Both the position numbers and the translations under genes were made by a program. Below the pieces are notes generated by a model. The model saw only the letters and a list, made by a program, of their open reading frames with translations, was not told where the DNA came from and ran no database searches. Below, piece by piece: positions 1 to 64,000 of a stretch of DNA of 64,000 nucleotides; the stretch's first letter is position 1; the number at the start of each line of letters is the position of its first letter. Location of the stretch: IMG/VR virus record IMGVR_UViG_3300042922_001182, positions 124,001 through 188,000 of that record; one strand, written 5' to 3'.

Positions 1-43
1 CCTCATCAGCGGTGAGGAACGCCATCGACGTGTTGTCTTGCAT
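1..43 (-). CDS. 5' end of a gene running off the left edge (MQDNTSMAFLTADE...)
   Basis: ATG at 43 preceded by purine-rich GGAAAGAGAG, directly after the stop of the 65-838 ORF. Confidence 0.55.
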   Translation of the reverse strand, partial: MQDNTSMAFLTADE

Positions 44-64
44 TTTCTCTCTTTCCTTCCTGTG

Positions 65-838
65 TTAGCGGGAGACCAGGGCGATGAAGTCCGCCCGGAC
101 CTTGACCTGGAGCGACGGGCCGGAGACGTCCGAGATCGAGGGGGAGATGAACTTCTCGCAGAAATCATCACCGGCCAGGAATCCAGACTCGCCCTCCTCG
201 TCGAAGAGGATGCCCTTCACCATCTGGTAGTTGTCGTTCTCCTCGTCCTGGGCTAGCAGGACCTGGAGGACGTACACCGGGTCGTCGATGGTCCCCGGGA
301 GATCCCGGAGCACCTCAGCCAGGTGGTAGACGACGATGGCATCCTCCTGGGTCCGGACGGTCTTGCGGACGGTGGACATCATCAGGTCCTTCTTGCTCTC
401 CTCCGACTTGTAGGCCCCTGCCAGGGCCTTGCGGTTCTCGAAGCAGTAGGACACGAGGAAGCGGGTGAGGTTGTTCCTGTACGAGAGCACGAAGAACTCG
501 TACAGCTGCCTCGTGACCAATGCCATCGCGGACTCCAGGAGGTAGGTCTCCGGGAGGACGATGTTGAAGGACAGCGAGATCGCATCCAGGACCTTCTTGT
601 AGCCCTGCTTTCGGGCGGTCCTGAGGTCGTTGAGCATCTCCGAGTCGCCCTCGTTGAGGGCCTTGAGCATGCTGTGGCGCTCCTCGAACTCCCTGAGGAG
701 GTCGATCGGGCCGCCGGGCCCTCCCAGCTGGCCCACCTGCTCCGTGATGTTGCCCAGGAGGACGTCGTCGGACAGGTAGGCGATGATGTCCTCCCTGTTC
801 ATGATGCCTGCGGGGCGGTACTCCTCTTTGTCGATCAT
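65..838 (-). CDS. hypothetical phage protein (257 aa) downstream of terminase
   Basis: Long ORF with typical composition, RBS AAGGAAAGAG, tightly packed behind the terminase gene. Confidence 0.8.
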   Translation of the reverse strand: MIDKEEYRPAGIMNREDIIAYLSDDVLLGNITEQVGQLGGPGGPIDLLREFEERHSMLKALNEGDSEMLNDLRTARKQGYKKVLDAISLSFNIVLPETYLLESAMALVTRQLYEFFVLSYRNNLTRFLVSYCFENRKALAGAYKSEESKKDLMMSTVRKTVRTQEDAIVVYHLAEVLRDLPGTIDDPVYVLQVLLAQDEENDNYQMVKGILFDEEGESGFLAGDDFCEKFISPSISDVSGPSLQVKVRADFIALVSR

Positions 839-855
839 TCTTGTCTCTTTCCTTC

Positions 856-2835
856 TTACTCGTTGAGTCCGAATACCTTGCCGAACTTCCTGGCGAGGGC
901 GCTGCCGTAGCCGTTCCTGGAACGGCGGGCTATCTCCTCCCTCACTATGGAGTCGCCCAGCGATTCCTGGCCGTGTGTCGATGCTCTCTTGTTGGCCTTG
1001 CCGAGCTGGGCGATCTGGCTGAGCGCCTTGCCGTGACCTTCTGTGGTGAGCGACCCGTCTGCGTTCTTCGTGTACTTCACGAACTTGGGAATGTTCTTAC
1101 CGTAGGCCATGCCGTAGCGGACCATCAGGTACGCGAAGAGCACGTCGTCGTGCTCGCCGCTGCGGTGCTCGATCTTGCCGTTCTTCTTGCGTTCCAGGTT
1201 CTTGATCTCGTTGAAGATGTCCTGGACGCGGACGATCTCGGGTTGGTCGTTGACGATGCCGTACAGCACCTCGTTGATCATCTTCTGGCGCGAGGACTGA
1301 TCCGTGTTGATGCCGTAGGTCCTGTCCTGGACGGGACGGGTGGTCTTGGCCGTCGGGGGCTTGACCTTCTTCTCGGCCTCCTTGGTCTTGAGCTCGTAGT
1401 AGACGTTGCGCTCGAAGTGCGTCTTGAGCAGGTTGTCGATGACGCCCTTGCCGTACGAGTTCCGCTCGATGAACATCACGCAGTTGGGCATGAGCGTCGC
1501 CAGCTCGCACAGAAGCTCTGTCAGCTCGGCGGTGTCGATGGCGCTGCTCTTGAAGTGCCCCATCGGTCGCAGGTCCTCCGGGTCGCAGATGACGATGGAG
1601 CTGGGATCTCGCATCAGGCCACCGGCGACGTCCACGCCGATCAGCCACGGCCTCCTCCAGTCGGTGATCTGCTCCACGAAGTTGAAGACGTAGTTGTCCA
1701 GGAGGTAGAGCTTACCGGCCGTGGTGCGGATAACGCCGTCTGCAATGGCGCTGAGCTGTTCCTCCTGGAAGGGGGAGGTGTTCGAGGCGTAGGTCCACTC
1801 CAGCAGGATCTCGCGCTTGACCATAAACATGTCGTTGTTCAGGTTTCGGCACTGCGTCCTGTACCAGCGCTCGCTGCGCCCGAGCTCCTGGTAGCTGAAC
1901 TTGATGTAGACGAAGTCGTTGGTGGAGATCTTGTCGATGTAGGCCTTGACCCTCTCGTGATCCCACTCGTAGAAGATCTCGTCGAAGGGCACCGCCGCCT
2001 GCATCATGTCGTAGCACTCCTTACCCGCCGGGTCATCCAGGTTGTTAGGAGTGGTGGTGATGACCTTGCCGTAGGGGGTGCCGTTCTTCATCGCGTTCTC
2101 CATCGCTCGGGATTGAGCCGGAGCAGCGGAGGAGTAGATGAACTTATTGAACTTGAGGAAGGCGAACTCGTCCCAGTAGATGCAGGCGGTGGTGGCGCCG
2201 CGCCCGAGCTTCTCGGCCTGGGAGTGGGAGGTGGCCGACGCCATGGTCTTGATCGTGTTCTTGTTCTTGGTGGAGCTGATGTACTCCAGGGCGTTGTTGT
2301 CCTGCTCCTCGACGAACTTGAGGTAGGAGGGGTTCAGCTCCCTGATGTTCTTCAGGCGCTGGAGGTTCAGCTTGGAGTCGGCGTACTCCTTGTTGCCGAA
2401 CAGGATGGTGGAGTTCTTCGTCCCGAAGTCGTAGATCCACGCGTAGACGCAGAGGGTCCCGATGGTCTTACCCGTCTGTCGGGGGAGCTCGACCATGATG
2501 TTCAGGTTGTTGAGCATGCACCAGACGAGGGCGAGGTTGCCACGGTTCAGCACGAACTGGGTGATGCCGCCGTCCTCCGGGATCCTCACCACCTCCCTGA
2601 TGTAGTACCAAGGGTTCCTGGCCACCTCCACTGAGATCCTCAGCTTCTGCTCCTGGGTGAGCGTCTCGCTGTGAGGGTCCACGCCCCGGAGGGTCTGGTC
2701 GTAGAGCTTCAGGAAGAACTTGTTGTTCTTGACGCCGAGCCTGCGGAGCTCGTACCACATCTTGATGAACGACTCGTTGTGGGTCTTGTCGTCGTAGATG
2801 AACTCGCCCTTCTCGTCCTGTTGGGGAAGGATCAT
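856..2835 (-). CDS. terL: terminase large subunit
   Basis: Walker A ELPRQTGKT, Walker B IYWDEFAF, motif III ITTTPN, RNase H-like nuclease GVDVAGG and C-terminal EHDD. Confidence 0.93.
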   Translation of the reverse strand: MILPQQDEKGEFIYDDKTHNESFIKMWYELRRLGVKNNKFFLKLYDQTLRGVDPHSETLTQEQKLRISVEVARNPWYYIREVVRIPEDGGITQFVLNRGNLALVWCMLNNLNIMVELPRQTGKTIGTLCVYAWIYDFGTKNSTILFGNKEYADSKLNLQRLKNIRELNPSYLKFVEEQDNNALEYISSTKNKNTIKTMASATSHSQAEKLGRGATTACIYWDEFAFLKFNKFIYSSAAPAQSRAMENAMKNGTPYGKVITTTPNNLDDPAGKECYDMMQAAVPFDEIFYEWDHERVKAYIDKISTNDFVYIKFSYQELGRSERWYRTQCRNLNNDMFMVKREILLEWTYASNTSPFQEEQLSAIADGVIRTTAGKLYLLDNYVFNFVEQITDWRRPWLIGVDVAGGLMRDPSSIVICDPEDLRPMGHFKSSAIDTAELTELLCELATLMPNCVMFIERNSYGKGVIDNLLKTHFERNVYYELKTKEAEKKVKPPTAKTTRPVQDRTYGINTDQSSRQKMINEVLYGIVNDQPEIVRVQDIFNEIKNLERKKNGKIEHRSGEHDDVLFAYLMVRYGMAYGKNIPKFVKYTKNADGSLTTEGHGKALSQIAQLGKANKRASTHGQESLGDSIVREEIARRSRNGYGSALARKFGKVFGLNE

Positions 2836-2837
2836 AC

Positions 2838-3680
2838 CTAAGCCCTCCTGATGATCCTCAGCTGCTCGGAGATGAGCTTCCGCTGAGAGTCGGTCTTGGC
2901 TTCCCTGAGCTCCCGCTCAAGCTCTCGGATGATCTCCGCCCTGCGGTGGTGGAAGCTGAGGAGGGTGGTGGCGGCCCACTGGACCTTGCGCTCCGTCTGG
3001 GTGTCCCTCTGGGACTCCGCCATGGCGCCGAGCTTCTTGAGGACGGAGTGCAGCTCCGGCCCGTAGCCGTAGGAGATGGCCATGCTGTCGGCGGACTGCT
3101 CGATCTTGGAGCGTCGCATCTCCTCGACGAAGCCGCTGGAGAGGATGAATGCCAGGGGGATGGCGATCACGGCACCGGCTCCAGGGATGACGGCTAGCGC
3201 GGCCCCGGTCAGCCCCAGTAGGACCAGCTGCGTCGCGAGGTAGGCGGTGGCCCAGTTGCTCTCGCCCTTTAGGTCGGCCTTGTGGCCCACCTCGTGCAGC
3301 AGGACGGCCGTCATCTCCTTGGCGGTGAAAGCGCCGTCCGCAGCGCGGTCGAGGGCCTTCCCGTCGAGGGTGACGACCACCCCGGTCAGCCGGTCGAAGG
3401 TGATGCCCTTCTCCCCGCGAGCCATCCCGTTGGACACCTGCATGATGTCCTCCACCGAAGGCGAGCAGCTCATGAAGAAGAACTTATCGCCCGGAGAGGC
3501 CGGATAGATCTCGACGACGCACTGGATGCCGAAGACCTCCCTCATCAACCCACCAAGCATCTCAAGATCCGAGCTGCAATCGGGGCGATTCGACCTCTTG
3601 CACTTGCCGATGATGTTTGCGAAGCACTGATCGACCGCGTCGAGCCTAGGCTCCTCGTATACCTTCTCCATCAGATACAT
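2838..3680 (-). CDS. zincin-like (HEXXH) putative metallopeptidase, probable virion protein
   Basis: AVLLHEVGH motif, hydrophobic segment, downstream EQSAD...YGYGPEL as in M48-like peptidases; AACA-N6-TA promoter upstream. Confidence 0.65.
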   Translation of the reverse strand: MYLMEKVYEEPRLDAVDQCFANIIGKCKRSNRPDCSSDLEMLGGLMREVFGIQCVVEIYPASPGDKFFFMSCSPSVEDIMQVSNGMARGEKGITFDRLTGVVVTLDGKALDRAADGAFTAKEMTAVLLHEVGHKADLKGESNWATAYLATQLVLLGLTGAALAVIPGAGAVIAIPLAFILSSGFVEEMRRSKIEQSADSMAISYGYGPELHSVLKKLGAMAESQRDTQTERKVQWAATTLLSFHHRRAEIIRELERELREAKTDSQRKLISEQLRIIRRA

Positions 3681-3713
3681 GTCGGTTCCCTCCTACCGGC
3701 CTCTGGGCCGCGT

Positions 3714-3725
3714 TATCAACCTGTT
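3714..3725 (-). promoter_or_regulatory. late-type promoter AACA-N6-TA (peptidase/terminase operon)
   Basis: Minus strand AACA GGTTGA TA, ~35 nt upstream of the start at 3680. Confidence 0.75.
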
Positions 3726-3802
3726 AGGCGGACGCCAAACAGGTAACTCTCCGAGCTTCGGAGACACGTCTTACAAAAATCGAAACTATTGGCTAAGCGG
3801 AC

Positions 3803-3811
3803 AAATATTAT
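3803..3811 (+). promoter_or_regulatory. early-type promoter motif AAATATTAT
   Basis: Variant of the recurring ATATTAT motif, upstream of a small plus-strand cassette. Confidence 0.6.
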
Positions 3812-3844
3812 TTTGGTGAGCAGATGAAGAAAGGACCTATCATC

Positions 3845-4210
3845 ATGAATCTTAGCACCGCCGCTCGCCTCCTCGACATGGGCCTCCTGGCTCGCTCCAA
3901 GAGGAAGATCGTCGTCAACTCCGAGGACCTGGACAAGGTCATGGAGCTGGCGGCCAAGGTCAACTCACCGGGGGCCCGTATCAGCACCGATGGCCACGAC
4001 GTCACCGTCGAGCACGCCGGTGGCGTGGACACCTACCAGGTGTTCTGGAGAGGCCACAAGCAGCTCCTGGCGTCGGAGTGCCCGGCCTACAAGAAGATCC
4101 TGGACAAACAGGACTTCACGGCCAATCTTGGTCGGCTGTCCGACCTCAACCCGGAAGAGTCTATGATCCTGCCCCTGGATTTCGGTGAATTCGAGGAGCC
4201 CCAGTTCTAA
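3845..4210 (+). CDS. hypothetical protein (putative early)
   Basis: ORF; RBS AAAGGA before ATG 3845 (alternative start 3824). Confidence 0.75.
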   Translation: MNLSTAARLLDMGLLARSKRKIVVNSEDLDKVMELAAKVNSPGARISTDGHDVTVEHAGGVDTYQVFWRGHKQLLASECPAYKKILDKQDFTANLGRLSDLNPEESMILPLDFGEFEEPQF

Positions 4211-4246
4211 CCCAACCGCTTAGCCTCCCGAAAGGAGACAATTACA

Positions 4247-4390
4247 ATGAAGAACAACATCGACGTTACCAAGCCCGAAGATCTCGCCAGCATTTTCACC
4301 TACAAAAAGGCCGAGACCAAGAAGACCACGAAGACCGTTCAGCCCGACGTCACCGATCCCAAGTACCTTCGGTCCATCTTTTCCTACTAG
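4247..4390 (+). CDS. 47-aa small protein with internal duplicated motif (not in ORF track)
   Basis: RBS AAAGGAG, then MKNNIDVTKPEDLASIFTYKKAETKKTTKTVQPDVTDPKYLRSIFSY*. Confidence 0.7.
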   Translation: MKNNIDVTKPEDLASIFTYKKAETKKTTKTVQPDVTDPKYLRSIFSY

Positions 4391-4433
4391 CGCCCCACCA
4401 CTTCCACGCCCTCCCGAAAGGAGACACTCCACC

Positions 4434-4823
4434 ATGTACAAGAACAACGCCATCAAGCCCATGCACTCCGAGGTTGAGGAGGCCAAGCTGGCACACTGGC
4501 ACGTCATCCGCGACACCCTCAAAGGGGTGGACAAGGTCAACGGCGAGGAGATCAAGCTCATCCAGCTGACCAGCGACCTCACGGTCTTGGTCCAGACGGT
4601 CATGGGCTTCTACGAGATGGTCATCGACGGTGACTCGGTGGTCGCTCGCCCCTGCGTTATGACCATCGAGGATATCGACCTCCCCGTCATCTGCACCATC
4701 TACCGCGATATCAACCTCATCGGTAAAAATGATCGCAAGTCCACTGCCAAGGAGAAGATCGATACCACCGAGGTAAACCCTGCGACCTCCCTCGGTTCGA
4801 TGCTCGGCGGTATGTTCAGCTAA
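4434..4823 (+). CDS. hypothetical protein (putative early)
   Basis: ORF with RBS AAAGGAG, followed by a terminator. Confidence 0.75.
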   Translation: MYKNNAIKPMHSEVEEAKLAHWHVIRDTLKGVDKVNGEEIKLIQLTSDLTVLVQTVMGFYEMVIDGDSVVARPCVMTIEDIDLPVICTIYRDINLIGKNDRKSTAKEKIDTTEVNPATSLGSMLGGMFS

Positions 4824-4862
4824 AAAGAAAAGGGGTACCCGGTGGGTACCCTCTTCTTTTTT
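4822..4862. terminator. bidirectional intrinsic terminator
   Basis: A-rich tract, GGGTACCC-based stem-loop, T-rich tract, between convergent genes. Confidence 0.8.
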
Positions 4863-4935
4863 GCAAGCGAGAACCCGCATCCTCTCGGATGCGGGCTATC
4901 ACTTGCGAAACGGCTCTCGTCAGGAGGAACGAGAA

Positions 4936-6540
4936 CTAGGCGGGCATCGTGCCGTTGTTGTTGAGGATGGTGATCTCGCACGCCACCGGGTTCAGCTCCT
5001 CGATGGTGTCGCGACGGGTGACCATGATGTTCGGCACGTTGCCGTTCATCGGGTCGCGGTAGTCGCGCTCCACGTTGAAGGTGTACGGGTAGTACTTGAA
5101 CGTCATCTGCTTGTTGCTGGAGGGGATGAAGATCATGCGGATCTTGCCCTGCGGCACGTTGTCGGACGACACCACGGCGTAGCGGTTGGCCGCGCCGGAC
5201 ACCACGCCGAAGTTGTAGTTCACGTCCACGCCGCCCATGTCGGCCGTCGCGTTGGTGAACTGCCACTCCACGCCCACGAGCACGGCGGCGTCGATGGGGT
5301 TGCAGATGATGGCGTAGGAGCCGGAGTAGTACGAGGAGTCCGACTTCATCTTGTTGGCGAAGTAGTCGATGACGCCGCGCAGCTCCTTCTTCCACTCGGT
5401 CGGCGAACCGGCGTAACCGGCCGACGGGTGGCAGTCGAAGGAACCCTGGTAGATCTCGCCGTGGAAGTGGAACGAGCGATCCAGGAACTTCAGGATCTCG
5501 CGGTCGACCTTCTGGGCGTGGACGTTGGAGATGATGTCAACCGCCTCCAGCGCCGAGTCGATGTTGTACAGGGCCAGGTTGTCCTGCAGGAACTCGATGG
5601 GCAGGGGCGAGTTGATGTGGGCGCCGGTGCCGATGACGACTTCCTTCAGGCGGATGTCGAAGCCGACGGCCTCGCCGTGGTTGCTGTTCTCATCCGTCAG
5701 GTAGCCGCGAACGACGACGCTCTTGGCGGTGCCTTCGACCGAGGTCAGGCGCAGCAGGCCGGTGACGCGGTCCAGGGCGCCCGTCAGGGTGCAGACCACG
5801 GTCTTGGCGGTGGGGGCGGCGGAGTCGGTGTAGGGCACGACGACCTCGCCGAAGAGGCGGTTGTCGTTGCTGAGGCGCAGCTCGACATCCTCGACCAGCA
5901 CGTCGACGGTGGTGGTGTCGGTCTTGGTGACGGTCACGGTGACCTTGTCGATGACGAAGTTGGCGTCGATCGAGTCACCGGCCTCCAGCGAGGCGCCAGC
6001 GACCAGCGTGATCAGGTTCACGCCCTTGGCGGGCATGGTGATCGGGTCGGTCGACAGCTTGGTCTTCTCCAAGATGGTGTCGGCGTCGGTGCGCATCGCC
6101 TGCGGCAGGTAGGCCTTGGTGCCGTCCTGGCGCTTGATGTAGGGGGTCAGCCAGGAGATCGAGAACTTCGGCAGGCGGACCGCCTCGGTGGGGATCGCCA
6201 TCTTGAGGCCGATCTTGGGCCACGACTTGCGGATCATGGGCATCGACAGGGCCGACACCGCCGCGATGTTCGCGGTCACGCTCTCGCTCAGGAAGTGGGT
6301 GCGGTTGTTCTTGATGAGCTGCTCGAAGGCAGCGGCATCCTCGGCCCGCAGACCCTTGCTGAGGAGCTCGATGTAGCTCTCGAAGTACGCCTGGTCGGCC
6401 ATGATTTCCTTCACGCCCTCCAGGGTGGTGACGCGCACACGGTCGCCTTCGAACTTCTCGGCGGCCTCGCGGATCACCTGAGACGCCTTGTCGGTCGTGA
6501 CGGGCGCCTGGTGCATGCTGGGGTAGATAATCTCGGACAT
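4936..6540 (-). CDS. major capsid protein precursor (T4 gp23/AR9-like)
   Basis: 534 aa; FLSE processing-like site followed by SMPMIRKSWP, PIEFLQD...IDSALE...VDREIL and C-terminal PNIMVTRR, typical of gp23-like capsids; strongly biased codons; own late promoter. Confidence 0.88.
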   Translation of the reverse strand: MSEIIYPSMHQAPVTTDKASQVIREAAEKFEGDRVRVTTLEGVKEIMADQAYFESYIELLSKGLRAEDAAAFEQLIKNNRTHFLSESVTANIAAVSALSMPMIRKSWPKIGLKMAIPTEAVRLPKFSISWLTPYIKRQDGTKAYLPQAMRTDADTILEKTKLSTDPITMPAKGVNLITLVAGASLEAGDSIDANFVIDKVTVTVTKTDTTTVDVLVEDVELRLSNDNRLFGEVVVPYTDSAAPTAKTVVCTLTGALDRVTGLLRLTSVEGTAKSVVVRGYLTDENSNHGEAVGFDIRLKEVVIGTGAHINSPLPIEFLQDNLALYNIDSALEAVDIISNVHAQKVDREILKFLDRSFHFHGEIYQGSFDCHPSAGYAGSPTEWKKELRGVIDYFANKMKSDSSYYSGSYAIICNPIDAAVLVGVEWQFTNATADMGGVDVNYNFGVVSGAANRYAVVSSDNVPQGKIRMIFIPSSNKQMTFKYYPYTFNVERDYRDPMNGNVPNIMVTRRDTIEELNPVACEITILNNNGTMPA

Positions 6541-6634
6541 TCCTCATCGCTCCTTTTCTTGAAAGCCATTCGCAGGGCATCTCGCGCAATCCCATCGAAA
6601 GTACCTTATTCGAGGTCGCCCGGCGCCGCTAGTT

Positions 6635-6646
6635 TATTTTATTGTT
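6635..6646 (-). promoter_or_regulatory. late-type promoter AACA-N6-TA (major capsid gene)
   Basis: Minus strand AACA ATAAAA TA upstream of the capsid gene. Confidence 0.8.
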
Positions 6647-7264
6647 TTAGTTGGTGCTGAACTTGGAGAGCAAGTTCGCGCTGACCTCGGTGCTCATTTG
6701 CATGGCGAGATACACCGCGAGCATTTTCGTGTACTGGATGGTCGTGAGGTCGCGGGATAGGAGGAACCTCATCTTGTCGACGTTGTCGGAGACCGTGGCC
6801 AACAGCTCTCTGTAAACCTCCAGCTCCTTCCCACCCATCTCCGTTGTGTTGATCTTCTCATACGTGTTGAGAAGGTCCTCGGAAGTGGTGATGAGGTCGA
6901 GGACGTCTCCTGCAAGCAGATACTTCTTCCTCTTGTCCTCGGGGGTCTCGGGGGCGGGCTCCTCCGGGATCTCCTCCGTCTCCTCTCCCTCGACGGGCTC
7001 CTCGCCGGTGTCCTCGACGGGCTCCTCCTCGCCGAAGCCGTCGTCGGCTGGTTCCTCCTCGCCGAAGCCGTCGTCGGCGGGCTCATCCTCTACGGGCTCC
7101 TCCTCTCCCTCCTCGGGAGCGGGGGTGTCTCCGTCTCCCTCGGTGTCGTCGGGGGCTTCGAGGTCGGTTCCGACTTCCTCGCCGGTCTCCTCTACCCCCG
7201 CCGTCTTGGCCTTGGGGGCCTCGGTCAACAGGTCCCGACGGTTTCTGTATTCACTCAGGAACAT
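6647..7264 (-). CDS. acidic low-complexity head-assembly/scaffold-like protein
   Basis: Starts MFLSE...LLTEA; E/D/P-rich N-half with repeated EPADDGFGEE; helical C-terminal domain; adjacent to capsid gene. Confidence 0.6.
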   Translation of the reverse strand: MFLSEYRNRRDLLTEAPKAKTAGVEETGEEVGTDLEAPDDTEGDGDTPAPEEGEEEPVEDEPADDGFGEEEPADDGFGEEEPVEDTGEEPVEGEETEEIPEEPAPETPEDKRKKYLLAGDVLDLITTSEDLLNTYEKINTTEMGGKELEVYRELLATVSDNVDKMRFLLSRDLTTIQYTKMLAVYLAMQMSTEVSANLLSKFSTN

Positions 7265-7277
7265 CTTCCCTCCTATC

Positions 7278-7727
7278 CTATACGGCCTTGTAGCCCTTGA
7301 TCTTGTTGATGCTCCATTCGAGCTTGTGCTTGACCTCGATGAGCTTGTACCTGGCCTGCTTGGCCGATTCGCCCTTGTCCTCCTCCAGGTCCTTGATCTT
7401 GGCGTCGGTGGTCTCCAGCTCGGCGCTGAGGCGGTCGAGCAGCCTCTCCTTCTGGGCGTCGGTGATGGTCTTGGAGACCCTGCGGTTGACGAACCAGACC
7501 ATCAGCGCCAGCAGGGGGTTGATGGGCAGGATGGCGATGGAGATCAGCGCGTGCTTCAGCGTGGAGAAGAACTCCGAGTCGGCTCCTCCGTCCTCCAGCT
7601 CCTTCTCGTCCACCTGGTACATGGCCTTGACCATGTCCATGAAGCCGCTCTTCTTCTCCTCCTGCTTCTTCTCCTCCTGCTTCTCCTCCTCGGTCAGCAG
7701 CCTGTTCCTATTGTAGTACGCGGTCAC
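7278..7727 (-). CDS. hypothetical virion-associated protein with hydrophobic segment and coiled coil
   Basis: GTG start with RBS GAGGAG; LLTEE motif; ISIAILPINPLLALMVW segment. Confidence 0.65.
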   Translation of the reverse strand: MTAYYNRNRLLTEEEKQEEKKQEEKKSGFMDMVKAMYQVDEKELEDGGADSEFFSTLKHALISIAILPINPLLALMVWFVNRRVSKTITDAQKERLLDRLSAELETTDAKIKDLEEDKGESAKQARYKLIEVKHKLEWSINKIKGYKAV

Positions 7728-7740
7728 GTTTCTCTCCTCT

Positions 7741-9252
7741 CTAATCGGCGGTCAGCATGTAGAGGCACAGCACCGCCTCGTTGCCCAGCTTGCGGCTCGG
7801 CTCGCCTGCGGAGTCCAGGAGGTTCTTGGTGCTGCGCATGTTCTTCTCTGCCTCCTGGTTGGCCTCCTGGGAGAAGACACCACGCACGGAGACCGTATCG
7901 CCGTCGTAGTCGCCGTTGAGGGCGGCCAGGTAGGCGTTGGACATCTGGAGCGTGTCGACGAAGCCGTTGTCCTCCTCGGGGTAGTCGGGGAAGATCTCCG
8001 GGTAGTCCTCGAACATCCTGTTGCCCAGCTTCTGCACCTTCGTCTTCCTGGTGGAGAGAACGTGGATCTTCGAGGCGTGGATGTTCTGGTGGTGCTCGAC
8101 AGGGTACCGGGTGATGTAGACGTGCTTGTCGGCCGTCACCTTCTTCGCCACGATGTAGAGCAGGTCGATCAGGGTGAAGTCCCTGAGCAGGTCCTCCCTG
8201 TAGAGGGCCAGGGGGTACTCCTTGCCGTCGTCCGTCTTGATCATGATGGGGTCGAAGCGGTTCTCCTCGCTCTTGATGTAGAGCTGGATCATCTTCTTGA
8301 TCTTGGGGAGGGGGAACTGCGACAGAGGGTCCTTGAGCGTGTGGCGCTTGCCCTTCTCGTCCTCGATGAACTGGACGTCCCCGATCTCTGCCTGGAGGAA
8401 CTCCTGGATGCCGTGGACGAAGAAAGGGAAGAACTCCACGCACAGGTGGGACAGCGGGACGCCGGTCCTCTCGAAGCTGACCTTCATCTCCTCCGGCCGT
8501 TCGGCGTTGATCTTCGGGGCGCTGATGACGGCGCGGACGGCGTAGTCGATGCTCTTACCGAGGACGCCCTTCTGGATGATGCCGTTCTTCTTCGCCAGGC
8601 GCTGGGTCAGGTGCTCGAAGATCTCAAGCAGCTGGTCCTGGAGGGCCGCCTCGGTGGCGTGCCCGACGAAGCTGAACCCGCCGCTGGGGGAGGCGATGGT
8701 CAGGGAGAGGTTGAGCAGCCTGGAGTACATGGTGTTGAGCTCGTCAACCGAGATCTGGCCCTTCTGGGCCTTGGAGAGGTTGACGTCCCTGAAGAATGGA
8801 GGGATCACCAACCACTTGCCGACCAGGATCTCATCATCTTTGAGGGAGTTAACCAGGGCACGGCGTTCGTCTCGCAGGGCGCTGCCCGTGCTGGCGAACG
8901 TGAGCTTGCGGATGTTCCTGGTGAGGAAGTCGATACCGGTCTCGCCAGCCTCGTCCTCCACCAGCTCGCCGCCGACGATCTTGAACCTGGAGGTGCCCTC
9001 CAGGGCCTTCCGGAAGTTGCGGTCCATCGACACCATCGCCTTGAAGGCCACGGGGTGGATGAACTTCTTGCCCAGATCGATGTGGCCGAAGATCTCCCGC
9101 CTGTCCCTGCTACCGTAGGGACCGAACATCTCGTAGGAAAGCAGCCCGTCGCTCGTCGGCATGTTCCCCGGGTCGAACAGGATGGGGTTGGTGACCCTGG
9201 GGCACTGGTTGACCTCGACGATCTTGTCGAGAGGATTGATATCTAGCAGCAA
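7741..9252 (-). CDS. rpoC: multisubunit RNA polymerase beta' subunit, N-terminal catalytic part (probably virion RNAP)
   Basis: GLLSYEMFGP...RREIFGHIDL, LGKSIDYAVRAVI, TRYP and catalytic ALNGDYDGD; TTG start with GGAGG; late promoter. Confidence 0.92.
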   Translation of the reverse strand: MLLDINPLDKIVEVNQCPRVTNPILFDPGNMPTSDGLLSYEMFGPYGSRDRREIFGHIDLGKKFIHPVAFKAMVSMDRNFRKALEGTSRFKIVGGELVEDEAGETGIDFLTRNIRKLTFASTGSALRDERRALVNSLKDDEILVGKWLVIPPFFRDVNLSKAQKGQISVDELNTMYSRLLNLSLTIASPSGGFSFVGHATEAALQDQLLEIFEHLTQRLAKKNGIIQKGVLGKSIDYAVRAVISAPKINAERPEEMKVSFERTGVPLSHLCVEFFPFFVHGIQEFLQAEIGDVQFIEDEKGKRHTLKDPLSQFPLPKIKKMIQLYIKSEENRFDPIMIKTDDGKEYPLALYREDLLRDFTLIDLLYIVAKKVTADKHVYITRYPVEHHQNIHASKIHVLSTRKTKVQKLGNRMFEDYPEIFPDYPEEDNGFVDTLQMSNAYLAALNGDYDGDTVSVRGVFSQEANQEAEKNMRSTKNLLDSAGEPSRKLGNEAVLCLYMLTAD

Positions 9253-9286
9253 TTCGTTATCCTCCGTCTTTAGTCCCTTTTTTCGC

Positions 9287-9298
9287 TAATGTTTTGTT
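9287..9298 (-). promoter_or_regulatory. late-type promoter AACA-N6-TA
   Basis: Minus strand AACA AAACAT TA upstream of the beta'-N gene. Confidence 0.75.
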
Positions 9299-9313
9299 GA
9301 GAGACAAAGGTAG

Positions 9314-9342
9314 AGCCCCAACACCTGGTCGGTGTTGGGGCT
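9314..9342 (-). terminator. stem-loop after the 1540-aa gene, probable terminator
   Basis: AGCCCCAACACC-loop-GGTGTTGGGGCT inverted repeat immediately past the stop codon. Confidence 0.6.
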
Positions 9343-9349
9343 GTTGACC

Positions 9350-12300
9350 TTACATGCTCTCGATCTGGGGGCTGACCCAGACGTCGAGCTGCGTGTTGAT
9401 GGGAGCGAAACGGCGCTTGATCGGGATCTCGGAGAGATCGCCGTAGACGCCGGTGGCATCGCCCTCTAGGTTGGTGGCGTCTCCACTCAGCCCGGAGACG
9501 TCGCCGGTGAGCCCGCCGATGTTGCCGGAGAGGTTCGACACGTCTCCCTTGAGGCCGAAGTCGATCGCGGCGATGACCGCGCCGAGGTCGGCGTTCTTGA
9601 GGACGTTCGCGCCCATCTCGACCAGCTCCGACTGGACGCTCTCGATCAGGGCCTTGACGGCGTTTGAAGCCGTTGCGATCGACTCGATCTCCTGGCGGGT
9701 GCCGTGCGCCACGTCGGCGTTGGCCTGCCGGAAGATCTCGTACGGGGGCTGGTTGGCCGGGACCTGGACCTCCTCCAGTTTGACGAGCGTCCCCGCCTTC
9801 GTCTCGAACCCGCCTAGGCTCCCGGTTGCCACCGACAGCGTCTGCTTGATGGCCTCGACACCGGAGACGATGGCCACGATGATGTTGACGCCGTCGTAGA
9901 CCGAGTTGTAGAGGTCGTCGGCGTTGTCCTCCGTCTCCCAAGCCTTCTTGCGAAGGTCCCTGGCCTCGGTCCGCAGCGCCGCCCTGAGCCTGGTGGCCCT
10001 GGTGAACGCGTCGGAGTCCTTGGTGATGGAGTCCGCCATGCTGAAGGCGGAGTCGCAGGCGGCCCCGATCATCGCGGTGATGGACGCGACCGTGGTGCCT
10101 GGGATGAGCCTGCTCCTGGTCGAATCAGAGGCGACGCCCGCCGTCATGGTGGCGCTCGCAGCCTTGAGGGCCTTGAGCTCCGTGACGGCCAGCGGGACGT
10201 GCTCCCTCAGCTCGGCGATCCTGGTGTCGGTGGCCGCCGACGAGTCGACGGTCGTCATGAGCATCTGGTCGACCCGGGCCATGAGGAGGGTCAGCCTGTC
10301 CACCATCGCCTTCAGCTTCTCCAGGGCATGCGCTGGGGTCTCGATGAACGGGACGAAGACGGAGGAGGACGACTGCACGAAGCCGTTGTAGGTGTTGGCT
10401 TGACCGAGGGCCAGGTTCGAGACCGTCGCCATGGCGTCCAGGGAGTCGCTGATATCCTGCCTCACATCGGCGGATGGCATCAGCGTCTCCGAGGCCTGGA
10501 TGAACGCCTTGGCATCCGCCAGGGCGGTGTTCAGCGCTCCGAAACCAAGCGGCTCCTGAGGGGTTCCGCCGCCCACGATGGCCTGTACCATGGCCTGGGT
10601 CTGGGTCTTGAAGGGAGAGGTGGCCCCTGGTACGATGTCCTTCAGCGTACCGAGGATGTCCTGGGGCCTATTCCCCTGCAGCAGGGAGTCCAGCTCTCCG
10701 ATCTTCTGGGCCGTGAGGGAGAAGGAGTTGGCGATGGCGTTCATCTTCACCGACAGGTTCTCGTCGAACCCGACCCGCACCAGGCTCTCGTCGTGCAGGC
10801 CGAAGGCCGAGACCCTGATCGTGGAGCAGCGGGTCGCTAGCGCCGTGACGGGGCCGTCGATCGTCGTCCTGATGTACGCCAGGGCGCTGGAGTAGAGGGT
10901 GATATCCGAGAGGTTGGAGGTGATGACGCTGACGTTGGACAGCAGCTCCTCGATGGCGCCCTGGGACTGGCCGAAGCCGGTGATCTCCTCTCCTCCTTCG
11001 ACTTCCACGATGTAGGGTGCGACCTTGGATCGGAAGGACGAGTTGAGGGTGTTCAGGGCAGTGCTGACCTGGTTGGAGGAGTTCGTCGCGTCGGTGTGCT
11101 TCGTGTTCTCGTCGGCGGTCAGCGACGAGTTGCTGGTGTAGGCATCCCTGGCCACGGTCGTCACCTGGTCCCCGATCTCGAACACCTTGGTCCTGATCTC
11201 CTTGGAGAACTCCGTGGAGTAGGGGGCCAGGGTGCCGGTGACGGGGGCCTTGTGGGCCTCGATGTAGGTGAGGAGCGAGTCCACCGAGGTCTTGACCGCG
11301 TTGATGGATGCTGAGATCGATGTCCGTGAGGCCGCCTCGTACGGAGAGGTCCCTGCCGTGACCGACGTTCGGACGTGCTCAAGGGTCTCGTAGAGACGGT
11401 AGTCATCCGGCCCTGCCACGGTCCCCGATGCCTTCATGGAGACGGAGATCTCCTCAAGGATGGCGTTGATAGCCTCGTGGAGCTGGAGCATGTCCGCCTG
11501 GCCCACCGAGGGCATCGACGCCTCTCTGGCCAGGTCAGCCAGCTGGAGCGAGAGGCTGCTAGCCGCCTGCGACAGGGAGACCGCGTTCGGGATGCTGGCC
11601 TCGATGACCTCGCTCATGAAGTCGCTTCTCTGTTGCATCGCAGTAGCAAAGAGCGCCAGCGAACCCGTATCCGCACCGCCCCCCGTGCCGGGGGTAAGGA
11701 GCGAATCCGCCTTGGTCTTGAGGTCGTCGAGAAGGGGCGGGTAGGACGCCGCGAGGGAGCGCTTGACCACGAGATAGTCGGAGTTCTCCGTCGCCCCAGC
11801 GGACGTTTCTTGGGCAGCTGCCGCCAGGTTATCGGCGGCCTCCGTGGCAGAGTCCCGGAGCTGTTCCGACACGAGGTCGTCCAGGGTCCCCGGTACTTTT
11901 GCGGCGGCGCTCAAAGCGTTGCAGAGGATAAGCAGCTGAGAGGCTTTCCCCTTGAGCGCCAGAGACGCGTCAACGGCGTTCTGCTCGGTCGGGTAGGGGA
12001 GGGTGGTGTGAGATAGGAAGTTCTCGATTAGAGAAAGACTGCTCTCGCACGCCTGAAGCTGTGTTGTCACCTGGTCGTAGGACGAGGAGATCGCCGCCGT
12101 GTAGGAGTCGATGCCGTCCAGCTCCAGGCCGAAGGCCGTGGAGCGGCTCGCGAGCTCCCCCTGGATGGTGGTAACTGCGGCCTCCTCTACGGCGACTGCG
12201 GCGGTTTCCTCGGCAGTCGCCGCAAGGGGATCGAGCGCCAGCTTGGCCTTGAAGTCGATCACCTTGGTCTTGATCTGGTTGGCGGCCAGGTCCACAGCCG

Positions 12301-13972
12301 AGTTCTTGGCCGCTGCGACCGATGTACTGGAAGCGGCGGTCATCTCGGTGGCGGCCAGGTCCATCGCATCCGCCTTGGAACGGATGTCGGTAGGGTGTCC
12401 GGAGACCACCGCCAGCAGGGACTTCTTATCGTCGTAGGCCGGGCGGATGGCCGCGACCGCATTGACGATGGTCGCGCAGTAGTCGGTGATGGCCTCGATC
12501 GAGGTCGCCACACCGTCCTTGTCGTTCTCCGGTACGGACGCGTAGTTCGTGTCCACCCAATTCTGGACGGGGGTCAGCGCGGTGGTGACCTCGTCGGTGT
12601 GCCCCGACGCGGCCGTCATCGCGGCCTCCGCGTTGGCCTGGTTGAGGGTGGCGCCGGAGGCAGCGGTCGAAAGGGCCGTGATATCCGCTTCGAGGACGGC
12701 GATAGCGGCCAGCAGGTCATCTGCCAGGTCGTTGAAGGTGGCGTTCCCCGGAGTGTTTACCAGCTTGTCCTTGAGGTCTGAGGTCTCGGTGGACGCCTGG
12801 TCGATCGCCTCCCCGACCGAGTTGGCGGCGGCGCTGCAGTACGCCTTTAGGTTGAGCAGGCTGTCGATGGAGGTGGCGAAGGCCCTGGCCTTGGAGGAGA
12901 GCTCCGAGGACTTCTCGGAGACCCCGCTGATGTGAGGCGCCTTCGAATCCTCGTAGAGGCCCGCCTCCGAGATGGTGTCGAGCGCCTCCGTCAGGGTGTC
13001 GACGGCCGACCGGATGGAAGGGACATACGTGTTCAGGTTGTTGGTGGTGTCCACCTCAGAGGCAAGCGACGAAGACAGACCTTGGAGTAATGAGCTGACC
13101 TGCAGCGCCGACGCCCTTGCGATCAGGGCGTCGGCGGATATCTTCTGCGATGGGTTGGTGAGCTTCGCCGTCTCCTGGCGAACGGAGTTGATCGCCCCTG
13201 AGGCGGTCTCGGCCAGGGAGGCGGCGTTGCTGGACATGGACGCCGCAAGCACGGCGGAGTTGCAGGCGTTCAGGAAGGTCATCTCCGCATCGAAGGCGAC
13301 CTGGGACAGGCTACCAGCGATGTCCTTGAAGCTGTCGGCGGCCCCCATGACCGCGTCCATGATGTCCCTGTCGGTCCCGGCCTCGGGCATAGCCATCACC
13401 GCGTCCGCCAGGGCGTTGAACAGAGGGGTACCGAGGCTGGGGAGCTCGACCTTGATGAGGCCGTAGATCCTTGAGCAGTCCCCCTCCAGGGTGGTGATCA
13501 TCCCGGCCAGGCCGGACACGTCTCCGCTGAGCCCGGTGGCGTCCCCCCAGACCTTGGAGACGTCGCCCCTGAGGCCGGACACGTCGCCGCTGAGCATGGC
13601 CACGAGCCCGGAGATGTTGCTGACGTTGCCCCTGATGGCGTTGGTGATGCCGTAGATCCGCGTGCAATCGCCTTCGAGCTTCGTCACGTCCCCGATGAGA
13701 CCGGACACGTCGCCGCTCAGCTTGGAAACGTCGCCAGCGATCTTGGTGATGTCGCCGCTGATGTTGGAGCAGTCGCCGTAGATCATGCCGGTCAGCATGC
13801 CGCGAAGGCCGGAGCAGTCGCCCCTGAGCCCCATGGCGGTCCCCGTGATGTTGGAGCAGTCGCCCCTGAGCTCGAAGATGTTGACCACCAGACCGAGACG
13901 CGGGCCGCTGATGGGCAGCCTGTGCGTCGCGAGATCGTGGTGGTAGAGTCTCTTCTTCTTCCTTACAAGCAT
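9350..13972 (-). CDS. 1540-aa protein: heptad (LxGDxSx) repeat arrays at both ends around a ~1300-aa Ala/Ser/Thr-rich helical region
   Basis: RBS GGAGG; about 19 LSGDVSG-like repeats near the N-terminus and about 6 at the C-terminus; function not recognised. Confidence 0.8.
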   Translation of the reverse strand: MLVRKKKRLYHHDLATHRLPISGPRLGLVVNIFELRGDCSNITGTAMGLRGDCSGLRGMLTGMIYGDCSNISGDITKIAGDVSKLSGDVSGLIGDVTKLEGDCTRIYGITNAIRGNVSNISGLVAMLSGDVSGLRGDVSKVWGDATGLSGDVSGLAGMITTLEGDCSRIYGLIKVELPSLGTPLFNALADAVMAMPEAGTDRDIMDAVMGAADSFKDIAGSLSQVAFDAEMTFLNACNSAVLAASMSSNAASLAETASGAINSVRQETAKLTNPSQKISADALIARASALQVSSLLQGLSSSLASEVDTTNNLNTYVPSIRSAVDTLTEALDTISEAGLYEDSKAPHISGVSEKSSELSSKARAFATSIDSLLNLKAYCSAAANSVGEAIDQASTETSDLKDKLVNTPGNATFNDLADDLLAAIAVLEADITALSTAASGATLNQANAEAAMTAASGHTDEVTTALTPVQNWVDTNYASVPENDKDGVATSIEAITDYCATIVNAVAAIRPAYDDKKSLLAVVSGHPTDIRSKADAMDLAATEMTAASSTSVAAAKNSAVDLAANQIKTKVIDFKAKLALDPLAATAEETAAVAVEEAAVTTIQGELASRSTAFGLELDGIDSYTAAISSSYDQVTTQLQACESSLSLIENFLSHTTLPYPTEQNAVDASLALKGKASQLLILCNALSAAAKVPGTLDDLVSEQLRDSATEAADNLAAAAQETSAGATENSDYLVVKRSLAASYPPLLDDLKTKADSLLTPGTGGGADTGSLALFATAMQQRSDFMSEVIEASIPNAVSLSQAASSLSLQLADLAREASMPSVGQADMLQLHEAINAILEEISVSMKASGTVAGPDDYRLYETLEHVRTSVTAGTSPYEAASRTSISASINAVKTSVDSLLTYIEAHKAPVTGTLAPYSTEFSKEIRTKVFEIGDQVTTVARDAYTSNSSLTADENTKHTDATNSSNQVSTALNTLNSSFRSKVAPYIVEVEGGEEITGFGQSQGAIEELLSNVSVITSNLSDITLYSSALAYIRTTIDGPVTALATRCSTIRVSAFGLHDESLVRVGFDENLSVKMNAIANSFSLTAQKIGELDSLLQGNRPQDILGTLKDIVPGATSPFKTQTQAMVQAIVGGGTPQEPLGFGALNTALADAKAFIQASETLMPSADVRQDISDSLDAMATVSNLALGQANTYNGFVQSSSSVFVPFIETPAHALEKLKAMVDRLTLLMARVDQMLMTTVDSSAATDTRIAELREHVPLAVTELKALKAASATMTAGVASDSTRSRLIPGTTVASITAMIGAACDSAFSMADSITKDSDAFTRATRLRAALRTEARDLRKKAWETEDNADDLYNSVYDGVNIIVAIVSGVEAIKQTLSVATGSLGGFETKAGTLVKLEEVQVPANQPPYEIFRQANADVAHGTRQEIESIATASNAVKALIESVQSELVEMGANVLKNADLGAVIAAIDFGLKGDVSNLSGNIGGLTGDVSGLSGDATNLEGDATGVYGDLSEIPIKRRFAPINTQLDVWVSPQIESM

Positions 13973-13990
13973 TGGCGACCTCCAGTTTGC

Positions 13991-14689
13991 CTAGCGGTTG
14001 TGTACGTCGTAGTGACCGGCGGTCTCACCCTTTTGGAAGTCCTGCCGGTAGCCGAGAAGTTCGATGTGCCGCAGGCTGGCCTCGATGCCAGCCGCGTCCA
14101 GGTCGGTGTTGTAGCCGAGGATCGGGTAGAGGAACTGCTTGCCGATGGAGTCGCTGTTCCGCATGACTTCGAGGAGAATGTCGATGCGGTCGTCGATGTA
14201 CATGGTGTAATCGACGGTCTTCAGGAATTCGGACTTCGGGACCCCGGGCGGGACCGCGATCAGCTCGATCTTGTCTGAGGGCATGTGCCTGCGGAGCCAG
14301 TCCAGCTTGCTCTGCTCGGTGCCAGGGATGGTGTGGCTGACGACGTAGATCTGGTCGACGCCAGAGCTCTTCGAGGCGAGCCAGATGGCCTTGCCCATCT
14401 CGGTGATGTCGCAATCCGCATAGAAGTCGTCCTCGATGTAGAGGGACATGAACTCGGAGTGGACATCCCTGGGAAGGCCGCCGACGTTGGGCCTAGTCAG
14501 CCACTTGTCGAGGTAGTACTCGCCTCTCCCCATGATCTCCTCGATGGTCTTGGGGTCCACGTCCAGCCACGGGCCGAAGAAGTTGGCCCTCTCGACGAGC
14601 TTGCGGTGCCAGACGGGGCAGATGTTGACAAGCACCTCGTCCATATCCGTGGCGATTATGGACTTGTTCAACGCGCTGGCGAAATCCAT
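13991..14689 (-). CDS. HAD-superfamily 5'(3')-deoxyribonucleotidase-like phosphatase
   Basis: Motif I ATDMDEVLVN, SKLDWLRRH, motif IV MYIDDR; RBS AGGAG before ATG 14689 (ORF track start 14770). Confidence 0.8.
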   Translation of the reverse strand: MDFASALNKSIIATDMDEVLVNICPVWHRKLVERANFFGPWLDVDPKTIEEIMGRGEYYLDKWLTRPNVGGLPRDVHSEFMSLYIEDDFYADCDITEMGKAIWLASKSSGVDQIYVVSHTIPGTEQSKLDWLRRHMPSDKIELIAVPPGVPKSEFLKTVDYTMYIDDRIDILLEVMRNSDSIGKQFLYPILGYNTDLDAAGIEASLRHIELLGYRQDFQKGETAGHYDVHNR

Positions 14690-14776
14690 TCCTAACTCCT
14701 CATTTGTCTCTTGTGTGGGGGGAAAAGGGAGGACGGAGCCAAGATCTCTCTTGGCTCCGTCGTTGTACAACCGTTG

Positions 14777-15574
14777 CTAGCCTTCCGAGTCGAACAGGTT
14801 GTCGATCTCGCCCTCGGCGACCTTGGTCACGGGGGACTTGCCGCCGACGGCGGGGGCGCCGGGCAGCTCGCGGCGGCGGCGGCGCTGACCGCCACCCTGG
14901 ACGGACTCCGTGGCCTCGCGGCGGGGCTGGTTGCCGCCAGCGGGAGCGGGACCGGCGGACAGCAGGTGCTCCTTGTTGCAGACGCGCTCAGCCGCCTGGA
15001 GGAAGCTCTCCAGGGTGTCCAGCTCGTGGTTGAACTTGTGGGTGTGGTCCGAGTGGCCGTCGTCGTCGGGGTTGAGGGTGATGACGCGGTGCAGCGCCTC
15101 CTCGGGAAGGATGTAGATGTTGTCGGCCTTGATCTTGCCGTCGGCGTCGTACTCCTTGAGGGCCAGGTACCACAGGCCGATCTCGTTCGGGGCGAGCTCG
15201 GTCTCGTCATCGATCGCCATGTCGTTGCCGATGATGAGGACCTTCTTGCCGTTGCGGCCGGGGTGGGCGATGGCGAACGACTGCACGCCGCTGGTCTCGG
15301 GGTCCTTGATCCAGGTGAGGCCCTGCTGGATGCCCTTCACGTCGCCGAGGTCGACCTGGAAGAAGACCTTCGCGTCGTGGTTGTACATCTGGAGGCCCTT
15401 CTGGGGCTCCTTGCCAGCGTGCTCCTTGAAGACCGGCGACAGGCTGAAGAAGGCCTTGTCCTGCCAGAAGCCCAGCTCCAGGGCGCCGTAGTTGTTGTTG
15501 TAGAGGATATGGGCTCGGACAGACGTGCCCTTCTGCTGGGTGTCCTGGCCGCCGTTGGCGTTCTGCTCGGTCAT
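14777..15574 (-). CDS. putative single-stranded DNA-binding protein
   Basis: Beta-rich aromatic N-domain, G/P-rich linker, acidic tail EGEIDNLFDSEG, next to DNA polymerase; function inferred. Confidence 0.5.
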   Translation of the reverse strand: MTEQNANGGQDTQQKGTSVRAHILYNNNYGALELGFWQDKAFFSLSPVFKEHAGKEPQKGLQMYNHDAKVFFQVDLGDVKGIQQGLTWIKDPETSGVQSFAIAHPGRNGKKVLIIGNDMAIDDETELAPNEIGLWYLALKEYDADGKIKADNIYILPEEALHRVITLNPDDDGHSDHTHKFNHELDTLESFLQAAERVCNKEHLLSAGPAPAGGNQPRREATESVQGGGQRRRRRELPGAPAVGGKSPVTKVAEGEIDNLFDSEG

Positions 15575-15611
15575 TTCCGGGGTGTCCTTTCTCTCGTTGG
15601 GGGAATTGCGG

Positions 15612-15623
15612 TATCGACTTGTT
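15612..15623 (-). promoter_or_regulatory. AACA-N6-TA promoter
   Basis: Minus strand AACA AGTCGA TA upstream of 15574. Confidence 0.7.
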
Positions 15624-15668
15624 GGGGCCCCCCTAACCGGATAAGCTAGGGGGGAACCCGAGACGCTC

Positions 15669-16432
15669 CTAGAACGTCACGATGTTGCTGTACTGGGAAC
15701 CAGCCGGTGTCTTGATCACCTTGAGGTCCATGCTCTCAAGAACGATGAAGCCGTTCCTGACGTTGTCGGAGGCGATGGTGTCCATGTCGATGAACTGGAT
15801 CAGCCACTCCGGGATGCGGTCGACCGACTTGGGGATGGCCAGGATGGTGAACCCGAACCGCTCCATCTTGGGGCTCTTGAAGACCGCCCTGTGGATGGCC
15901 TCGTACTGCGGGGTGCCGAAGATGGGGGCGAGGTCGCCGATCTTCTCCGCCTTCATCTTGAACAGGAGCACGTCCTCCGGGGCCGACAAGACCGGGAGTC
16001 TCTCCTCCGGGGGCAGCGCCTCCTGGAGGGCGTTCCACACGATGGAGCCGCGCACGGGGGCCTGGGTGTACGGGGCCTTGTACGCGCCGGAGCCGTCGAT
16101 GTACTCGTCGTTCGCGTCGCGGTCGCCGGGGTCGTTGAGGCGACCGGGCACGCCGAAGGTCACCTCGCCACGGGCCAGGCTCTCCTTCACGGACTTCTCG
16201 AACTCGCGGAACTTGCCCAGGACCCCGGACGTGCTCATGTCATCCGAGCCGAGGACGTCGTCCTTGATCAGCTTGGTGAAGAACTGGCGGGTGGTCTTGT
16301 TGACCGTGGTCTTCTTGATCGACAGGCCCTTGATGTCCAGCTTGGGCGGATCGATGATCGTGCCCTCCTGGGCCTTCAGGAGCCCGGCGTACTGCTTCTT
16401 GTTGTTGGTGGTCATCAACCTTGTGTAGAGGA
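15669..16432 (-). CDS. polB: family-B DNA polymerase, exon 2
   Basis: After splicing reads (F)LYTRLMTTNNKKQYAG...LDIKGLSIKK, the PolB KKxY and KG motifs; no RBS of its own. Confidence 0.9.
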
Positions 16433-16624
16433 CTCGGTGTTCACCCGGGGTCGCAGGTCCCGGATCGCCCCTAGGGGCAGCTGCGCGTCTCCGCGCAGGA
16501 CAGACTATATCATCACCCGCTTGGGGTGCCTCCCGTTTGGGGTACCATTGGCTTGTACCCTACGTGCATAAAGCACTAGTCGTTGAACCTTCCCGAAAAA
16601 AGTGAAACTACCCGTCCGTCGACC

Positions 16625-16633
16625 ACATATTCT
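16625..16633 (+). promoter_or_regulatory. early-type promoter motif ACATATTCT inside intron loop L6
   Basis: CGACC-ACATATTCT, one mismatch to the ACATATTAT motif seen at 32846 and 50816. Confidence 0.6.
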
Positions 16634-16710
16634 TTACATGAGCAAGATAGGATTTAGGGTCCGTACTATCATGCCTACGTCAGCACAGGATCCCTTTAGG
16701 AGGAATAACA

Positions 16711-16896
16711 ATGCTCAGCTCTTTGTTCAACGGTATCGGTGGCGCTGTGGAGTCCATCGGCAACGGCGTGTTCGGCGCGGTAGACGAGATCTTGGACGGC
16801 ACCTGGAAGGCCGGTGAGAGCATCGTCAAGGGCGTCGGCGGTGCGGCCGATGGGGCCTGCAAGGCGGTCGACTCGCTGTTCGGCGACATCGACTAG
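16711..16896 (+). CDS. 61-aa amphipathic 11-mer-repeat peptide, antisense within the group I intron
   Basis: Strong RBS AGGAGG, C/G-ending codons like other genes, flanked by promoter motif and terminator. Confidence 0.8.
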   Translation: MLSSLFNGIGGAVESIGNGVFGAVDEILDGTWKAGESIVKGVGGAADGACKAVDSLFGDID

Positions 16897-16902
16897 TCCA
16901 TA

Positions 16903-16936
16903 GGAGGCGGGGGTAACACCCCGCCTCTCTTTTTTT
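16903..16936 (+). terminator. intrinsic terminator of the intron-nested gene
   Basis: GAGGCGGGG-loop-CCCCGCCTC followed by TCTTTTTTT. Confidence 0.85.
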
Positions 16937-17033
16937 CGGGCTTGGCTGCTGATTACCCGCTTCGGGCTTCCCAGCAATTAGAGAGGTTTGCATACGGGCG
17001 TTGCCACCCGTAGGAGCTAGGCCACGCGGGCCA

Positions 17034-18252
17034 ACTCGTTCTTCATGTTGATGATGGGGCGCTTGTCCTCGGGGATGTTCATGTTCCTGGTCAGGGTGGC
17101 GTAGGTGCTCTCGATGACCCTGGCGAGCAGGTAGATGACGACGTTGACGACGCTCACGCGGTCGACGTCCTCCTTCGTCTTGGCCCCCAGCTCGTCGCGG
17201 CAGAACCGGACGAAGGGGTCGACGTTGATGAAGTTGGAGTCCGTGTCCACCACCAGGACGGCGGCCCTGGGGTCCTGCTCGGCCCGCTGGAAGTGGTCCT
17301 CCGGGATGTGGTCGTGGTACACGAAGTGTGCCAGGTAGCCCCAGAGCTCCTTGAGGTAGGGCAGGACGTCCTCCGCCGGGTGGTCGGCGTTCGTGACCTT
17401 GAGGTCGCTGGCGAACAGGGATTCAAGCACCTTCCTGGCGTTGGCGCACCGGCGCAGGAACTCGTAGAGGTTGTTGCGGAAGAAGACTCGCGCCACCTCG
17501 TAGGGGTCCAGGGAGGACACGGCCTTGAGCAGGATCGCCCGCGCCTCGTCGGAGGGGTGCTTGCGGAACCTGGACAGCAGGTGGCCCATGAGCTCGTCGT
17601 GGGTCGGGGGATTGTCGAGGACCCACACCCTGTCCGCGCTGCGCTGGGACTCCTCCGGCATGCAACGCTCGACGAACAGCAGCGCCTCCGACAGGTCGTT
17701 GAACGGGCAGTTACCGGCGAGGAACTGCTCGAAGGCCATGACCGACGCGGTGATGATCGTGCGACCCGTGTACGTGACGCTGGGGCCGACTCGCGGGTTG
17801 AAGAAGATGCAGTTCTTCTCGCCCGACGCGCCGTAGTAGGAGTTGGCCAGGAGCTTGATCGTCTTCTGGTCGCGGTCGTAGTTGTCGTGGAGGGTGCGGT
17901 CCACGTCGTTGACGTGGGCCAGCATCTTCTTCTTCGCCACCTTGCGGCTCTTCATGAGCCACTCCAGCATGGCCGCGATCAGGTTGATCGAGTTGGAGTG
18001 CTGCTTGTAGGCGGTCCCGTAGGGCGTGAACACCGGCTGGTGCTTGCCCAAGAGGAAGTCCGAGAACTGCAGGACGTCGATCTGCTTGTCCGCCCCGGTC
18101 GTGTCGTTGTTGAAGGAGCACCCCGGCTTCCTCACCCTCTCGTCGACGATCGCGTCGACCTTGGCCCGGATGGCCTCGGGGTCCCTGTCGGGGAACTGGC
18201 GGACCAGGACCTCCATGACCTCTGCCTTGTAGGCCTCAAGAGTTGCTGACAT
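17034..18252 (-). CDS. polB: family-B DNA polymerase, exon 1 (spliced product 660 aa)
   Basis: Motif B QKTIKLLANSYYG, SVTYTGR, motif C VVDTDS, ends IINMKNE at the splice site; RBS GGGAGG. Confidence 0.92.
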
Positions 18253-18281
18253 GTTTAGTTTCCTCCCGTCTCTGTGGGTGA

Positions 18282-18293
18282 TACCGGGGTGTT
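18282..18293 (-). promoter_or_regulatory. AACA-N6-TA promoter for DNA polymerase
   Basis: Minus strand AACA CCCCGG TA, 30 nt upstream of the ATG. Confidence 0.7.
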
Positions 18294-18311
18294 CCGGGCG
18301 GCCCTATTGGC

Positions 18312-19184
18312 CTAGAAGTAGAACCGTTGTCCGCCGACGCCGAAGCTGTGGAAGCCGTGGACCTTCGCCACCGCTTGCCTAACGTCGTTCTCGTCCTTGG
18401 TGATGTACGTACCGCAGTCGTACCGCAGGCTGTCGGGGATACCGTCTCCGTAGTGGACCAGCACCGTCTTCGCCCGGACCCACATCGAGAGCTCCCGATG
18501 GAGCTGCCAGAAGTTGGTATGGACGTCGCTCTTACCGGCGTTCGGGCCGACGAACATCTGGCAGTCGTGGAAGACCATGTCCAGGTCCTTGCCAAGGGTG
18601 CGGTACGGGTACTGCTCAAGGAGCATCGGGTGGATCTCCTTGCAGTCGCTGGTCCAGAGCACCCGCTGGTCGATGAGCAGGCCCCAGCTGTCGTGGCCGT
18701 GGACGTGCTTCATCTTCACGGGTTTCAGGTGGATGTTCTCGAACGTCATGGTCGTCTTTTCGTTGAAAAGCGCCACGTCGAAGTAGGTGCTGATGTCCGC
18801 CTTAACGTGATTGTCCTCCTCGTCCTGTATGTCGAGCATGCCTCCAGAGAGGACGCCGCTCCACAGGGTTCCGACCTGGTCCTCCGAGACGAAGAGCCTC
18901 AGCTTGCGGCCCTTGACGAAGTAGTAGTAGAACCCCAGCGTCTCCAGGCCACCGGCGTGGTCGTCGTGGAGGTGGGTGATGTAGACCGCATCGATCTTGT
19001 CCACGGAGCCGTTCTCCATGATCCGACGAACGGTGTCTGGGCTAGCGTCGATGAGCAGGTTGTATTCTTTCCCGTGGTCCCAGTTCTTCCAGGTGAGCAG
19101 GGCGTTGGTGTTTCCGAGTCCGGTCCTCGACATGGCGGAACCCACCCCGATGAGGGTCAGGCAAAACTTCTTCTTGTTGGACAC
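18312..19184 (-). CDS. metallo-beta-lactamase-fold hydrolase (RNase Z/phosphodiesterase-like)
   Basis: LIGVGSA, LLID, ITHLHDDHAGG (HxHxDH), WTSD, VH and VHY motifs. Confidence 0.88.
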   Translation of the reverse strand: MSNKKKFCLTLIGVGSAMSRTGLGNTNALLTWKNWDHGKEYNLLIDASPDTVRRIMENGSVDKIDAVYITHLHDDHAGGLETLGFYYYFVKGRKLRLFVSEDQVGTLWSGVLSGGMLDIQDEEDNHVKADISTYFDVALFNEKTTMTFENIHLKPVKMKHVHGHDSWGLLIDQRVLWTSDCKEIHPMLLEQYPYRTLGKDLDMVFHDCQMFVGPNAGKSDVHTNFWQLHRELSMWVRAKTVLVHYGDGIPDSLRYDCGTYITKDENDVRQAVAKVHGFHSFGVGGQRFYF

Positions 19185-19200
19185 GTTTCTCTACCTTTCT

Positions 19201-19872
19201 CTAGCTGCTAAGCCCGCCGTGCAGCCGCACGGCCATCTGCTCGTCGATCTCCGCGACGACGGACTGGAGTAGGACGGACTTGTTGTACACCCAGCTCTCC
19301 CGGACGAAGCGGAGGGCCTCCCACGGCAGGCCCCTGGCCGCCTCGTTGCCGGAGGACCACTCCTGGTGGCACCACAGGGCGAACTCCAGGCGGTCGGCCA
19401 CCTTCACGATGTCCGCGATGGCGTCGGTCTTGTGCTCCGACGAGAAGGTCCACACCTGACGGATGAGCTTCTCGATGCGGTCCCTGACCTCCACGGGGAC
19501 GAACCTGCGGAAGCCGTCCCGGATCAGGCTGGCGACGTAGCCCTCGTGGGCCCTGTCGGCTGCCCCGGCGATGGCCTTCTTCAGGTTCTCGTCGCCGTTC
19601 TTGAAGGGGCCGCTGACGTCCCCCGTGATGGCCTCGTCGTAATCGTGGAGGATGGCCGCCCTGAGCACCTTGCCGGAGTCCACGTCGTTGATGTCCATGT
19701 CCTCGACGAGCATCATGCAGATGAACGCCACCTGGAACGAGTGGGCGGAGACCGATTGCGGTTGGTTGACCCGCAGCCCCGGGGCCCGCCAGGTGTAGTC
19801 CAGCTTGCGGGCGAGCTCGAATGCCTTGATCATTGATGAATCTCCTCGGGCCATCTCCAGGCCCCCTTGCAT
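19201..19872 (-). CDS. HD-domain 5'-deoxynucleotidase (YfbR-like); exact start uncertain
   Basis: QSVSAHSFQVA, ILHDYDEAITGD, IVKVADRLE motifs. Confidence 0.85.
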   Translation of the reverse strand: MQGGLEMARGDSSMIKAFELARKLDYTWRAPGLRVNQPQSVSAHSFQVAFICMMLVEDMDINDVDSGKVLRAAILHDYDEAITGDVSGPFKNGDENLKKAIAGAADRAHEGYVASLIRDGFRRFVPVEVRDRIEKLIRQVWTFSSEHKTDAIADIVKVADRLEFALWCHQEWSSGNEAARGLPWEALRFVRESWVYNKSVLLQSVVAEIDEQMAVRLHGGLSS

Positions 19873-19936
19873 CGGAGGGTTCCGGCTGGCCCTACGTGGT
19901 TAAACGCGGCGGGCCGCCAGGCGCTCCCAGCCGCGA

Positions 19937-19948
19937 AACATTCAATTA
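19937..19948 (+). promoter_or_regulatory. late-type promoter AACA-N6-TA
   Basis: AACA TTCAAT TA upstream of 20008. Confidence 0.7.
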
Positions 19949-20007
19949 GGCACGGATCCTATGCCAAGGATAAAACTGATAACACCTCTAGAGGAAGGAG
20001 ACACAAC

Positions 20008-20382
20008 ATGATGCGAGGGATTTTCCTTCAGTCGGAGAGCGCTTCCGCTCAGTACGACCCCGAAGTGACGCCCACCGAAGAGGGCAACCAGGCGATCCTG
20101 GAGATCGCTGAGCAGCTCGGCGTCCTGGAAGACGAGGGTATCGTTGTCCACCAGGAGAAGAGCATCGTCAAGCTCGACAAGCTCGCCCAGCGCGCCCGCC
20201 TCGTCAGCCAGTCGACCATGGTCCTGGCCCGCGAGGTCGGCGACTCCGACTGGGTCAAGCTGGAAAAGATCAACAAGGAGCGCCAGCGTCTCATGAAGAA
20301 GATCAGCGCCAAGTACAACAACAAGGCCGAGGCCCGCGTGAAGCAGATCCTCAAGCAGCAGAAGAGCACCATTCGCGGCTAG
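20008..20382 (+). CDS. small probable head protein (acidic N-terminus, basic helical C-terminus)
   Basis: RBS AAGGAG, ATG 20008, late promoter, downstream hairpin at about 20455-20490. Confidence 0.7.
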   Translation: MMRGIFLQSESASAQYDPEVTPTEEGNQAILEIAEQLGVLEDEGIVVHQEKSIVKLDKLAQRARLVSQSTMVLAREVGDSDWVKLEKINKERQRLMKKISAKYNNKAEARVKQILKQQKSTIRG

Positions 20383-20531
20383 CCTGCTGAGCTCTGTGGC
20401 CCGTTTAGCGGCGGCGGCCACGCCGAGAGCTACCTCCACACCCCGAAACACTCCGGAAGCCCCCAACCCATTCACGGGTTGGGGGCTTCCGCCCTTCGTT
20501 TTCTCCCGAAGGCGGGCGGGCAACTACGTTC

Positions 20532-20540
20532 ATATATTAT
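20532..20540 (+). promoter_or_regulatory. early-type promoter motif ATATATTAT
   Basis: Upstream of the operon containing beta'-C and the helicase. Confidence 0.7.
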
Positions 20541-20592
20541 CTCCTGCGCGACCTCACGGTCAGCACCCCCCAACTACTAGAGAGGAAGCAGA

Positions 20593-20940
20593 ATGCACTC
20601 GATGAAGCCGGTACCCGAGGGGAAACAGGCCACCATGCTGATCTTCGTCCCCGATTCTGTCCCGGAATCCATGGACGGGAAGCTCTACTCGCGGGCCTCG
20701 GAGCTCAAGGAGGACCTCCCGGAGGCGGAGGAGGCCTACGTATCCTTCACCGTAGCCCTCAGCCAGGGCGCAGCCGGGGCCAAGATCGTCCGCGTCCCCG
20801 GGATCGAGCGAGAGCACATCGGGATGGACCAACCGTGGCTCCACCCTCTCCTGCTGGTGGACACCATGAAGATCGAGGAGTACCGGCAGGACTACCTGAT
20901 CATCAAGGAGTTCCTTGAGAAACAGTCAAAAGTTGCGTAA
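20593..20940 (+). CDS. hypothetical protein
   Basis: ORF with RBS GAGGA. Confidence 0.7.
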   Translation: MHSMKPVPEGKQATMLIFVPDSVPESMDGKLYSRASELKEDLPEAEEAYVSFTVALSQGAAGAKIVRVPGIEREHIGMDQPWLHPLLLVDTMKIEEYRQDYLIIKEFLEKQSKVA

Positions 20941-20961
20941 AACCTGCTTCCGTGGTACAAT
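20933..20961 (+). promoter_or_regulatory. sigma70-like promoter TTGCGT-N17-TACAAT with extended -10 TG
   Basis: Exact 17-bp spacing and TGgTACAAT, 40 nt upstream of the beta'-C start. Confidence 0.5.
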
Positions 20962-21001
20962 CGGGGGTGCCCCGCACCCCGCTAGCTCCTGGGAGGAACA
21001 C

Positions 21002-22873
21002 ATGGACACTCTTACCGAAACCTACGACCTGACGGCGATCACCGCCGACCGCAATCTCTACGATCAGACCCTTCAGGCCATGAGAGATATGGCCGTTACC
21101 AACTACGCCTGCCGCTCCCAGAGCGTGGTCGTCAGCATCGGCGGGGAGGGGCGCACCATGCGCTTCAGCGACCTGCTCGTCAACCTCATCCTGGCCCGCC
21201 CGTTCGCCCACCTGTCGGTCCCGTTCGAGGCCGGGTTCATCCTCCCCACCGAGCAGGGCTTCAGCTCCGGAGGGGTCGCGGGGCATATCGACCGCATCAT
21301 CCAGCGGTTCGAGGGCAGCGACTACGAGGCGCTCAACCAGGCGATCTCCGAGTCGATCGAGATCCTGGCGGACCTGGCTGGCAAGTTCAACATCGCGGCC
21401 GGGAACAGCATCTCCATCTATTCGCTGGTCAAGGCCGCCCAGACGAACGGCGAGCTGGCCGAGCTGCTCACCCTGAAGCTCCCGCCCAACCTCCAGTTCG
21501 ACGAGATCGAGGACTTCATCGCCGACAGCACCAAGCGGTTGGTGGAGATCCTCAAGACGGAGGACACCCCTTTCCGCCCCTACCTGCGGGCGGGAACGGG
21601 CATCAACGTCAAGCAGCTGTCCCAGGCGATCATGATGATCGGGCTCAAGCCCGACCTCATCGGCAACGTCATCCCCTTCCCCATCGAGGCGAACTTCCTC
21701 ACGGGGCTGCGCCACGTCCGGGACTACTACATCAACGCCGAGGCCGCCCGAAAGGCCCAGATCGTCAACAACAAGAACGTGAAGGAGTCCGGCTACCTGA
21801 CGCGCAAGCTGTCCCTCCTCATGGTGGACATCGAGCTCGACAACGACCTGGAGGACTGCGGCACCCAGCACTACCTCACCTGCCGCGTGGAGGACGAGAA
21901 GGTGCTCCGGCGCATCGTCGGCCGTAGGTTCCTGGCCGGTGACGGCTCCTTGCAGCTCATCGAGCACGGGGACGACTACCTCATCGGCTACGAGCTCATG
22001 CTCCGCAGCCCCGTGACGTGCTGCTCCCAGAGGGTCTGCCGCACCTGCTACGGCGAGAACCTGGCGACCCTCAACCGGGACGTCCACGCAGGGCTGTTCG
22101 CCATGCTCTACCTGACCCACCAGCTGACCCAGATGCTGCTCAGCTCCAAGCACCTCCTCCAGACGACCTCGCAGAAGATCGACTGGCCGGAGGAGTTCCT
22201 GGGGCGGTTCACCGTCGACCGGAACATGGTGACCCCGAACAACACCTCCAGCGACGCCATCGTCATCGACCAGATGGACATCACCGAGGCCGAGGACGGC
22301 GCCTACCGGAGCATCAGCCGGTTCTGGATCACCTCCCGCAGCAAGAACCGGACGGAGGTCTACGTTCCCATCGAGTTGGTGCTCAGCCGAGAGACCGAGC
22401 GCCTGCTCGCCAACTTCAAGACGTCCGACAGCGAGATCACCATCCCGCTGAAGGCGTACGACGCCGAGGAGGCCGCCTTCCAGATCATCATGGAGAACAA
22501 GGAAATCTCGTCCTCCCTGAAGGGCATCCTCGACCTGATCGACTCGTCCGGCCACCTCGGCCTGGACCAGATCGACGACATCTTCAACAAGTTCGTCTCC
22601 CTGCTCAACGAGAGCGGGATCCGCCTCCAGGGCGTCCACGCCGAGATGGTCCTTCGGGCCCTCGTCAGGGACCCCGAGGACCTCCAGAAGCGCCCGGACT
22701 TCAACCAGCCGGAGTACCCCCCGTACACGGTGCTGCGGGTGGCCGAGGCCATCCACAACAGCGGCTCCGTCTCGGTGAGCCTGGCCTTCCAGGAGATCAA
22801 GCGCCAGCTGTCCTCCCCCTCGACCTTCAAGAAGAGCGAGTCGAGCAATCTCGACGCTGTCTTCCGTGGTTAG
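21002..22873 (+). CDS. rpoC: multisubunit RNA polymerase beta' subunit, C-terminal part (probably non-virion RNAP)
   Basis: Bridge helix ESGYLTRKL, EDCGT, zinc site RSPVTCC...VCRTCYG, trigger loop LTQMLLSSKH; RBS GGGAGG before ATG 21002. Confidence 0.92.
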   Translation: MDTLTETYDLTAITADRNLYDQTLQAMRDMAVTNYACRSQSVVVSIGGEGRTMRFSDLLVNLILARPFAHLSVPFEAGFILPTEQGFSSGGVAGHIDRIIQRFEGSDYEALNQAISESIEILADLAGKFNIAAGNSISIYSLVKAAQTNGELAELLTLKLPPNLQFDEIEDFIADSTKRLVEILKTEDTPFRPYLRAGTGINVKQLSQAIMMIGLKPDLIGNVIPFPIEANFLTGLRHVRDYYINAEAARKAQIVNNKNVKESGYLTRKLSLLMVDIELDNDLEDCGTQHYLTCRVEDEKVLRRIVGRRFLAGDGSLQLIEHGDDYLIGYELMLRSPVTCCSQRVCRTCYGENLATLNRDVHAGLFAMLYLTHQLTQMLLSSKHLLQTTSQKIDWPEEFLGRFTVDRNMVTPNNTSSDAIVIDQMDITEAEDGAYRSISRFWITSRSKNRTEVYVPIELVLSRETERLLANFKTSDSEITIPLKAYDAEEAAFQIIMENKEISSSLKGILDLIDSSGHLGLDQIDDIFNKFVSLLNESGIRLQGVHAEMVLRALVRDPEDLQKRPDFNQPEYPPYTVLRVAEAIHNSGSVSVSLAFQEIKRQLSSPSTFKKSESSNLDAVFRG

Positions 22874-22882
22874 GGGGCGGGG

Positions 22883-23107
22883 ATGACTGGGGCGAACCGC
22901 AAGAAAAAGAAGAAGCCGAGCATGGCGCTGCTCATGCTCCTGGTGTACATGCTGGGGGCCAACTTCGCCCTCCTGGCCGCAGCCTCCACCGGGAGGCTGT
23001 CGCCGGGTACGGTGCTGCTGGGCGAGCTGGGGTCTATGATCCTGCCCTGCATGGTGCTGCTCGTGATGCGGGTGGCTAGCCGGAGCAGCGACGATGACCT
23101 TGGATAG
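22883..23107 (+). CDS. small membrane protein with two hydrophobic segments
   Basis: Basic N-terminus then two hydrophobic stretches; overlaps the next gene. Confidence 0.55.
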   Translation: MTGANRKKKKKPSMALLMLLVYMLGANFALLAAASTGRLSPGTVLLGELGSMILPCMVLLVMRVASRSSDDDLG

Positions 23108-23480
23108 CGCTGTCGCAAGTCTGGTGATCGGCCTGGTTGTTGGAGTGCTGATCACCATCCCGGTGACCTTCGGTGATGAAATAGCGAGGTATCGCCAAAA
23201 GCGCAACCGCGATCGCCTGAAGGTGGAGACCCTGGTGGCGTCAACCAACAAGAGCCTGACCGAGCTCACCGAGGCGGCCGACAAGTACGAAGTGGGTAGC
23301 CCCGAATTCGTTCGTCGCTGCCACTGGATCGCCGACCTCTACAGATGGGAGGAGGACCAGATGCAAAAGGGATCCTTCAACGACCCAGGATGGGCGGTGA
23401 GGTATTATAGGAAGCTCAGGGGACCCGTCCCCGAGGACGTAGTGGAGATCGACCATGAGAATCGAGATCAGACCCTCTAG
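23094..23480 (+). CDS. membrane-anchored hypothetical protein
   Basis: N-terminal hydrophobic helix LVIGLVVGVLITIPV; RBS GGAG. Confidence 0.6.
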   Translation: MTLDSAVASLVIGLVVGVLITIPVTFGDEIARYRQKRNRDRLKVETLVASTNKSLTELTEAADKYEVGSPEFVRRCHWIADLYRWEEDQMQKGSFNDPGWAVRYYRKLRGPVPEDVVEIDHENRDQTL

Positions 23481-24906
23481 AATTGTCATCAAGGACTACA
23501 CCCAGCCTGTCTCCTGGTTGGAGCGGTCGCTGTCCGTGTGGGACCCGAAGATCCACTCCGTCACGTTCCAGGGGTTCGTCACGATGGAGCGGGTGGGCGA
23601 GCCCCCGGAGCTGGTCGTCCCCGGAGGGGTCCACTTCTCCGACATCAAGGCGCTGAGGGGCCTGGAGGTGGTCGACCTGCGCAAGGCGGCGGCGTGGAAG
23701 TGGAAGAAGATCAAAGCCGAGATGAGGAACAAGCCGCAGGACCAGGTCCAGGTCGACTCGGTGAACTTCCTCCTCGGCGAGGGCCGGTTCTCCCAGGAGA
23801 CCCAGAACTACCTGGTACTGGCTACGAGCAAGGGCAAGACCTTCTGCTCGCTCAACCACATCGTCAGGTCGGGTAAGCTGGCGGTGGTGTTCGCCGACCA
23901 GGACCACATCCTCGACCAGTGGGCCAGGGAGGCCCTGAAGCACACCACGATGGAGGCCGGGGACATCCTGGTCCTGAAGGGGACGGACAGGATCCGCGAC
24001 CTGAGGCGACTGGGGTCCGACCACCCCTACAAGCTCATCCTGGCGTCTCACAAGACCGTGTCGGCCTTCGCGGCCAAGGAGGGCTACCCCTCCATGGCAT
24101 CCGTCCTGGAGAGGGCGGGCGTCGGCATCAAGGTCTTCGACGAGGCGCACACGGAGTGGCTCAACACGCTCATGCTGGACCTCCACTGCGACGTCTCCGA
24201 GACGGTCTACCTCAGCGCCACCCCCATCAGGAGCAACGTGTCTGAGAACAAGGTCTACCAGGAGATCTACGCCACGGTACCGAAGCACGGCTGGGAGACG
24301 AAGTACGAGGAGGACGAGATGTACCACACGTCCATCCTCTTCGGCTACGACTCCCAGCCCAGCATGGAGGACATCCAGAGCATGAGGGGGCCCTACGGCT
24401 TCGACCTCAACGCCTGGGCGCAGTACATGATGAGGGACGACAAGTTCTACCCCTTCTTCGAGAAGTCCAAGAAGATCTTCGACAGCCTCTACAAGACCTA
24501 CCCGAACGCCCAGATGGCCATCTTCCTGCACAAGGACGCGCTGCTTGAGAAGGCGGCGGAGCACCTGAGGGAGCTCTACCCGGAGAAGAACGTCACCATC
24601 TTCTACGGCAAGGTCAAGGGCAAGAAGCGCGAGGAGGCGATGAAGGGCGACATCATGGTCACCAACCTCCAGATCTTCCAGAAGGCCGTGGACATCGAGA
24701 CCCTGGAGGTGGTGTACAACCCGGTGCCCATCCGGAGCCAGATGACGACGGAGCAGGCCATGGGGCGCCTCAGGGGCAAGAACGGCCGCAAGGCCTTCTA
24801 CATCGACGGCACCGACATGGGCTTCAAGCAGTGCAAGGACATGCGCAGCTCAAGGAAGCAGATCATCTACGCGAAATCGAAGTTGGTAAAGCAGTTGGAC
24901 CTCTAA
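23455..24906 (+). CDS. uvsW: superfamily 2 DNA helicase (UvsW-like)
   Basis: LATSKGKT, VFDEAH, LSATP and EQAMGRLR motifs. Confidence 0.88.
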   Translation: MRIEIRPSRIVIKDYTQPVSWLERSLSVWDPKIHSVTFQGFVTMERVGEPPELVVPGGVHFSDIKALRGLEVVDLRKAAAWKWKKIKAEMRNKPQDQVQVDSVNFLLGEGRFSQETQNYLVLATSKGKTFCSLNHIVRSGKLAVVFADQDHILDQWAREALKHTTMEAGDILVLKGTDRIRDLRRLGSDHPYKLILASHKTVSAFAAKEGYPSMASVLERAGVGIKVFDEAHTEWLNTLMLDLHCDVSETVYLSATPIRSNVSENKVYQEIYATVPKHGWETKYEEDEMYHTSILFGYDSQPSMEDIQSMRGPYGFDLNAWAQYMMRDDKFYPFFEKSKKIFDSLYKTYPNAQMAIFLHKDALLEKAAEHLRELYPEKNVTIFYGKVKGKKREEAMKGDIMVTNLQIFQKAVDIETLEVVYNPVPIRSQMTTEQAMGRLRGKNGRKAFYIDGTDMGFKQCKDMRSSRKQIIYAKSKLVKQLDL

Positions 24907-25013
24907 CCGTCGAGCTGTGTTTTTTCGGTCGAGACAGCCCTAACGCCTAAAGCGTTAGGGTCCTCGACTAACAGGTAAAATGGAGAGCGAACCGAACTCA
25001 ACTAGGAGGTCCA

Positions 25014-25730
25014 TTGTTCGAGTCATTGGAGAAAATCGATAAGAAGCTCTTCTCCCCTTGCAAGTACCTGAACCTGGGGATCAGCGTCAACTTGGGGAGG
25101 ACCGGGAACAACAACGTGAGGCTGGACGGCGTGTACGTCAAGACCTACCCCACGAAGAAGTACTCGGACGTCAGCACGGTGCACGCCCTGAGCATCGAGA
25201 CCAGCGAGTTCTTGGTCCTGACCTACAGCCGGGACAAGGAGTTCGAACAGGTCTACCTCAGCTACCCGCACATGAAGCAGTTCGTCACGGCCATCCAGGG
25301 GATCAACGCCCTGGTCCAGTCGAACGGCACCGAGGATAACCCCCTCTTCGTCCTCGACGAGGACGAGAGGGTGTGCATGAACTCCGCCTACGACGGGGTC
25401 GTCTTCGACGTGAAGGGCCTGGCGCAGAGCAAGAGCATCAAGATAAGGCCGGAGGTTGTCGGCTCCCGCGACGGGGACTCCCCGGGGGCGGTCATGTACA
25501 TCAACAACCCCGCCTACGAGGTGGAGATCGACGAGCTGGCCCTGGAAGCCCTCTGCTACTTCGTCGAGAACTTCAACCTCTTCTACGCCTCCCAGATGCT
25601 GGTCAACTTCGCCGGTCTCGCCGTCATCGACGCGGGCGGCGGCACGATCAGCATGGAGACGCCCAGCATGGAGACGGTAACCGCGCCCAAGAGGCGCAGC
25701 AGCAACAAGAGCAAGGAGACTCAAGAGTAA
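25014..25730 (+). CDS. hypothetical phage protein (238 aa)
   Basis: TTG start with RBS GGAGGT; typical composition. Confidence 0.75.
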   Translation: MFESLEKIDKKLFSPCKYLNLGISVNLGRTGNNNVRLDGVYVKTYPTKKYSDVSTVHALSIETSEFLVLTYSRDKEFEQVYLSYPHMKQFVTAIQGINALVQSNGTEDNPLFVLDEDERVCMNSAYDGVVFDVKGLAQSKSIKIRPEVVGSRDGDSPGAVMYINNPAYEVEIDELALEALCYFVENFNLFYASQMLVNFAGLAVIDAGGGTISMETPSMETVTAPKRRSSNKSKETQE

Positions 25731-26353
25731 TGGTCAGTCTCGAAGAACAGTACGTTGAGATCGAGGGGTTCCTGGCAAAGGTGGCCCCGGAGGACGCCGA
25801 AGAGTACGTCGTCGGCGACGCGTACGACGACGGCGAGGGTACGCTGTACCTCTTCCTCGGTAGCTACGAGGAGAACTCCCGCGACGGCGAGCGCCCCGGC
25901 ATCTACGAGCACGAGGGGGAGCCCGTGTGCATCGAGTACCCGGAGGGCGAGCGCATCACTGCGGAGATGGCGGTCTCCATGACCATGAGCCACGGCGAGG
26001 CCGTGCTCAACACCGCCAAGAAGAACAAGGCCCTCAAGGGGGTGAGGCAGCCCAAGGCCGAGTCCACCCGCTACGAGGACAACTCGAACAGCGAGGAGAT
26101 CAGCCAGAGCAGCTTCCTCTACTACGAGCCCAAGGAGGACGACCCCCCGGTGATCGCCCTCCTGAAGGAGACCATCAACGCGGCCAGGATCACCTACAAG
26201 GACGTGTACCGCCACTTCAACAAGACCAAGGGGTACAACCTGATCTACGGCCTCCGCGAGAGGTCCAAGATCACCCTGGAGTCGATCGAGAACTGGGCCA
26301 TCGTGCTCGACGTCGAGTTGCGCTGCTCCTTCGTACAACGGGAAGAACAGTAA
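25730..26353 (+). CDS. protein with a possible C-terminal helix-turn-helix (XRE-like) domain
   Basis: TAATG overlap with the upstream stop, RBS AAGGAG; C-terminal YNLIYGLRERSKITLESIENWAIVLD. Confidence 0.6.
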   Translation: MVSLEEQYVEIEGFLAKVAPEDAEEYVVGDAYDDGEGTLYLFLGSYEENSRDGERPGIYEHEGEPVCIEYPEGERITAEMAVSMTMSHGEAVLNTAKKNKALKGVRQPKAESTRYEDNSNSEEISQSSFLYYEPKEDDPPVIALLKETINAARITYKDVYRHFNKTKGYNLIYGLRERSKITLESIENWAIVLDVELRCSFVQREEQ

Positions 26354-26360
26354 GAAACGT

Positions 26361-26402
26361 ATATGGACCAACGCGGAATTCCGCGTTGGTCCATATTTTT
26401 TG
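26361..26402. terminator. 36-bp perfect palindrome, terminator between convergent genes
   Basis: ATATGGACCAACGCGGAA|TTCCGCGTTGGTCCATAT followed by a T-run. Confidence 0.8.
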
Positions 26403-26406
26403 TTGC

Positions 26407-27051
26407 TTAGCGGCCCAGAGCCAGGTTCACCAGGTCGGCCTTGGTGGCGGACTTGGGGAACTGGATCTCGTTGGCGGTCAACAGCTCCTTGAGCTGCTGG
26501 ACGGTCATGGCCTGGGCGTCCTCCTCGGTCAGCTCCTCGGCCTCTTCGCCGTCCTGCTGGTCCTGCTGGTCCTGCTGGTCCTGCTGGTCGCCGTCCTGCT
26601 GGTCGCCGTCCTGCTGGTCGCCGTCCTGCTGGTCGCCGTCCTGCTGGTCGCCGTCCTGCTGGTCCTGCTGGTCCTGCTGGTCCTGCTGGTCCTGCTGGTC
26701 CTGCTGGTCCTGCTGGTCCTGCTGGTCCTGCTGGTCCTGCTGGTCGCCGGTGGGCTCGGTGGGCGGCGGCGTGGGCACCACGGGCTCGGTGGGCGGCGGC
26801 GTGGGGACGACGCTCGGGACGAAGGGGGGAGTCAGGAGGGCGGGGTCCGTGGCCTGCTGGGCGACGGGCTCGACGATGGCGGGAGCCGCCTCCTCCTTGA
26901 CCTCGATCACGGTGAAGCCGAGGCGCTTCAACGTCTCGACCTGCTTGCGGGTCAGGGTGATCGGGGTGCGGATTGGCCCCCGGGTGCAGACGATGGGGAT
27001 GTACTTCGCGTTCGAAATGGTGACCTTGACGTTTTCGTTCTCGTTGCTCAT
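26407..27051 (-). CDS. low-complexity protein with C-terminal HeH/LEM-like (Rho-N/SAP-type) domain
   Basis: Pro-rich and DQQ repeats; C-terminal MTVQQLKELLTANEIQFPKSATKADLVNLA. Confidence 0.75.
   Translation of the reverse strand: MSNENENVKVTISNAKYIPIVCTRGPIRTPITLTRKQVETLKRLGFTVIEVKEEAAPAIVEPVAQQATDPALLTPPFVPSVVPTPPPTEPVVPTPPPTEPTGDQQDQQDQQDQQDQQDQQDQQDQQDQQDQQDGDQQDGDQQDGDQQDGDQQDGDQQDQQDQQDQQDGEEAEELTEEDAQAMTVQQLKELLTANEIQFPKSATKADLVNLALGR
26551..26748. repeat. coding minisatellite of 9-bp (GTCCTGCTG) and 15-bp units
   Basis: Perfect tandem units encoding DQQ and GDQQD on the minus strand. Confidence 0.95.
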
Positions 27052-27053
27052 GG

Positions 27054-27218
27054 TTAGTTATCTCCTTGGTTGATGGGAGTCAGGGTCTCGACCTCAGCGA
27101 ACCTGTCGATGGTATCCGCGAGGATGCTCGACATGGGGTCGAGGAGGTCCCTCTGGCTCTTCCTGTCCTCTTCCTGCTCCTCAAGCGAGGAGATGTTCTG
27201 TTCCAGTTCGTTCAGCAA
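27054..27218 (-). CDS. 54-aa acidic small protein
   Basis: AACA-N6-TA promoter, RBS AAAGGAG, TTG start at 27218 (MLNELEQN...). Confidence 0.6.
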   Translation of the reverse strand: MLNELEQNISSLEEQEEDRKSQRDLLDPMSSILADTIDRFAEVETLTPINQGDN

Positions 27219-27242
27219 TTGCCGCTCCTTTCTCTCTCCGTC

Positions 27243-27254
27243 TATTATTTTGTT
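27243..27254 (-). promoter_or_regulatory. late-type promoter AACA-N6-TA
   Basis: Minus strand AACA AAATAA TA, overlapping the upstream stop codon. Confidence 0.7.
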
Positions 27255-28447
27255 GTTGAGAGAACGGTCTCCCTGCACTTCCGAAGCGCGTAGATCGCGC
27301 AGGGAACCAGCGTGAAGGCCGTGGCATCGGCCAGCATGAACGCCGAGTCGATCCTGTCCAACAGGGCCTCCGAAGGGGTGTTGACCCCCGAGATGTACCC
27401 CGCGATCAGGTCCACGATTGGCCCCCACATGGGGTCGTCGGACTGCGCCTGGACGCCCTGCACCACGGATAGGAGGTCCGCGTGGATCGGATCGCCATCG
27501 TCGGCGTACACCGGGAGGTGGAACGGCTCCCAGTGACCACTGAACGGGAGGTCGTCCCCGGAGAGGGCGAAGACCCCGTCGTAGCGGTCCTTGGAGAGGA
27601 CCTCCGGCTTCCTGGTCCTAACGGCGTGGAAAACCGTCCCGATGTACTGGCTGATGGCGGCCAGGTTCCACTCCAGGCTGTCCTCGACCACCACGGAAGA
27701 GAGGACGGTCCCCGGGACGTAGAGGGTGTTGGTCTCCTGGATGAAGCGCACGACCATCTGATCGTAGATCAGCTTGCCCTCGCTCCTGACGGACACGATG
27801 CTACCGAACAGCTTGTTGCGGAAGCTATCGATGTAGAAGGAGGTGAGGCCGTCGGCCAGCTCCTTCATGTACTCCGCGAGGAGGAGGCCGCTCCTCTGGA
27901 CGACGAGGGGCTTGTCGTCCACTCCCCCGGTGTTGGCCGACACCACGAGGTCCCTCTCCACCTGCTCCTCGATGAGCGGGACGCTCTCCCTGGAGAGGAA
28001 GAACTCGATCCGGTAGAACTTCTTACCGTGGATGGTGTCGGGCGTGACTCCTTTGACCCTCATGAGATAGGTTGTCCCGGAGAAGGTCATCGAGAAGTAA
28101 TCGTCCACCAAGGGGCGGATGACGTCCGGGATGACGACCGCGTCCCCGCTGTAGTCGGTCGAGAGGCCGAACTGGTCGGACTCCACCGCCGCCTGAAGGG
28201 CCTGGAGGTCGTACAGCGCCAGGCCGTCCACGCGGTCGTAACGCAACGGGGACTCCGCACCGACCGTCTGGGTGACCGCATCCAGGATTACGTCCTCGGT
28301 AGAGGCCAGCCTGTTGCGGCTGTAGTAGGTCACGTAGACCGGGGTTCCCTCGAACATGGTCGAGTACTTCGAGACTACCTTGTCGCGGTACTCCTCGATG
28401 TTCTTGACGAGCAGGTCCCTGCTAGCGACACGGGTGATCCTTGCCAT
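27245..28447 (-). CDS. virion structural protein, putative neck/head-closure protein
   Basis: VYVTYY...SPLRYDRV...GDAVVIPDVIRPLVDDYF pattern recalled from jumbo-phage neck-like proteins; RBS GGAGGG. Confidence 0.55.
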   Translation of the reverse strand: MARITRVASRDLLVKNIEEYRDKVVSKYSTMFEGTPVYVTYYSRNRLASTEDVILDAVTQTVGAESPLRYDRVDGLALYDLQALQAAVESDQFGLSTDYSGDAVVIPDVIRPLVDDYFSMTFSGTTYLMRVKGVTPDTIHGKKFYRIEFFLSRESVPLIEEQVERDLVVSANTGGVDDKPLVVQRSGLLLAEYMKELADGLTSFYIDSFRNKLFGSIVSVRSEGKLIYDQMVVRFIQETNTLYVPGTVLSSVVVEDSLEWNLAAISQYIGTVFHAVRTRKPEVLSKDRYDGVFALSGDDLPFSGHWEPFHLPVYADDGDPIHADLLSVVQGVQAQSDDPMWGPIVDLIAGYISGVNTPSEALLDRIDSAFMLADATAFTLVPCAIYALRKCRETVLSTTK

Positions 28448-28495
28448 GTTTCCCTCCAATGTGGAGGGGAGGGCGGTTAGGCCCTCCCCCTGGCT

Positions 28496-31400
28496 CTAGC
28501 CGTTGAGGTAATCCTCAACGACCTTCCTTTTCAGCTCGACCAATATCTTGTTAAGGAAGAGCTTGTTGTACACATCCGTCGTCATACGCGAGACGATGGA
28601 GAGCGGTGATACGACCGCGTCGACCGATAGGTCGGGTCTGCCCTCCGAGTAGGGCTCCTGGCCGTTCGGAGTCACCTCCGCCACGATGGTCTTGAGGGCC
28701 GTGTCGAACGTGATCTTATCGCCCACGCCGAGCTTGTCCTTGTACCGCACGTAGAACTCGATCAGCACGCCGTCGAAGTCCACGCCGCCCACCTTGGCCT
28801 CCGGGGGGAGCTTCTGGACGGGCACCGGGGAGATGGCGCTCGGGGTCTGCGTATCCGTCCTGACCTTCTTGATCTTGCCCTGCCTCGTGCTGACTGAGGC
28901 GATGTAGCCCTTCACCAGCTTCTGCAGGGAGGGCGAGAGCTCCTCCAGGTCGCGGTTGTAGTAGACCTTGATGTCCACGATGTCGCCGGTGTACTTCGAG
29001 GCGATCGTGTTCTTGCCCAGCTCGTCCAGGATCTCCTCGAACTCTTCGCCGATCTTGCCGAGGAGGGCGTTGACCTCCTTGTCGTCGAACGACGTGTCGA
29101 ACTGGATGAGGGCCTCGCCGGTCTTGACCTTCTGGCCCTTCTTGGCCACCTTGAGCACGTTCGAGTTGGGGCCGATGGGCACGGCCTTCCTCATGGTGAT
29201 CATGGAGGACATGTCCTCCCGGAGGGCCATCGTCACCAGGGACGAGTCCTCGTAGGTGAACCAGCCGCTCGTGATCGCCACCCTGGTCAGCCTACCGCTG
29301 GTCAGGATGTGGTCGCCAGCGTCGTCGGGGGTGAAGTACTGGGGGTTGGCCGCGAGGACCTGGCCCTTGGTGAACTTCGCGCCCTTCTTCAGGTCGGTCT
29401 TCTTGCTGTTGGAGATGTAGAAGCCACCGGCGCTGTTCTTGGCGACGCTCTCCGAGAGGTCCACGACATCCTTCACGCCATCCTTGTAGCGGATGACCAT
29501 GATCTCGTTCTTCTCGTCGATCTCCTCCACGACGCCGTCCGCCGCAGCCTTGAACGCGAAGTCGGAGCCGACGATGTGCGCCAGGGCCTTCTCCATGCCG
29601 TTGCCGATCAGCGGCCGGTGCTGCTTGGTGATCGGGATGATGTGCTTGGACTGGGTCACCTGCATGCCGATACGCGGGGGATCGGCGTGCTGGCTGGTGA
29701 AGGGGGATAGCGCCTCCGAGGGGGAGAGCATGCCCATGGCGCTGATGGTCTCCGGGCTCATCGAGGCCAGGAAGCCACGGTTGTTCATGATCTTGGGGTT
29801 GAAGGTGAGCTGCCTCACCACGCCGACCGAGGCGCTGTCCGGGGTGTTCAGCGCAAGCAGGCCGATCATGGACTTGTCGTAGGCCCTCATCTCCCGGCTG
29901 TAGGCGTTGTCGTCGTTGATGCCGTTGGGGCCCTTGGCCGAGATCGAGCCCATCTTCTCGGCCTCAAGGACCGGGCTGAGGATCGAGTACTCGTCCAGGT
30001 TGGGGGTCTCCAGGAGGTTGCGGATGACCTCCTCCCTCGGGGCGGTGATCTTCACGGGCCTCCCGGCTCGGCTACTGTCCCTGTAGGCCTTGTAGGCCTT
30101 CGAGAAGGACTCGTAGACCAGGGAGGCGATGATCTCGCCGCCACGAACGCGGTAGTTGGTGACGTCGTTGGGCCTGGTGTGGCCGGAGGTCTCCAGCATC
30201 GTGTTGCAGTGGAGCAGCAGGCCGAGGAAGTCGTCCGGCAGCTTCATCTCGTCGAGGATGTCCCTGGTGATGGGGTCGATGAGGAGGGACGCCGTGTTCA
30301 GGATGCCCTTGGCGACGGCCCTGGACCCGGTCATGCCCTCCAGAGCCTCGACGTAGGCCTCGGGCTTCTCGAAGTCCTCGAAGGGGCGGTTAGCCGAGAA
30401 GGAGTTGAGGCCGTTGAGGAGCAGGGTGTAGCGGATGGGGTGCGCCGGGTAGTACAGGTAGCCGTCCTCGAACCTGACGACGTTCAGCCTGCGCTTCTCG
30501 TCGGGGCTCAGGTTGCGCCTGGTGGGGCTGAACTCGTAGTCGACCTTGTAGCGGTCGAGGACCGACTTGAGTCCGTACCGTAGGCCAAGCACCACGATCA
30601 GGGGTATGCGACGGCCGACAATGGTGACTCGGCTGTAGGCGTAGCTGGTACCGGCCGTCTGGGAGTAGACGGAGGCGACGACCTTGGGGTCGATGATCGC
30701 CAGCTCGTCCACCAGCATCGAGGAGATGCTGTCGGCGTAGTGGGCGCTGTGGCTGTCGTTCTTCCTGTAGACTCGCTTGAGGACTACGCCGCTCTCCCTG
30801 AGTACGGTGAAGAACACCTTCTCCGTCTTCGAGTAGCCGATGACGAACTCGTCCCAGTCCTCCAGGTTGAGGGACTGACCCGTGATGGACTCGACCTCCT
30901 TCTGGATGGCGTTGCGGTCGAAGGAGATCTTGATCTTATCGGTCTCGATCTCCATGAGGTCCTTGGAGAGCTCGTCGAACTCCACGCTGCTGGTGAGGCC
31001 ACGGTTGGAGACGCGGTTGTCCCCGAACTTGACCTTGAGCTTCCGCCCCAGGTCCTTGGCGTCGTCGGACTGGAGGTACTTCCGAAGCTGCACGGCGTGA
31101 CGGCTGGTCTTCTGGCCCTGGCGGGTGACGAAGAGGCGGTTGTAGTTGGTGGTCACCTTGACCTCGCCCTCGCCCACCTTGACGACGGGGAGGGGGATGA
31201 GCTGCTTCACGATCTGCTTCTTGCTTCCGTTGATGTGGACGAAGTTGCCGTCGATCACCTTCGGGACGTCGACCTTGAAGGTGTGCTTGGAGTTCTTGGA
31301 GTCGACGATCTCGAAGGTCAGCGTCTCCTTGATGGTCATCTCGTCGCTGGTGTCCTCCCTGTCGATCTTCTGGACGAAGACCGGCAGCTCCGGGTCCCCG

Positions 31401-32647
31401 GAGAAGGAGCTGCCGATGGCCGCCAGGTCCTTGTCGTACTGGAGCTTGTGGTAGCTCCTGTCGAAGTCCTTCAGCTTGGAGATCTTCGCGCTCTTGTTTA
31501 GAGTGGTGATCGGGATCTCCTCGACCTCGACCGCCTTGGAGCGGAAGTCCGACAGGATGTCGGAGAGCTTCAGGTTGCCGACCTTGGTGTCACCCTGCTT
31601 CAGCCTGAGCTGCTCGGTCTTACCGGCCTCCAGCTCCGCCTTCTTGGCCGAGGCAGAGTCCTCGGCGACCTTTGCAAGGTACTTGAGGAACTCCTCGTCA
31701 CCGTCCAGCTCCTCGGTGACCCTCTCCTCGGTGGCGCCGTCCCCCGCCTTCTCGGCGGCGTCCTCCACCATGTCGCGGATGCGGTCGGCGCTGTCGAGCT
31801 CTTCGCCGGTGAGGGCGTGGACCTTGGGGGTGAGGTTCAGGGCAGAGAGGATGCGGTCCGCGACCGCAGAGGCCACCGTCTTCGCGACCGTGGGGGCTGC
31901 CGCCCCAGTGGCGACGTCCAGGGCGGCCTCCCTCTCCTCGACGCCCATCTTGGCGTTCGGGTCGGAAGACTTGACGAACGAGGAGAGCTTGGAGGACAGC
32001 CTGGCGAGGTCCAGACCTTCGCCCGTCTCGAACAGGAAGAAGTCGCCCCTGGCGGGGCTGTACATGACGACCTTCATCCCCCGGAGCCTGTCCTGGAGGA
32101 ACTTCCCTCGGCACGCAACGAAGATGGCCTGCATGGCGCTACTGACCTCGTTGAGCTCCAGGGCCTTCTCGGCCCCAGCGGGGAAGTCGCAGTTGACCAC
32201 CAGGATGCGGTTCGACGCGTCGTACCTGGAGGCGATCTCCTCGATCAGGTCGAACAGGGCCGACGCCTTCGCCTTGACTGGGAGCCTCACCCGGTCGAAG
32301 AAGGTGTCCAGCTCGGCGTCCGTCGAGTAGACCAGGTTCAGGCCGCCGTAGGAACCGGTTGTCTGCATGGTCCTGACGGCCCCCGCCCTCTCCTTCAGCT
32401 CCTTGTAGTACGCCTGCTGGTTGACGCGCTTCCTGACCTCGGCGACGCCACCGGCCTTGATGCGGACCTCCCTGGGGTGGAAGACGCTCCGGAGGGCCCC
32501 CGGCTCGAACAGCCCGGACGTCACCAAGGCCCCTGCCTCGATGCCAAGGGGGATAACCATGTTGCCAGAACGCTTATCTTTCGTTGTGAATGACAGAGCG
32601 GCTCCAACGTAAGTCCGGAGCGGCACTACCTTATCAAGCTTAATCAA
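28496..32647 (-). CDS. rpoB: multisubunit RNA polymerase beta subunit, single 1383-aa chain (probably virion RNAP)
   Basis: GNFVHINGSKKQIVKQL, NTPDSASVGVV, HADPPRIGMQVTQSKH, TYEDS, GDKI...KTIV, VSPLSIVSRM; TTG start with AGGAGG; late promoter. Confidence 0.92.
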   Translation of the reverse strand: MIKLDKVVPLRTYVGAALSFTTKDKRSGNMVIPLGIEAGALVTSGLFEPGALRSVFHPREVRIKAGGVAEVRKRVNQQAYYKELKERAGAVRTMQTTGSYGGLNLVYSTDAELDTFFDRVRLPVKAKASALFDLIEEIASRYDASNRILVVNCDFPAGAEKALELNEVSSAMQAIFVACRGKFLQDRLRGMKVVMYSPARGDFFLFETGEGLDLARLSSKLSSFVKSSDPNAKMGVEEREAALDVATGAAAPTVAKTVASAVADRILSALNLTPKVHALTGEELDSADRIRDMVEDAAEKAGDGATEERVTEELDGDEEFLKYLAKVAEDSASAKKAELEAGKTEQLRLKQGDTKVGNLKLSDILSDFRSKAVEVEEIPITTLNKSAKISKLKDFDRSYHKLQYDKDLAAIGSSFSGDPELPVFVQKIDREDTSDEMTIKETLTFEIVDSKNSKHTFKVDVPKVIDGNFVHINGSKKQIVKQLIPLPVVKVGEGEVKVTTNYNRLFVTRQGQKTSRHAVQLRKYLQSDDAKDLGRKLKVKFGDNRVSNRGLTSSVEFDELSKDLMEIETDKIKISFDRNAIQKEVESITGQSLNLEDWDEFVIGYSKTEKVFFTVLRESGVVLKRVYRKNDSHSAHYADSISSMLVDELAIIDPKVVASVYSQTAGTSYAYSRVTIVGRRIPLIVVLGLRYGLKSVLDRYKVDYEFSPTRRNLSPDEKRRLNVVRFEDGYLYYPAHPIRYTLLLNGLNSFSANRPFEDFEKPEAYVEALEGMTGSRAVAKGILNTASLLIDPITRDILDEMKLPDDFLGLLLHCNTMLETSGHTRPNDVTNYRVRGGEIIASLVYESFSKAYKAYRDSSRAGRPVKITAPREEVIRNLLETPNLDEYSILSPVLEAEKMGSISAKGPNGINDDNAYSREMRAYDKSMIGLLALNTPDSASVGVVRQLTFNPKIMNNRGFLASMSPETISAMGMLSPSEALSPFTSQHADPPRIGMQVTQSKHIIPITKQHRPLIGNGMEKALAHIVGSDFAFKAAADGVVEEIDEKNEIMVIRYKDGVKDVVDLSESVAKNSAGGFYISNSKKTDLKKGAKFTKGQVLAANPQYFTPDDAGDHILTSGRLTRVAITSGWFTYEDSSLVTMALREDMSSMITMRKAVPIGPNSNVLKVAKKGQKVKTGEALIQFDTSFDDKEVNALLGKIGEEFEEILDELGKNTIASKYTGDIVDIKVYYNRDLEELSPSLQKLVKGYIASVSTRQGKIKKVRTDTQTPSAISPVPVQKLPPEAKVGGVDFDGVLIEFYVRYKDKLGVGDKITFDTALKTIVAEVTPNGQEPYSEGRPDLSVDAVVSPLSIVSRMTTDVYNKLFLNKILVELKRKVVEDYLNG

Positions 32648-32681
32648 TTATCGGTCCTCCTGATTGAGTGGCCTTTTCGCA

Positions 32682-32693
32682 TATGGGTTTGTT
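32682..32693 (-). promoter_or_regulatory. late-type promoter AACA-N6-TA
   Basis: Minus strand AACA AACCCA TA upstream of the beta gene. Confidence 0.75.
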
Positions 32694-32845
32694 CATCCTG
32701 AGGTCTCCCAGCCCGAGGCGGGGCCATCCCAGCAGCCCGTCCCCCGGGGCCATGCGGGGCGTGCAACCCCCGGCCCCTATAATATAAGGAATGGGGGCCG
32801 GAGCAACCTAGCCTTAAGGGATAAAACACCACGCAAAAATCAAAC

Positions 32846-32854
32846 ACATATTAT
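32846..32854 (+). promoter_or_regulatory. early-type promoter motif ACATATTAT
   Basis: AT-rich intergenic region upstream of the HU/H1-like gene. Confidence 0.6.
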
Positions 32855-32970
32855 GATGGCGAGTTCAAGGTTTCAAACTTCGAGCTCCAGGGTATAATGG
32901 TGCTGAGGGCTAGCACATAACGCACCAATGATAACTACCACATAGAGTTTAGGCGTTTAATGAGCAGCCC

Positions 32971-32982
32971 AACATCCCACTA
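32971..32982 (+). promoter_or_regulatory. late-type promoter AACA-N6-TA
   Basis: AACA TCCCAC TA upstream of 33056. Confidence 0.65.
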
Positions 32983-33055
32983 ACCCCGGAAGCGAGAAAG
33001 CGAACCGGGACTGGTTACACGCGTGTTAAGACCAAATAGAAAGAGGAACGAAACC

Positions 33056-34018
33056 ATGAAGAAGCTTCCGCCTAAGAAGCCCGGCGCCCCCACCACCGCT
33101 CCCGCTGCTGCGCCCGCCGCTGCCGCTCCCGCTGCCCCGAAGGCCGCCCCCAAGGTCGCTCCTGCGGCCAACGCTGCCCCGAAGGCCGCTCCGACCGCCC
33201 CCAAGGCCGCGCCCGCCGCTGCCCCGAAGGCCGCCCCCGCTGCTGCCCCCAAGGCCGGTCCCGCTGTTGGTAGCGCGGCTCCCAAGGCCGCTCCCGCCGC
33301 TGCGCCCGCTGCCGCCCCCAAGGCCGGTCCCCGCATCGGTTCGGCTGCCAAGGCGGCTCCCAAGGCGGCTCCCAAGGCCGCTGCTCCGGCGAAGCGCATC
33401 ATCATCGGTGGCAAGAAGCCGCCCTCGACGGTGTTCGCCATCAACGAGGGTGGCCGCACGACCCGCGACTCCTTCGACCACCTGGTCCAGGACGCGCTGT
33501 CGCGCTACGGCATCGACGTGCCGGTGAAGGTCGCCAGCGACATCACCCTGGCGGTCGAGGAGACCCTCCAGGAGGTCACCTCGAAGTCGTCGTTCAAGTA
33601 CGCCGGTGCGATGTTCCGCCTCCGCAAGAACTCGGGCCGCATGTACGACCCCCCGAAGGGCGCCCTGGCGACCCTCGTGCTGGAGCACGACAAGGTCAAG
33701 TACGAGCGCTACGCCTCCGACCGTCCTGTGTTCCAGGGCTACGTCACCGGCGACAACAACGAGTACTTCCAGTCGGTGGAGCTGCACACCGAGGGCGAGC
33801 TGAAGGGCAAGCCCATGACGGACGCGCAGAACAACTACATCCTGGGTCCCATCTTCACCCTGGCCGAGGTGCTGGCTCCCGTGGAGCAGACCGAGGCCGG
33901 TGAGCAGGGCGAGGCCGAGGAGGGCGGCGAGCCCGAGGAGACCGGCGAGGGCGGCGAGCCCGGCGAGGTCGAGGAGGGCGGCGAGCCCGGCGAGGGCGAG
34001 GAGCCCGCTGCCGAGTAG
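33056..34018 (+). CDS. histone-like DNA-binding protein: AAPK-repeat basic N-tail, HU/IHF-like core, acidic C-tail
   Basis: (AAPK)n repeats; core TRDSFDHLVQDAL...VEETLQEV...FKYAGAMFRLRKNSGRMYDP resembles the HU helices and beta-arm; GEPGE/EEGGE tail; RBS GAGGA. Confidence 0.6.
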   Translation: MKKLPPKKPGAPTTAPAAAPAAAAPAAPKAAPKVAPAANAAPKAAPTAPKAAPAAAPKAAPAAAPKAGPAVGSAAPKAAPAAAPAAAPKAGPRIGSAAKAAPKAAPKAAAPAKRIIIGGKKPPSTVFAINEGGRTTRDSFDHLVQDALSRYGIDVPVKVASDITLAVEETLQEVTSKSSFKYAGAMFRLRKNSGRMYDPPKGALATLVLEHDKVKYERYASDRPVFQGYVTGDNNEYFQSVELHTEGELKGKPMTDAQNNYILGPIFTLAEVLAPVEQTEAGEQGEAEEGGEPEETGEGGEPGEVEEGGEPGEGEEPAAE

Positions 34019-34046
34019 CCACCAGCTACACAGTCGGACACACTTA

Positions 34047-34094
34047 GAGGGGTACCCGGAGAGATCCGGGTACCCCTCTTCCTTTTCTTTTTTT
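34047..34094 (+). terminator. intrinsic terminator
   Basis: AGAGGGGTACCCGG-loop-CCGGGTACCCCTCT plus T-rich tail. Confidence 0.85.
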
Positions 34095-34169
34095 ACCCCC
34101 GAGACGTGTCTCGATCTTTGTGGCGACTCCCTTCACCGGGGGTCGCCACGCGTCGCTTCCCGAGTGACA

Positions 34170-34181
34170 AACAAACGATTA
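34170..34181 (+). promoter_or_regulatory. late-type promoter AACA-N6-TA
   Basis: AACA AACGAT TA upstream of the tape-measure gene. Confidence 0.75.
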
Positions 34182-34222
34182 GCAACCGGCTTTGAGGCGA
34201 CGCCTTACAAGAGGGGATCTCT

Positions 34223-37200
34223 ATGATAAACATCCAGACCTACCTGAGGAATATGGGCGCCTCGTCCCTTCTCTCTCTGAGAGACGTGGGCAAGGGCCTG
34301 TTTCCCACTCTGTCGGAGAACATCGACCGCAATAGCGATGTTATCGAACAGGCTTTCCAGCTCGTGCAAGACACCCGAAAGATCCGCACCTCTGCGGGCC
34401 GGATGTTCGACCGCGAGGAGATCAAGCTTGCCAAGACCGGCTTCAAGAACGCGATCGCGGACCTGAAGAGCGGCAACCTCTACAACGAGGAGCGCATGGA
34501 GGCGGACGCCGGTGACTTCGGCGGCGACGGCGGGTTCGACGAGTCGGCCTTCGGCGGGTTCGACGAGTCGGCCTTCAGCGGCGACGCCTCCGATGGAGGG
34601 GCCACCGCCGAGGAGTCGTCCAGCGAGGGAAGCGCCATCGACCTCGACAAGCTCAAGGACTCGCAGGGACAGAGCCTTGAGGTCAGCGCCGTCACCAACA
34701 ACTACAGGCGCACCGTCAACGTCCTGAACCGTGGCTCCAACGGCAGGGTCTCCGACCCCATGATGCAAAAGCTGACGACGGCGACGAACGCCAGGCTCGG
34801 CCAGATGCTCATGACGAGCGTGGCCGTGTCGCAGCACCAGATCCACGCGTTGCAGTCCATCGACGGCAACCTCAACAAGATGCAGGAGTTCAACCTCAAG
34901 CACACAACGGAGTTCCACAAGCGCTCCATCGACTTCTACAACATCGCCACCGTCGCCGCCACCGCCACCCAGGCGGCGGTCGAGGACATCGCGCAGCGCT
35001 CCAGGGAGCAGGCCGAGAGGAACGAGAAGTTCTTCAACCCCAGGAAGAAGGAGAGCCAGCTGGAGAGCGTGTACGGAAGCGATGGTAGCTTCGACTTCGC
35101 CGCCTACCACAAGCTCCTCCTCCGGAAGTTCGACGACGACTACGGCATGTTCGGCAACGCCCTCGGGGACATGGTGAAGGAGTTCATCTCCAGCCCGTTG
35201 TCCAGCGCCATGACGTCCGCCATCGAGAGCTCCATCCCCGCCGCCTTCCGCAAGGCGGCGTCGGAGTTCGACGAGGTGATCGCGGGTATCCCCGCCGCCA
35301 TCCTCACCCAGATGAACGCGTGGGCCGACGACTTCGATAGCCCGTTCCTGCAGAAGATCGGTCAGTTCTTCGGCATGAAGGTCGGCAACAAGAACAACGT
35401 CAACCTCTCCTCCTACGAGAAGGGGGAGGTGCCCTTCGACGGCATGACCCGTAAGTCCATCGTCGAGGTCATCCCTTCCCTTCTCGCCAAGATCCTGGCC
35501 GCCGTTAAGGGCGAGGGCCGGGGCAAGGAGCTCATCTACGACTACGACGCCGGTAGGTTCAACACCCGTGGCGCCGTGGAGCGGGAGTTCGAGGACGGCA
35601 AGCGGACGGCCAGGCTCGACAGCATGGACGGAAGCAAGTCGAAGCTCATCGAGGGCTTCAACAGGGCCAACCCAAACGCCACCAGCGAGCAGGCTACCAT
35701 CGCTCAGGGGGAAATCGAGAACGCCCTCAACGCCCTCTCCAAGCGTCAGCACATCATCAAGACCAGTGGCAAATTCTCCATGGAGGAGCACCTGAAGGCA
35801 GAGGGCATCGGCGAGCAGACTGTGAACTTCATGAAGGAAGCCTACAGTCAGATGAGCCCCACGGAGAAGCACACTCTCCACAAGGAGATCATCGCCAGCG
35901 GCATCAGCATGGACAACTACGTCAATATGCGCCAGGCCAGCCTGGACGACTCCATCAGGGCAGCCTCCAACGACAAGCTGATCCGCAGGCAGGTCACTCA
36001 GATCCCAGGTACTACAGGCGGCCATACGGGGGGCCACGGTGGACCCGGTGGTGGCCCTGGTACGCCAGGTGGAGGACCCCTCCCCGGGGGCCCCACTCTG
36101 GGGCACGAGCGCCCGGAGACCGCCGCCATCGTCGGCGGGCAGATGCCATCTCACCATGTCAACATGCGCGGCGGCGACATCCCGGAGGAGGCGTTCCAGT
36201 ACGCCGACGGCTTCATGGGGACCCTCCAGAAGATCTACCGGACTCCCTTCGACCTGGCCGCCAAGGCCATGCGCGGGGCGAACGTCAAGATCGCGGAGTT
36301 CTTCTTCGGCCACCAGGAAAACCCTCAGGGTTTCCTTGAGACCATGAAGCTGAAGCTCTTCGGCAGCGAGGCTCTGGGCACAAAGGGGATCGTCGGCGAC
36401 CTGAAGCAAAGCCTGAACGACAAGGTCGTCGATCCGCTCAAGCGCTTCCTCATCGGAGAGCGAGACGAGAACGGCATGCTCAAGGGGCCACCCGGCTTCC
36501 TGGACCAGACACAAGCGTTCTTCACGGACAAGCTCTTCAATCCGACCAAGGAGTTCCTCTTCGGACAGGGGAGCACGGACGCGGACGGCAACACCGTCGG
36601 CAAGGGAATCCTCAACTCCCTGTGGGACGGCCTCAAGCTCCACTCGCTCCGCTTCAAGGACTACCTCTTCCGCGAGGAGGAGATGATGGGCGAGGACGGC
36701 CAGATGCTCAAGAAGGGGATCCTGAAGAGCTTCTGGGAGGGCATGAAGGTCTCCGGCCTCAAGCTCAACGACTGGCTCTTCGGACCTCCTACGATGGCCA
36801 TGGACGAGAACGGCAAGACCTTCATCAAGAAGGGCGTGCTGCGCTCCTTCTGGGACGGCACGAAGCAGGCCACCGAGCAGCTCAACAAGTACCTCTTCGG
36901 CTCGGCAGACCTCGTCAAGGATGAAGCCAGCGGCAAGTTCGTCTGGAAGAAGGGCATCCTCCGCGCCCTCTGGGAGGACAAGATCGTCCCGGGCTGGAAC
37001 AACTTCGGCAACTACCTGTTCGGCACCAACCGCGAGGTCACCGGCCCCGACGGCGTCAAGTACATGGCGAAGGGCATCCTTCGCGGCCTCTGGGAGGACA
37101 AGATCGTCCCGGGTTGGAACAGGGTCAACGGCTACCTGTTCGGCACCAGGACCGTCACCGACGAGAACGGCAACGATGTGGAGAAGGACGGCCTGATGCG

Positions 37201-40200
37201 CTGGACGTGGAAGGGCCTGTCCCACCACACGAAGCGCTTCGGGGACTACCTGATGAGGGGCTCCGACACGATCGACCCAGAGACGGGAGAGCTCCTGAAG
37301 AAGGGCCTGCTGCGCCGCGCCTACGACAGCATCACCACCCACGCCAAGAACGCCTTCAACGCCAGCGGCGAGTGGCTCTTCGGCAAGACTGAGAACGGCG
37401 TCCGGACCAAGGACGGCATCTTCACCACCTCGATCAACTTCTTCAAGGGCGAGATCCTCGACCCCCTGAAGCACACCGTCATCGACAGCTGGAATCGCAT
37501 GCACAACTTCTTCATGGAGGGCGTCGTGGCCCCCCTGAAGGGCACCCTGCAGCCGTTCATCACGGAGTTCAAGCTCCAGTTCATGCTGTTCAAGAAGTGG
37601 GGCCACGACCTGTTCACCAACGGCATCAAGATCGTTAAGGACACCGTGGACGACCTGTTCCGCGACGTCTTCGGCAGGCCCCTCACCGACCTCATGAAGC
37701 AGTACGTCATCGATCCGCTGAAGGATGCCCTCAGGAGCATCAAGGACTTCATCGGCAACGTGCTGAAGAACATCATCCTCGCGCCCGTCAAGCTCATCCG
37801 TCAGGCCTCCGACAGCCTGAGGGAGCGGCACAAGGCCATGGGGATCAACTACGATGACAACCGCATCGTCGACATCTTCACCCCCGGTAAGAAGCCCAAG
37901 GGAACCAAGTCCCCCGGTGCGGCCAAGGGCGTGTGGCAGGGCATCGTCGACGCCTACAACGATCGCCGTAACACCGCCGCCCAGAGGCTCGAAGAGAGCA
38001 AGAAGCGTGCGGAGGAGGCGAAGCGCAAGCGCGACGAGGAAGAGGGCCCGGAGGCCACGGGCGGGAGCCCGGTGCCCAAGCCCACCCAGCCGAAGGGAGA
38101 CCCCGGCGGGGCCGCCGCGACCGTCCCCACGTCGCACATCGGCGAGGTGGAGCGCAACCCCATCCAGCGGACGATGGACGCCGTCAAGGAGTACATCCAC
38201 AAGCTGGACGAGCGGCTCATCCCAGACCTGCACTCCGTCAAGGCCTCCGGTGACAAGACGGCGGAGCACACCGGCAACATCGACCGTGGCATCGGCAGCG
38301 TCCTCACCCAGGTGGAGAGAATCGCCAGCACCATGCCCAGGACCCACGTCGGCGACGGCGTGAAGCACCTGGGAGGCTTCGGCGAGGGGGGCATGGAGAT
38401 CGGGACCCTTGAGAGGATCTCCGAGCACACCAGGCACCTCGGCCCCATCTCCGACATGGTGTACCACATCATGAAGACCGTTACCAAGGGCAAGGGCCCC
38501 AAGCGCGGTCTGCTCAGCATGTTCGGCAAGAAGGGCGAGTCCCATGACGACGTCGGTGCTCCGATGTTCTTCAGAGCCGTCAAGGGCATCATCACCTCCC
38601 CGGTGAAGTTCGCCAAGTGGGCCACCGAGACCATCGCCAAGAGCGGCCTCGGGAGCGTCGTCTCCAGCCTCATCCAGGCCCCCATCGCCCTGATGGACAT
38701 GGCCGTCAAGCTGACCACCGGCATCCTGCACGCCGTCGCCGAGTCCGTCAAGGCACTCGGGAGCGTCATCGCAGGTGCCGCCCAGATGATCACGGCCGGT
38801 CTCCAGGCCATCGGTCCCGCCATCGGCGGCATCCTGGGGACGATCACGGGCGTGGTGCGCGAGGGCGTCGGACTGGTGGCCGGTGCCACCAAGGAGCTCG
38901 GCATCGGCCTGGCCGGTGCCACCAAGGAGATCCTGGTGGGCGTCGGGCTCGCCGGTAAGGGCCTCCTCAACTCCCTCGGCATCCTCACCACCGGCATCGC
39001 CAAGACGACTGCGGAGCTCCTCCCGGCGCTCGGCAAGCTCGGCAAGGGAGTCCTGAACGTCCTCAACGCCCTGACCTTCGGCCTCGGCGGTAAGCTCATC
39101 GAGGGCGTCGGCGTCTCCGTCGGCAAGGCGCTCGGCCTCAAGGTCAGAGCCAGGCACGAGGTATTCGTCATCGGCGGCCACCTCGACTTGGTCAAGAAGG
39201 TCGGTCAGGTCCACCACGTCGGATCCGTCGGCAAGATCGGCGGCAAGGGCGTCCCCACGGCGGACGACGCCGTGGCCGACGTCAAGGCGGGCGGTGGCAA
39301 GATCGTCAACGGCATCAAGAACACCTTCTCCCAGATCAGTGCCCACATGACCGCCAGGGCGGAGACCAAGAAGAAGGAGGAGCTTGAGTTCAGGGTAGCG
39401 GACGCCACCATCCAGGGCGAGGCGCACCTCGAAGAGATCAAGAAGACCGGTAAGGGCATGATGAGCTGGCTCCCCCTGATCGGCACCGCGCTGACCGGGT
39501 TGGCCCAGTGGTTCATGGCCAGCAAGTTCGCCACCTCGGTGGCCGGAGCAGTTGCCGGGGCGTTCGCCAAGGGCCCTCTCCTGGAGAAGATGTCCAGCAT
39601 GTTCCGACGCAACGCCGCTCCTGCGGCGGTGGTCGCTGGCGGGGGCAACGACAACGACATCCTCGATGGCGTTGACGGCCCCGAGAGCGACAAGGACCGC
39701 AAGCAGCGGGAGAAGGACGAGAAGAACAAGCGCAAGGGGAACAGGAAGGCCGCCAAGGCCCGCCTGAACCGCATGCGCGGTGGCAGCTCCCTTCAGAAGG
39801 CCGGCAGCGCGGTCGGCGGCGGCATCAGGGCCGTCGGCGGCGGCATCGGCAGGGCGGCAGGTGGTCTGGGTAGGCTCGCTGGCGGTGCCGCGAGGCTAGC
39901 CGGTAAGGCCTTCATCCCCCTCTCCATCGCCATGGGCGCCATGGACACCTTCAGCGGTGCTATGGACGCTGGCAAGACCCTCGGTAAGGCGGAGAAGGAC
40001 GTGAACCTCGGCGACAGGATCGCGGGCGGCCTCGGCGGCCTGGCGACCGGACTGTCGCTCGGTCTCCTCGACCGCAAGCAGACCACCCAGCTCATCAGCG
40101 GCTTCATGTCCGGCTCCGCGAACCTCATGTCCGCAGCCGGTACCAAGATCGTCGAGTGGGGCAAGGGCGCTGTCAAGGGCGCCAAGGACCTCCACGCGTG

Positions 40201-42517
40201 GGCGGTCGACGGCTCGTCCAGCATCATGGCCGGGCTCTGGACCGGGACGGGCCACCTCCTCAGCGAGGCGGGCAAGCGCATGCAGGCCTTCTTCACTGAA
40301 AAGCTCCAGCAGGGCAGCGACATGCTCGGCCTGGGGGTGAAGGGAGGAGGTGACTTCGCCAGCACCCTGGGCGGTGCCGCTCAGTCCATCATGGGCAAGA
40401 TCGGCTCCAACCTGTCGGAGAACTGGACCCGCTACGACAAGATGCTCGGCGGCAACATCTACAAGGTCGGCGACGCGCTCACCAACATGGTCACCAACCT
40501 GTTGGACGCCACAGGGAAGCTCATCGGCAACATCAGCATCAAGATGGGCGAGATCGTCACCAACCTCGGCTCCAAGGGATTCGCCCAGCTCCTCGGTAAG
40601 GACCCCATCGCCACCTTCTTCGGCATGCTGATCAGCCCCGCTGGTACGCTGCTGTCGATGCTCATCAAGGGCATGTCCAAGGAGGGTGAGGGCGACCACA
40701 ACCACGAGGGCAAGGGCGGTCCGGTCAGCGACTTCTGGACCCGGACCAAGGAGGAGATCGTCAACTCCCCGGCCAACCTCGTCGACAACATCAAGAACAT
40801 CGTCGTCGGCAACGTCGACAGCAGCAAGGTCGCCACGGGGGAGTACTCCCAGGCCCCTTGGTTCGCATCGGCTAAGGGCCACAACCTGACCATCACGAGC
40901 GCCTGGGGCGCGAAGGAGGGTTTCAGGAACAGTGGTCACAAGGGCTGGGACTTCGCTGGCCCGATGAACACCCCCCTGGTCTCCCAGACGGACGGCGTCA
41001 TCACCTCGGTCTACACCGGGGCGAAGCCGGTCGGCCACCTGGGTAGCAAGGAGGGCGGTGGCTGGGGCAACCACGTCATCATCCAGGACCAGAACGGCGC
41101 CCAGCACGTCTACGCCCACCTGGCCTCGGTGGCCGACGGCATGCGAACCGGCAGGCAGGTCCGTAGGGGCGAGATCATCGGCTACCTCGGCACCAGCGGC
41201 CGGAGCACCGGTCCCCACCTCCACTACGAGATCATCCGTGGCAGCAAGAAGGTCAACCCGGCCGAGTACTTCGCGAAGGACGGCGCGGCCCTCCTCGCGG
41301 GGAGCAAGACCGTCGCGGAGCACGTCGAGGGCGCCAAGGAGGCCGTCGTCGGAGGTGCGAAGTCCCTGTGGAACATGTTCGAGTCCTCCCTCCATAAGAA
41401 CGAGGGTGGGGCCGGGGTGGCCTACAAGTTCTCCGACGCGCAGGTCGGCACCAGCGGACTCAGCTTCGGCAGGTCCCAGTTCGACATCAAAAACGGCAAC
41501 CACGATGCCAAGCTCCTGGCGATGGGCTTCTCCAAGGAGGAGATTGCCAGGCTGAAGGGCATCAGGCTCAACAAGAGCACCAGCGCCGGGGACAGGGCCT
41601 TCGTCGAGGAGGCCGCCAAGCGACTCCAGGCGAACAAGGCGCTCATCGACCAGTATGACAACCAGCAGACCGGCGGATTGCAGGATACCGCCCTGGAGAG
41701 GCTGCGCAAGCTGCCCCCCTCGGTCAAGATCAGCAACCCCAGCGTCGTGGCCCAGATGGCCGACGCCTTCAACCAGTACGGCGACGGCATCAGCTTCGAC
41801 GGCGTGCTCAACAAGAAGAGCGGCACCATCACTCCCGAGGACTTCCTCAACTGGAGGCTGAGCACGCTCTACGGCAGGAACAACCCGAGAGACGCCAGGC
41901 GCAGGTACGAGAACATCCAGAAGACCTTCACGGGTACCCAGGATGTCAACGTCACCGGCCAGAAGCTGTACGAGATGCTCAAGGGGCACGCTGGACAGCA
42001 GGCTATCATCAGCAACGGCAGCGCCGGGGGTCCCCCCGAGGACCGCATGCCGGGCATCATCAGCAACGGAAGCGCTGGCGGTCCCATCGACCCCCACATG
42101 CTCCCCTGGGACCAGAGGGCCCAGGATGCACTTCCCAAGCCTGTCACCTTCACCGACGAGGCCGCCGACAAGCTCAGCGCGGCCCTCGAAAAGAAGAAGG
42201 AGATCAGCGCAGCCTCGGCCACCAGTTCCGCCCTCGGCGGGGCCAACGCCGAGGTGGTCAGCATGCTCAAGCAGGTGCTAGGCTACCTGTCGGATATCAG
42301 CGGCAACACCGCAGAGACCGCCAGGAACACCTCCATGATCGAGGAGAACACTCAGCAGGCGCTCGCGCAGGCCGAGAAGCACAGGGTGACGGCGGACGCG
42401 TCCGGGGGCGAGGGCAAGGGCAACCCCTTCCTGAACCTCGGCAGCGAGAGCCCCCAGAGGAAGACTCAGGGGTCCATCGCCTCTCCCCTGGCCAGCACGA
42501 TCGCCAGAGGGGCCTAG
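34223..42517 (+). CDS. tape-measure-like tail protein with M23 peptidase and a putative lysozyme-like domain
   Basis: 2764 aa, helical with Trp/Phe-periodic repeats; M23 motifs HKGWDF, YAHL and STGPHLHYEI; downstream NEGG...KFSD...SGLSFGRSQFD domain. Confidence 0.85.
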   Translation: MINIQTYLRNMGASSLLSLRDVGKGLFPTLSENIDRNSDVIEQAFQLVQDTRKIRTSAGRMFDREEIKLAKTGFKNAIADLKSGNLYNEERMEADAGDFGGDGGFDESAFGGFDESAFSGDASDGGATAEESSSEGSAIDLDKLKDSQGQSLEVSAVTNNYRRTVNVLNRGSNGRVSDPMMQKLTTATNARLGQMLMTSVAVSQHQIHALQSIDGNLNKMQEFNLKHTTEFHKRSIDFYNIATVAATATQAAVEDIAQRSREQAERNEKFFNPRKKESQLESVYGSDGSFDFAAYHKLLLRKFDDDYGMFGNALGDMVKEFISSPLSSAMTSAIESSIPAAFRKAASEFDEVIAGIPAAILTQMNAWADDFDSPFLQKIGQFFGMKVGNKNNVNLSSYEKGEVPFDGMTRKSIVEVIPSLLAKILAAVKGEGRGKELIYDYDAGRFNTRGAVEREFEDGKRTARLDSMDGSKSKLIEGFNRANPNATSEQATIAQGEIENALNALSKRQHIIKTSGKFSMEEHLKAEGIGEQTVNFMKEAYSQMSPTEKHTLHKEIIASGISMDNYVNMRQASLDDSIRAASNDKLIRRQVTQIPGTTGGHTGGHGGPGGGPGTPGGGPLPGGPTLGHERPETAAIVGGQMPSHHVNMRGGDIPEEAFQYADGFMGTLQKIYRTPFDLAAKAMRGANVKIAEFFFGHQENPQGFLETMKLKLFGSEALGTKGIVGDLKQSLNDKVVDPLKRFLIGERDENGMLKGPPGFLDQTQAFFTDKLFNPTKEFLFGQGSTDADGNTVGKGILNSLWDGLKLHSLRFKDYLFREEEMMGEDGQMLKKGILKSFWEGMKVSGLKLNDWLFGPPTMAMDENGKTFIKKGVLRSFWDGTKQATEQLNKYLFGSADLVKDEASGKFVWKKGILRALWEDKIVPGWNNFGNYLFGTNREVTGPDGVKYMAKGILRGLWEDKIVPGWNRVNGYLFGTRTVTDENGNDVEKDGLMRWTWKGLSHHTKRFGDYLMRGSDTIDPETGELLKKGLLRRAYDSITTHAKNAFNASGEWLFGKTENGVRTKDGIFTTSINFFKGEILDPLKHTVIDSWNRMHNFFMEGVVAPLKGTLQPFITEFKLQFMLFKKWGHDLFTNGIKIVKDTVDDLFRDVFGRPLTDLMKQYVIDPLKDALRSIKDFIGNVLKNIILAPVKLIRQASDSLRERHKAMGINYDDNRIVDIFTPGKKPKGTKSPGAAKGVWQGIVDAYNDRRNTAAQRLEESKKRAEEAKRKRDEEEGPEATGGSPVPKPTQPKGDPGGAAATVPTSHIGEVERNPIQRTMDAVKEYIHKLDERLIPDLHSVKASGDKTAEHTGNIDRGIGSVLTQVERIASTMPRTHVGDGVKHLGGFGEGGMEIGTLERISEHTRHLGPISDMVYHIMKTVTKGKGPKRGLLSMFGKKGESHDDVGAPMFFRAVKGIITSPVKFAKWATETIAKSGLGSVVSSLIQAPIALMDMAVKLTTGILHAVAESVKALGSVIAGAAQMITAGLQAIGPAIGGILGTITGVVREGVGLVAGATKELGIGLAGATKEILVGVGLAGKGLLNSLGILTTGIAKTTAELLPALGKLGKGVLNVLNALTFGLGGKLIEGVGVSVGKALGLKVRARHEVFVIGGHLDLVKKVGQVHHVGSVGKIGGKGVPTADDAVADVKAGGGKIVNGIKNTFSQISAHMTARAETKKKEELEFRVADATIQGEAHLEEIKKTGKGMMSWLPLIGTALTGLAQWFMASKFATSVAGAVAGAFAKGPLLEKMSSMFRRNAAPAAVVAGGGNDNDILDGVDGPESDKDRKQREKDEKNKRKGNRKAAKARLNRMRGGSSLQKAGSAVGGGIRAVGGGIGRAAGGLGRLAGGAARLAGKAFIPLSIAMGAMDTFSGAMDAGKTLGKAEKDVNLGDRIAGGLGGLATGLSLGLLDRKQTTQLISGFMSGSANLMSAAGTKIVEWGKGAVKGAKDLHAWAVDGSSSIMAGLWTGTGHLLSEAGKRMQAFFTEKLQQGSDMLGLGVKGGGDFASTLGGAAQSIMGKIGSNLSENWTRYDKMLGGNIYKVGDALTNMVTNLLDATGKLIGNISIKMGEIVTNLGSKGFAQLLGKDPIATFFGMLISPAGTLLSMLIKGMSKEGEGDHNHEGKGGPVSDFWTRTKEEIVNSPANLVDNIKNIVVGNVDSSKVATGEYSQAPWFASAKGHNLTITSAWGAKEGFRNSGHKGWDFAGPMNTPLVSQTDGVITSVYTGAKPVGHLGSKEGGGWGNHVIIQDQNGAQHVYAHLASVADGMRTGRQVRRGEIIGYLGTSGRSTGPHLHYEIIRGSKKVNPAEYFAKDGAALLAGSKTVAEHVEGAKEAVVGGAKSLWNMFESSLHKNEGGAGVAYKFSDAQVGTSGLSFGRSQFDIKNGNHDAKLLAMGFSKEEIARLKGIRLNKSTSAGDRAFVEEAAKRLQANKALIDQYDNQQTGGLQDTALERLRKLPPSVKISNPSVVAQMADAFNQYGDGISFDGVLNKKSGTITPEDFLNWRLSTLYGRNNPRDARRRYENIQKTFTGTQDVNVTGQKLYEMLKGHAGQQAIISNGSAGGPPEDRMPGIISNGSAGGPIDPHMLPWDQRAQDALPKPVTFTDEAADKLSAALEKKKEISAASATSSALGGANAEVVSMLKQVLGYLSDISGNTAETARNTSMIEENTQQALAQAEKHRVTADASGGEGKGNPFLNLGSESPQRKTQGSIASPLASTIARGA

Positions 42518-42604
42518 CGGTACAATCGGAGGGGCGTAGGGGCCGGGAGACCGGTCCCTACGCTCAACTCTACAGTTCGGAAAACAAACCGAGGAGACAA
42601 GATA

Positions 42605-43960
42605 ATGCTCGATAAAGTAGTCAAGCCGGGGCTCCCCGGCACTGCGAAGCCTGGTGCCATTGAGACCGCTGATCCCAAGCAGCTCTCGAAGGTGATGGGG
42701 ATGCCCCACGTCTTCTCGGGGATGAGCGACCCCAGGGGGCGAGTCTACTCCAACACCATCATGGCGGACCTCCCGGTCCTCACCATCATCCCCGGGAAAC
42801 CGGCTATCAACACCCTCCTGCGGAAGGGACCAGATGGGAAGACACTCAGCGACAGTGAACTTTTGGAAGAGGTGAAGAAGAAGCTGAACTACAAGGAGGG
42901 CGGCGCCGACGAGACCTACGACTTCCTGGCGAAGGAGTGGTTCCACATGAAGAGCGACAGCAAGGGAGACGGTGGCAAGATCCCGGACATCCGCTACTTC
43001 TCCTTCCAAGCGGATTGGAAGGAGTACTTCGCCCACGTCACGGTCATGGTCGCTTTCCTCGCCGCACAGATGGGCCTGAAGAAGTTCTACAACTTCAACG
43101 ACGCCTTCGAGAAGCAGCTGATCGGCGGCGGCCTCCAGTACTTCGTGGACAAGGCGACCAGCATCACCGAGTCCGCCAGCAACGAGTACGGCGAGTCCGT
43201 CCTCTCGGTCACCAAGAGGGCCTCAGGCCTGGTCAACGAGCTGCGCATGATGCTCGGGACCGAGGCCACCGCCCCCGGTGAGGAGGACATGGCTGCAGCG
43301 GAGCGCGTCAAGGCGACCGAGGGCATGGTCGGTAAGATCATGGCCGGTTCCGGCGACATGATGCAGACCATCACGAGCGGCGCCAACCTGATCTACCCAG
43401 AGATCTGGAAGGACTCCAACTTCACCAAGAACTACAACATCACCATGAAGTTCAGCAGCCCCTACGGCGACCCTCAGAGCATCTTCGAGAACGTCTACAT
43501 CCCGTTCCTCAGCCTGCTCGCCCTGTCGCTTCCCAGGCAGTTCTCGGCTACCGGCTACAGCATGCCCATGGTGCTGAAGATGGGGTTCCCCGGGTGGTTC
43601 GCCTCCGACATGTGCATCGTCTCCGAGGTCTCCTTCAAGAGGGCCGAGGGCGACGACGACTGGGCGGTGAACGGGCTCCCGCTCTCCATCGAGGTCAACC
43701 TGACGGTGAAGGACCTCTACCCCACCCTCATGATCACCAAGAGCTTCCCCATGCTGACCTCCAACGTGGGCATGGCGATGTACCTCCAGAACATGGCCGG
43801 TATCCGCCTGGAGCAGCCCAACCTGACCGGCAACGTCCTGTCGTTCGTGGCTGACAAGTTCGGCTTCATCAGCAGGGGCGTCGAGAGCGTGAAGTCCACC
43901 GTGGGCCAGAACACCTCTACTGTGCTGAACGGTATCGGCAACTTCATATTCAACAAGTAG
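42605..43960 (+). CDS. baseplate/tail-tube-initiator-like protein
   Basis: Follows the tape measure; YPEIWKDS...SPYGD...LPRQ...GLPLSIEVNLTVKDLY tube-fold pattern. Confidence 0.6.
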   Translation: MLDKVVKPGLPGTAKPGAIETADPKQLSKVMGMPHVFSGMSDPRGRVYSNTIMADLPVLTIIPGKPAINTLLRKGPDGKTLSDSELLEEVKKKLNYKEGGADETYDFLAKEWFHMKSDSKGDGGKIPDIRYFSFQADWKEYFAHVTVMVAFLAAQMGLKKFYNFNDAFEKQLIGGGLQYFVDKATSITESASNEYGESVLSVTKRASGLVNELRMMLGTEATAPGEEDMAAAERVKATEGMVGKIMAGSGDMMQTITSGANLIYPEIWKDSNFTKNYNITMKFSSPYGDPQSIFENVYIPFLSLLALSLPRQFSATGYSMPMVLKMGFPGWFASDMCIVSEVSFKRAEGDDDWAVNGLPLSIEVNLTVKDLYPTLMITKSFPMLTSNVGMAMYLQNMAGIRLEQPNLTGNVLSFVADKFGFISRGVESVKSTVGQNTSTVLNGIGNFIFNK

Positions 43961-44020
43961 CGTCGCTTGCGTTAAGCGCTCGCCGAACCTAAGTATAAAC
44001 GGAAAATGGAGGGAGAAAGC

Positions 44021-44578
44021 ATGGCGAGCGAGAAAACTATTGAGCAGCTGATGGCCGACCCTAAGGTCATGGCCAAGGTCGATGCGTTTGTGGCTACCCT
44101 GGAGGAGAAGAACCCGTTCTACGAGCTGCGGTTCGAGTTCGAGGGAGTCCACGAGTCGGCCAAGAGGCCGAAGGCCTTCCGAAGGGGAGAGCACGTAAAG
44201 TTCTACGACCCTGGAGACAAGAGCAAGAAGGCCATCCGGGAGAGGGTCAAGGACGCGGTCGAGGCCCAGGTGGGCGGCGAGATGGAGATCCCCCGTGGCG
44301 AGTGCCACCTGAGGGCCGTCTACTACACCCAGACCCCTACGTCCTTCAACTCCGTCGATAGGGTCCTGGCGGAGCAGAAGATCCTTCGTCCGCTGGCTAA
44401 GCCGGACGTCGACAACCTCGTGAAGGAGTTCATGGACTCCTGCAACGGCCTCCTCTGGGAGGACGACGGCCAGGTGGTGTACGCCGGGCCGGAGAAGTAC
44501 TACTCGGAGAACCCCAGGATGGAGTTCACCGTCACGTTCCGGTGCGAGCCGGTCACTTCCAAGGTCAAGAAGGACTAG
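44021..44578 (+). CDS. rusA: RusA-like Holliday junction resolvase
   Basis: KPDVDNLVKEFMDSCNGLLWEDDGQVV signature. Confidence 0.9.
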   Translation: MASEKTIEQLMADPKVMAKVDAFVATLEEKNPFYELRFEFEGVHESAKRPKAFRRGEHVKFYDPGDKSKKAIRERVKDAVEAQVGGEMEIPRGECHLRAVYYTQTPTSFNSVDRVLAEQKILRPLAKPDVDNLVKEFMDSCNGLLWEDDGQVVYAGPEKYYSENPRMEFTVTFRCEPVTSKVKKD

Positions 44579-44590
44579 AGGTAAAGAGAG

Positions 44591-45115
44591 ATGCAGACCG
44601 TTTCGAGAAAGAAGCAGGACCTGACGAACGATCAGGTCAAGACCCTCCAGGCCCTCAAGGCCGCCAGGCGTCAGATCATGGGCTACCTGAAGCCAGAGTT
44701 CCTGGTGGAGACCATGCGCTCCACGGTGAACGCGGCCCCCACCATCAAGTTCATGTCGGCCAACGCCGAGAAGTTCATCAACGCCAAGAAGCCCATCCTC
44801 AAGCTCACGCTGGACAAGGAGGTGGCCCTGGCCGCGTACGGCGAGATCCCCACCTCCAGCGGCAAGGACGACGAGGAGGGCAACGAGGCCGTAGCCTCCT
44901 ACGTCTCCCACATCGTCTCCCAGGAGTTCATCAAGCCGTTCTCGGAGATCCTGCTCGATGCGGTCATCGAGAACTCCGAGGCGAAGGAGAAGATGCAGTC
45001 CATCGCCAGCGACGACCTTCCCGAGGAGACCATGAAGCGGTTCATCATGACCAGCATGTTCGGCCTCGGAGTCGACGTGGTCCACCTCGACTGCCTCGTC
45101 GAGTTCATGATCTAG
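44591..45115 (+). CDS. hypothetical protein
   Basis: ORF with RBS GAGGT, followed by a terminator. Confidence 0.75.
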   Translation: MQTVSRKKQDLTNDQVKTLQALKAARRQIMGYLKPEFLVETMRSTVNAAPTIKFMSANAEKFINAKKPILKLTLDKEVALAAYGEIPTSSGKDDEEGNEAVASYVSHIVSQEFIKPFSEILLDAVIENSEAKEKMQSIASDDLPEETMKRFIMTSMFGLGVDVVHLDCLVEFMI

Positions 45116-45121
45116 GAAAGA

Positions 45122-45163
45122 GAAGACCCCAACCGCCAGTCTGGCGGTTGGGGCTTTTCGTTT
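45122..45163. terminator. bidirectional terminator
   Basis: CCCAACCGCCAG/CTGGCGGTTGGG inverted repeat with A-rich and T-rich flanks between convergent genes. Confidence 0.75.
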
Positions 45164-46043
45164 AGCTGATCCGGTGCGAGGAGAACTGGCGGCAGAGGTC
45201 CTGCGCATGGCGGGGGCGCAGGGTCGAGAGGCGCATGGTGTTCAGCGACTCCAGCGCCGTGTACATGGCGACGGACTCGGCGAAGACCTTACGCATGTCG
45301 ACATCGGTACCCTCCTTGGCGAGCTTGACGGTGCCGTACATGATCGACCTGAAGAGGCTGGCCTCCTTGATCGACTTCACGAGGAACTTCTCCTTGGCGG
45401 CCTCGGTGAGGCTGGCCTCCAGCTCCTCGTTCTCGGCCTCGATCTCTCGCTCGCGCTTGACGACCTCGGTCACCTTCTTCTTGACGGTGGTGGCGACGGT
45501 CGTGGCCGCGCTCTCCACCAGGGCGGTGAAGAGGTTCAGCGCCTCGTCCTGGTCGGCGCCCTCGTTCACCACCGCGACGGCGACGTGCTCGCATGCGCGG
45601 TAGATGTCCCGGACGGTGGGGCTGGGCGAGCTGGCGAAGGCGCCGATGGTGAGGACGCCCTGCTTGAAGCACTCCTGGTAGAACGCACTGGCGTTCTCCC
45701 GGATGCTGTCGCCGTTGTCGATCATGTAGTCGGAGTCGAACACCAGCGACTCGACGTAGATCTCGCTCAGGGCCATGACGAGCGTCTGCTCCAGAAGGGC
45801 CTTCTTCTGGTGAAGCTGGTCCTCGCGCTCGCGACGGCGCTCGACGTGCTTCATGTTGACGGCGCTCTCGGCGAGCTCGCGCATCTGCATGTTGCGGCGG
45901 TCCTCGGACTCCGCCAGCTCGATCTCGCGCTTCTTCGCCTGGCTGTCGATGAAGGACTGGATGCCCTCCAGGAACCGGCTGTTCCGCTGGCCGTGGACGG
46001 TGTCGCCGAGGCGGACACCCTTGCTGTTGCTGGTAATAAGCAT
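45162..46043 (-). CDS. helical, probable virion (head-associated) protein
   Basis: RBS GAGGAG; coiled-coil character; several LxE sites; lies in a structural operon. Confidence 0.6.
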   Translation of the reverse strand: MLITSNSKGVRLGDTVHGQRNSRFLEGIQSFIDSQAKKREIELAESEDRRNMQMRELAESAVNMKHVERRREREDQLHQKKALLEQTLVMALSEIYVESLVFDSDYMIDNGDSIRENASAFYQECFKQGVLTIGAFASSPSPTVRDIYRACEHVAVAVVNEGADQDEALNLFTALVESAATTVATTVKKKVTEVVKREREIEAENEELEASLTEAAKEKFLVKSIKEASLFRSIMYGTVKLAKEGTDVDMRKVFAESVAMYTALESLNTMRLSTLRPRHAQDLCRQFSSHRIS

Positions 46044-46069
46044 GACCTATGCACTCCTCTCGCTTCGCT

Positions 46070-48646
46070 CTACAGGTAGGTGATGTCGATTCTGGGGGTG
46101 AAGCGCCTGTCGGGTGACAGGTAGCTGTTCCTATCCATGCCAACGTTCAGGTACTCCGGAACGTGGTTAATGAGTTGTTCGGCCGTCATATCGTCGGGTT
46201 TGTCCTCCGTCGCAAGAACGTTCTGGAGGGCCGCGTTGCCGTTGACGGCGTCGAACTCGATGTACACGATCAGCGGGAACTCTTGTTCGAGCCCCCTGAT
46301 GAGGTTCGATACCGAGAACCGCCTCTGCTCGTTCTGCACCGAGACGTTCGAAGCCTCGATGGTGTCGACGATGAACTTACGGATCTCCGTGTCGAGCCTC
46401 TGGGTGAGCAGGCCACGGAGCTTGATCTTCAGCTTGAGGAAGAGGTCGGTCGTCCCCGAGTTGAAGTACTTGGAAGGCCCCCAGGTGTTGTAGAACTTGA
46501 GGTCCATGTCCGTGTTGTTCTCCAGGCTACCCTTGTTCTCCCGGAGCATGCTCTCGAAGGCGTCCAGGAGGGAGTAGATGTCCTTGTAGTTGGCGAGGTT
46601 GGAGTAGTACTCGTAGCCGATCGCGGGGACGGAGTGGATCGCGACGTTGCCCGTCTCGGGGTCCACCCGGAAGTTGGACGACACGACGTTCATCGACTTG
46701 AAGAGGCTCACCACGGGGGCGGTCTCGTAGACGACCATGGTGGCGTACTCCTCGACGTCCGTCATGTCGATGAAGGTGCCGTGACGGGTGAAGTCGATTC
46801 CGCCGTCGTGCAGCAGGCCGATCTCGATTGACATGTCCTCGTCGACGTACGTCCTGGGGATGGTCGTCCCGCTGAGGACCTCCGACAGGGAGCCCACCAG
46901 GGCCATGCGGTAGCCGCTGTTGAAGGTGTCGTCGGTGTAGAGCGTCGCGGTGCACAGGTAGTTGCTGTCGGACTGCGTCTTCTCGAAGTCGAAGAAGCCG
47001 TAGGGGGCTCCGTCCTTCTTCAGGACGCCACGGACGATGACGTCTTGCATCTCCTCCGCCGCCATGTTGGTGGTGAGCGAGAAGGACACCTTGTACTCGG
47101 GCACCAGGCTGCTGTTGCGCTCCAGGTGGACGTCGCTGATGATGAACTCGTTGTTGATCTTGTAGTTGACGAAGGTGAACGGCGCCGGGATGTCCTCGGA
47201 CATCATGTTTCGGTAGTACGCGATCCGGGGGAACGGTGTGTCACGGAAGATCATCATGTACGGGATGGAGTACACGTAGTCGTCGGCGGCTGGCACCTCG
47301 ACGTTGGACATCAAGCGGAACAGCTTGCTGACCTTGTCGTAGATCACCTGGGACCCCGAGGGGATGACGCTGTTCAGAGCGGTCAGCTGGGCCAGGCTCG
47401 TCTGGAGGTGGAAGGTGTTGGTCGGGATGATGTTGCGGTTGAAGTCCCTCATCAGCGCGTAGCAGGAGATGAGGCGCCTCAGAACATCGTCCCTCTTCTT
47501 GAGGAACAGGAACCTGGAGCCGTTCTGGCTGTTCTGGGAGGCCACTCGCTCGAAGAAGAGGTTGATGTCCGTCTCGTTGATGATCGAGCCACGCGAGAGC
47601 TGGTACTCGATGACGCTCTTCTTGATCTCAAGCAGGTTCTTCGTGTCGACGCCGCCGACGGCCCCAGTGAGCGGGGTCACCTTCGGCTGAAGGCGGGCGA
47701 GCTTGCCCGTGTCGAACTTGAACTGGAGGTCGCCGGTGAAGTCGAAGACGCCCTTGCTGCCCTCGGTGACGTAGTACGCGACGGTCAGCTCGGAGTTGAA
47801 CTCCGGGCGGAAGCTACCGGGGGTGGCCGAGAAGTAGACCTGCAGCTGGCCGCGATCCCTGAAGGTGTAGAAGCAGAACTTCTCGGTGTCCGCAGGGGCC
47901 CTCAGGTCGTTGAAGTACTTCGGCAGCAGTTGGGTGCCACGGGAGTGCTTGTAGAACACGTCGAACGACGACATCTGCTTCGGGAAATCGATGAGGTAGA
48001 TGAGGTTGTCCGAGATGTCCTCCGAGTAGACGCTGAAGGTCTTGACGACCCGCTCCATCTGGTAGACGACGAGCTCCATGAACAGCCATACCTCGTTCTC
48101 CACCTCCTGCGACCACGTCCTGACGTAGGGGTTGGAGGGGACGGGAAGGGAGTCCTCGACGCCCACGGTGTCGTAGGTGGCCGTCACGGCGTAGCTGCCG
48201 CCAGCCGGGGTGAGCGTGAGTCGGACGGACCTGGGGAGCATGAACTGGAACGCCCCCGCGAAGAAGGGCTGGTTGCGGTCGATGATGAGGAGCCTGCTGC
48301 CGTCGAGCTGGGGCTCGGAGTAGCGGATGGCCTCCTCCTTCCTGAGGGCGAAGTTCACCCGCATGTTGGAGGGGGTGGCGAACGCGATGTCGAAGTTGTT
48401 GAGCTTCGCGGAGTTGTACACGCTCCGTGGGAGCCTCGCCGTGTTCAGGAAGAACTCGCGGTACAGGACGTTCCGGTGGAACACGCTCGTGCTCACCGCA
48501 TCCGACATCAGGGCGGTCATGTAGCCCAGGAGGCCGACCTTCAGGATGTTGGTCTCCTCGATGTTGAAGAAGCCCTTGGCCAGCTCCAGCGCTCTCGCGT
48601 CAAAGTCGTAGCTGGTGCTACCAATCTCTTGGATGGGATCTGCCAT
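46070..48646 (-). CDS. baseplate wedge subunit (T4 gp6/J-like)
   Basis: EFFLNTARLPRSVY...FATPS, YYVTEGSKG..F, GAVGGVD...EIKK motifs. Confidence 0.75.
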   Translation of the reverse strand: MADPIQEIGSTSYDFDARALELAKGFFNIEETNILKVGLLGYMTALMSDAVSTSVFHRNVLYREFFLNTARLPRSVYNSAKLNNFDIAFATPSNMRVNFALRKEEAIRYSEPQLDGSRLLIIDRNQPFFAGAFQFMLPRSVRLTLTPAGGSYAVTATYDTVGVEDSLPVPSNPYVRTWSQEVENEVWLFMELVVYQMERVVKTFSVYSEDISDNLIYLIDFPKQMSSFDVFYKHSRGTQLLPKYFNDLRAPADTEKFCFYTFRDRGQLQVYFSATPGSFRPEFNSELTVAYYVTEGSKGVFDFTGDLQFKFDTGKLARLQPKVTPLTGAVGGVDTKNLLEIKKSVIEYQLSRGSIINETDINLFFERVASQNSQNGSRFLFLKKRDDVLRRLISCYALMRDFNRNIIPTNTFHLQTSLAQLTALNSVIPSGSQVIYDKVSKLFRLMSNVEVPAADDYVYSIPYMMIFRDTPFPRIAYYRNMMSEDIPAPFTFVNYKINNEFIISDVHLERNSSLVPEYKVSFSLTTNMAAEEMQDVIVRGVLKKDGAPYGFFDFEKTQSDSNYLCTATLYTDDTFNSGYRMALVGSLSEVLSGTTIPRTYVDEDMSIEIGLLHDGGIDFTRHGTFIDMTDVEEYATMVVYETAPVVSLFKSMNVVSSNFRVDPETGNVAIHSVPAIGYEYYSNLANYKDIYSLLDAFESMLRENKGSLENNTDMDLKFYNTWGPSKYFNSGTTDLFLKLKIKLRGLLTQRLDTEIRKFIVDTIEASNVSVQNEQRRFSVSNLIRGLEQEFPLIVYIEFDAVNGNAALQNVLATEDKPDDMTAEQLINHVPEYLNVGMDRNSYLSPDRRFTPRIDITYL

Positions 48647-48664
48647 TTGAAGTGCTCCTTATAA

Positions 48665-50704
48665 TCAGACGGGATCGTAGAAGGTCAGGACGTACTTTTC
48701 GCCGCCGTGGCCGTGGTGGGGCCCGTGGGGCTTCCTGATCTCGACCCGGACTCTCTTGTTGTTGCTCAGGTCGGAGAAGGCGGCAGTCTCCTTGGGGAGC
48801 TGCTTCTTGATGTCGCTCTTGGAGACAGTCTTTCCCTTGTTGTCGACCACCTGGGTCTGCTGGAGTAGGCTGGCAGCGAAGTTGAAGGCCCCCTTGATCT
48901 TCTCGAAGCCGACCTCGTAGAGGGACTTCATGTCGAACCGGATAGGAGTCTTCTGCTCTTGCTCCACCAGGCCACCGGCGACCAGGTTGAAGTCGGCCAA
49001 GATGTTGGGGTCCATGTCCTCCTTGTAGCTGAACACGAAGGGGACGCTGAACTTGACGATCTCGCTGTGCTGGTCCCTCTTGGTGCCGTAGGCGCTGTAG
49101 GGGACGGCGGTGGGGGCCACGCCGGTCAGCTTCGACCAGTACACGATCTCCTTGCCGTCCGGTCCGACGACGAAGTAGTACATGCTTCCCAGGTAATCCA
49201 CGATCTTGTCGGTGACGTTGCTGGGCTTCGGGCGAATGTATCCCCTCCGGATGGCGAAGATGTAGTCGACCCAGGCCTTGAAGAGCTTGGTGATCTCTCC
49301 GCCGTGGATGTCCGTGAACTCCACCTGGAAGGTGCCGCCGGTGACGCTCTCCACGTAGGACGTGGGGGCGATGCGCTTGTAGCCGATGGTCGTCTCGTGC
49401 GTCTCCTGCGTCTTGACGACGACGTCCGACGGCTCGAACCCCTCCATCTGGTTGGTGAGGACGGGGATGAAGCGGGCCGGTGCGGCCTCCCCCAAGCTCA
49501 GCTGTTCGAGGATGCGGTGGTCCAGCTCGCCCACGATCGGCACGACCTTGGCCAGATTGGCGTCCCCGCTGATCAGGTTCATGTCCATGGCGGTGAAGAA
49601 CACGTAGCCACGGGTCTTCTCCTGGAGGTCGATGGTCGCGTTCACGATGCCCAGGTTGTTGAACGTTGTGACGACGCCCACCGGGGTCTCGCTGGTCTCG
49701 CCGTGGATCTTGCCACGGTTCCCCTCCCCTACCTTGTACCTGGAGATCGGGTTGTACGAACCGATGATCCCGTGGGAGCCGTGGGTCTCCTTAGGGTCCT
49801 TGATGTCGGCGTGGGGCTTGTTGGGGGTCTCCTTCGCCTGGCCCTTCTTGTCGGCAGCCCTCTTGGCGGCCGTATGGTACGGCTTGGGGGTTACGGATAC
49901 GGCATCCTTGGCAGATTTGACAGGGGAGAGAACGCTGTGGAAGGGGGGTCGAGATACGACTCCTGCTCCCTTCTTCCCGCTCTCGATCTTCCCCTTCGTC
50001 GTGTGGTGGGGGGACACCGACTCGACCTTGGCGCCCGCCCTGATGACCGCAGTGGGCTTCCCATCGGGGCCGGTGATGCGGAGGAAGGGGGCGACCGCGT
50101 TGGAGGTAGTGCCACGGCTGTTGCTCCTGACGGAGCGGACCAGGCTGTGGTAGTAGCCACCTCGTTGCGCGGAGCTCCTCGGAGCGCGGGCGGTCGGGAT
50201 CGCCTTCCCCGAGACCGAGATGAATGGCGAGAGGCCCTTGACCTTGGTTACCGGGGCGGTGGGGATGGTGAAGATCGCGCCCTTGCCCGTGATCCTCACC
50301 TTGGAGGTGATGTAGGGGCTGAGCGAAGGGTACTTGGTCGTGCCGTACCCAGCCCTAACTCGGAGCTGGGAGAAGGCGACCTTCCCATTGATCACGGTCG
50401 CATCCATCTGGATGGAGGAGGGGAAGACAGGGGATGTCTGCCGGTACTTGGCGATCGCGAACTCGGTGCCGCCGGTCGAGTTCACCCTCCTGCTGGTGGT
50501 GATCAGCGGGGTGACCCTTGGGGCGCTGGTGGTGGACAGGGGAACGGTAATCACCGCTCCACCCCTGGTGCTAAGCCTGGCCTTCATTAGGTGGAAGGGG
50601 GCCACGGGCTTGGTGGTAGGCCTTGACACCTTCAGCTTGTCTCGAAGGAGGCTGATATAGTACACCACCGGCTTGCTGGCGGTGGATCTGCTGGAGAAAG
50701 CCAT
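48665..50704 (-). CDS. tail-tube-fold baseplate protein with a long basic repetitive N-terminal extension
   Basis: C-half FQVEFTD...KLFKAWVDYI...DY...YYFVV.PDG..IVYWSKLTGVAP; N-half K/R/T/P-rich; RBS AGGGAG. Confidence 0.65.
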   Translation of the reverse strand: MAFSSRSTASKPVVYYISLLRDKLKVSRPTTKPVAPFHLMKARLSTRGGAVITVPLSTTSAPRVTPLITTSRRVNSTGGTEFAIAKYRQTSPVFPSSIQMDATVINGKVAFSQLRVRAGYGTTKYPSLSPYITSKVRITGKGAIFTIPTAPVTKVKGLSPFISVSGKAIPTARAPRSSAQRGGYYHSLVRSVRSNSRGTTSNAVAPFLRITGPDGKPTAVIRAGAKVESVSPHHTTKGKIESGKKGAGVVSRPPFHSVLSPVKSAKDAVSVTPKPYHTAAKRAADKKGQAKETPNKPHADIKDPKETHGSHGIIGSYNPISRYKVGEGNRGKIHGETSETPVGVVTTFNNLGIVNATIDLQEKTRGYVFFTAMDMNLISGDANLAKVVPIVGELDHRILEQLSLGEAAPARFIPVLTNQMEGFEPSDVVVKTQETHETTIGYKRIAPTSYVESVTGGTFQVEFTDIHGGEITKLFKAWVDYIFAIRRGYIRPKPSNVTDKIVDYLGSMYYFVVGPDGKEIVYWSKLTGVAPTAVPYSAYGTKRDQHSEIVKFSVPFVFSYKEDMDPNILADFNLVAGGLVEQEQKTPIRFDMKSLYEVGFEKIKGAFNFAASLLQQTQVVDNKGKTVSKSDIKKQLPKETAAFSDLSNNKRVRVEIRKPHGPHHGHGGEKYVLTFYDPV

Positions 50705-50738
50705 GTCGTATCTCCCTATCACTTTCCGGAGCTATTCA

Positions 50739-50750
50739 CATCTAAATGTT
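50739..50750 (-). promoter_or_regulatory. late-type promoter AACA-N6-TG
   Basis: Minus strand AACA TTTAGA TG upstream of the baseplate operon. Confidence 0.65.
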
Positions 50751-50815
50751 CCGGGGAGATTTTCCGCCGCAGGACCCAGGAGAGAATGGCGTCCAGGGGA
50801 TTCCGAGGTTCGTCC

Positions 50816-50824
50816 ACATATTAT
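50816..50824 (+). promoter_or_regulatory. early-type promoter motif ACATATTAT
   Basis: CGTCC-ACATATTAT upstream of a 36-aa ORF. Confidence 0.65.
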
Positions 50825-50906
50825 ATGGATGCGCGGACGAGCAACGGTTGTTGCTGGCGCTCCTAAGGTGCTTCGGTCTGCGCTGGTACAAGGAAGGTGC
50901 CTGTGT

Positions 50907-51017
50907 ATGTTTGATGATGATGACGACTTCTTCGGTTTCGGAGGGTTGTTGTCCATGGTCGAGGATGTCCTCGGTGTCCTTAGCGTCATCGAGGCAATAA
51001 CCTACGACCTGGTCTAG
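50907..51017 (+). CDS. 36-aa acidic/hydrophobic peptide
   Basis: RBS AAGGAAGGT; MFDDDDDFFGFGGLLSMVEDVLGVLSVIEAITYDLV*; own promoter motif and terminator. Confidence 0.6.
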   Translation: MFDDDDDFFGFGGLLSMVEDVLGVLSVIEAITYDLV

Positions 51018-51108
51018 TTCGAGACCCACAGCTAAAGAAATACGGTCTCGGACCACGGCTAATGAGCATACCTCACCTAGAGCAAAGCCGGTTTACCGGC
51101 TGGGGATC

Positions 51109-51147
51109 GGAGGCGGGGCCCTAGCGGCCACGCCTCCCTTCTTTTTT
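51109..51147 (+). terminator. intrinsic terminator
   Basis: GGAGGCGGGGCC-loop-GGCCACGCCTCC followed by CTTCTTTTTT. Confidence 0.8.
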
Positions 51148-51175
51148 GGGTGTGACCAAGACCCCCGTGCAAACT

Positions 51176-51187
51176 AACATTTCATTA
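51176..51187 (+). promoter_or_regulatory. late-type promoter AACA-N6-TA
   Basis: AACA TTTCAT TA upstream of 51235. Confidence 0.75.
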
Positions 51188-51234
51188 TCGAAAGCGCATT
51201 AATCCCTTCAAGGAGAGAGCGAGGAAAACTGTTT

Positions 51235-52419
51235 ATGCTTAAGGACATTTTCGAAGTGGTCCGGGCGGTGGCGGACTACGCTGACGTCGATTCGGCCAAG
51301 GAGAACATCAAGGACGCTCTCCTCACCAAGAGGAGGGATTCCATCGTCAGCAGGGCGAAGGACTCGATCGCCATGTTCCCGGCGATCTTCTCGACCAGCG
51401 TCAGCCAGACCACGGCCATGATGCTGATCAAGGCCCTGGAGGTCGAGTACGCGGAGCTGTTCCGGATCGTGCTGAGCAACGAGGGAATCATCGACCTCGA
51501 CAGCAACGACGCGAACACCAAGCGGAGTCTCGTCCGCAAGTTCCACCAGAACACCTACGTCGGCGCCCGTGACGGCATCGATGTTAGCTCCGTCGTCAGG
51601 GAGCAGGTCCAGCCCGAGCACGTCTTCCAGGCCTGCCGCGAGCTGCTGACCGCCAGCGCCGAGGACCTCAACCTGGAGAGCCTCAACGACATGACGATCA
51701 AGAACGTGCGGATCTTCACCGAGGCCCGCGAGAACGAGATCAAGAACAACGGCGTCCGGAGCCAGATCGACACCAAGGAGATCAAGAAGTTCGGCACGAT
51801 GGAGCCCCTGATCCTCCGGATCGAGGTCCAGTACAAGACGAACGCCGGTAGCACGACCACCACCGAGCTGGTCCTCGGCGTGAAGGTCGTCCCCCACTTC
51901 GTCGACACGAACGAGATGACCTACTACGTGGGCAGCTCGATCAAGCACGAGTCGGTCGTCTTCCGCATCATCCAGTGGGCCACCGGCGAGATCCAGTTCT
52001 TCCGCGACCTGCTCCTGACCGTGGACCAGGCGAAGGACGACGCCCGCTCCAGCTCGTCCATGGGCCGCACCTCGGCCTCCCTGTGGTGGCACAAGCTCCG
52101 CAGCCTGGCAAAGTCGTCGAAGTTCCGCAACCTGCTCGGCACCGAGAAGATCCTGCCCAACGCGACGATGGTCCTGACCATGGACGAGGCGCAGCACCTC
52201 AAGGCCACCGAGGGCCTGGACCTCATGGACCCCAAGAACGCCCAGAAGCTCGTCGAGGTGTTCTTCCTCATGAGGCTCACCGTGGTGGACGAGGCCGATG
52301 AGATCGCGTACATGTACGACGAGGACACCATGTCGTACAACCGCTACTCCTACTCGTCGTTGTCGAAGTCCGGCAACACCAACGAGCTCAAGGCGCTAGT
52401 CTCCCTGCTCAGCAGGTAG
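51235..52419 (+). CDS. probable virion structural protein (394 aa)
   Basis: Late promoter and RBS; TGEIQFFRDLL and ILPNATMV pattern recalled from jumbo-phage virion proteins. Confidence 0.65.
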   Translation: MLKDIFEVVRAVADYADVDSAKENIKDALLTKRRDSIVSRAKDSIAMFPAIFSTSVSQTTAMMLIKALEVEYAELFRIVLSNEGIIDLDSNDANTKRSLVRKFHQNTYVGARDGIDVSSVVREQVQPEHVFQACRELLTASAEDLNLESLNDMTIKNVRIFTEARENEIKNNGVRSQIDTKEIKKFGTMEPLILRIEVQYKTNAGSTTTTELVLGVKVVPHFVDTNEMTYYVGSSIKHESVVFRIIQWATGEIQFFRDLLLTVDQAKDDARSSSSMGRTSASLWWHKLRSLAKSSKFRNLLGTEKILPNATMVLTMDEAQHLKATEGLDLMDPKNAQKLVEVFFLMRLTVVDEADEIAYMYDEDTMSYNRYSYSSLSKSGNTNELKALVSLLSR

Positions 52420-52435
52420 TAACGGAGAGAAGAAG

Positions 52436-53422
52436 ATGAACCAGGACTTCGTTTACAGGACGATCCCCAACGTGGGCATCAACAGGGACGCGTTCCTCAA
52501 GCACACCTTGGTGCGCGAGGCCTCCGACGCCATGCGTTGGAACCGCCTCAACGAGGACGACAAGAGGGAGCTCCAGGCCAAGGTGGCGGAGTCCCTCTTC
52601 TTCACCGTGAAGGACAAGTCGTCGGAGCTCGAATACGACTCCATCGACAAGAGCGGCGGCGATATCGAGGACATGCCCGGCTACGACGTGCTGAGCAACA
52701 GCATCCACAGCCTGCAGACCATGTACGCCAGCACCAAGTCGGCTCCCAGCGAGGTCAACGACCTCTTCCGGTGCCTGACCAACCTCCAGAAGTTCAAGCG
52801 CTACTTCACCCAGGCCTACGCCAAGGGCGACGAAGCCACCAAGCTGCTCTACCGCAACATGGTGGTGGCGCTGATCGCCGGTACCTCCTTCATGGTGGCG
52901 ACCCACGTCGAGTACATCAAGGAGCCGGGCGGAGAGTTCTCCGCGAAGCTGAAGACCCTGCGCACCATGGAGCGCAGCCTCTTCCTCGACAACATCGCGA
53001 AGTTCAACAGCATGGCCGACTCCGGCCAGCTGAAGACCTTCCTCGACGCCTCCTCCGGCCGCGACAACCTCGTCGGCATGGAGCTGGTGGCGGTGGGCGT
53101 GGGCGCGGTGGCGGTCGTGGGCTTGGTCCTCTGGACCCTGCGCGAGATCGTCTTCACCTACTTCAGGTTCCGAGTCGCCCTCTCGGAGGAGTTGAAGATG
53201 CTGGCGCTGTTCGTCCAGCTCCACTCCAACTCGCTCGCCCCCGAGAAGAAGAACGTGGCCGACAAGCAGCGGGCGATCGTGGACGAACTGAATAAGTGGT
53301 CCGACCGAATCGCCGTCGATCAGAAGGCGGCTACCAAGGCGGCCGTGGCCGACCTGTCGGACGCGGATCGCGGGGCCACCATGACGGCAGTGTCGAGCGC
53401 CCCCAGCGGAAACCTGCTGTAA
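52436..53422 (+). CDS. probable virion structural protein with one hydrophobic segment
   Basis: Co-transcribed with the previous gene; IDKSGGDI; LVAVGVGAVAVVGLVLW. Confidence 0.65.
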   Translation: MNQDFVYRTIPNVGINRDAFLKHTLVREASDAMRWNRLNEDDKRELQAKVAESLFFTVKDKSSELEYDSIDKSGGDIEDMPGYDVLSNSIHSLQTMYASTKSAPSEVNDLFRCLTNLQKFKRYFTQAYAKGDEATKLLYRNMVVALIAGTSFMVATHVEYIKEPGGEFSAKLKTLRTMERSLFLDNIAKFNSMADSGQLKTFLDASSGRDNLVGMELVAVGVGAVAVVGLVLWTLREIVFTYFRFRVALSEELKMLALFVQLHSNSLAPEKKNVADKQRAIVDELNKWSDRIAVDQKAATKAAVADLSDADRGATMTAVSSAPSGNLL

Positions 53423-53438
53423 GGGACACCCTCGGGAC

Positions 53439-53450
53439 AACAAAAAGATA
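53439..53450 (+). promoter_or_regulatory. late-type promoter AACA-N6-TA
   Basis: AACA AAAAGA TA upstream of 53517. Confidence 0.75.
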
Positions 53451-53516
53451 AGGGTAAGAGGTGACCGCCGCTACGGTCCACTTTTTTGCATGCAAAAAGA
53501 AAGAAGGAGAAGCGGA

Positions 53517-54524
53517 ATGTTTCTGAACGAGAACAACAACACTTTCCGGAACGTGAACACCGGTATCGAGGCCAGCGAGACCAACCTGATGGGCGGCTCG
53601 GTCGGCATGATGGACATCGCCCTGGAGTCGGAGACGACCTGGAACAACATCTGCGTCGCCATGATGCGTCTGGAGCACACCTCCTACGTGGAGAAGGACG
53701 ACGTTCTGATGGAGCGCGGCGTCAAGGCCTTCTGGGGCAAGGTCGTCGCCTTCTTCAAGAAGATGATCGCCAAGGTCAAGGAGTGGGCCAAGAAGACCTG
53801 GAACTCGATCCAGTCGTTCTTCGCCAACTCCAAGAAGTGGCTGGAGCTGAACAAGGCCGCCCTCATGAAGAAGAACCTGAACGGCTTCAAGTTCTCCATC
53901 AACACCTTCCAGAACATCGAGACCGCCAGCGGCAAGATGGACGCCGCCGCTGCCAAGCAGGCCGTCGCCGCCTCCGCCGCTGCTGGTCGCAGCACGAAGG
54001 AAGATGACATGGACGAGTACGACTCGAACTTCCGCGAGGCCTTCCTCCAGGCCATGGGCATCGACGATGACTCCGATGCCCTCGGCACCGCCTTGAGCCT
54101 CTACTTCCGCGCCGACGAAGGCGTCAAGAAGGAGAAGGCCCTGTCGGCGGCCGAGATCGTCAAGGTCCTCGAAGAGACCCCCAAGGCCCAGCAGCAGGTG
54201 GATACCGGCGCCAAGGTGATGGAGCGCCTCGCCGCCCAGGGCATCACCCAGGCCGAGAAGGCCGAAGCCGCCGCCGAGAAGAAGGACAACGACAAGGGCC
54301 GCAAGGAGGCCGCCGGTCACCAGCGTGCCGTCAGCGCGATCCGCAGCCTGCTGGGCCTCCAGCAGCAGGTCCTGTCGGCTCTGGCCGGTGCCATCGCCGA
54401 TCGCCACAACCAGTACTTCGCCGCTGCCAAGGCCGCGCTGTCGTACAAGCCCGCGAACGTGAAGGAGTCGACCGACTTCGGCACCGACGAGGACGACGTG
54501 CTCGACGCGTTCATGCCCATCTAG
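53517..54524 (+). CDS. internal head protein (phiKZ inner-head-protein-like)
   Basis: MFLNE start, ALES, LME then GVKAFWGKVVAFFKKMIAKVKEW amphipathic motif; biased codons; RBS AAGGAG. Confidence 0.65.
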   Translation: MFLNENNNTFRNVNTGIEASETNLMGGSVGMMDIALESETTWNNICVAMMRLEHTSYVEKDDVLMERGVKAFWGKVVAFFKKMIAKVKEWAKKTWNSIQSFFANSKKWLELNKAALMKKNLNGFKFSINTFQNIETASGKMDAAAAKQAVAASAAAGRSTKEDDMDEYDSNFREAFLQAMGIDDDSDALGTALSLYFRADEGVKKEKALSAAEIVKVLEETPKAQQQVDTGAKVMERLAAQGITQAEKAEAAAEKKDNDKGRKEAAGHQRAVSAIRSLLGLQQQVLSALAGAIADRHNQYFAAAKAALSYKPANVKESTDFGTDEDDVLDAFMPI

Positions 54525-54549
54525 TAGCTCCGGCAAGCAACCAAGGAAA

Positions 54550-54592
54550 CAAAGGACCGCATCCCCACTCGGGGATGCGGTCTTTCCTTTGC
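54550..54592. terminator. bidirectional terminator
   Basis: GACCGCATCCCC-loop-GGGGATGCGGTC with A-rich and T-rich flanks. Confidence 0.8.
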
Positions 54593-54593
54593 T

Positions 54594-55922
54594 TTATCTC
54601 TTCGAGAACGTGCACGTCATCGTGCAGATCATCTCCTCCGTCTGGAGGTTGCGACCGACCCCGTGCAGCGAGAGGGCGTAGTCCCTCATGACGTACTCGC
54701 CGTTGAGCTCCTCCGACCTCTCCTTGTTGCTGAAGATGACGAAGAAGGACTTGTTGGGGGTGAAGATGGAGGGGTCGACGCCGGAGAAGCTGAAGGCCAC
54801 CTCGCTGTTGTGCTCCGTGACGTGATGAGCGTGCGTCGTTTCGGCCATCGGGTTGTCGAACCTGTTGTAGAGGACCTTGATCTTGTCCTCCCCGGCGGCG
54901 AAGTTCCCTGGCCCGGCGGCCCCGTCCGTGCTGGTGCCCTCCTGGATGGCCACCTCCCTGATCTGTCCACCCAGCTCCTGGGAGTCCGAGAGGACGAAGA
55001 GCTTGGAGCCGAAGATCTCCTTCGTAGCTCGCCCTCCACGGTTGATGGCCACGGCGTTCTGCACCTTCACCTGGAAGGTCTTGTTCTTGGTGTCCTCGAA
55101 GACGCCGTTGAGCTCCGAAGAGGCGTCCACCTTGTCAGTGACGAAGATGTGGACCTCCCCGTACTCCGTCTTCTCCTTGACCTTGGAGTCCGCGCCAAGC
55201 ATGTAGTGGCGGTCCAGGTCGAAGAAGAGGCGCATGCCGCCCTTGTAGATGCCGTAGGCGTCCTGGAGGTAGCGGAGCGAGCTGATCACGTTCCCGGGCG
55301 GGACCAGGATCTGGTCGTAGACCTTGGTGTTGTCCGGGTTGCCGATCAGCTTGGGGGCGTCCCCGGAGGCGGTCTTCAGCATGTGAAGGACCACCGGGAG
55401 AACCGGGGTCTCCGTGTAGACGTCGTTGAAGATGGCCTTGTTGATGTCCAGGTGCTTCGAGGAGAGAAGCGTGGCCGTCCACTCGATGTCCCTTCGCTCT
55501 TCGGTCTCTACGGCCTGAGCTGGTTGCTCGGTGGGGGAGCGGTCGAAGTCGATGACCCGGAACTCCAGCTGCTTCCAGAGATCGGTCGGCGGCGGGGGCT
55601 CGGAGGCGCTGTTCTCGTCGGAGCTGTCGATGGTCCTATATCGCTTGATGCTGATCACCACCTTGGCGTCGTCGGTGTACTTCTGGAAGGCCAGCAGGAG
55701 CTCGTAGTTCAGCCGTAGGCCTAGGCCGATGACGGGGAAGAACTCGTCCCCGTCCACCTTGCCCTTGACCTGAATCTCCACGATGCTCTTGATCAGGCTC
55801 ATCACCCCGGCGTCCTCCGGGAGGATGAGGTCGGCCTGGGTGATTCGGAACTTGTACCGAGTCAGGTCCCCCAGGACCTTGTTGGACAGTCTGCCGTCTG
55901 CCTCGAAACCGGTGGGTGCCAT
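54594..55922 (-). CDS. putative baseplate hub protein (gp27-like)
   Basis: DNTKVYDQILVPP...LRYLQDAYGIYK...LFFDLD and C-terminal DPSIFTPNK...NGEY pattern. Confidence 0.55.
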   Translation of the reverse strand: MAPTGFEADGRLSNKVLGDLTRYKFRITQADLILPEDAGVMSLIKSIVEIQVKGKVDGDEFFPVIGLGLRLNYELLLAFQKYTDDAKVVISIKRYRTIDSSDENSASEPPPPTDLWKQLEFRVIDFDRSPTEQPAQAVETEERRDIEWTATLLSSKHLDINKAIFNDVYTETPVLPVVLHMLKTASGDAPKLIGNPDNTKVYDQILVPPGNVISSLRYLQDAYGIYKGGMRLFFDLDRHYMLGADSKVKEKTEYGEVHIFVTDKVDASSELNGVFEDTKNKTFQVKVQNAVAINRGGRATKEIFGSKLFVLSDSQELGGQIREVAIQEGTSTDGAAGPGNFAAGEDKIKVLYNRFDNPMAETTHAHHVTEHNSEVAFSFSGVDPSIFTPNKSFFVIFSNKERSEELNGEYVMRDYALSLHGVGRNLQTEEMICTMTCTFSKR

Positions 55923-55923
55923 T

Positions 55924-56292
55924 CTAGATCCTCCTGATAACCCGGTGGCGCTTGAGCCTCATGCGCTGCGCCACATCGTACATGTTCCTCGACCCCGGGG
56001 AGCAACCGTCCCAGAGGACGACGACCCCCTTGGCCTTGCCCTGGTGGGCCATCTGGTAGTTGCGGAGGTGCCCGGCCATGTCCCCCAGGCCCTCCCAGTC
56101 GGGGGAGAAGGGGTGGATGGGGATGCCCCGCTCTATGGCGAAGCGCTCCCCCAGGTTGTCGGCCCCCCTCTTGGCACGGCCGCTGATCACCGAGGTGATG
56201 ACGACGCCGTGCATGGCCTCGAACTCCTCGGCGGCCCGGACCATGGCCGCGTAGTCCCAGAGCCCCCTGGAGCCCGCTAGTATGACCCGCAC
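55924..56292 (-). CDS. SLOG-family (YspA/DUF2493-like) protein
   Basis: VILAGSR, VISGRAKRGAD, PDW...AGHLRNYQMA, WDGCSPGSRNM motifs. Confidence 0.85.
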   Translation of the reverse strand: MRVILAGSRGLWDYAAMVRAAEEFEAMHGVVITSVISGRAKRGADNLGERFAIERGIPIHPFSPDWEGLGDMAGHLRNYQMAHQGKAKGVVVLWDGCSPGSRNMYDVAQRMRLKRHRVIRRI

Positions 56293-56294
56293 GG

Positions 56295-57401
56295 CTAGGT
56301 GCCCACCACGCCGCTGAAGCCCTCGAAGAGGTAGTCCAGCTTGATGTAGTTGGCGCCGTAGTAGCGCTCGTTCACGCGCTTGAGCGACTCGGGGTCGTAC
56401 AGGTCGGTGATCTGGGAGCGGAGCATCGCCACCTCGGCGTCGGTGATGCAGGCGAAGGAGTCCTTGATGCTCAGCACTCGGAAGTTCTGCTCCAGGACCT
56501 TCAGCTCCTCGTCGGTTAGCGCTCCCTTCCGCTCGTCCTTGGACACGCGGGCGATGAGGTCATCGGGGTCGTCGTAGGCGGTCTGGGAGATCAGGCCGTC
56601 CTCCAGCCACCCCCGGATGCGCCCCAGGGCCTTCAGCGGGCCGATGCCCCGGCGCACCGCGTCGATGTCGTACCTCTTGGACCCGGAAAGGGCGAAGACG
56701 TACGGCAGGAGCTCGGGGCTGATGAAGCCGGGCACCTTGTCGTCGCTGCCCGCCACGGAGGCGATGGCGCTCTCCCGGTCGACGACGTCGCTCTTCTCGC
56801 CCTTGGCGGTCATGACGATGGCGTACTCGTCGATCTCGGTGTACTGAACGGCCAGCGGGTCGTTGCTGATGACGCAGGTGAGCTGCCCGGGGACGTGGAA
56901 CAGGTAGGGCACCACCCGGTGATCGGTCTCACCGGTGTCGAGGAAGTAGACGTAGGGGATGTACTCGCACACGCCCCGGGCCAGCTTGATGTTGATGTCC
57001 ATGACCTCGTTCAGACCGGCGAACTCCGGCGAGGCGGGACCGCGCTTCCGGTAGTAGTCGCTGCGGTACTTGTCGTTGATCTGAAGCATCCGCTTGGCGG
57101 GCTTGCCGGAGTAGTAGAAGTAGACGTTGGTGTACATCTCCAGGCGGCTCCAGAAGTAGTGCCGGTAGTGGGCGGCGGCGTTGAGGATGCCCTCGGAGGA
57201 GATCGCCAGCCGCTGCTCCCTCTTGAGCTTGCCGAACATCTGCAGCATCTCGGGCTTGTAGAGGCTGTTCAGGATGCTCCCCACATCCAGGAAGATGTTG
57301 ACGGTGTCGTAGCCCTCGGGGATCTTCGTCTTCGTCACCTCGTTGAGCACGTCGTACCGGATCTTCTTGCTGTGCAGGATCTTTTCAAGCGCGTCGTTCA
57401 T
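56295..57401 (-). CDS. PIN/FEN-fold 5'-3' nuclease-like protein (T4 RNase H-like, divergent)
   Basis: NIFLD, YR..Y..KR, VISND and helix-hairpin GIGPLKA motifs; several acidic ligands look degenerate. Confidence 0.5.
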   Translation of the reverse strand: MNDALEKILHSKKIRYDVLNEVTKTKIPEGYDTVNIFLDVGSILNSLYKPEMLQMFGKLKREQRLAISSEGILNAAAHYRHYFWSRLEMYTNVYFYYSGKPAKRMLQINDKYRSDYYRKRGPASPEFAGLNEVMDINIKLARGVCEYIPYVYFLDTGETDHRVVPYLFHVPGQLTCVISNDPLAVQYTEIDEYAIVMTAKGEKSDVVDRESAIASVAGSDDKVPGFISPELLPYVFALSGSKRYDIDAVRRGIGPLKALGRIRGWLEDGLISQTAYDDPDDLIARVSKDERKGALTDEELKVLEQNFRVLSIKDSFACITDAEVAMLRSQITDLYDPESLKRVNERYYGANYIKLDYLFEGFSGVVGT

Positions 57402-57445
57402 GGCCGGTCGGGGCCTCCTTTGCGGGTAGGGTCGGGGGAAGGTCG

Positions 57446-57457
57446 TATGGGGCTGTT
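57446..57457 (-). promoter_or_regulatory. AACA-N6-TA promoter
   Basis: Minus strand AACA GCCCCA TA upstream of 57401. Confidence 0.7.
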
Positions 57458-57764
57458 GGCGGGGGCATTTCCAGGTTATGCGGAGGCGTGCCTCGCTCGC
57501 GGTTAATGATTCCGTATGTCAGAGTAAGTTCTAGGATACATAGTTGCAAATGAAAGAGAGAAAGGAGTACAACAACTCCTTTCTTCTTATTTAAACACGA
57601 AGTTACCTAGAGGTCCCCTAGAGAACCTGGAAAAGGTCATCAAAGGATAGTTTTGACCGGTAATTAACTTTTTAGGGAAGACCTTAAAGGTCTAAACGGT
57701 ATGTATCTGTAAATCGCGCGAAATCCCACCCAGGGAATAAAGCGAATCTAAGCCATTTCCGACC

Positions 57765-57773
57765 GTATATTAT
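57765..57773 (+). promoter_or_regulatory. early-type promoter motif GTATATTAT
   Basis: CGACC-GTATATTAT, 45 nt upstream of 57818. Confidence 0.7.
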
Positions 57774-57817
57774 TGTTGTGACGTGATTGGATACTTAGCT
57801 ATAGGAGGTTATTAATC

Positions 57818-58579
57818 ATGAACAACAACAAGCCTTTCGTCCGTGGTAACTTCGAGCAGGCCACCTGGCTGACCGAGCGGATCATGCAGCACATCGTCAC
57901 CGGCAAGGCGAAGCGCGTGCGGGACTACCTGGAGTTCGCCCGCCGCCAGCTCCAGGTTTCTGAGATCCCGGCGGACAACAAGCTGAAGGTCAGCAGCCTG
58001 AAGGTCATCGGCATCCACGAGGACGTCCTCGAACTCGCCATCGAGCTCCTCAAGTCGGAGGGCTGGAAGGCGGGCAACGTCTCCCAGGAGGACTTCCTCA
58101 ATGGTTCCCCCTGGCTCCTCGACGCCAAGATGCAGGAAGATCTCCTGAAGAAGGCGGAGAAGGACGAGGAGAAGAAATCCGAATCCATCGGGTCCATCTT
58201 CCTCTTCGTCAAGGCCAACCAGGTGGTCCTGGACAAGACCACCATCTACCGCGCCGAGTGCGTCGCGGAGGACATCGTCCTCCAGAGCAAGATGCGCAGC
58301 TGCATCGGACTGACCGTCGAGGAGATCGAGGACCGAGGCGGCTTCCTCGCGGAGGCCATGCACGACCTCCAGGGCAAGATGCTCACGAAGACCTTCAACT
58401 TCCTGAAGAGCTTCGACGACAACGAGCTCAGCACCGCCCAGCGGGACAAGCTCTTGGGCATCATCCTGGGGAACACCGTCGCTCACCTCGACGCGATCAT
58501 CCCCGGCTGCGGGGAGGCCTTCGAGGCGTCCTCCAGCGCCAAGGTCCAGGCCCTGGTCAAGACCGGTTCCAAGCGCTAA
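57818..58579 (+). CDS. hypothetical protein, monocistronic putative early gene
   Basis: RBS AGGAGGT, own promoter motif and terminator. Confidence 0.8.
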   Translation: MNNNKPFVRGNFEQATWLTERIMQHIVTGKAKRVRDYLEFARRQLQVSEIPADNKLKVSSLKVIGIHEDVLELAIELLKSEGWKAGNVSQEDFLNGSPWLLDAKMQEDLLKKAEKDEEKKSESIGSIFLFVKANQVVLDKTTIYRAECVAEDIVLQSKMRSCIGLTVEEIEDRGGFLAEAMHDLQGKMLTKTFNFLKSFDDNELSTAQRDKLLGIILGNTVAHLDAIIPGCGEAFEASSSAKVQALVKTGSKR

Positions 58580-58617
58580 GAAGAAGGGGAAGCCAGGCGG
58601 CTTCCCCTTCTTTTTTT
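58580..58617. terminator. intrinsic terminator
   Basis: AGAAGGGGAAGCC-loop-GGCTTCCCCTTCT plus T-run. Confidence 0.85.
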
Positions 58618-59380
58618 AGCCCTCGGAGTCCTTCAACCGGACCAGGTAGGCCATGAACGAGTCGTAGTCCTTGTCGACGATCTTGAAGTACCTGATTCCG
58701 AGCCTCTTCACCTCGGCCTCCTTGGCGATCTCCTTGACCCGTTCTCGCTCCCTGTAGTCGTGGGTGTTGGCGATAGATGGGTCCACGCCGTCTGCAACGG
58801 AGGAACCCTTCACCTCCACGATGAGGTCGTAGCTGGTGAGGTAGAAATCGGGGATGTAGACCCGCTTGACGCCTCCCTCCTCGTAGACGATGGTCTGCGG
58901 GGCGGGGGAGATCACGTCGCTGGGGTTCCACTCAAGGACGACGTCCATGAACTCAAGGAAGTCCCTCTCGTAGGAGCCGGTGTAGGTGGAGCTGGTGCCG
59001 TCCCTCCACTCGTAGGTGCCCGAGATGCCACGGTTGGCGAGCATCTTGCGCTGCTGCTCGGGGTCGTCCAGAAGGTGCTCCTTCCCGAACTTCTTGACCA
59101 TCCGCTCCCTGAACTGGCTGCGGTACTTCTCCCGGCAGGAGGTCTCCGGACGGGAGCACAGGCGCTCGTAGCGGCCCGCCTTCTCGTTGAACGGGACGGA
59201 CTTGCGGCACATGATGCAGCTACCCCTACGGCCGCCGTTCCTGGAGTCGAAGAGGGCCTGGAGGGGGCTGACGCCGCCGATGGCCTTGAGCCCGTCCGAG
59301 TGCTCCCGCTCGATGTGCTCGCATAGGAGCTTCTCGTCCTTGCCCGTCCTGTCGCAGAACGGGCACTTCTGCTTCCTCAT
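58616..59380 (-). CDS. zinc-finger PD-(D/E)xK endonuclease (TnsA-N / T4 gp4 head-completion nuclease-like)
   Basis: C2H2 finger CPFC...HIEREH, second Cys cluster, SYERDF, YIPDFY...IVEVKG. Confidence 0.75.
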   Translation of the reverse strand: MRKQKCPFCDRTGKDEKLLCEHIEREHSDGLKAIGGVSPLQALFDSRNGGRRGSCIMCRKSVPFNEKAGRYERLCSRPETSCREKYRSQFRERMVKKFGKEHLLDDPEQQRKMLANRGISGTYEWRDGTSSTYTGSYERDFLEFMDVVLEWNPSDVISPAPQTIVYEEGGVKRVYIPDFYLTSYDLIVEVKGSSVADGVDPSIANTHDYRERERVKEIAKEAEVKRLGIRYFKIVDKDYDSFMAYLVRLKDSEG

Positions 59381-59406
59381 ATCGTCCTCCTGTTCTTTCC
59401 TGGCTA

Positions 59407-59451
59407 TAATATGGTGTTTCCACCAGAAGGGCGAAGGCCAACAAAACCATA
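59407..59451. promoter_or_regulatory. back-to-back AACA-N6-TA promoters
   Basis: Minus strand AACA CCATAT TA (59418-59407) and plus strand AACA AAACCA TA (59440-59451) between divergent genes. Confidence 0.7.
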
Positions 59452-59481
59452 ACTTCGCAGAGCCAACAGGAGGAAAGACGG

Positions 59482-59910
59482 ATGGCAGACGAAATCGTGC
59501 CCGAGTACCAGAAGGAGGAGTTCTTCCTCCAGGTGGGCGACTTCAAGAAGGCCAACTCGGTGACCAAGAACCTAGCCCTCGCGAGGGTGCTGCAGACCCT
59601 CATCATCCTGATGCCGGGCACCTACCCCAACGCCCCCGACATGGGCGTCGGGATCGAGCAGTACCTCTTCGAGTTCCTGGACGGCGTGACCATCCAGCAG
59701 CTCACCCAGAGGCTGCGGGACCAGATCGACACCTACATCCCCAACAACGACATCAACGGGATCGAGATCCAACCGATCAAGGGCCCCGACGGCAAGACCA
59801 ACACCCTGGGAATGATCTTCACGCTGGGGAATTCGGAACAGGTGGCCTTGGCCTTCGACCTGGCCGCATCCCGCAAGACCAAGGTGGTCTCCCGCGTCGT
59901 CCTCGCCTGA
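59482..59910 (+). CDS. baseplate wedge / sheath-initiator protein (T4 gp25-like)
   Basis: LIILMPGTYPNAPDMGVGIEQYLFE...QIDTYIP matches the gp25 GER..P.FG..L..LFE pattern. Confidence 0.7.
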   Translation: MADEIVPEYQKEEFFLQVGDFKKANSVTKNLALARVLQTLIILMPGTYPNAPDMGVGIEQYLFEFLDGVTIQQLTQRLRDQIDTYIPNNDINGIEIQPIKGPDGKTNTLGMIFTLGNSEQVALAFDLAASRKTKVVSRVVLA

Positions 59911-60010
59911 CGAGTTTTAAAGAAAAAGGCATGGGGCCAACAACAGCAGTAGGGCCGCCCTGGGCCTGACCCACCGTGGCACAACACCACAGGAAAGGAT
60001 TCGAGGAAGT

Positions 60011-61534
60011 ATGGAAAGCTTCGACAACACCAACCCCCAGGCCGGGGCGGACTCCACCCCGGCCGGAACCCCCATGTACGGTAGCGATCAGGCTGAGCCT
60101 CCTTTCGCCCGTCCCAAGGCCAGCGAGCCCCAGCAGGCTCCGGCCTACGACCCTCCGTTCGAGAGGAACGCCGGTGTCCCGCTTCCCGGAGCCACCCCTC
60201 TGAAGCAGCTCGTGGAGAAGCAGCAGAGCGTGGCTCCCGTCCAGGGCTACGTCGTCGACATCGACAACGCCCCGGAGGAGACCCCCGAGGAGATCATGGG
60301 AACCGTCTCCGGCTACCTGGAGGCCTACGACAACCTCTTGGGAGAGACCCCGACCAAGAGCCAGGAGCCTTCTGCCCCGGCGGTCGAGCGGGAGCCCGTC
60401 GTCCACGCTCCGACGACCCCTCCCCCTGTGGTCGAGCAGAAGAAGGACGAGATGTGGTCGGAGCCGGTCTCGCCTCCCCCTGTCCACAACCCGCCCCCGG
60501 ATCAGCAGCCCGTCCTGGCCATCCAGCTCACCGAGGACGAGCGGCAGGAGCGAGAGAACGGCAAGATCACGACGCGCAACGTCTTCGACGGTCTGAACGT
60601 CTCGATCGACGTCAACAAGATCGTCCTCTCCGAGTCGAACAAGCTGGTCCAGATGACCTCCATGGAGTCGGTGTTCAACGCCGTGCCCACCATGAAGGTG
60701 ATCCTCACCCAGTCCGGCTGGTGGGGTGAGATGTCGGCCCTCAGCATGGCGGAGATCAACTCCATCAACCTGTCGACGAACGACCCCTACACGGACACCC
60801 GCCGCCAGTACCAGATCCTGCACAAGCACATCGAGTCCAGCAACCTGGGCAAGATCGGCTTCAACGACTTCCTGAAGGCCACCGCCTTCTACGACGTCGA
60901 CAGCTTGTACTACGGCTGCTACTGCATGACGTTCCCCGGCGAGAACGAGTTCGAGATCACCTGCCCGTCGTGCCAGAAGAAGACCGTCGCGATCATCACC
61001 AACAACAGCCTCTTCAAGCGCCCGTCGGCGGAGACGATCGCCAAGGTGAAGCAACTGCGCAACACGGTCGCCACCCCGCAGGAGCTGGTCGCCGCGTCGC
61101 TGCTCTCGGAGACGCACCGCGTCGCCCTGCCGGACAGCAAGATGGTCGTCGAGCTGCGTTCGCCCACGCTGGAGGACTACCTGGAAAACCTGAACGGCAT
61201 CACCCCCGAGCAGGCCGACAAGTACGCCAGCGCCGTCGGCATCCGGGCCTTCGTCAGCCGCCTGTTCATGCTGGACATCCCCGCCACCAAGCGGGCCAAC
61301 GAGCCCAGGTTCTTCGAGGTCCACGGCGACGTGCTGTTCGAGGCCCTGTGCCGCCTGAGCAAGGTCGACGGCAAGACCGTCAGCACGGCCATCGAGGGGG
61401 ACGTCAAGCGGTACATCATCGGCTACTCTCTGAAGCCGTTCCCCTGCCGCAACTGCAACGACACCATCCCGGAGATGCCCGTCAACATGGAGCGCGTGCT
61501 TTTCACCCAGATCGCGAAGGAGGTGAGGTCCTAA
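60011..61534 (+). CDS. baseplate-hub / tail assembly chaperone (T4 gp26-like) with Pro-rich N-terminal extension
   Basis: ITCPSC and PCRNC zinc pairs, ELRSPTL, D..SLYYG; adjacent to the gp25-like gene. Confidence 0.6.
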   Translation: MESFDNTNPQAGADSTPAGTPMYGSDQAEPPFARPKASEPQQAPAYDPPFERNAGVPLPGATPLKQLVEKQQSVAPVQGYVVDIDNAPEETPEEIMGTVSGYLEAYDNLLGETPTKSQEPSAPAVEREPVVHAPTTPPPVVEQKKDEMWSEPVSPPPVHNPPPDQQPVLAIQLTEDERQERENGKITTRNVFDGLNVSIDVNKIVLSESNKLVQMTSMESVFNAVPTMKVILTQSGWWGEMSALSMAEINSINLSTNDPYTDTRRQYQILHKHIESSNLGKIGFNDFLKATAFYDVDSLYYGCYCMTFPGENEFEITCPSCQKKTVAIITNNSLFKRPSAETIAKVKQLRNTVATPQELVAASLLSETHRVALPDSKMVVELRSPTLEDYLENLNGITPEQADKYASAVGIRAFVSRLFMLDIPATKRANEPRFFEVHGDVLFEALCRLSKVDGKTVSTAIEGDVKRYIIGYSLKPFPCRNCNDTIPEMPVNMERVLFTQIAKEVRS

Positions 61535-61563
61535 GGTTCAAGTACCGCAAGTACGCTGAACTT

Positions 61564-61704
61564 TTGGTCTCAATCATCGACCTATTCGAGGGTCGCCTCC
61601 AGATAGAGCACGTCATGAACCAGCCGATGCCGATCGTGAAGGACATGATCGACGCTAAGATAAAGCAGATCGAGAAGGAGCGGGCCAAGATGCCCAAGGT
61701 GTAG
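61564..61704 (+). CDS. small helical protein (gp51-like or chaperone extension); start uncertain
   Basis: Open frame (L)VSIIDLFEGRLQIEHVMNQPMPIVKDMIDAKIKQIEKE directly after the gp26-like gene. Confidence 0.45.
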   Translation: MVSIIDLFEGRLQIEHVMNQPMPIVKDMIDAKIKQIEKERAKMPKV

Positions 61705-61744
61705 GTCCGCTCCCCTCCCACCCACAGAAAGAGAAAGAAAGTCA

Positions 61745-62071
61745 ATGAGCACCAACGAGCAGAACGCCCCCGAGCAGAACGACGAGCAGAACGCCCCCGA
61801 GCAGTCCCCTCCTCCCGTCGAGCTGAACCTGGAGCTCTACAGCGCCACCGTCGTCGCTCAGGACGGTAGCAGCGCCCAGACGGCGCAGCTGTGGCCCAAC
61901 CGTGGGACCGCCCTTGCCGAGGCCGAGGCCATGGCCGACCGAGCCAAGGTCGCCATCGTCAAGGTCGACGTCGTCACCCACCGCATCAACAGCTCCGTCG
62001 TGGAGGCCCTGTCGCAGCACATCGCGGCCCTCCGAGCCCAGATGGCCGAGCAGCAGCAGCCGCAGGGCTAG
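61745..62071 (+). CDS. hypothetical protein with duplicated EQNAPEQ
   Basis: ORF with purine-rich RBS; short direct repeat at the 5' end. Confidence 0.7.
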   Translation: MSTNEQNAPEQNDEQNAPEQSPPPVELNLELYSATVVAQDGSSAQTAQLWPNRGTALAEAEAMADRAKVAIVKVDVVTHRINSSVVEALSQHIAALRAQMAEQQQPQG

Positions 62072-62126
62072 GAGGTAGAGCCATGCTGACCTCCGATATC
62101 CGGGGTCTGACGGTAGGAGGTCGGCT

Positions 62127-62522
62127 ATGAACATCGAGCTCTACCGTTCGGTGACAGGCGGGAGCGGCGACGTCAACGAGGACAGGGACCGCCTTCTCAA
62201 GGGCTTGAGCTTCACCAGCAACTTCAAGCGACTGGAGCAGGCGGTCAACCTCCTTCTCGAATACAGCCTCTTCTCCGTGGCCTCCAACTTCAGACCGGGT
62301 GAACTGGAAGAGTATCCCCAAGAGGCGAAGCTGGAGAGCGTCCGTCTGGACTTCTCCAGCTACGAAGACGCCGAGGCCCTCTACGAGAGGATGTCCTCCG
62401 GCGCAATCCCCCAGGTGACACCCCTCCGGTACGTCGTCCTGCACCAAGACAGCATCTACCTCTACCTCCACAACGAGGAAGAGCACGGTGTCGAGGCCAC
62501 CGAGTACTCCGTGGCACTGTAA
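62127..62522 (+). CDS. hypothetical protein
   Basis: RBS AGGAGGT. Confidence 0.7.
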   Translation: MNIELYRSVTGGSGDVNEDRDRLLKGLSFTSNFKRLEQAVNLLLEYSLFSVASNFRPGELEEYPQEAKLESVRLDFSSYEDAEALYERMSSGAIPQVTPLRYVVLHQDSIYLYLHNEEEHGVEATEYSVAL

Positions 62523-62611
62523 GGGCGAAAGACCTCCGCTGCAAGGCCAATGCGCCTTGCAGCGGAATGGTTCTCCACACTATACCAAGACAGGAAAGAG
62601 GAAAGACAACC

Positions 62612-64000
62612 ATGTCCCAGAAAAAGAAGACCGACGTGGACAGGAAGATGCCGTTGGAGGAGACCTTTATCACCTCGAACGTCGTGACCGAGGCCGACAC
62701 CCGTCGGCAGATCGGGGACACCCTGACCTTCGTCTCCAAGGCGCTCGCCAAGACGCTCGGCCCCTACGGCTCGACCACCATCGTCCACGATCGCGAGGCC
62801 ATGGCCCACTTCATGACGAAGGACGGCTACAAGGTGCTCAACTCCATCCAGATCATGGAGGAGGTCCCGCGCACGGTTCTGAACATCATCACCCGCGTCA
62901 GCCGGACCCTGGTCCGCACGGTGGGCGACGGATCGACGTCCTCGATCGTGGTTTCCAACAACCTCTACCACCGGATCGCCAAGCTCCTCCAGAAGTACTC
63001 CATCGCCCCCAAGGACATGGTGGACGCGCTCACCCTCGCCTCCCAGATGCTCGCCGACCTGATCGACAAGAAGGCGTACCAGATCCCCGACCTCGACACC
63101 GAGGAGGGGCTGGAGCTGGTCGCGTGCGTTGCCGCCGTGTCCACCAACAACGACCTGGCGTCGGGCGACCTCGTCGCCAAGATCTTCCAGGAGATCGGCC
63201 GACACGGCTTCGTCACCATCGACGACAACTTCTCCGAGACCGACGAGTACAAGATCACGAACGGCCTGGAGCACAACCGGGGCTGGATCGACTCTGTCTT
63301 CATCAACGACCACAACCGCAGGTCGGTAGAGTTCGAGAACGCATTCGTCCTCCTGGTGGACGACTTCATGACGCAGAACGACCTCCAGGTGCTGGCTGAG
63401 ATGATGACAGAGATCGTTGTCAATAACCGCTCTCCCATGGTCATCGTGGCACGCGGCTTCGACGATGCCACGACCAAGTTCTTCCGGGACAACAAGGTGA
63501 GCAGCCCCACGCTCCCCATCTGCGTGGTGGACATCGCCATGTCGAGCAAGGACCACCTGGAGCGCTTCGAGGACATCGCGGCCTTCATCGGCGGGCGACC
63601 CCTCCGCAAGAGCCAGGGCGAGAAGCTGAGCGAAATCAGCCCTGAGGAGCTCGGCATCGTGAAGGCCTTCAGCAGCGACGAGCTGAAGACGCGCTTCGTC
63701 GGCGGTCGGGGCGTCGCCACGGCGAAGCTGAACGAACGCGTGGAAAAGCTCAAGGAGAAGATCCAGGAGCTCTCCGGCGTCAGCGACCGGGTCAACCGGG
63801 ACGCCGAGATCCGACTGGTGGAGAAGCGCATCGCCGCGCTGACCTCCGGGATGGCCGTCCTCCGGGTCGGCGGCGCGACGGACTCCGAGCGGAGCGCCCG
63901 CAAGGACCTGTTCGAGGATGCCGTCTACGCCGTCCAGAGCGCCCTGCGCCACGGCATCGTCATGGGCGGCACCCTGGCGGTCCCGCACATCATCGCCTCC
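62612..64000 (+). CDS. groEL: GroEL-like phage chaperonin (3' truncated at window edge; absent from ORF track)
   Basis: Manual translation from ATG 62612: KTLGPYG, TKDGYKV, VGDGSTS, AVLRVGGATDSE...KDLFEDA...GIVMGG. Confidence 0.93.
   Translation, partial: MSQKKKTDVDRKMPLEETFITSNVVTEADTRRQIGDTLTFVSKALAKTLGPYGSTTIVHDREAMAHFMTKDGYKVLNSIQIMEEVPRTVLNIITRVSRTLVRTVGDGSTSSIVVSNNLYHRIAKLLQKYSIAPKDMVDALTLASQMLADLIDKKAYQIPDLDTEEGLELVACVAAVSTNNDLASGDLVAKIFQEIGRHGFVTIDDNFSETDEYKITNGLEHNRGWIDSVFINDHNRRSVEFENAFVLLVDDFMTQNDLQVLAEMMTEIVVNNRSPMVIVARGFDDATTKFFRDNKVSSPTLPICVVDIAMSSKDHLERFEDIAAFIGGRPLRKSQGEKLSEISPEELGIVKAFSSDELKTRFVGGRGVATAKLNERVEKLKEKIQELSGVSDRVNRDAEIRLVEKRIAALTSGMAVLRVGGATDSERSARKDLFEDAVYAVQSALRHGIVMGGTLAVPHIIAS

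What the first reader, a model, noticed from the sequence alone, without database searches (positions are those of the whole stretch)
3714..59451. AR9-type late promoter AACA-N6-T(A/G) at 16 sites in a GC-rich genome; raises the question of uracil-containing DNA
Seen: exact matches, correctly oriented shortly upstream of operon starts, at 3714(-), 6635(-), 9287(-), 15612(-), 18282(-), 19937(+), 27243(-), 32682(-), 32971(+), 34170(+), 50739(-), 51176(+), 53439(+), 57446(-), 59407(-) and 59440(+). Near variants occur at about 24970, 43986 and 59939. Known: this is the late consensus read by the non-virion RNAP of AT-rich Bacillus phage AR9, which recognises deoxyuridines in the template strand. 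Inference: the same promoter code survives a large GC shift, so either this genome also contains dU or its RNAP reads the motif with thymine.
Basis: partly seen in the sequence, partly recalled or inferred. Interest (0 to 1): 0.7.

Follow-up and report, generated by a model that had tools for sequence, protein, structure and literature searches.

The report
AR9-type promoters in GC-rich jumbo phage
The AACA-N6-TA sites are real and are almost certainly late promoters read by this soil jumbo phage's own AR9-like RNA polymerase. The polymerase keeps the valine that makes the AR9 enzyme demand uracil rather than thymine, so this could be the first GC-rich phage with uracil DNA, though that is unproven.

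Summary
All 16 listed sites are exact matches, each 24-94 nt upstream of a same-strand gene start.

**Enrichment.** Genome-wide, AACA-N6-TA occurs 52 times in 239 kb, and 38 of those lie in the 6% of the genome that is intergenic. That is 37 observed against about 3-4 expected. Spacings N4, N5, N7 and N8 are at chance.

**What the genome is.** It is a complete, uncultivated soil jumbo phage of 63.5% GC, syntenic with Bacillus phage AR9. It encodes all four split nvRNAP core subunits and a gp226 (promoter-specificity) homolog just outside the window.

**Early promoters.** The AR9 early promoter ATATTAT-N6-G is also kept: 21 copies, 20 of them intergenic.

**Conservation.** Late motifs sit upstream of the same orthologous genes as in AR9 (odds ratio 7, p=0.002). 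Metagenomic relatives from 29% to 65% GC also carry them.

**Uracil or thymine.** This stays unresolved but leans towards dU, at about 0.6:
- The U-selecting valine (AR9 V206) and its helix are conserved.
- The phage groups inside the clade bracketed by proven dU phages.
- It lacks thymidylate synthase, dUTPase and UDG.
- It keeps a clade-specific deoxynucleotidase.

No RNA data exist, so start sites are untested. This is a new member of a known kind.

The parts
3714..3725 (-). Late promoter AACAGGTTGATA, 33 nt upstream of gene 2838-3680(-), a homolog of the AR9 zincin protease next to the capsid gene
6635..6646 (-). Late promoter AACAATAAAATA, 94 nt upstream of the major head protein gene 4936-6540(-)
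   Evidence: The AR9 major head protein homolog scores E=1e-131, and the AR9 ortholog also has the motif upstream.
9287..9298 (-). Late promoter AACAAAACATTA, 34 nt upstream of the virion RNAP beta' N-terminal subunit gene 7741-9252(-)
15612..15623 (-). Late promoter AACAAGTCGATA, 37 nt upstream of hypothetical gene 14777-15574(-)
18282..18293 (-). Late promoter AACACCCCGGTA, 29 nt upstream of family-B DNA polymerase exon 1, 17017-18252(-)
19937..19948 (+). Late promoter AACATTCAATTA, 59 nt upstream of gene 20008-20382(+)
27243..27254 (-). Late promoter AACAAAATAATA. It overlaps the stop codon of gene 27245-28447(-) and lies 24 nt upstream of the small acidic ORF 27054-27218(-). A second overlapping match starts at 27246.
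32682..32693 (-). Late promoter AACAAACCCATA, 34 nt upstream of the TTG start at 32647 of the virion RNAP beta gene 28496-32647(-)
32971..32982 (+). Late promoter AACATCCCACTA, 73 nt upstream of gene 33056-34018(+). An early-type motif also lies upstream at 32848, so the gene probably has both promoter classes.
34170..34181 (+). Late promoter AACAAACGATTA, 41 nt upstream of the 2764-aa tape-measure-like gene 34223-42517(+)
50739..50750 (-). Late promoter, TG variant (AACATTTAGATG), 34 nt upstream of gene 48665-50704(-), an AR9 virion structural protein homolog
51176..51187 (+). Late promoter AACATTTCATTA, 47 nt upstream of virion structural gene 51235-52419(+)
53439..53450 (+). Late promoter AACAAAAAGATA, 39-66 nt upstream of virion structural gene 53490/53517-54524(+)
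57446..57457 (-). Late promoter AACAGCCCCATA, 44 nt upstream of gene 56295-57401(-)
59407..59418 (-). Late promoter AACACCATATTA, 26 nt upstream of endonuclease gene 58616-59380(-). It overlaps an early-type ATATTAT-N6-G on the same strand (59399-59412). It is one arm of a divergent pair that is conserved in relatives.
59440..59451 (+). Late promoter AACAAAACCATA, 30 nt upstream of the gp25-like baseplate wedge gene 59482-59910(+). It is the other arm of the conserved divergent pair.
46168..46179 (-). It lies inside the 3' end of gene 46070-48646(-), 125 nt upstream of gene 45162-46043(-). Status uncertain.
   Evidence: AR9 has 13 internal late promoters.
21002..22873 (+). Gene for the non-virion RNAP beta' C-terminal subunit, part of the enzyme inferred to read these promoters. 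It is probably driven from the early-type ATATTAT at 20534.
   Evidence: AR9 homolog E=5e-109

Best explanation
The sites are late promoters of an uncultivated, complete, 239-kb soil jumbo phage of 63.5% GC that belongs to the AR9/PBS1 - phiR1-37 - S6 group.

By homology with AR9 they are read by the phage's own five-subunit non-virion RNA polymerase. That enzyme has four split beta/beta' core subunits plus a gp226-like specificity subunit. It recognises the complement of AACA (3'-UUGU-5' at -11 to -8) in the template strand and starts at the final purine, 6 nt plus T downstream.

The promoters drive capsid, tail, baseplate and virion-RNAP genes. A second conserved motif, ATATTAT-N6-G, marks the early genes read by the injected virion RNAP.

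Shown here: the motif, its spacing, its placement, its conservation across relatives, and the presence of the enzyme genes. Inferred: which enzyme reads the motif, the start site and the timing.

I put about 0.9 on 'late promoters of the phage nvRNAP'. Separately, I put about 0.6 on the DNA carrying deoxyuridine in place of thymidine, as in every characterised member of the clade.
For: Motif statistics:
- Intergenic AACA-N6-TA is 37 observed against about 3-4 expected, and only at N6.
- 38 of 52 genome sites fall in the 6% of the genome that is intergenic.
- 41 of 48 intergenic TA/TG sites point at a same-strand start within 130 nt.
- The motif is identical to the AR9 late consensus mapped by dRNA-seq.

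Enzyme:
- nvRNAP betaN, betaC, beta'N, beta'C and a gp226 homolog are all present.
- The gp226 homolog is 28% identical over its full length, and its only PDB match is 7S01_A at E=6e-46.

Gene class: the downstream genes are the major head protein, tail sheath, tape measure, baseplate, virion proteins and virion-RNAP subunits.

Conservation:
- Late motifs precede the same orthologs in AR9 (15/7/8/26 table, OR 7, p=0.002).
- A divergent pair between the endonuclease and gp25-like genes is kept in relatives of 29%, 34%, 49% and 64.5% GC.
- The association of the N6 spacing with gene starts is also seen in other GC-rich relatives.
- The early promoter is kept too: 21 ATATTAT in the genome, 20 of them intergenic against 0.9 expected, and 18 of 21 have G exactly 6 nt on.

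For dU:
- AR9 V206 clashes with the thymine methyl, and V206G lets the enzyme accept T (PMC9209446). Here it is Val within a conserved helix: YSDKVLWAYLKNM against AR9 YSDVVIWTYLKNM.
- betaN R363 is conserved.
- A rooted virion-RNAP beta tree groups the phage with phiR1-37 and AR9/BpSp, with S6 and LPJP1 outside (support 90/99).
- The genome has no ThyA, ThyX, dUTPase, dCTP or dCMP deaminase, or UDG.
- An AR9 gp150-like deoxynucleotidase lies next to the DNA polymerase. Its homologs in 50,697 phage records occur only in 19 AR9/S6/LPJP1-type genomes.
Against: There is no transcript data: no RNA run was listed and the only holder is the source soil metagenome. Start sites, timing and the identity of the reading enzyme therefore rest on homology.

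Against dU:
- No Ugi homolog was found, although phiR1-37 lacks one too.
- There is no phage deaminase to make dUTP.
- All proven dU phages are AT-rich (28-33% GC) and well below their hosts. That pattern is commonly linked to unrepaired C-to-U deamination, and this genome is 63.5% GC.
- betaN K375, which bonds -10U in AR9, aligns with Asp. However, that column also varies in proven dU phages (R in phiR1-37, N in S6).
- The tree support is moderate and the outgroup branch is very long.
- Absence of thymidylate synthase and dUTPase is common in ordinary phages.

Gene boundaries come from my own simple caller.
Confidence: 0.8

Rival explanations
1. The promoters and the enzyme are the same, but the genome contains ordinary thymine. 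This lineage's nvRNAP would have adapted to read 3'-TTGT-5' despite keeping the valine, through other changes around the pockets.
For: The genome is 63.5% GC, unlike every proven dU phage. No Ugi, dCMP deaminase or dCTP deaminase was found. betaN K375 aligns with Asp and gp226 I207 is Leu. The gp226 family shows natural variation at position 206 (T, S, A, I) in other lineages, so the pocket can evolve.
Against: Val206, Trp208, Tyr210 and betaN R363 are all conserved here and in four other GC-rich relatives. In AR9, exclusion of T at -11 comes from the DNA backbone conformation rather than a side chain, so one substitution would not relieve it. The K375 column varies among proven dU phages. The phage sits inside the dU-bracketed clade. 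It retains the clade-specific deoxynucleotidase.
Confidence: 0.3
2. The motif is read by something other than the phage nvRNAP. Candidates are a host RNA polymerase holoenzyme or a phage-encoded sigma/activator, or the motif is a non-promoter element such as an RNA processing or translation signal.
For: There is no direct transcript or binding data for this genome. Some sites follow hairpin and T-run terminators, so they lie in generally signal-rich DNA.
Against: The motif is identical in sequence and spacing to the AR9 nvRNAP consensus. It has no -35/-10 architecture. It lies 24-94 nt from start codons, which is too far and too variable for a ribosome-binding element. It co-occurs across 29-65% GC genomes only with gp226-family genes.
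Confidence: 0.05
3. The sites are a chance or compositional artefact of AT-richer intergenic DNA.
For: Intergenic DNA is AT-richer (55% GC against 63.5%). The in-gene TG matches are indeed a codon artefact.
Against: Shuffles that keep each intergenic segment's composition give 4.1 +/- 2.1 against 37 observed. Neighbouring spacings and the reversed motif are at chance. Orientation towards genes and conservation at orthologous positions also argue against it.
Confidence: 0.01

Closest known systems
Bacillus phage AR9/PBS1 late promoters, read by the nvRNAP holoenzyme (gp105, gp089, gp270, gp154 and gp226)
   Same: The consensus is the same, AACA-N6-T(A/G). Placement before structural and virion-RNAP genes is the same. 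The split-subunit enzyme set and gp226 homolog are the same, with a conserved 2.1bis helix including V206, W208 and Y210. There is genome-wide synteny. The companion early promoter core ATATTAT-N6-G is the same.
   Different: The genome is 63.5% GC against 27.8%. Proteins are only 25-48% identical. No Ugi, dCMP deaminase or class I RNR homolog is present at the syntenic place. The early motif's upstream half is (C)AC rather than AAATAT. Base composition (dU or T), start sites and timing have not been measured. The phage is uncultivated and its host is unknown.
Yersinia phage phiR1-37 and Staphylococcus phage S6 (proven dU jumbo phages)
   Same: They belong to the same clade by virion-RNAP beta, nvRNAP betaN and gp226. 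phiR1-37 likewise has no Ugi homolog.
   Different: Both are AT-rich. No late consensus could be derived for phiR1-37, whereas here the motif is very clear.
phiKZ-type nvRNAP (gp68) with TATG late promoters
   Same: It is a split multisubunit phage RNAP with a fifth, sigma-like specificity subunit, and its transcription is independent of the host.
   Different: It has a different promoter (TATG), thymine DNA, and a specificity subunit with no sequence similarity. Virion-RNAP beta identity is about 24% to the nearest such phages, against about 37% to the AR9 group.

Membership tests
AR9-type nvRNAP late promoter | Consensus AACA, exactly 6 nt, then T followed by a purine | tested here: met
   37 intergenic TA sites against about 3-4 expected. 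N4, N5, N7 and N8 spacings are at chance.
AR9-type nvRNAP late promoter | Located upstream of, and oriented towards, late (virion, morphogenesis, virion-RNAP) genes | tested here: met
   41 of 48 intergenic sites are oriented to a start within 130 nt. Downstream genes include capsid, sheath, tape measure, baseplate and virion-RNAP genes. There is orthologous-position agreement with AR9, OR 7, p=0.002.
AR9-type nvRNAP late promoter | The cognate enzyme is encoded: four split beta/beta' nvRNAP subunits plus a gp226-family specificity subunit | tested here: met
AR9-type nvRNAP late promoter | Transcription starts at the final purine, late in infection | not testable with these tools
   No RNA run was listed. 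The phage is uncultivated.
AR9-type nvRNAP late promoter | Template-strand recognition that requires dU at -11 and -10 | not testable with these tools
   Only a proxy is available: the V206-equivalent is Val, and W208, Y210 and betaN R363 are conserved.
Deoxyuridine-DNA jumbo phages (PBS1/AR9, phiR1-37, S6) | Thymidine is replaced by deoxyuridine in virion DNA | not testable with these tools
   Sequence data do not distinguish U from T.
Deoxyuridine-DNA jumbo phages (PBS1/AR9, phiR1-37, S6) | Phylogenetic position within the clade bracketed by proven dU phages | tested here: met
   In the virion-RNAP beta tree rooted on an Erwinia phage, (UViG, phiR1-37, (AR9, BpSp)) has support 90/99 with S6 and LPJP1 outside. 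The outgroup branch is long. betaN identity to AR9 is 39%, higher than phiR1-37's 35%.
Deoxyuridine-DNA jumbo phages (PBS1/AR9, phiR1-37, S6) | A uracil-DNA glycosylase inhibitor (PBS Ugi type) | tested here: not met
   No protein hits the AR9 Ugi gene. This is not a universal feature, because phiR1-37 lacks it. Seventeen small acidic ORFs exist as untested candidates.
Deoxyuridine-DNA jumbo phages (PBS1/AR9, phiR1-37, S6) | Nucleotide metabolism consistent with dUTP use: no thymidylate synthase or dUTPase, and a dTMP-depleting nucleotidase | tested here: inconclusive
   ThyA, ThyX, dUTPase, DCD, dCMP deaminase and UDG are all absent. An AR9 gp150-like HAD nucleotidase is present and clade-restricted, but it is below the Pfam NT5C cut-off (16.6 against 24.8 bits). 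A YfbR-like 5'-deoxynucleotidase is also present. Substrate specificity is unknown.
Deoxyuridine-DNA jumbo phages (PBS1/AR9, phiR1-37, S6) | A markedly AT-rich genome. This is an empirical trait of all known members, not a definition. | tested here: not met
   63.5% GC. The host is unknown, so the phage-host difference cannot be judged.
AR9-type early (virion RNAP) promoter | Conserved ATATTAT core with G (+1) exactly 6 nt downstream, before early genes | tested here: met
   There are 21 ATATTAT in the genome, 20 of them intergenic (0.9 expected). 18 of 21 have G at N6+1, against 5 and 3 at N5 and N7. The sites precede topoisomerase, nvRNAP betaC and the gp226 operon, as in AR9.

The most novel reading that the evidence does not exclude
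This is a GC-rich (63.5%) phage whose DNA carries deoxyuridine instead of thymidine, one of at least five GC-rich lineages of the gp226 family seen in metagenomes. If so, U-DNA is not confined to AT-rich phages of Firmicutes and Yersinia. A genome could then stay GC-rich even though cytosine deamination products cannot be told apart from its normal base.
Probability: 0.55. Interest if true: 0.7.

Novelty: new member of a known kind. Interest (0 to 1): 0.55.

Why it matters
The result extends the AR9-type transcription system from about 28% GC to about 64% GC with both motifs essentially unchanged. That system comprises template-strand promoter reading by a split, sigma-less phage RNA polymerase, plus the virion-RNAP early promoter. 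The promoter code is therefore a constraint of the enzyme and not a by-product of AT-rich DNA.

The result also gives a ready annotation rule for operons in a whole group of uncultivated soil jumbo phages.

It makes a sharp question testable as well. The residue that enforces uracil specificity in AR9 is retained in all the GC-rich relatives I examined. Either U-DNA exists in GC-rich phages, where it would be invisible to sequencing and is likely under-sampled by uracil-stalling library polymerases, or the valine rule from the AR9 structure does not generalise.

Tried and rejected
- **Dinucleotide shuffle.** My first script did not finish. I replaced it with per-segment shuffles and a Markov-1 model.
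- **TG variant.** I rejected the apparent fourfold excess of AACA-N6-T(A/G) over the whole window as evidence. Inside genes it matches a codon-shuffle null.
- **Near variants.** The sites at about 24970, 43986 and 59939 are spacing or one-base variants that occur at chance frequency. I left them as 'cannot tell'.
- **Transcripts.** I looked for RNA runs to map start sites and none was listed. The only DNA holder is probably the source sample, kept as contigs, so I did not use read laying because it could show neither start sites nor base identity.
- **Ugi.** No homolog was found. I judged this uninformative because phiR1-37 lacks one.
- **betaN K375.** K375-to-Asp looked like a hint of an altered U pocket. 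I rejected it as diagnostic because proven dU phages have R or N in that column.
- **Position 206 and GC.** I tested whether residue 206 tracks GC content across 18 further family loci. It does not: all GC-rich members have Val, while a T/S subfamily occurs in AT-rich and mid-GC genomes.
- **Pfam NT5C.** The six-frame search of the genome missed the nucleotidase at E<=0.001. The direct scan gives only 16.6 bits.
- **Literature.** Two searches found no report of GC-rich AR9-like phages. This was a limited search, so I make no claim of absence.

Full report
**What the window is.** The window is bases 124001-188000 of a single 238,984-bp contig with 63.5% GC. It is an IMG/VR viral genome from a soil metagenome, rated 100% complete by CheckV. 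It has a 127-bp terminal overlap.

No gene finder was available, so I wrote a codon-usage caller. It gives 283 genes and 94% coding, with a map that agrees with the mechanical ORF list.

Seventy-one proteins hit Bacillus phage AR9 in largely syntenic order at 25-48% identity. They include the major head protein, tail sheath, tape measure, baseplate, both sets of split RNA polymerase subunits, the DNA polymerase pieces, GroEL and primase. The virion RNAP beta gene in the window finds AR9/PBS1, the S6-like Staphylococcus phages, Listeria LPJP1 and Yersinia phiR1-37 at about 34-39% identity. Everything else is near 24%.

**Checking the observation.** All 16 listed coordinates are exact matches on the stated strand. 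Each lies 24-94 nt upstream of a same-strand start codon. For the virion RNAP beta gene I take the TTG at 32647, which has an AGGAGG 8 nt upstream.
- The window holds 22 AACA-N6-TA sites against 4.1 expected.
- Genome-wide there are 52, of which 38 lie in the 14.5 kb (6%) of intergenic DNA.
- Within intergenic DNA the count is 37, against 4.1 +/- 2.1 for shuffles that keep each segment's composition and 2.8 for a Markov-1 model.
- Spacings of 4, 5, 7 and 8 give 5, 2, 4 and 5. The reversed arrangement and shifted tetramers are also at chance.
- The extended consensus is AACA[A/C]NNNN[A/T]TA, and 41 of 48 intergenic TA/TG sites point at a gene start within 130 nt.
- One further site sits 41 nt before the genome's only tRNA gene, as AR9's single tRNA gene is also late.

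The TG form needs care. The big window-wide excess of T(A/G) matches (71 against 17.8) comes mostly from in-frame AAC...CTG/GTG codons. It disappears against a codon-shuffle null. Only the 11 intergenic TG sites (3-4.5 expected) carry signal. The three 'near variants' are not matches, and variants of that kind are at chance.

**What the sites are.** The motif equals the AR9 late consensus, which was defined from 94 mapped start sites as AACA-(6N)-TA/G with the last purine as +1 (PMC5312081). The enzyme that reads it in AR9 has four split beta/beta' subunits plus gp226, and all five have homologs here.

The gp226 homolog lies at genome 189471-190922, 1.5 kb past the window end. It is 28% identical over its full length, and its only match among solved structures is AR9 gp226, 7S01_A, E=6e-46. 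Among 50,697 cultured-phage records this protein family occurs in only 21, all of the AR9, S6, LPJP1 or phiR1-37 type.

The genes behind the motifs are what late genes should be: capsid, capsid-protease neighbours, sheath, tape measure, baseplate, virion proteins and virion-RNAP subunits.

Conservation supports function:
- For genes with AR9 orthologs, presence of the motif upstream here and in AR9 is associated (15/7/8/26, odds ratio 7, p=0.002).
- The back-to-back pair at 59407(-)/59440(+), between the endonuclease and the gp25-like baseplate gene, recurs at the same place in four metagenomic relatives of 34%, 29%, 64.5% and 49% GC.
- In four other GC-rich relatives, only the N6 spacing is associated with a downstream ribosome site and ORF. 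The count is 11 of 32, against 1-2 for other spacings, in a crude test.

**A second conserved promoter class.** An unbiased k-mer scan of upstream regions put ATATTAT at the top. It occurs 21 times in the genome, 20 of them intergenic against 0.9 expected. It usually appears as (C)ACATATTAT, and 18 of 21 copies have G exactly 6 nt downstream, against 5 and 3 at N5 and N7. That is the core and start-site geometry of the AR9 early promoter, AAATATATATTAT-(6N)-G.

These sites precede topoisomerase, nvRNAP betaC, the gp226 operon and many small genes, as in AR9. Five of the ATATTAT-N6-G matches are in the window. Both halves of the AR9 transcription programme have therefore survived a shift of about 36 points in GC.

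**Uracil or thymine.** This cannot be read from sequence, so I assembled indirect tests.

(a) Pocket residues.
- In AR9 the -10 uracil sits in a pocket where the C5 atom is 3.9 A from V206 of gp226.
- V206G makes the enzyme accept thymine.
- Exclusion of thymine at -11 comes from the DNA backbone conformation, stacked on Y210.
- The valine is reported as invariant in dU phages (PMC9209446).
- Here the helix reads YSDKVLWAYLKNM against AR9 YSDVVIWTYLKNM. Val206, Trp208 and Tyr210 are kept, and Ile207 is Leu.
- betaN R363 is invariant. K375 aligns with Asp, but that column is R in phiR1-37 and N in S6, so it is not diagnostic.

(b) Family-wide variation. Across 45 family members (27 proteins; 18 loci, some of them the same genes) spanning 23.5-65.7% GC, position 206 is mostly V, with I, T, S, A and two outliers. 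It is never G and does not track GC. All five GC-rich members, including this one, have Val.

(c) Phylogeny. A virion-RNAP beta tree rooted on an Erwinia phage puts this phage with phiR1-37 and AR9/BpSp (support 90/99), with S6 and LPJP1 outside. It is thus bracketed by proven dU phages, although the outgroup branch is very long.

(d) Gene content.
- The genome has no ThyA, ThyX, dUTPase, dCTP or dCMP deaminase, or UDG.
- It does have an RNR.
- Beside the DNA polymerase it keeps a homolog of AR9's 5'(3')-deoxyribonucleotidase. That protein's relatives are confined to 19 AR9/S6/LPJP1-type phages.
- A YfbR-like 5'-deoxynucleotidase is also present.
- PBS2 is known to induce a dTMP phosphohydrolase (my own knowledge of the older literature). 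Whether either protein here is that enzyme is inference.

Evidence against dU:
- No Ugi homolog was found, though phiR1-37 also lacks one.
- There is no phage deaminase.
- All known dU phages are AT-rich.

I put dU at roughly 0.55-0.6.

**Comparison and novelty.** Functionally and by membership these are AR9-type late promoters. Sequence, spacing, placement and cognate enzyme were all tested and met. Start site and dU dependence could not be tested.

The phage is a new, uncultivated, GC-rich member of the AR9-like group, and metagenomes hold at least four more GC-rich lineages. I found no description of such phages in two literature searches, which is not proof of absence.

The promoter finding itself is expected for a relative. 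The interest lies in the extreme conservation across base composition and in the now testable possibility of GC-rich U-DNA.

Noticed in passing
window 3805-3818(+), 32848-32861(+), 50818-50831(+), 57767-57780(+), 59399-59412(-); weaker copies at 20534(+) and 32780(-): There is a second conserved promoter class, ATATTAT-N6-G, usually (C)ACATATTAT. This is the core of the AR9 early (virion RNAP) promoter. Genome-wide there are 21 copies, 20 intergenic (0.9 expected), and 18 have G exactly 6 nt on.
   Followed up: yes
window 16481-17043(-): A group I intron (Rfam RF00028, 57 bits) splits the family-B DNA polymerase gene into 17017-18252 and 15669-16415. AR9 has many such introns, but not at this position in its annotated polymerase.
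   Followed up: partly
window 13991-14689(-) and 19201-19833(-): Two deoxynucleotidase-like genes flank the DNA polymerase. One is a HAD/NT5C-like homolog of AR9's 5'(3')-deoxyribonucleotidase, found only in AR9/S6/LPJP1-type phages. The other is a YfbR-like HD-domain 5'-deoxynucleotidase with no AR9 homolog. Both are candidate dTMP-depleting enzymes.
   Followed up: partly
window 18312-19184(-): A metallo-beta-lactamase-fold protein matches the Pfam anti-Pycsar Apyc1 family (75 bits, cut-off 50). It is a likely cyclic-nucleotide-degrading counter-defence gene and has a weak AR9 homolog.
   Followed up: no
window 59399-59451, and L009:4472-4548, L011:4146-4174, L012:4445-4538: A back-to-back late promoter pair between the endonuclease and gp25-like baseplate genes is conserved at the same place in relatives of 29-65% GC. 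In the 64.5% GC relative both arms end in TG rather than TA.
   Followed up: yes
genome 92269-92280(+), outside the window: A late motif lies 41 nt upstream of the genome's only tRNA gene, tRNA-Arg(CCT) at 92322-92396. AR9's single tRNA gene is also in the late class.
   Followed up: partly
window 50705-51234 and 57402-57817: Two unusually long intergenic regions (about 530 and 415 nt) each carry several promoter-type motifs on both strands. Short ORFs there (for example 50746-51000) were not called as genes. They could hold small genes or non-coding RNAs.
   Followed up: no
L025, L026, L028, L029, L035, L012, L032 (gp226 homologs): One subfamily of gp226 homologs has Thr or Ser instead of the U-selecting Val206, together with Leu instead of Tyr210. 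It occurs in both AT-rich and mid-GC genomes. Its promoters or base chemistry may differ from AR9's.
   Followed up: partly
window-wide coding regions: AACA-N6-TG is about fourfold over dinucleotide-shuffle expectation inside genes. The cause is purely in-frame AAC and CTG/GTG codons, which is a trap for motif counts in GC-rich genomes.
   Followed up: yes

What the first reader, a model, noticed from the sequence alone, without database searches (positions are those of the whole stretch)
9350..13972. 1540-aa protein that looks like a heptad-repeat solenoid split by a ~1300-aa helical insertion
Seen: about 19 LxGDxSx heptads (about 13870-13460) stop abruptly and resume as about 6 more (about 9555-9430). 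Between them lies an Ala/Ser/Thr/Leu-rich, aromatic-poor region with weaker codon bias than neighbouring genes. It sits at the end of the replication operon, not among tail genes. Inference: a small beta-solenoid repeat gene acquired a very long helical-bundle or coiled-coil insert, so the two ends may rejoin into one solenoid at the base of a long stalk. Function unknown (fibre, scaffold or decoy).
Basis: partly seen in the sequence, partly recalled or inferred. Interest (0 to 1): 0.6.

Follow-up and report, generated by a model that had tools for sequence, protein, structure and literature searches.

The report
Giant split heptad-solenoid phage protein
A jumbo phage related to Bacillus phage AR9 encodes a real 1540-residue protein in which a small, widespread but unnamed seven-residue-repeat domain is interrupted by a roughly 1290-residue, fast-evolving helical segment; its function is still unknown.

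Summary
ORF 9350-13972 (-) is one 1540-aa gene. It has 20 [LIV]xGD[VC][ST]x heptads at residues 35-174 and 6 more at residues 1474-1515. Between them lies an acidic Ala/Ser/Thr/Leu-rich middle with amphipathic alpha periodicity.

The genome is a 239-kb AR9/PBS1-like jumbo phage. Two related metagenomic phages carry orthologues of 1363 and 1197 aa at the same genomic place, with the same split layout. Their ends are conserved. The middle of this protein matches nothing among 1.84 billion representative proteins, and does not match the orthologues' middles either.

Insert-less relatives do exist:
- A 323-aa paralogue in the same genome has about the same number of heptads (27 versus 26) and the same C-terminal tail.
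- A large, mostly viral family of small heptad proteins has a median length of 193 aa. None of 124 surveyed has a non-repeat gap of 200 aa or more.

A moderate AlphaFold model of the N-terminal block resembles only beta-solenoids, and only weakly (Z up to 6.1).

Whether the two ends pack into one solenoid stays untested, because the complex test gave no verdict. The codon-bias claim is not distinctive. The gene ends a three-gene unit that has an AR9-type late promoter motif and a terminator hairpin. This is a new variant of a known kind.

The parts
9350..13972 (-). Complete CDS of the 1540-aa protein (P0001), stop codon included
   Evidence: GC3 0.89 throughout; orthologues P0199 and P0201 at the same genomic place in two related phages
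13871..13972 (-). N-terminal basic leader, residues 1-34 (net +5), conserved in the orthologues as M-x-L-K/R-R-x-K-K-R-[VL]-[FY]-H-x-D
13451..13870 (-). N-terminal heptad block, 20 units [LIV]xGD[VC][ST]x, residues 35-174; predicted beta-solenoid
   Evidence: AF2 model pLDDT 59.8; structural neighbours are all beta-solenoids with Z up to 6.1
9578..13450 (-). Middle region, residues 175-1465: acidic (net -73), rich in Ala/Ser/Thr/Leu, amphipathic-helical, no internal repeats, no detectable relatives. Its first ~25 and last ~150 residues are conserved in the orthologues.
9428..9553 (-). C-terminal heptad block, 6 units, residues 1474-1515
9353..9427 (-). C-terminal tail or cap, residues 1516-1540 (I-P-x-K-R-R ... 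V-W-V-[SE]-P), shared with paralogue P0002 and the orthologues
   Evidence: comparable caps after the last heptad in other family members
13979..13983 (-). GGAGG ribosome-binding site 6 nt before the ATG; only 18 nt separate this gene from the upstream gene
9316..9340 (-). 10-bp GC-rich hairpin directly after the stop codon; likely terminator of the transcription unit
   Evidence: read directly from the sequence. The tool's strict T-run rule did not list it.
13991..14770 (-). Upstream gene in the same unit: 259-aa homologue of the AR9 g151 5'(3')-deoxyribonucleotidase
   Evidence: 31 % identity, 4e-24; phrog_20022
14777..15574 (-). First gene of the unit: 265-aa protein with no known relatives
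   Evidence: a gene of similar size sits at the same place in L011
15612..15623 (-). AACA-N6-TA motif (AR9 late-promoter type) 49 nt upstream of the 265-aa gene
   Evidence: AR9 consensus from PMC5312081
9287..9298 (-). AACA-N6-TA motif after the hairpin, 46 nt before the virion RNA polymerase beta' gene; it starts the next unit

Best explanation
P0001 is a genuine single gene of an AR9/PBS1-like, high-GC jumbo phage. It belongs to a large, unnamed, mostly viral family of small proteins built from [LIV]xGD[VC][ST]x heptads that end in a short C-terminal cap. This domain most likely folds as a beta-solenoid.

In P0001 and its two known orthologues, one loop of that domain has grown into a helical, acidic excursion of about 900-1290 residues that evolves very fast. 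The first ~20 heptads lie on one side of it. The last ~6 heptads plus the cap lie on the other.

Inferred, not shown: the two blocks stack into one solenoid of about 26 heptads, the same size as the insert-less paralogue. That solenoid would be the conserved binding or anchoring module, and the helical excursion would project from it as a long, loosely constrained arm made of many helices of 12-45 residues.

The protein has no enzymatic signature. It is co-transcribed with a deoxyribonucleotidase homologue from an AR9-type late promoter motif, at the border between the replication genes and the virion genes. I therefore read it as a non-enzymatic architectural protein, a spacer or scaffold. 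It slightly more likely acts inside the infected cell than in the virion.
For: - Real gene: open frame, high GC3, Shine-Dalgarno site.
- Orthologues with the same layout at the same genomic place in two phages. The N-terminal region aligns at 5e-38 and the C-terminal region at 8e-22.
- Family membership: paralogue P0002 at 3e-26, with the shared tail at 2e-14; 75 family hits for P0002; mostly viral clusters in the ESM Atlas, a library of predicted protein structures; 97 metagenome loci.
- Heptad counts: 26 in P0001, 25 and 27 in the orthologues, 27 in P0002.
- Insertions are tolerated in the family, but no other reaches 200 aa. The largest gap among 124 ORFs is 113 aa.
- P0002 and the two orthologues share a loop entry (G-[IF]-[FI]-G-G) at the same point of the N-terminal block.
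- Solenoid reading: Gly is the only invariant column, every 7 residues. AF2 gives strands or bridges in the heptads. The leading VIA-align rows are beta-solenoids (MfpA Z 6.1, rmsd 3.2 over 119 residues; LbH acyltransferases; Qnr; bactofilin; ryegrass ice-binding protein).
- Helical middle.
- Fast evolution of the middle: no hit in 1.84 billion representatives or by word search. Middle-against-middle E is above 0.5 versus both orthologues, while those two match each other at 1.6e-24.
- Transcription unit.
- Small family members lie in early or accessory regions rather than structural ones.
Against: - Packing of the two blocks is not demonstrated. The complex job gave no verdict and the full-length orthologue model is unusable (pLDDT 32.5).
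- The N-block model is only moderate (pLDDT 59.8, pTM 0.32). Its structural matches are under the Z of 8 that the tool calls meaningful, and Foldseek found nothing below 1e-3.
- Sequence searches of the heptads weakly hit trimeric coiled coils (8qox_B at 8.5e-5, P22 gp26, fibritin, the Lpp zipper).
- The late-type promoter motif, the adjacent virion genes and a weak PHROG 'minor head protein' hit (1.7e-4) fit a virion protein equally well.
- No expression or proteome data could be obtained.
Confidence: 0.55

Rival explanations
1. Dumbbell. The two heptad blocks are independent solenoid domains at the two ends of an elongated helical rod and never touch. The protein bridges two partners or sites at a distance.
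For: No support for N-C contact was obtained (neither informative). Both blocks are conserved separately.
Against: - The C-terminal block has only 6 heptads, which is very short for a free-standing solenoid.
- Only the C-terminal block carries the family's cap, and the N-terminal block ends without one.
- The total heptad number equals that of the insert-less paralogue.
All three points are indirect.
Confidence: 0.2
2. Coiled-coil fibre. The heptads are alpha-helical a/d repeats (V at a, L at d) of a trimeric coiled coil, continuous with a helical middle. The protein is a long trimeric fibre, such as a whisker, tail fibre or head fibre.
For: - The hydrophobic spacing of 3.5 residues is strong in the heptads and continues to about residue 350.
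- There are weak sequence hits to Lpp, 8qox_B, the P22 gp26 needle, fibritin and sigma-1.
- An AR9 late-type promoter motif is present.
Against: - An invariant Gly in every heptad is the only fully conserved column of the family.
- Beta-branched residues or Cys occupy position 5, and Ser/Thr position 6.
- AF2 places no helices in most heptads, and its structural neighbours are all beta-solenoids.
- All coiled-coil family hits are below their curated cut-offs.
- The middle has 39 Pro and 62 Gly.
Confidence: 0.1
3. Virion-internal or ejected protein. It would be a capsid inner-body or ejection protein packaged with the virion RNA polymerase. The conserved basic N-terminus would be the packaging signal, and the acidic helical middle a low-constraint filler.
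For: - The gene lies directly upstream of the virion RNA polymerase beta' subunit, a 149-aa gene, a 205-aa gene and the major capsid protein gene.
- A late-type promoter motif is present.
- There are weak hits to a PHROG 'minor head protein' family (1.7e-4) and to phiKZ_IP (0.23).
- Internal head proteins of jumbo phages are known to diverge fast (general knowledge).
Against: - Both family hits are not significant or are below cut-off.
- A hairpin and a separate promoter motif divide it from the virion genes.
- It is co-transcribed with a nucleotide-metabolism gene.
- Relatives of the heptad domain sit in early or accessory regions.
- AR9 and a 53 %-identity relative have no such gene at this place.
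Confidence: 0.25

Closest known systems
Unnamed phage heptad-repeat proteins (P0002 in this genome; P0006, P0009, P0024; the 133-aa protein UOF80481.1 of podovirus MW202691; ESM Atlas clusters of 72-232 aa)
   Same: Same [LIV]xGD[VC][ST]x heptad with Gly every 7 residues. Same kind of C-terminal cap after the last heptad. Significant sequence similarity. P0002 also has about the same total number of heptads.
   Different: All others are small (median 193 aa, maximum 601 aa in 124 ORFs), with non-repeat gaps of at most 113 aa. P0001 and its two orthologues carry a helical insertion of about 900-1290 aa.
Pentapeptide-repeat proteins (MfpA, Qnr, AlbG; right-handed quadrilateral beta-helix)
   Same: Best structural neighbours of the N-block model (2bm4 Z 6.1, rmsd 3.2 over 119 residues; EfsQnr 5.5; AhQnr 5.2; AlbG 4.9). 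They are short-period solenoids built from one repeated unit per face. The paralogue P0002 is encoded between phage gyrB and gyrA, which recalls the gyrase link of this family.
   Different: The period is 7, not 5. There is no Pfam pentapeptide hit. Z is below the level the tool calls meaningful. The heptad blocks are near neutral rather than strongly acidic. The gyrase adjacency is conserved synteny in one clade; it is absent from the 80 metagenome loci surveyed, and the one other case, L016, came from the P0002 homologue search.
Left-handed beta-helix hexapeptide acyltransferases, and two-sided beta-rolls with 7-residue half-repeats (ryegrass ice-binding protein, YadA head)
   Same: These are solenoids made from very short repeats with a conserved small residue at the turn. 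They appear among the structural neighbours (Z 4.8-5.7). There is a weak Pfam LbR_Ice_bind hit (0.021).
   Different: The rmsd is about 10-11 A for the LbH rows. No sequence family hit passes its cut-off. There are no catalytic or ice-binding signatures.
SMC/Rad50-type split heads (architecture only)
   Same: A globular domain whose N- and C-terminal halves would be brought together by a very long helical excursion.
   Different: No ATPase or SMC family hit. The helical part is broken by 39 prolines into short helices rather than forming two long antiparallel arms. Rejoining of the ends is not shown here.
AR9/PBS1 region between g152 (DNA polymerase) and g145 (virion RNA polymerase beta')
   Same: Same gene order around the locus: family-B polymerase, g151-like deoxyribonucleotidase, then the virion RNA polymerase beta' N-terminal subunit. 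The same promoter motif types are present.
   Different: AR9 has three small genes (g150, g149, g148) where this phage has the 1540-aa gene. No AR9 homologue of P0001 was found.

Membership tests
Phage heptad-repeat ([LIV]xGD[VC][ST]x) family, unnamed | Tandem 7-residue units with invariant Gly at position 3 and hydrophobic residues at positions 1 and 5 | tested here: met
   26 of 26 units have Gly. The family alignment A2 has Gly as its only invariant columns.
Phage heptad-repeat ([LIV]xGD[VC][ST]x) family, unnamed | Significant sequence similarity to other members | tested here: met
   BLASTP to P0002 at 3e-26; tblastn to MW202691 at 3e-17; P0002 finds 75 relatives.
Phage heptad-repeat ([LIV]xGD[VC][ST]x) family, unnamed | Short non-repeat cap directly after the last heptad | tested here: met
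   The I-P-x-K-R-R...V-W-V tail aligns with the P0002 tail at 2e-14 and with the orthologues.
Phage heptad-repeat ([LIV]xGD[VC][ST]x) family, unnamed | Contiguous repeat array (gaps up to ~110 aa) | tested here: not met
   A 1299-aa gap lies between the blocks, against a maximum of 113 aa in 124 ORFs. P0001 is therefore a variant, not a typical member.
Beta-solenoid fold class | Repeats stack as coils of parallel beta-strands | tested here: inconclusive
   AF2 pLDDT 59.8, pTM 0.32. All leading VIA rows are solenoids but Z is at most 6.1. Foldseek found nothing under 1e-3.
Pentapeptide repeat (Pfam PF00805) | A(D/N)LXX five-residue repeats; Pfam hit above cut-off | tested here: not met
   The period is 7. 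No Pfam hit was found.
Lpp-type or trimeric coiled coil (PF04728 and similar) | Alpha-helical heptads; family score above cut-off | tested here: not met
   21.4-25.5 bits against a cut-off of 29.1. Invariant Gly in each heptad and non-helical AF2 heptads argue against it.
phiKZ-like internal head proteins (PF12699) | Pfam hit above cut-off | tested here: not met
   E 0.23, 11.1 bits against a cut-off of 27.
Tail tape-measure protein | Similarity to tape-measure families; position in the tail module | tested here: not met
   No such hit for P0001. The 2764-aa ORF at 34223-42517 carries the tape-measure and M23-peptidase-like hits.
SMC/Rad50 | Walker A/B ABC ATPase head split by a coiled coil | tested here: not met
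   No SMC or AAA family hit in Pfam, NCBIfam or PADLOC.

The most novel reading that the evidence does not exclude
The [LIV]xGD[VC][ST]x heptad proteins are a new class of phage beta-solenoid, with seven residues per face, that act as protein or DNA-enzyme binding modules. P0002 would be a regulator or mimic associated with the phage gyrase, analogous to Qnr and MfpA. P0001 would be a member in which a solenoid loop has been turned into a ~1300-residue helical arm, giving an SMC-like 'split head plus arm' architecture without an ATPase. It would tether the replication machinery or the genome inside the infected cell.
Probability: 0.1. Interest if true: 0.75.

Novelty: new variant of a known kind. 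Interest (0 to 1): 0.45.

Why it matters
The heptad family is common in phage genomes and metagenomes. The 80 best of 97 confirmed loci came back from one pattern scan, and the ESM Atlas holds many viral clusters. Yet it has no Pfam, PHROG or NCBIfam model and no solved structure. A seven-residue solenoid unit would add a new repeat length to the known 5- and 6-residue solenoids.

P0001 shows how far such a domain tolerates insertion. A ~1290-aa excursion has been kept for a long time while its sequence turns over completely. That makes it a natural test case for how solenoids fold around insertions, and for what giant orphan proteins of jumbo phages do.

In practical terms, the work also shows that the AR9 early and late promoter motifs carry over to a distant high-GC relative.

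Tried and rejected
- Complex prediction of residues 1-200 against 1440-1540: ipSAE 0.28 and 0.26, under the 0.34 mark, so no verdict. It is not used as evidence either way.
- AF2 of the full 1197-aa orthologue with a 3-sequence alignment: pLDDT 32.5. Only the secondary structure is usable.
- Foldseek against the PDB and the ESM Atlas shape search with the N-block model: nothing meaningful.
- ESM Atlas feature search with P0001: no usable hit.
- Pfam, PHROG, NCBIfam and PADLOC on P0001 and its parts: only sub-threshold hits driven by repeats or coiled coils (Lpp, DUF1664, SPT5 KOW2, MINT_RAM7, SlaB, TigB).
- PDB sequence search of the middle: nothing.
- Megablast of the gene against phage records: nothing.
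- The search for related loci in viral contigs with P0001, with the virion RNA polymerase subunit, and with the C-terminal alignment: nothing.
- The metagenome scan with the C-terminal alignment returned only generic heptad proteins and no further giant orthologue.
- The genome search on the records behind L006 and L008: not held.
I did not try to get it another way.
- Literature searches for a described heptapeptide solenoid in phages found nothing relevant.
- Tape-measure idea rejected.
- Recent horizontal acquisition of the middle rejected: GC3 is typical of the genome and the layout is shared by three phages.
- A general link between heptad genes and gyrase genes rejected: only the AR9-like clade and L016 show it, and none of the 80 metagenome loci do.
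- No genetic code other than table 11 was used.
Full report
**What is there**

The window is bases 124001-188000 of a 238,984-bp virus record with direct terminal repeats and about 62 % GC. ORF 9350-13972 on the minus strand is open and encodes 1540 residues (P0001). A GGAGG lies 6 nt before its ATG, and only 18 nt separate it from the gene upstream.

Read in sevens, residues 35-174 form 20 units and residues 1474-1515 form 6 units. The unit is [L/I/V]-x-G-D-[V/C/A/I]-[S/T]-x. Gly is present in 26 of 26 units and Asp in 18. Gly-to-Gly spacing of +7 occurs 21 times, against 4.7 +/- 1.8 in shuffles. Tandem Repeats Finder still sees 21- and 63-bp periodicity in the DNA.

The 1291 residues in between have this composition: Ala 16.1, Ser 11.2, Thr 9.1, Leu 9.8 %; aromatics 4.2 %; net charge -73; no internal repeats.

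Its remark on codon bias is not distinctive. GC3 is 0.89 and Nc 35.7, against 0.84-0.97 and 26-39 for fourteen other genes. There is a dip to about 0.80 at residues 525-830.

**The genome and the neighbourhood**

Neighbouring genes are:
- terminase (856-2835)
- a gp23-like major capsid protein (4936-6540)
- a virion RNA polymerase beta' N-terminal subunit (7741-9252)
- a family-B DNA polymerase in two exons (15669-16418 and 17017-18252) separated by a group I intron (16481-17043, Rfam 57.3 bits)
- an Apyc1-like metallo-beta-lactamase

The closest named relatives, judged by the RNA polymerase subunit, are the Bacillus phages AR9, PBS1, Goe21 and BpSp (44-47 % identity).

The 259-aa gene directly upstream of P0001 is a homologue of the AR9 g151 5'(3')-deoxyribonucleotidase (31 %, 4e-24). 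The order polymerase, nucleotidase, then virion RNA polymerase beta' matches AR9. There, three small genes occupy the place of P0001.

AR9's published promoter motifs (early AAATATATATTAT-N6-G; late AACA-N6-TA/G; PMC5312081) are recognisable here:
- About 20 intergenic (C)ACATATTAT sites, most followed by N6-G. None lies on the minus strand between 9350 and 20500.
- AACA-N6-T[AG] is enriched in intergenic DNA: 40 of 171 occurrences fall in 9.8 % of the genome. Thirty of these lie within 150 nt upstream of a start codon, most at 38-60 nt. They include sites before the capsid, tape-measure-like and RNA polymerase genes.

One such late-type site (15612-15623) lies 49 nt before the 265-aa gene. 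A 10-bp GC hairpin (9316-9340) follows the P0001 stop. A further late-type motif (9287-9298) precedes the virion RNA polymerase gene.

P0001 is therefore the last gene of a three-gene unit: the 265-aa gene, the nucleotidase homologue, then P0001. It sits at the border of the replication and virion genes. 'End of the replication operon' is a fair description. The promoter and terminator assignments are inferences from motifs.

**Relatives of the whole protein**

The middle (residues 180-1465) found nothing by word search among proteins of comparable length. Residues 175-1374 found nothing but the protein itself in an exhaustive HMMER pass over 1.84 billion representatives. The PDB, the ESM Atlas (a library of predicted protein structures) and the phage records also gave nothing.

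Synteny did better. The two metagenomic phages with the closest virion RNA polymerase subunit (58-59 % identity; JGI contigs of 245,793 and 168,283 bp) each have a large gene in the corresponding place. In the larger contig it follows genes of 259 and 235 aa. These are P0199 (1363 aa) and P0201 (1197 aa).

Both orthologues share:
- the basic N-terminus (M-x-L-K/R-R-x-K-K-R-[VL]-[FY]-H-x-D)
- an N-terminal heptad block of 18-19 units that ends in G-D-C-[ST]-x-I-Y-G...[EP]-L-P
- a long Ala/Ser-rich middle
- a conserved stretch of about 150 residues before 5-8 C-terminal heptads
- the tail I-[PA]-x-K-R-R...V-W-V-[ES]

BLASTP against P0199 gives 5e-38 for the N-terminal part and 8e-22 for the C-terminal part. 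The middles of P0001 and either orthologue are not alignable (E above 0.5), whereas the two orthologues match each other at 1.6e-24. A more distant relative (53 %) and AR9 lack the gene at this place.

So the split layout is conserved and old within a small clade. The middle turns over far faster than the ends.

**Insert-less relatives**

The same genome encodes a 323-aa paralogue, P0002 (G000 56549-57520, outside the window). It consists of 27 heptads in three blocks separated by loops of about 25-30 residues, and it ends in the same tail. P0001's N block aligns to P0002 residues 56-249 (3e-26), and its C block plus tail aligns to residues 256-312 (2e-14), in the same order.

P0002's first loop begins G-I-F-G-G. 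The orthologues P0199 and P0201 have a loop beginning G-F-I-G-G at the matching point, and P0001 has lost it. This marks the two gene types as specific paralogues.

P0002 finds 75 relatives, some fused to Ser/Thr kinases or a secretin. ESM Atlas clusters with these features are 62-100 % viral and 72-232 aa long. One metagenome pattern scan confirmed 97 loci, and the best 80 were fetched. In the 124 heptad ORFs on those loci the median length is 193 aa, the maximum is 601 aa, and the largest non-repeat gap is 113 aa. None reaches 200 aa.

No Pfam, PHROG, NCBIfam or PADLOC model passes its threshold. The family is thus common, unnamed and normally small and contiguous. The ~1290-aa interruption is the derived and exceptional state.

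**What the heptads fold into**

The hydrophobic spacing (positions 1 and 5) also fits a/d positions of a coiled coil. Sequence searches weakly hit trimeric coiled coils (Lpp 21-25 bits against a cut-off of 29.1; 8qox_B 8.5e-5; P22 gp26; fibritin).

Several points argue against the coiled-coil reading:
- The only invariant columns in a 35-sequence family alignment are glycines every seven residues.
- Position 5 is beta-branched or Cys.
- AF2 of residues 1-200 with that alignment (pLDDT 59.8, pTM 0.32) puts short strands or bridges, not helices, in most heptads.
- An alignment of that model to 48,161 PDB representatives returns beta-solenoids throughout the leading rows: MfpA Z 6.1 (rmsd 3.2 over 119 residues), a designed solenoid 6.1, LbH acyltransferases 5.6-5.7, EfsQnr 5.5, Ag43 5.3, bactofilins 5.0-5.1 and the ryegrass ice-binding protein 4.8.

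These Z values are below what the tool calls meaningful, and Foldseek found nothing. I rate 'beta-solenoid' as likely but not established, and the number of heptads per coil as unknown.

**The middle**

Amphipathic alpha periodicity exceeds z = 2 in 37 % of 42-residue windows, against 3 % for beta periodicity. The unusable-for-packing AF2 model of P0201 (pLDDT 32.5) shows helices of 12-45 residues throughout the middle.

P0001's middle has 39 Pro and 62 Gly. The median Pro-free stretch is 29 residues and the longest is 114. This fits an array of helical hairpins or bundles better than one long two-stranded stalk.

**Do the ends rejoin?**

This was not resolved. The complex test of residues 1-200 against 1440-1540 scored 0.28 and 0.26, under its 0.34 mark, and gives no verdict. 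The full-length orthologue model is too poor to use.

Indirect arguments for one solenoid are:
- The C block is only 6 heptads.
- It alone carries the family cap, and the N block ends without one.
- Block sizes are conserved in the orthologues.
- The total (26 heptads) equals that of the contiguous paralogue (27).

**Function**

There is no enzymatic, membrane or known structural signature. The tape-measure role is taken by the 2764-aa ORF at 34223-42517, which carries tape-measure and M23-peptidase-like hits.

For an intracellular role:
- co-transcription with a nucleotide-metabolism gene next to the polymerase
- small family members in early or accessory regions: beside an SSB gene in MW202691; in the region divergent from the terminase and portal genes, near an HTH regulator gene, of a 37-kb contig; near ParB and radical-SAM genes
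- P0002 and its orthologues between gyrB and gyrA

For a virion role:
- the late-type promoter motif
- the virion genes immediately downstream
- a weak PHROG 'minor head protein' hit (1.7e-4)

I commit to a non-enzymatic architectural protein: a conserved solenoid as the binding module, plus a long, weakly constrained, acidic helical arm. I lean modestly toward an intracellular role, roughly 50:35 against a virion role. This functional part is inference.

**Novelty and score**

Beta-solenoids and giant orphan proteins of jumbo phages are both familiar. A seven-residue solenoid family without any database model, and a member that has kept a ~1290-aa insertion inside the repeat array across three divergent phages, are a new variant. 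Interest is 0.45. The architecture is neat and checkable, but the packing and the function remain open.

Only table 11 was used.

Noticed in passing
G000:C1:56549-57520 (+), outside the window; L002:1234-2205: The 323-aa heptad paralogue P0002 lies between phage gyrB (53455-55842) and gyrA (59816-62296). Its orthologues P0009 and P0024 lie in the same place in two related phages, and P0020 lies just upstream of gyrB on contig L016. The N-block model's nearest structures include the gyrase-binding pentapeptide proteins MfpA, Qnr and AlbG. However, none of the 80 metagenome loci with a heptad gene has a gyrase gene nearby, so this is conserved synteny in one clade, not a family-wide link.
   Followed up: partly
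window 16481-17043 (-): A group I intron (Rfam RF00028, 57.3 bits, E 6.5e-12) splits the family-B DNA polymerase gene into 17017-18252 and 15669-16418. A 69-aa ORF (16680-16889) lies inside it.
   Followed up: partly
whole genome G000; in the window e.g. 3805(+), 20533(+), 32785(-), 32847(+), 50817(+), 57766(+), 59412(-): About 20 intergenic (C)ACATATTAT sites, most followed by N6-G, match the AR9 early (virion RNA polymerase) promoter consensus. AACA-N6-T[AG], the AR9 late type, is enriched in intergenic DNA, and 30 copies lie within 150 nt upstream of a start codon, most at about 40-55 nt. The AR9 transcription scheme seems conserved in this 62 % GC relative.
   Followed up: partly
window 18312-19184 (-): A 290-aa metallo-beta-lactamase-fold protein matches the Pfam anti-Pycsar Apyc1 family (6.7e-21, 75 bits against a cut-off of 50). 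A similar gene lies next to gyrB in relative L006.
   Followed up: no
window 34223-42517 (+): A 2764-aa ORF has M23-type metallo-endopeptidase and tape-measure-like hits at residues ~2200-2390. It is the probable tail tape-measure and cell-wall-lytic protein.
   Followed up: no
L011:3608-7696 (P0199 residues ~96-143) and L012:548-4138 (P0201 residues ~95-135): In both orthologues the N-terminal heptad block is interrupted by a ~45-residue Gly/Ala-rich hydrophobic loop that resembles a glycine zipper or membrane segment. P0001 lacks it.
   Followed up: no
L019 and L021 (metagenome contigs Ga0163155_10025178 and Ga0163144_10091256): Four separate heptad-repeat ORFs (253-357 aa) lie on each of these short contigs, so the family also expands within single contigs.
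   Followed up: no
window 2838-3680 (-): A 280-aa protein next to the terminase has a borderline Peptidase_M48 hit (9.2e-4, just under cut-off). The same arrangement is seen in both close relatives (L011, L012).
   Followed up: no

Follow-up and report, generated by a model that had tools for sequence, protein, structure and literature searches.

A phage group I intron with a small putative gene on the opposite strand of its P6a loop

Phage group I introns are usually seen as vehicles for homing endonucleases or as the empty shells of such vehicles. The locus analysed here raises the question whether an intron inside an essential phage gene can instead house an unrelated gene, written on the opposite strand and equipped with its own expression signals. 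An earlier note, made from the sequence alone, had claimed exactly this for the DNA polymerase gene (polB) on the minus strand of a 64,000-nt stretch of DNA (the window), which is part of the 238,984-bp viral contig IMGVR_UViG_3300042922_001182, a metagenome assembly. What the note described proved to be present almost to the base, and its interpretation was supported in every part that can be examined in silico, with three reservations given below.

The intron and its counterparts in related contigs

Several features indicate that the contig belongs to a jumbo phage of the AR9/phiKZ type, which encodes its own multisubunit RNA polymerases: weak, sub-threshold matches to RNA polymerase β and β′ domains (Rpb2 domain 6 in a 1383-aa protein, Rpb1 domain 2 in a 503-aa protein), above-threshold matches to a gp23-type capsid protein and a T4-type terminase, and a polymerase belonging to the Pfam family "divergent family B DNA polymerase" (PF20286). 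Its named homologues, at 37% identity, are from Bacillus phages vB_BsuM-Goe21 and Internexus, each with a genome of about 250 kb. The closest homologue found by the protein search was only 42% identical, and a blastn search of the region against 50,697 GenBank phage records gave only three short core matches; thus, no close relative was found with these searches that could show the same intron with or without its cargo.

The Rfam group I model (RF00028) matched positions 16481-17043 on the minus strand over its full length (1-253) with 57.3 bits (gathering score 50, E 6.5e-12), and this was the only hit in the window, even at E 0.1. Exon 1 ends with AACGAGT, the exon GAGU pairs with an internal GCUC, U17034 lies opposite G17017, and the intron ends with ACACCGAG. 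All elements named by the earlier note were located in the sequence and, except for P7, they also formed as helices in an unconstrained minimum free energy fold of the 608-nt RNA (P1, P2, P3, P4/P5, P6, P6a, P7.1, P7.2, P8, P9 and two further 3′ hairpins); P7, being a pseudoknot strand, was read from the Rfam alignment (Table 1). The extra helices P7.1 and P7.2 between P3′ and P7 are the mark of the phage-type subgroup IA2, to which the intron corresponds in this respect. When the two exons, which had been searched separately, were joined in silico, a protein of 660 aa without internal stop resulted. Over the roughly 90 alignment columns examined around the junction, it aligned without a gap at the junction to 12 intact homologues within INMKNE|F[LF]Y.R[LI]M.T.NKK.YAG, one of the most conserved stretches of the enzyme. 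Shifting the junction by one base would give E-V-L or an intron not ending in G, and only the junction from T17034 to T16432 restores the conserved E-F/Y-L sequence. The splice sites proposed in the note are therefore correct.

Table 1. Positions of the features of the polB locus in the window
Feature	Positions	Strand	Description and basis
polB exon 1	17034..18252	-	406 codons plus the first base of the split Phe codon; divergent family B DNA polymerase; PF20286 at 4.7e-26, PF00136 at 6.5e-15, PHROG 2927 at 3.3e-63; 195 homologues at E<=1e-10, the listed full-length ones about 630-680 aa
Group I intron	16433..17033	-	601 nt; phase 1, after MKNE; terminal G16433
polB exon 2	15669..16432	-	last two bases of the Phe codon, 253 codons, stop; PF20286 at 2.8e-14, PHROG 2927 at 3.2e-30; aligns with homologues directly after the junction
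P1, exon strand GAGU	17037-17034	-	U17034-G17017 pair
P1, internal guide GCUC	17014..17017	-	read from the sequence
P2	17011-17005/17000-16994	-	GCAA loop
P3	16986-16981/16534-16529	-	CCUCUC/GGGAGG
P4/P5	16977-16946	-	
P6a 5′ strand	16931..16940	-	CCCGAAAAAA; its A-run is the T-run of the terminator on the plus strand
P6a 3′ strand	16592..16601	-	UUUUUUCGGG
P6a terminal loop	16602..16930	.	329 nt, the inserted cassette
P7.1	16576-16564	-	hairpin
P7.2	16560-16540	-	hairpin
P8	16528-14	-	
P7		-	strands GACUA/UAGUC
P9	16498-16481	-	
Early-promoter-like motif	16625..16640	+	ACATATTCT at 16625-16633, six bases, G16640 (predicted transcript start)
Shine-Dalgarno sequence	16698..16703	+	AGGAGG, 7 nt before the ATG, after a leader of about 70 nt
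61-aa ORF	16711..16896	+	ATG to TAG; pI 4.05, net charge -6; predicted single amphipathic helix
Intrinsic terminator	16903..16936	+	hairpin 16903-16928 with 10-bp stem (8 G-C pairs) and 6-nt loop, C16929, T7 at 16930-16936; -22.9 kcal/mol, z -3.87

Several homologues in the protein search stop right after MK[NS]E, and the contigs encoding them were examined at this site. Of seven related contigs (L002-L006, L009 and L010), four (L002, L003, L004 and L005) contain an intron of about 1 kb, at the same codon phase as the window intron, with homologous sense-strand 260-264-aa treble-clef zinc-finger ORFs in the P6 loop. L006 contains an intron of about 266 nt without an ORF. L010 contains ORF-less group I introns at this site (74.7 bits) and at a second site after D[IV]KG (95.7 bits), and L009 contains a group II intron instead (RF00029 at 67.9 bits). 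Rfam missed the introns of L002, L004 and L006, the boundaries of which were placed by protein alignment and by eye. The introns of L003, L004 and L006 use the same GAGU/GCUC pairing for P1 as the window intron. The sense ORFs of L002-L004 are homologous to one another (38-56% identity) and carry a treble-clef zinc finger (PF14311) with faint PD-(D/E)XK-like hits. They begin just after the P6 5′ strand behind their own Shine-Dalgarno sequence and thus occupy the P6 loop in the way usual for a homing endonuclease, despite the fact that no nuclease domain reached significance. With its 329-nt loop left out, the window intron aligns colinearly with these relatives, and the ORF-less L010 introns have a short closed P6a hairpin exactly where the window has its loop.

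A 61-codon ORF antisense to polB

P6a of the window intron is a perfect 10-bp helix looping out 329 nt, where the earlier note had estimated about 325. On the plus strand, this loop contains the promoter-like motif, Shine-Dalgarno sequence, 61-codon ORF and terminator that the note had listed. GC-rich DNA produces many long ORFs, and three minus-strand ORFs of 55-93 aa overlap the 61-codon ORF in the same loop; its length is therefore no argument for a gene. However, four independent lines of evidence support one. First, GC at codon positions 1/2/3 is 0.61/0.46/0.87, compared with about 0.57/0.38/0.93 for confident genes of this phage, whereas the minus-strand ORFs show either the shadow pattern or none (GC3 of 0.53-0.80); the binomial probability of 53 G/C in 61 third positions at 60% GC is about 4e-6. 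Second, a codon log-likelihood trained on 32 long genes of the phage gave +0.65 bits per codon for the ORF and negative values for the other five frames. In-frame 61-codon windows of real genes average 0.79 (sd 0.25), which places the ORF at the 24th percentile, and only 1 of 1275 wrong-frame windows reaches its score. The remainder of the intron scores negative in every frame tested on its own strand. Third, the Shine-Dalgarno sequence and its spacing are those of the phage's confident genes (the ones with the GC1>GC2 pattern), which mostly have AGGAGG, GGAGG or AAGGAG at this distance. Fourth, the hydrophobic moment of the product has one sharp peak at 98-99 degrees (3.65 residues per turn) that is coherent over all 61 residues; its value of 1.66 compares with 0.50 (sd 0.15) in 2000 shuffles, none of which reached it (z 7.5). 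AlphaFold2 without an alignment predicted one helix over residues 2-58 (pLDDT 82), with a hydrophobic face of L/I/V/F/A, a polar face of D/E/K and Gly/Ala flanks. The hairpin behind the ORF is strong compared with its control and is followed by one C and seven T on the plus strand, but by CCUAUGG rather than a U-run on the polB strand, so it should not stop polB transcription.

These results bear on the possibility that there is no gene at all, i.e., that the loop is a structural extension of P6, or a decayed sense-strand endonuclease gene (named beforehand as an outcome that would overturn the interpretation), and that the plus-strand ORF arose by chance. This reading, for which the frequency of ORFs in GC-rich DNA and the sense ORFs of the relatives could be cited, is already disfavoured and considered very unlikely. 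The sense frames have negative codon scores, and Pfam, PHROG and NCBIfam searches returned no nuclease family (GIY-YIG, HNH, LAGLIDADG, His-Cys, PD-(D/E)XK or EDxHD) for any ORF in the loop. The ORFs of the related introns gave no meaningful match to the window intron (best E 0.03 against a 601-nt target at word size 2) and none to the window. No remnant of an endonuclease gene is left in the window, whereas the plus frame passes the tests of codon usage, amphipathicity and terminator strength against their controls.

The 61-aa protein itself has no homologue in any database searched, and only one genome carries the cassette; support for the gene therefore rests on sequence properties and not on conservation. 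A word-index search gave no candidate, and a full HMMER scan of 1.84 billion representatives gave four hits, which are all repeat or low-complexity proteins matching through similar amphipathic or small-residue repeats, not relatives. Back-translated scans of viral, metagenome and genome contigs returned only the source contig, or nothing, and Pfam, PHROG, NCBIfam and PDB sequences gave nothing significant. The one recurring likeness is to the helical repeat part of siphophage tape measure proteins (PHROG 58 at E 0.0076, PHROG 305 at 0.096; tblastn against 50,697 phage records, hits in 41 records, with E 0.2-0.7 over 93-98% of the peptide in the 15 rows listed, nearly all under tape-measure annotations), which is not significant and is probably a likeness of form only. 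Neither a paralogue of the protein nor a second copy of the cassette DNA was found in the window or the related loci. No gene was on record for the ORF in the protein collections searched, and exon 1 of the polymerase was on record read through into the intron.

The promoter-like motif and the inferred role of the cassette

A scan for σ70 promoters found nothing in 15500-18500, and the relevant promoter type is the phage's own. The heptamer ATATTAT occurs seven times in the window, always in intergenic DNA and pointing at the next gene; five of the seven copies have G seven bases after the motif, and the three bases before it are most often C-A-Y. With at most one mismatch, ACATATTAT occurs six times, against 0.9 expected, and no shuffle reached six. 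A second candidate motif, GGTACAATCGG, is not over-represented. The pattern agrees with the experimentally mapped early promoter of AR9, AAATATATATTAT-(6N)-G(+1), which is recognised by the virion RNA polymerase (PMC5312081). The copy in the cassette, CAC-ATATTCT-ttacat-G, matches 9 of 10 positions of CAYATATTAT as well as the start base, but has C for A at the sixth position of the heptamer, where all seven exact copies have A. Because AR9 virion RNA polymerase is reported to be sensitive to single deviations, one predicted early promoter with one deviation having been inactive (PMC5312081), the promoter is considered about as likely to work as not, and the term "self-contained" used in the earlier note depends on it. 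This mismatch is also an argument for a stranded cassette, i.e., real coding sequence that arrived recently by illegitimate recombination, for example from another early unit of this or a related phage, and that, its mismatched promoter being dead, is silent and will decay, the intron merely tolerating it. GC3 and codon score slightly below the phage average would fit this view. However, the ORF, Shine-Dalgarno sequence and terminator are all intact, the CAC flank and the G at +7 match the consensus, the inactive AR9 example deviates at a different, upstream position, and the window contains no donor copy; this reading is therefore considered unlikely, though less so than the other alternatives.

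The explanation held with moderate confidence is the following. The sequence analysis itself establishes that the polymerase-domain family B DNA polymerase gene is interrupted by a group I intron that must be removed for the 660-aa enzyme to be made, that the terminal loop of P6a is where related introns at this site have a hairpin or a sense-strand endonuclease-type ORF, and that here it holds instead a 329-nt, moron-like plus-strand unit in the phage's own codon usage, the T-run of which doubles as one strand of P6a. Everything that concerns activity is inferred: that the intron self-splices; that the virion RNA polymerase makes a transcript of roughly 295 nt (16640 to about 16935) early in infection; that it is translated into a 6-kDa acidic amphipathic helix with 11/3 periodicity; and that this helix acts as an accessory early protein, most likely by lying on a membrane or lipid surface or by bundling with itself or a partner, which is a guess from its physical form. 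No ATATTAT lies on the minus strand upstream of polB within the window, so polB is probably transcribed by the other polymerase at another time, which would limit head-on collisions and duplex formation. In this view, the intron makes the insertion harmless, because the whole loop leaves the polB message at splicing; the cassette probably replaced a homing endonuclease gene or entered an ORF-less P6a hairpin, and the intron then persists by vertical descent. The "neutral landing site" proposed in the earlier note remains an inference from one genome. The window holds another unit of the same build at 3805-4862 (an early motif at 3805, three small genes and a terminator near 4826-4862), antisense to late neighbours including the capsid gene. 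Such cassettes are therefore part of this genome's normal architecture and a plausible source.

Alternatively, the main product may be an antisense RNA that pairs with the P6a loop of the polB pre-mRNA over roughly 295 bp and tunes splicing, stability or timing of the polymerase, the peptide being secondary. The transcript would be perfectly complementary to the loop by construction, and its promoter class differs from whatever drives polB. However, a pure antisense RNA needs neither a consensus Shine-Dalgarno sequence, nor an ORF in phage codon usage, nor a coherent amphipathic pattern over 61 residues, and, according to work on the T4 td intron, the P6a loop is reportedly the part of such introns least needed for catalysis; this reading is considered quite unlikely. 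A further, speculative and rather improbable possibility combines both views: group I introns in jumbo phages can serve as safe harbours that let independently transcribed accessory genes live inside essential genes, the early antisense transcript here also pairing with the loop, so that expression of the cargo and splicing or timing of the polymerase are coupled. If the intron indeed shelters an unrelated early gene, this would add a third fate for phage introns, and it would point to a place where accessory genes, such as host-takeover or anti-defence genes, are not looked for. As the same RNA segment is an intron loop on one strand and, by inference, a messenger on the other, the locus also offers a clean system in which the effect of antisense transcription on ribozyme folding and polymerase timing can be measured directly.

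Comparison with known systems

Literature searches, which included a review on bacterial introns and the 2025 intron database paper, found no phage or bacterial group I intron described with an antisense, non-endonuclease gene, although the collection searched is incomplete and the absence thus only suggestive. The separate ingredients are known elsewhere. Phage introns with an ORF looped out of P6a (T4 td/I-TevI type), and the introns at the same polB site in L002-L005, share with the window intron the ribozyme core with P7.1/P7.2, the position in a highly conserved stretch of an essential DNA-metabolism gene, and cargo in the terminal loop of P6/P6a with its own translation signals; here, however, the cargo is on the opposite strand, is 61 aa instead of about 250, has no nuclease or zinc-finger motif and ends in its own terminator. 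In AR9, a jumbo phage of the same broad group, g190 lies inside an intron of the late virion RNA polymerase gene g189 and has its own early promoter of the ATATTAT-(6N)-G type, so that it is expressed independently of its host gene (PMC5312081), but it is an HNH/AP2 homing endonuclease gene on the same strand as g189. I-DirII in the nuclear rDNA group I intron of Didymium iridis, and the L2066 introns, provide antisense protein genes transcribed from their own promoter (PMC3073962; PMC9548176); these are eukaryotic nuclear rDNA introns with a Pol II promoter, a spliceosomal intron and polyadenylation, and the cargo is still a homing endonuclease. Phage morons are compact promoter-gene-terminator units, oriented independently of their neighbours and encoding a small accessory protein, but they are inserted between genes, whereas the present unit is inside an essential gene and would be made harmless by RNA splicing. 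Finally, rps3 inside the fungal mitochondrial rnl group I intron is likewise a non-endonuclease gene housed in a group I intron, but it is a conserved, sense-strand housekeeping gene in an organelle.

Introns in the polymerase gene of related phages

The same polB site, after MKNE, holds a group II intron without an ORF in one related phage contig (L009), as judged from matches to RF00029 (67.9 bits) and RF02004 (46.8 bits), whereas the other relatives examined have group I introns there. A further gap follows before the next exon of L009. There is also a second intron hot spot in this polymerase family, directly after D[IV]KG (contigs L003 and L010; proteins P0077, P0092, P0101 and P0102). 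At this position, two further related contigs, L003 and L010, have ORF-less group I introns (81.7 and 95.7 bits, respectively) and thus carry two introns about 35 codons apart. In the window itself, no protein matching the 61-aa ORF was on record in the protein collections searched, and exon 1 of polB was on record as a 411-aa protein (P0001) read through into the intron. Automatic annotation appears to have missed both the intron and its cargo.

Coordinates of the additional features in the window and in related contigs
Feature	Sequence	Position	Strand
Exact ATATTAT motifs	window	3805, 20534, 32848, 50818, 57767	+
Exact ATATTAT motifs	window	59412, 32785	-
Early motif, three small genes and terminator	window	3805-4862	+
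gp23-like capsid gene	window	4936-6540	-
1540-aa repeat-containing protein	window	9350-13972	-
61-aa ORF	window	16711-16896	
411-aa protein on record for polB exon 1 (P0001), read through into the intron	window	17017-18252	
Metallo-beta-lactamase-fold protein and YfbR-like HD 5'-deoxynucleotidase	window	18312-19184 and 19201-19872	-
Exact 11-mer GGTACAATCGG	window	20954-20964 and 42519-42529	+
Group II intron at the polB site after MKNE	L009	2613-3153	
Group I intron after D[IV]KG	L003	4673-4934	
Group I intron after D[IV]KG	L010	4538-4749	
g205 with g206 and g207	L008 (AR9, KU878088)	23107-25442	

Genes and repeats elsewhere in the window

Directly upstream of polB lie a metallo-beta-lactamase-fold protein, which matches the anti-Pycsar family Apyc1 above threshold (PF23023, 6.7e-21), and a YfbR-like HD 5'-deoxynucleotidase (2.5e-21). 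Another gene of the window encodes a protein with runs of an 8-residue repeat, G-D-[VC]-S-x-[LI]-x-G, at both its N and C termini, and with an Ala/Ser/Thr-rich middle. The exact 11-mer GGTACAATCGG lies just after two stop codons and before the next gene; however, when mismatches were allowed, it was not over-represented (5 found against 12 expected).

Candidate early promoters and comparison with AR9

The seven exact ATATTAT motifs of the window (extended CAYATATTAT-6N-G) are all intergenic and all point at the next gene. One of them precedes three small genes (89, 47, and 129 aa) and a strong terminator, a unit that lies antisense to the flanking minus-strand genes, which include the gp23-like capsid gene; the two downstream genes of this unit are each preceded by the repeat CCTCCCGAAAGGAGACA. 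The motifs probably mark the virion RNA polymerase early promoters of this phage, and they match the 3' half of the AR9 early consensus. In AR9, g205, which encodes a virion protein and consists of three exons, has two small sense-strand hypothetical ORFs annotated inside its introns, g206 (47 aa) and g207 (51 aa), and g189 of the same phage is joined from six pieces.
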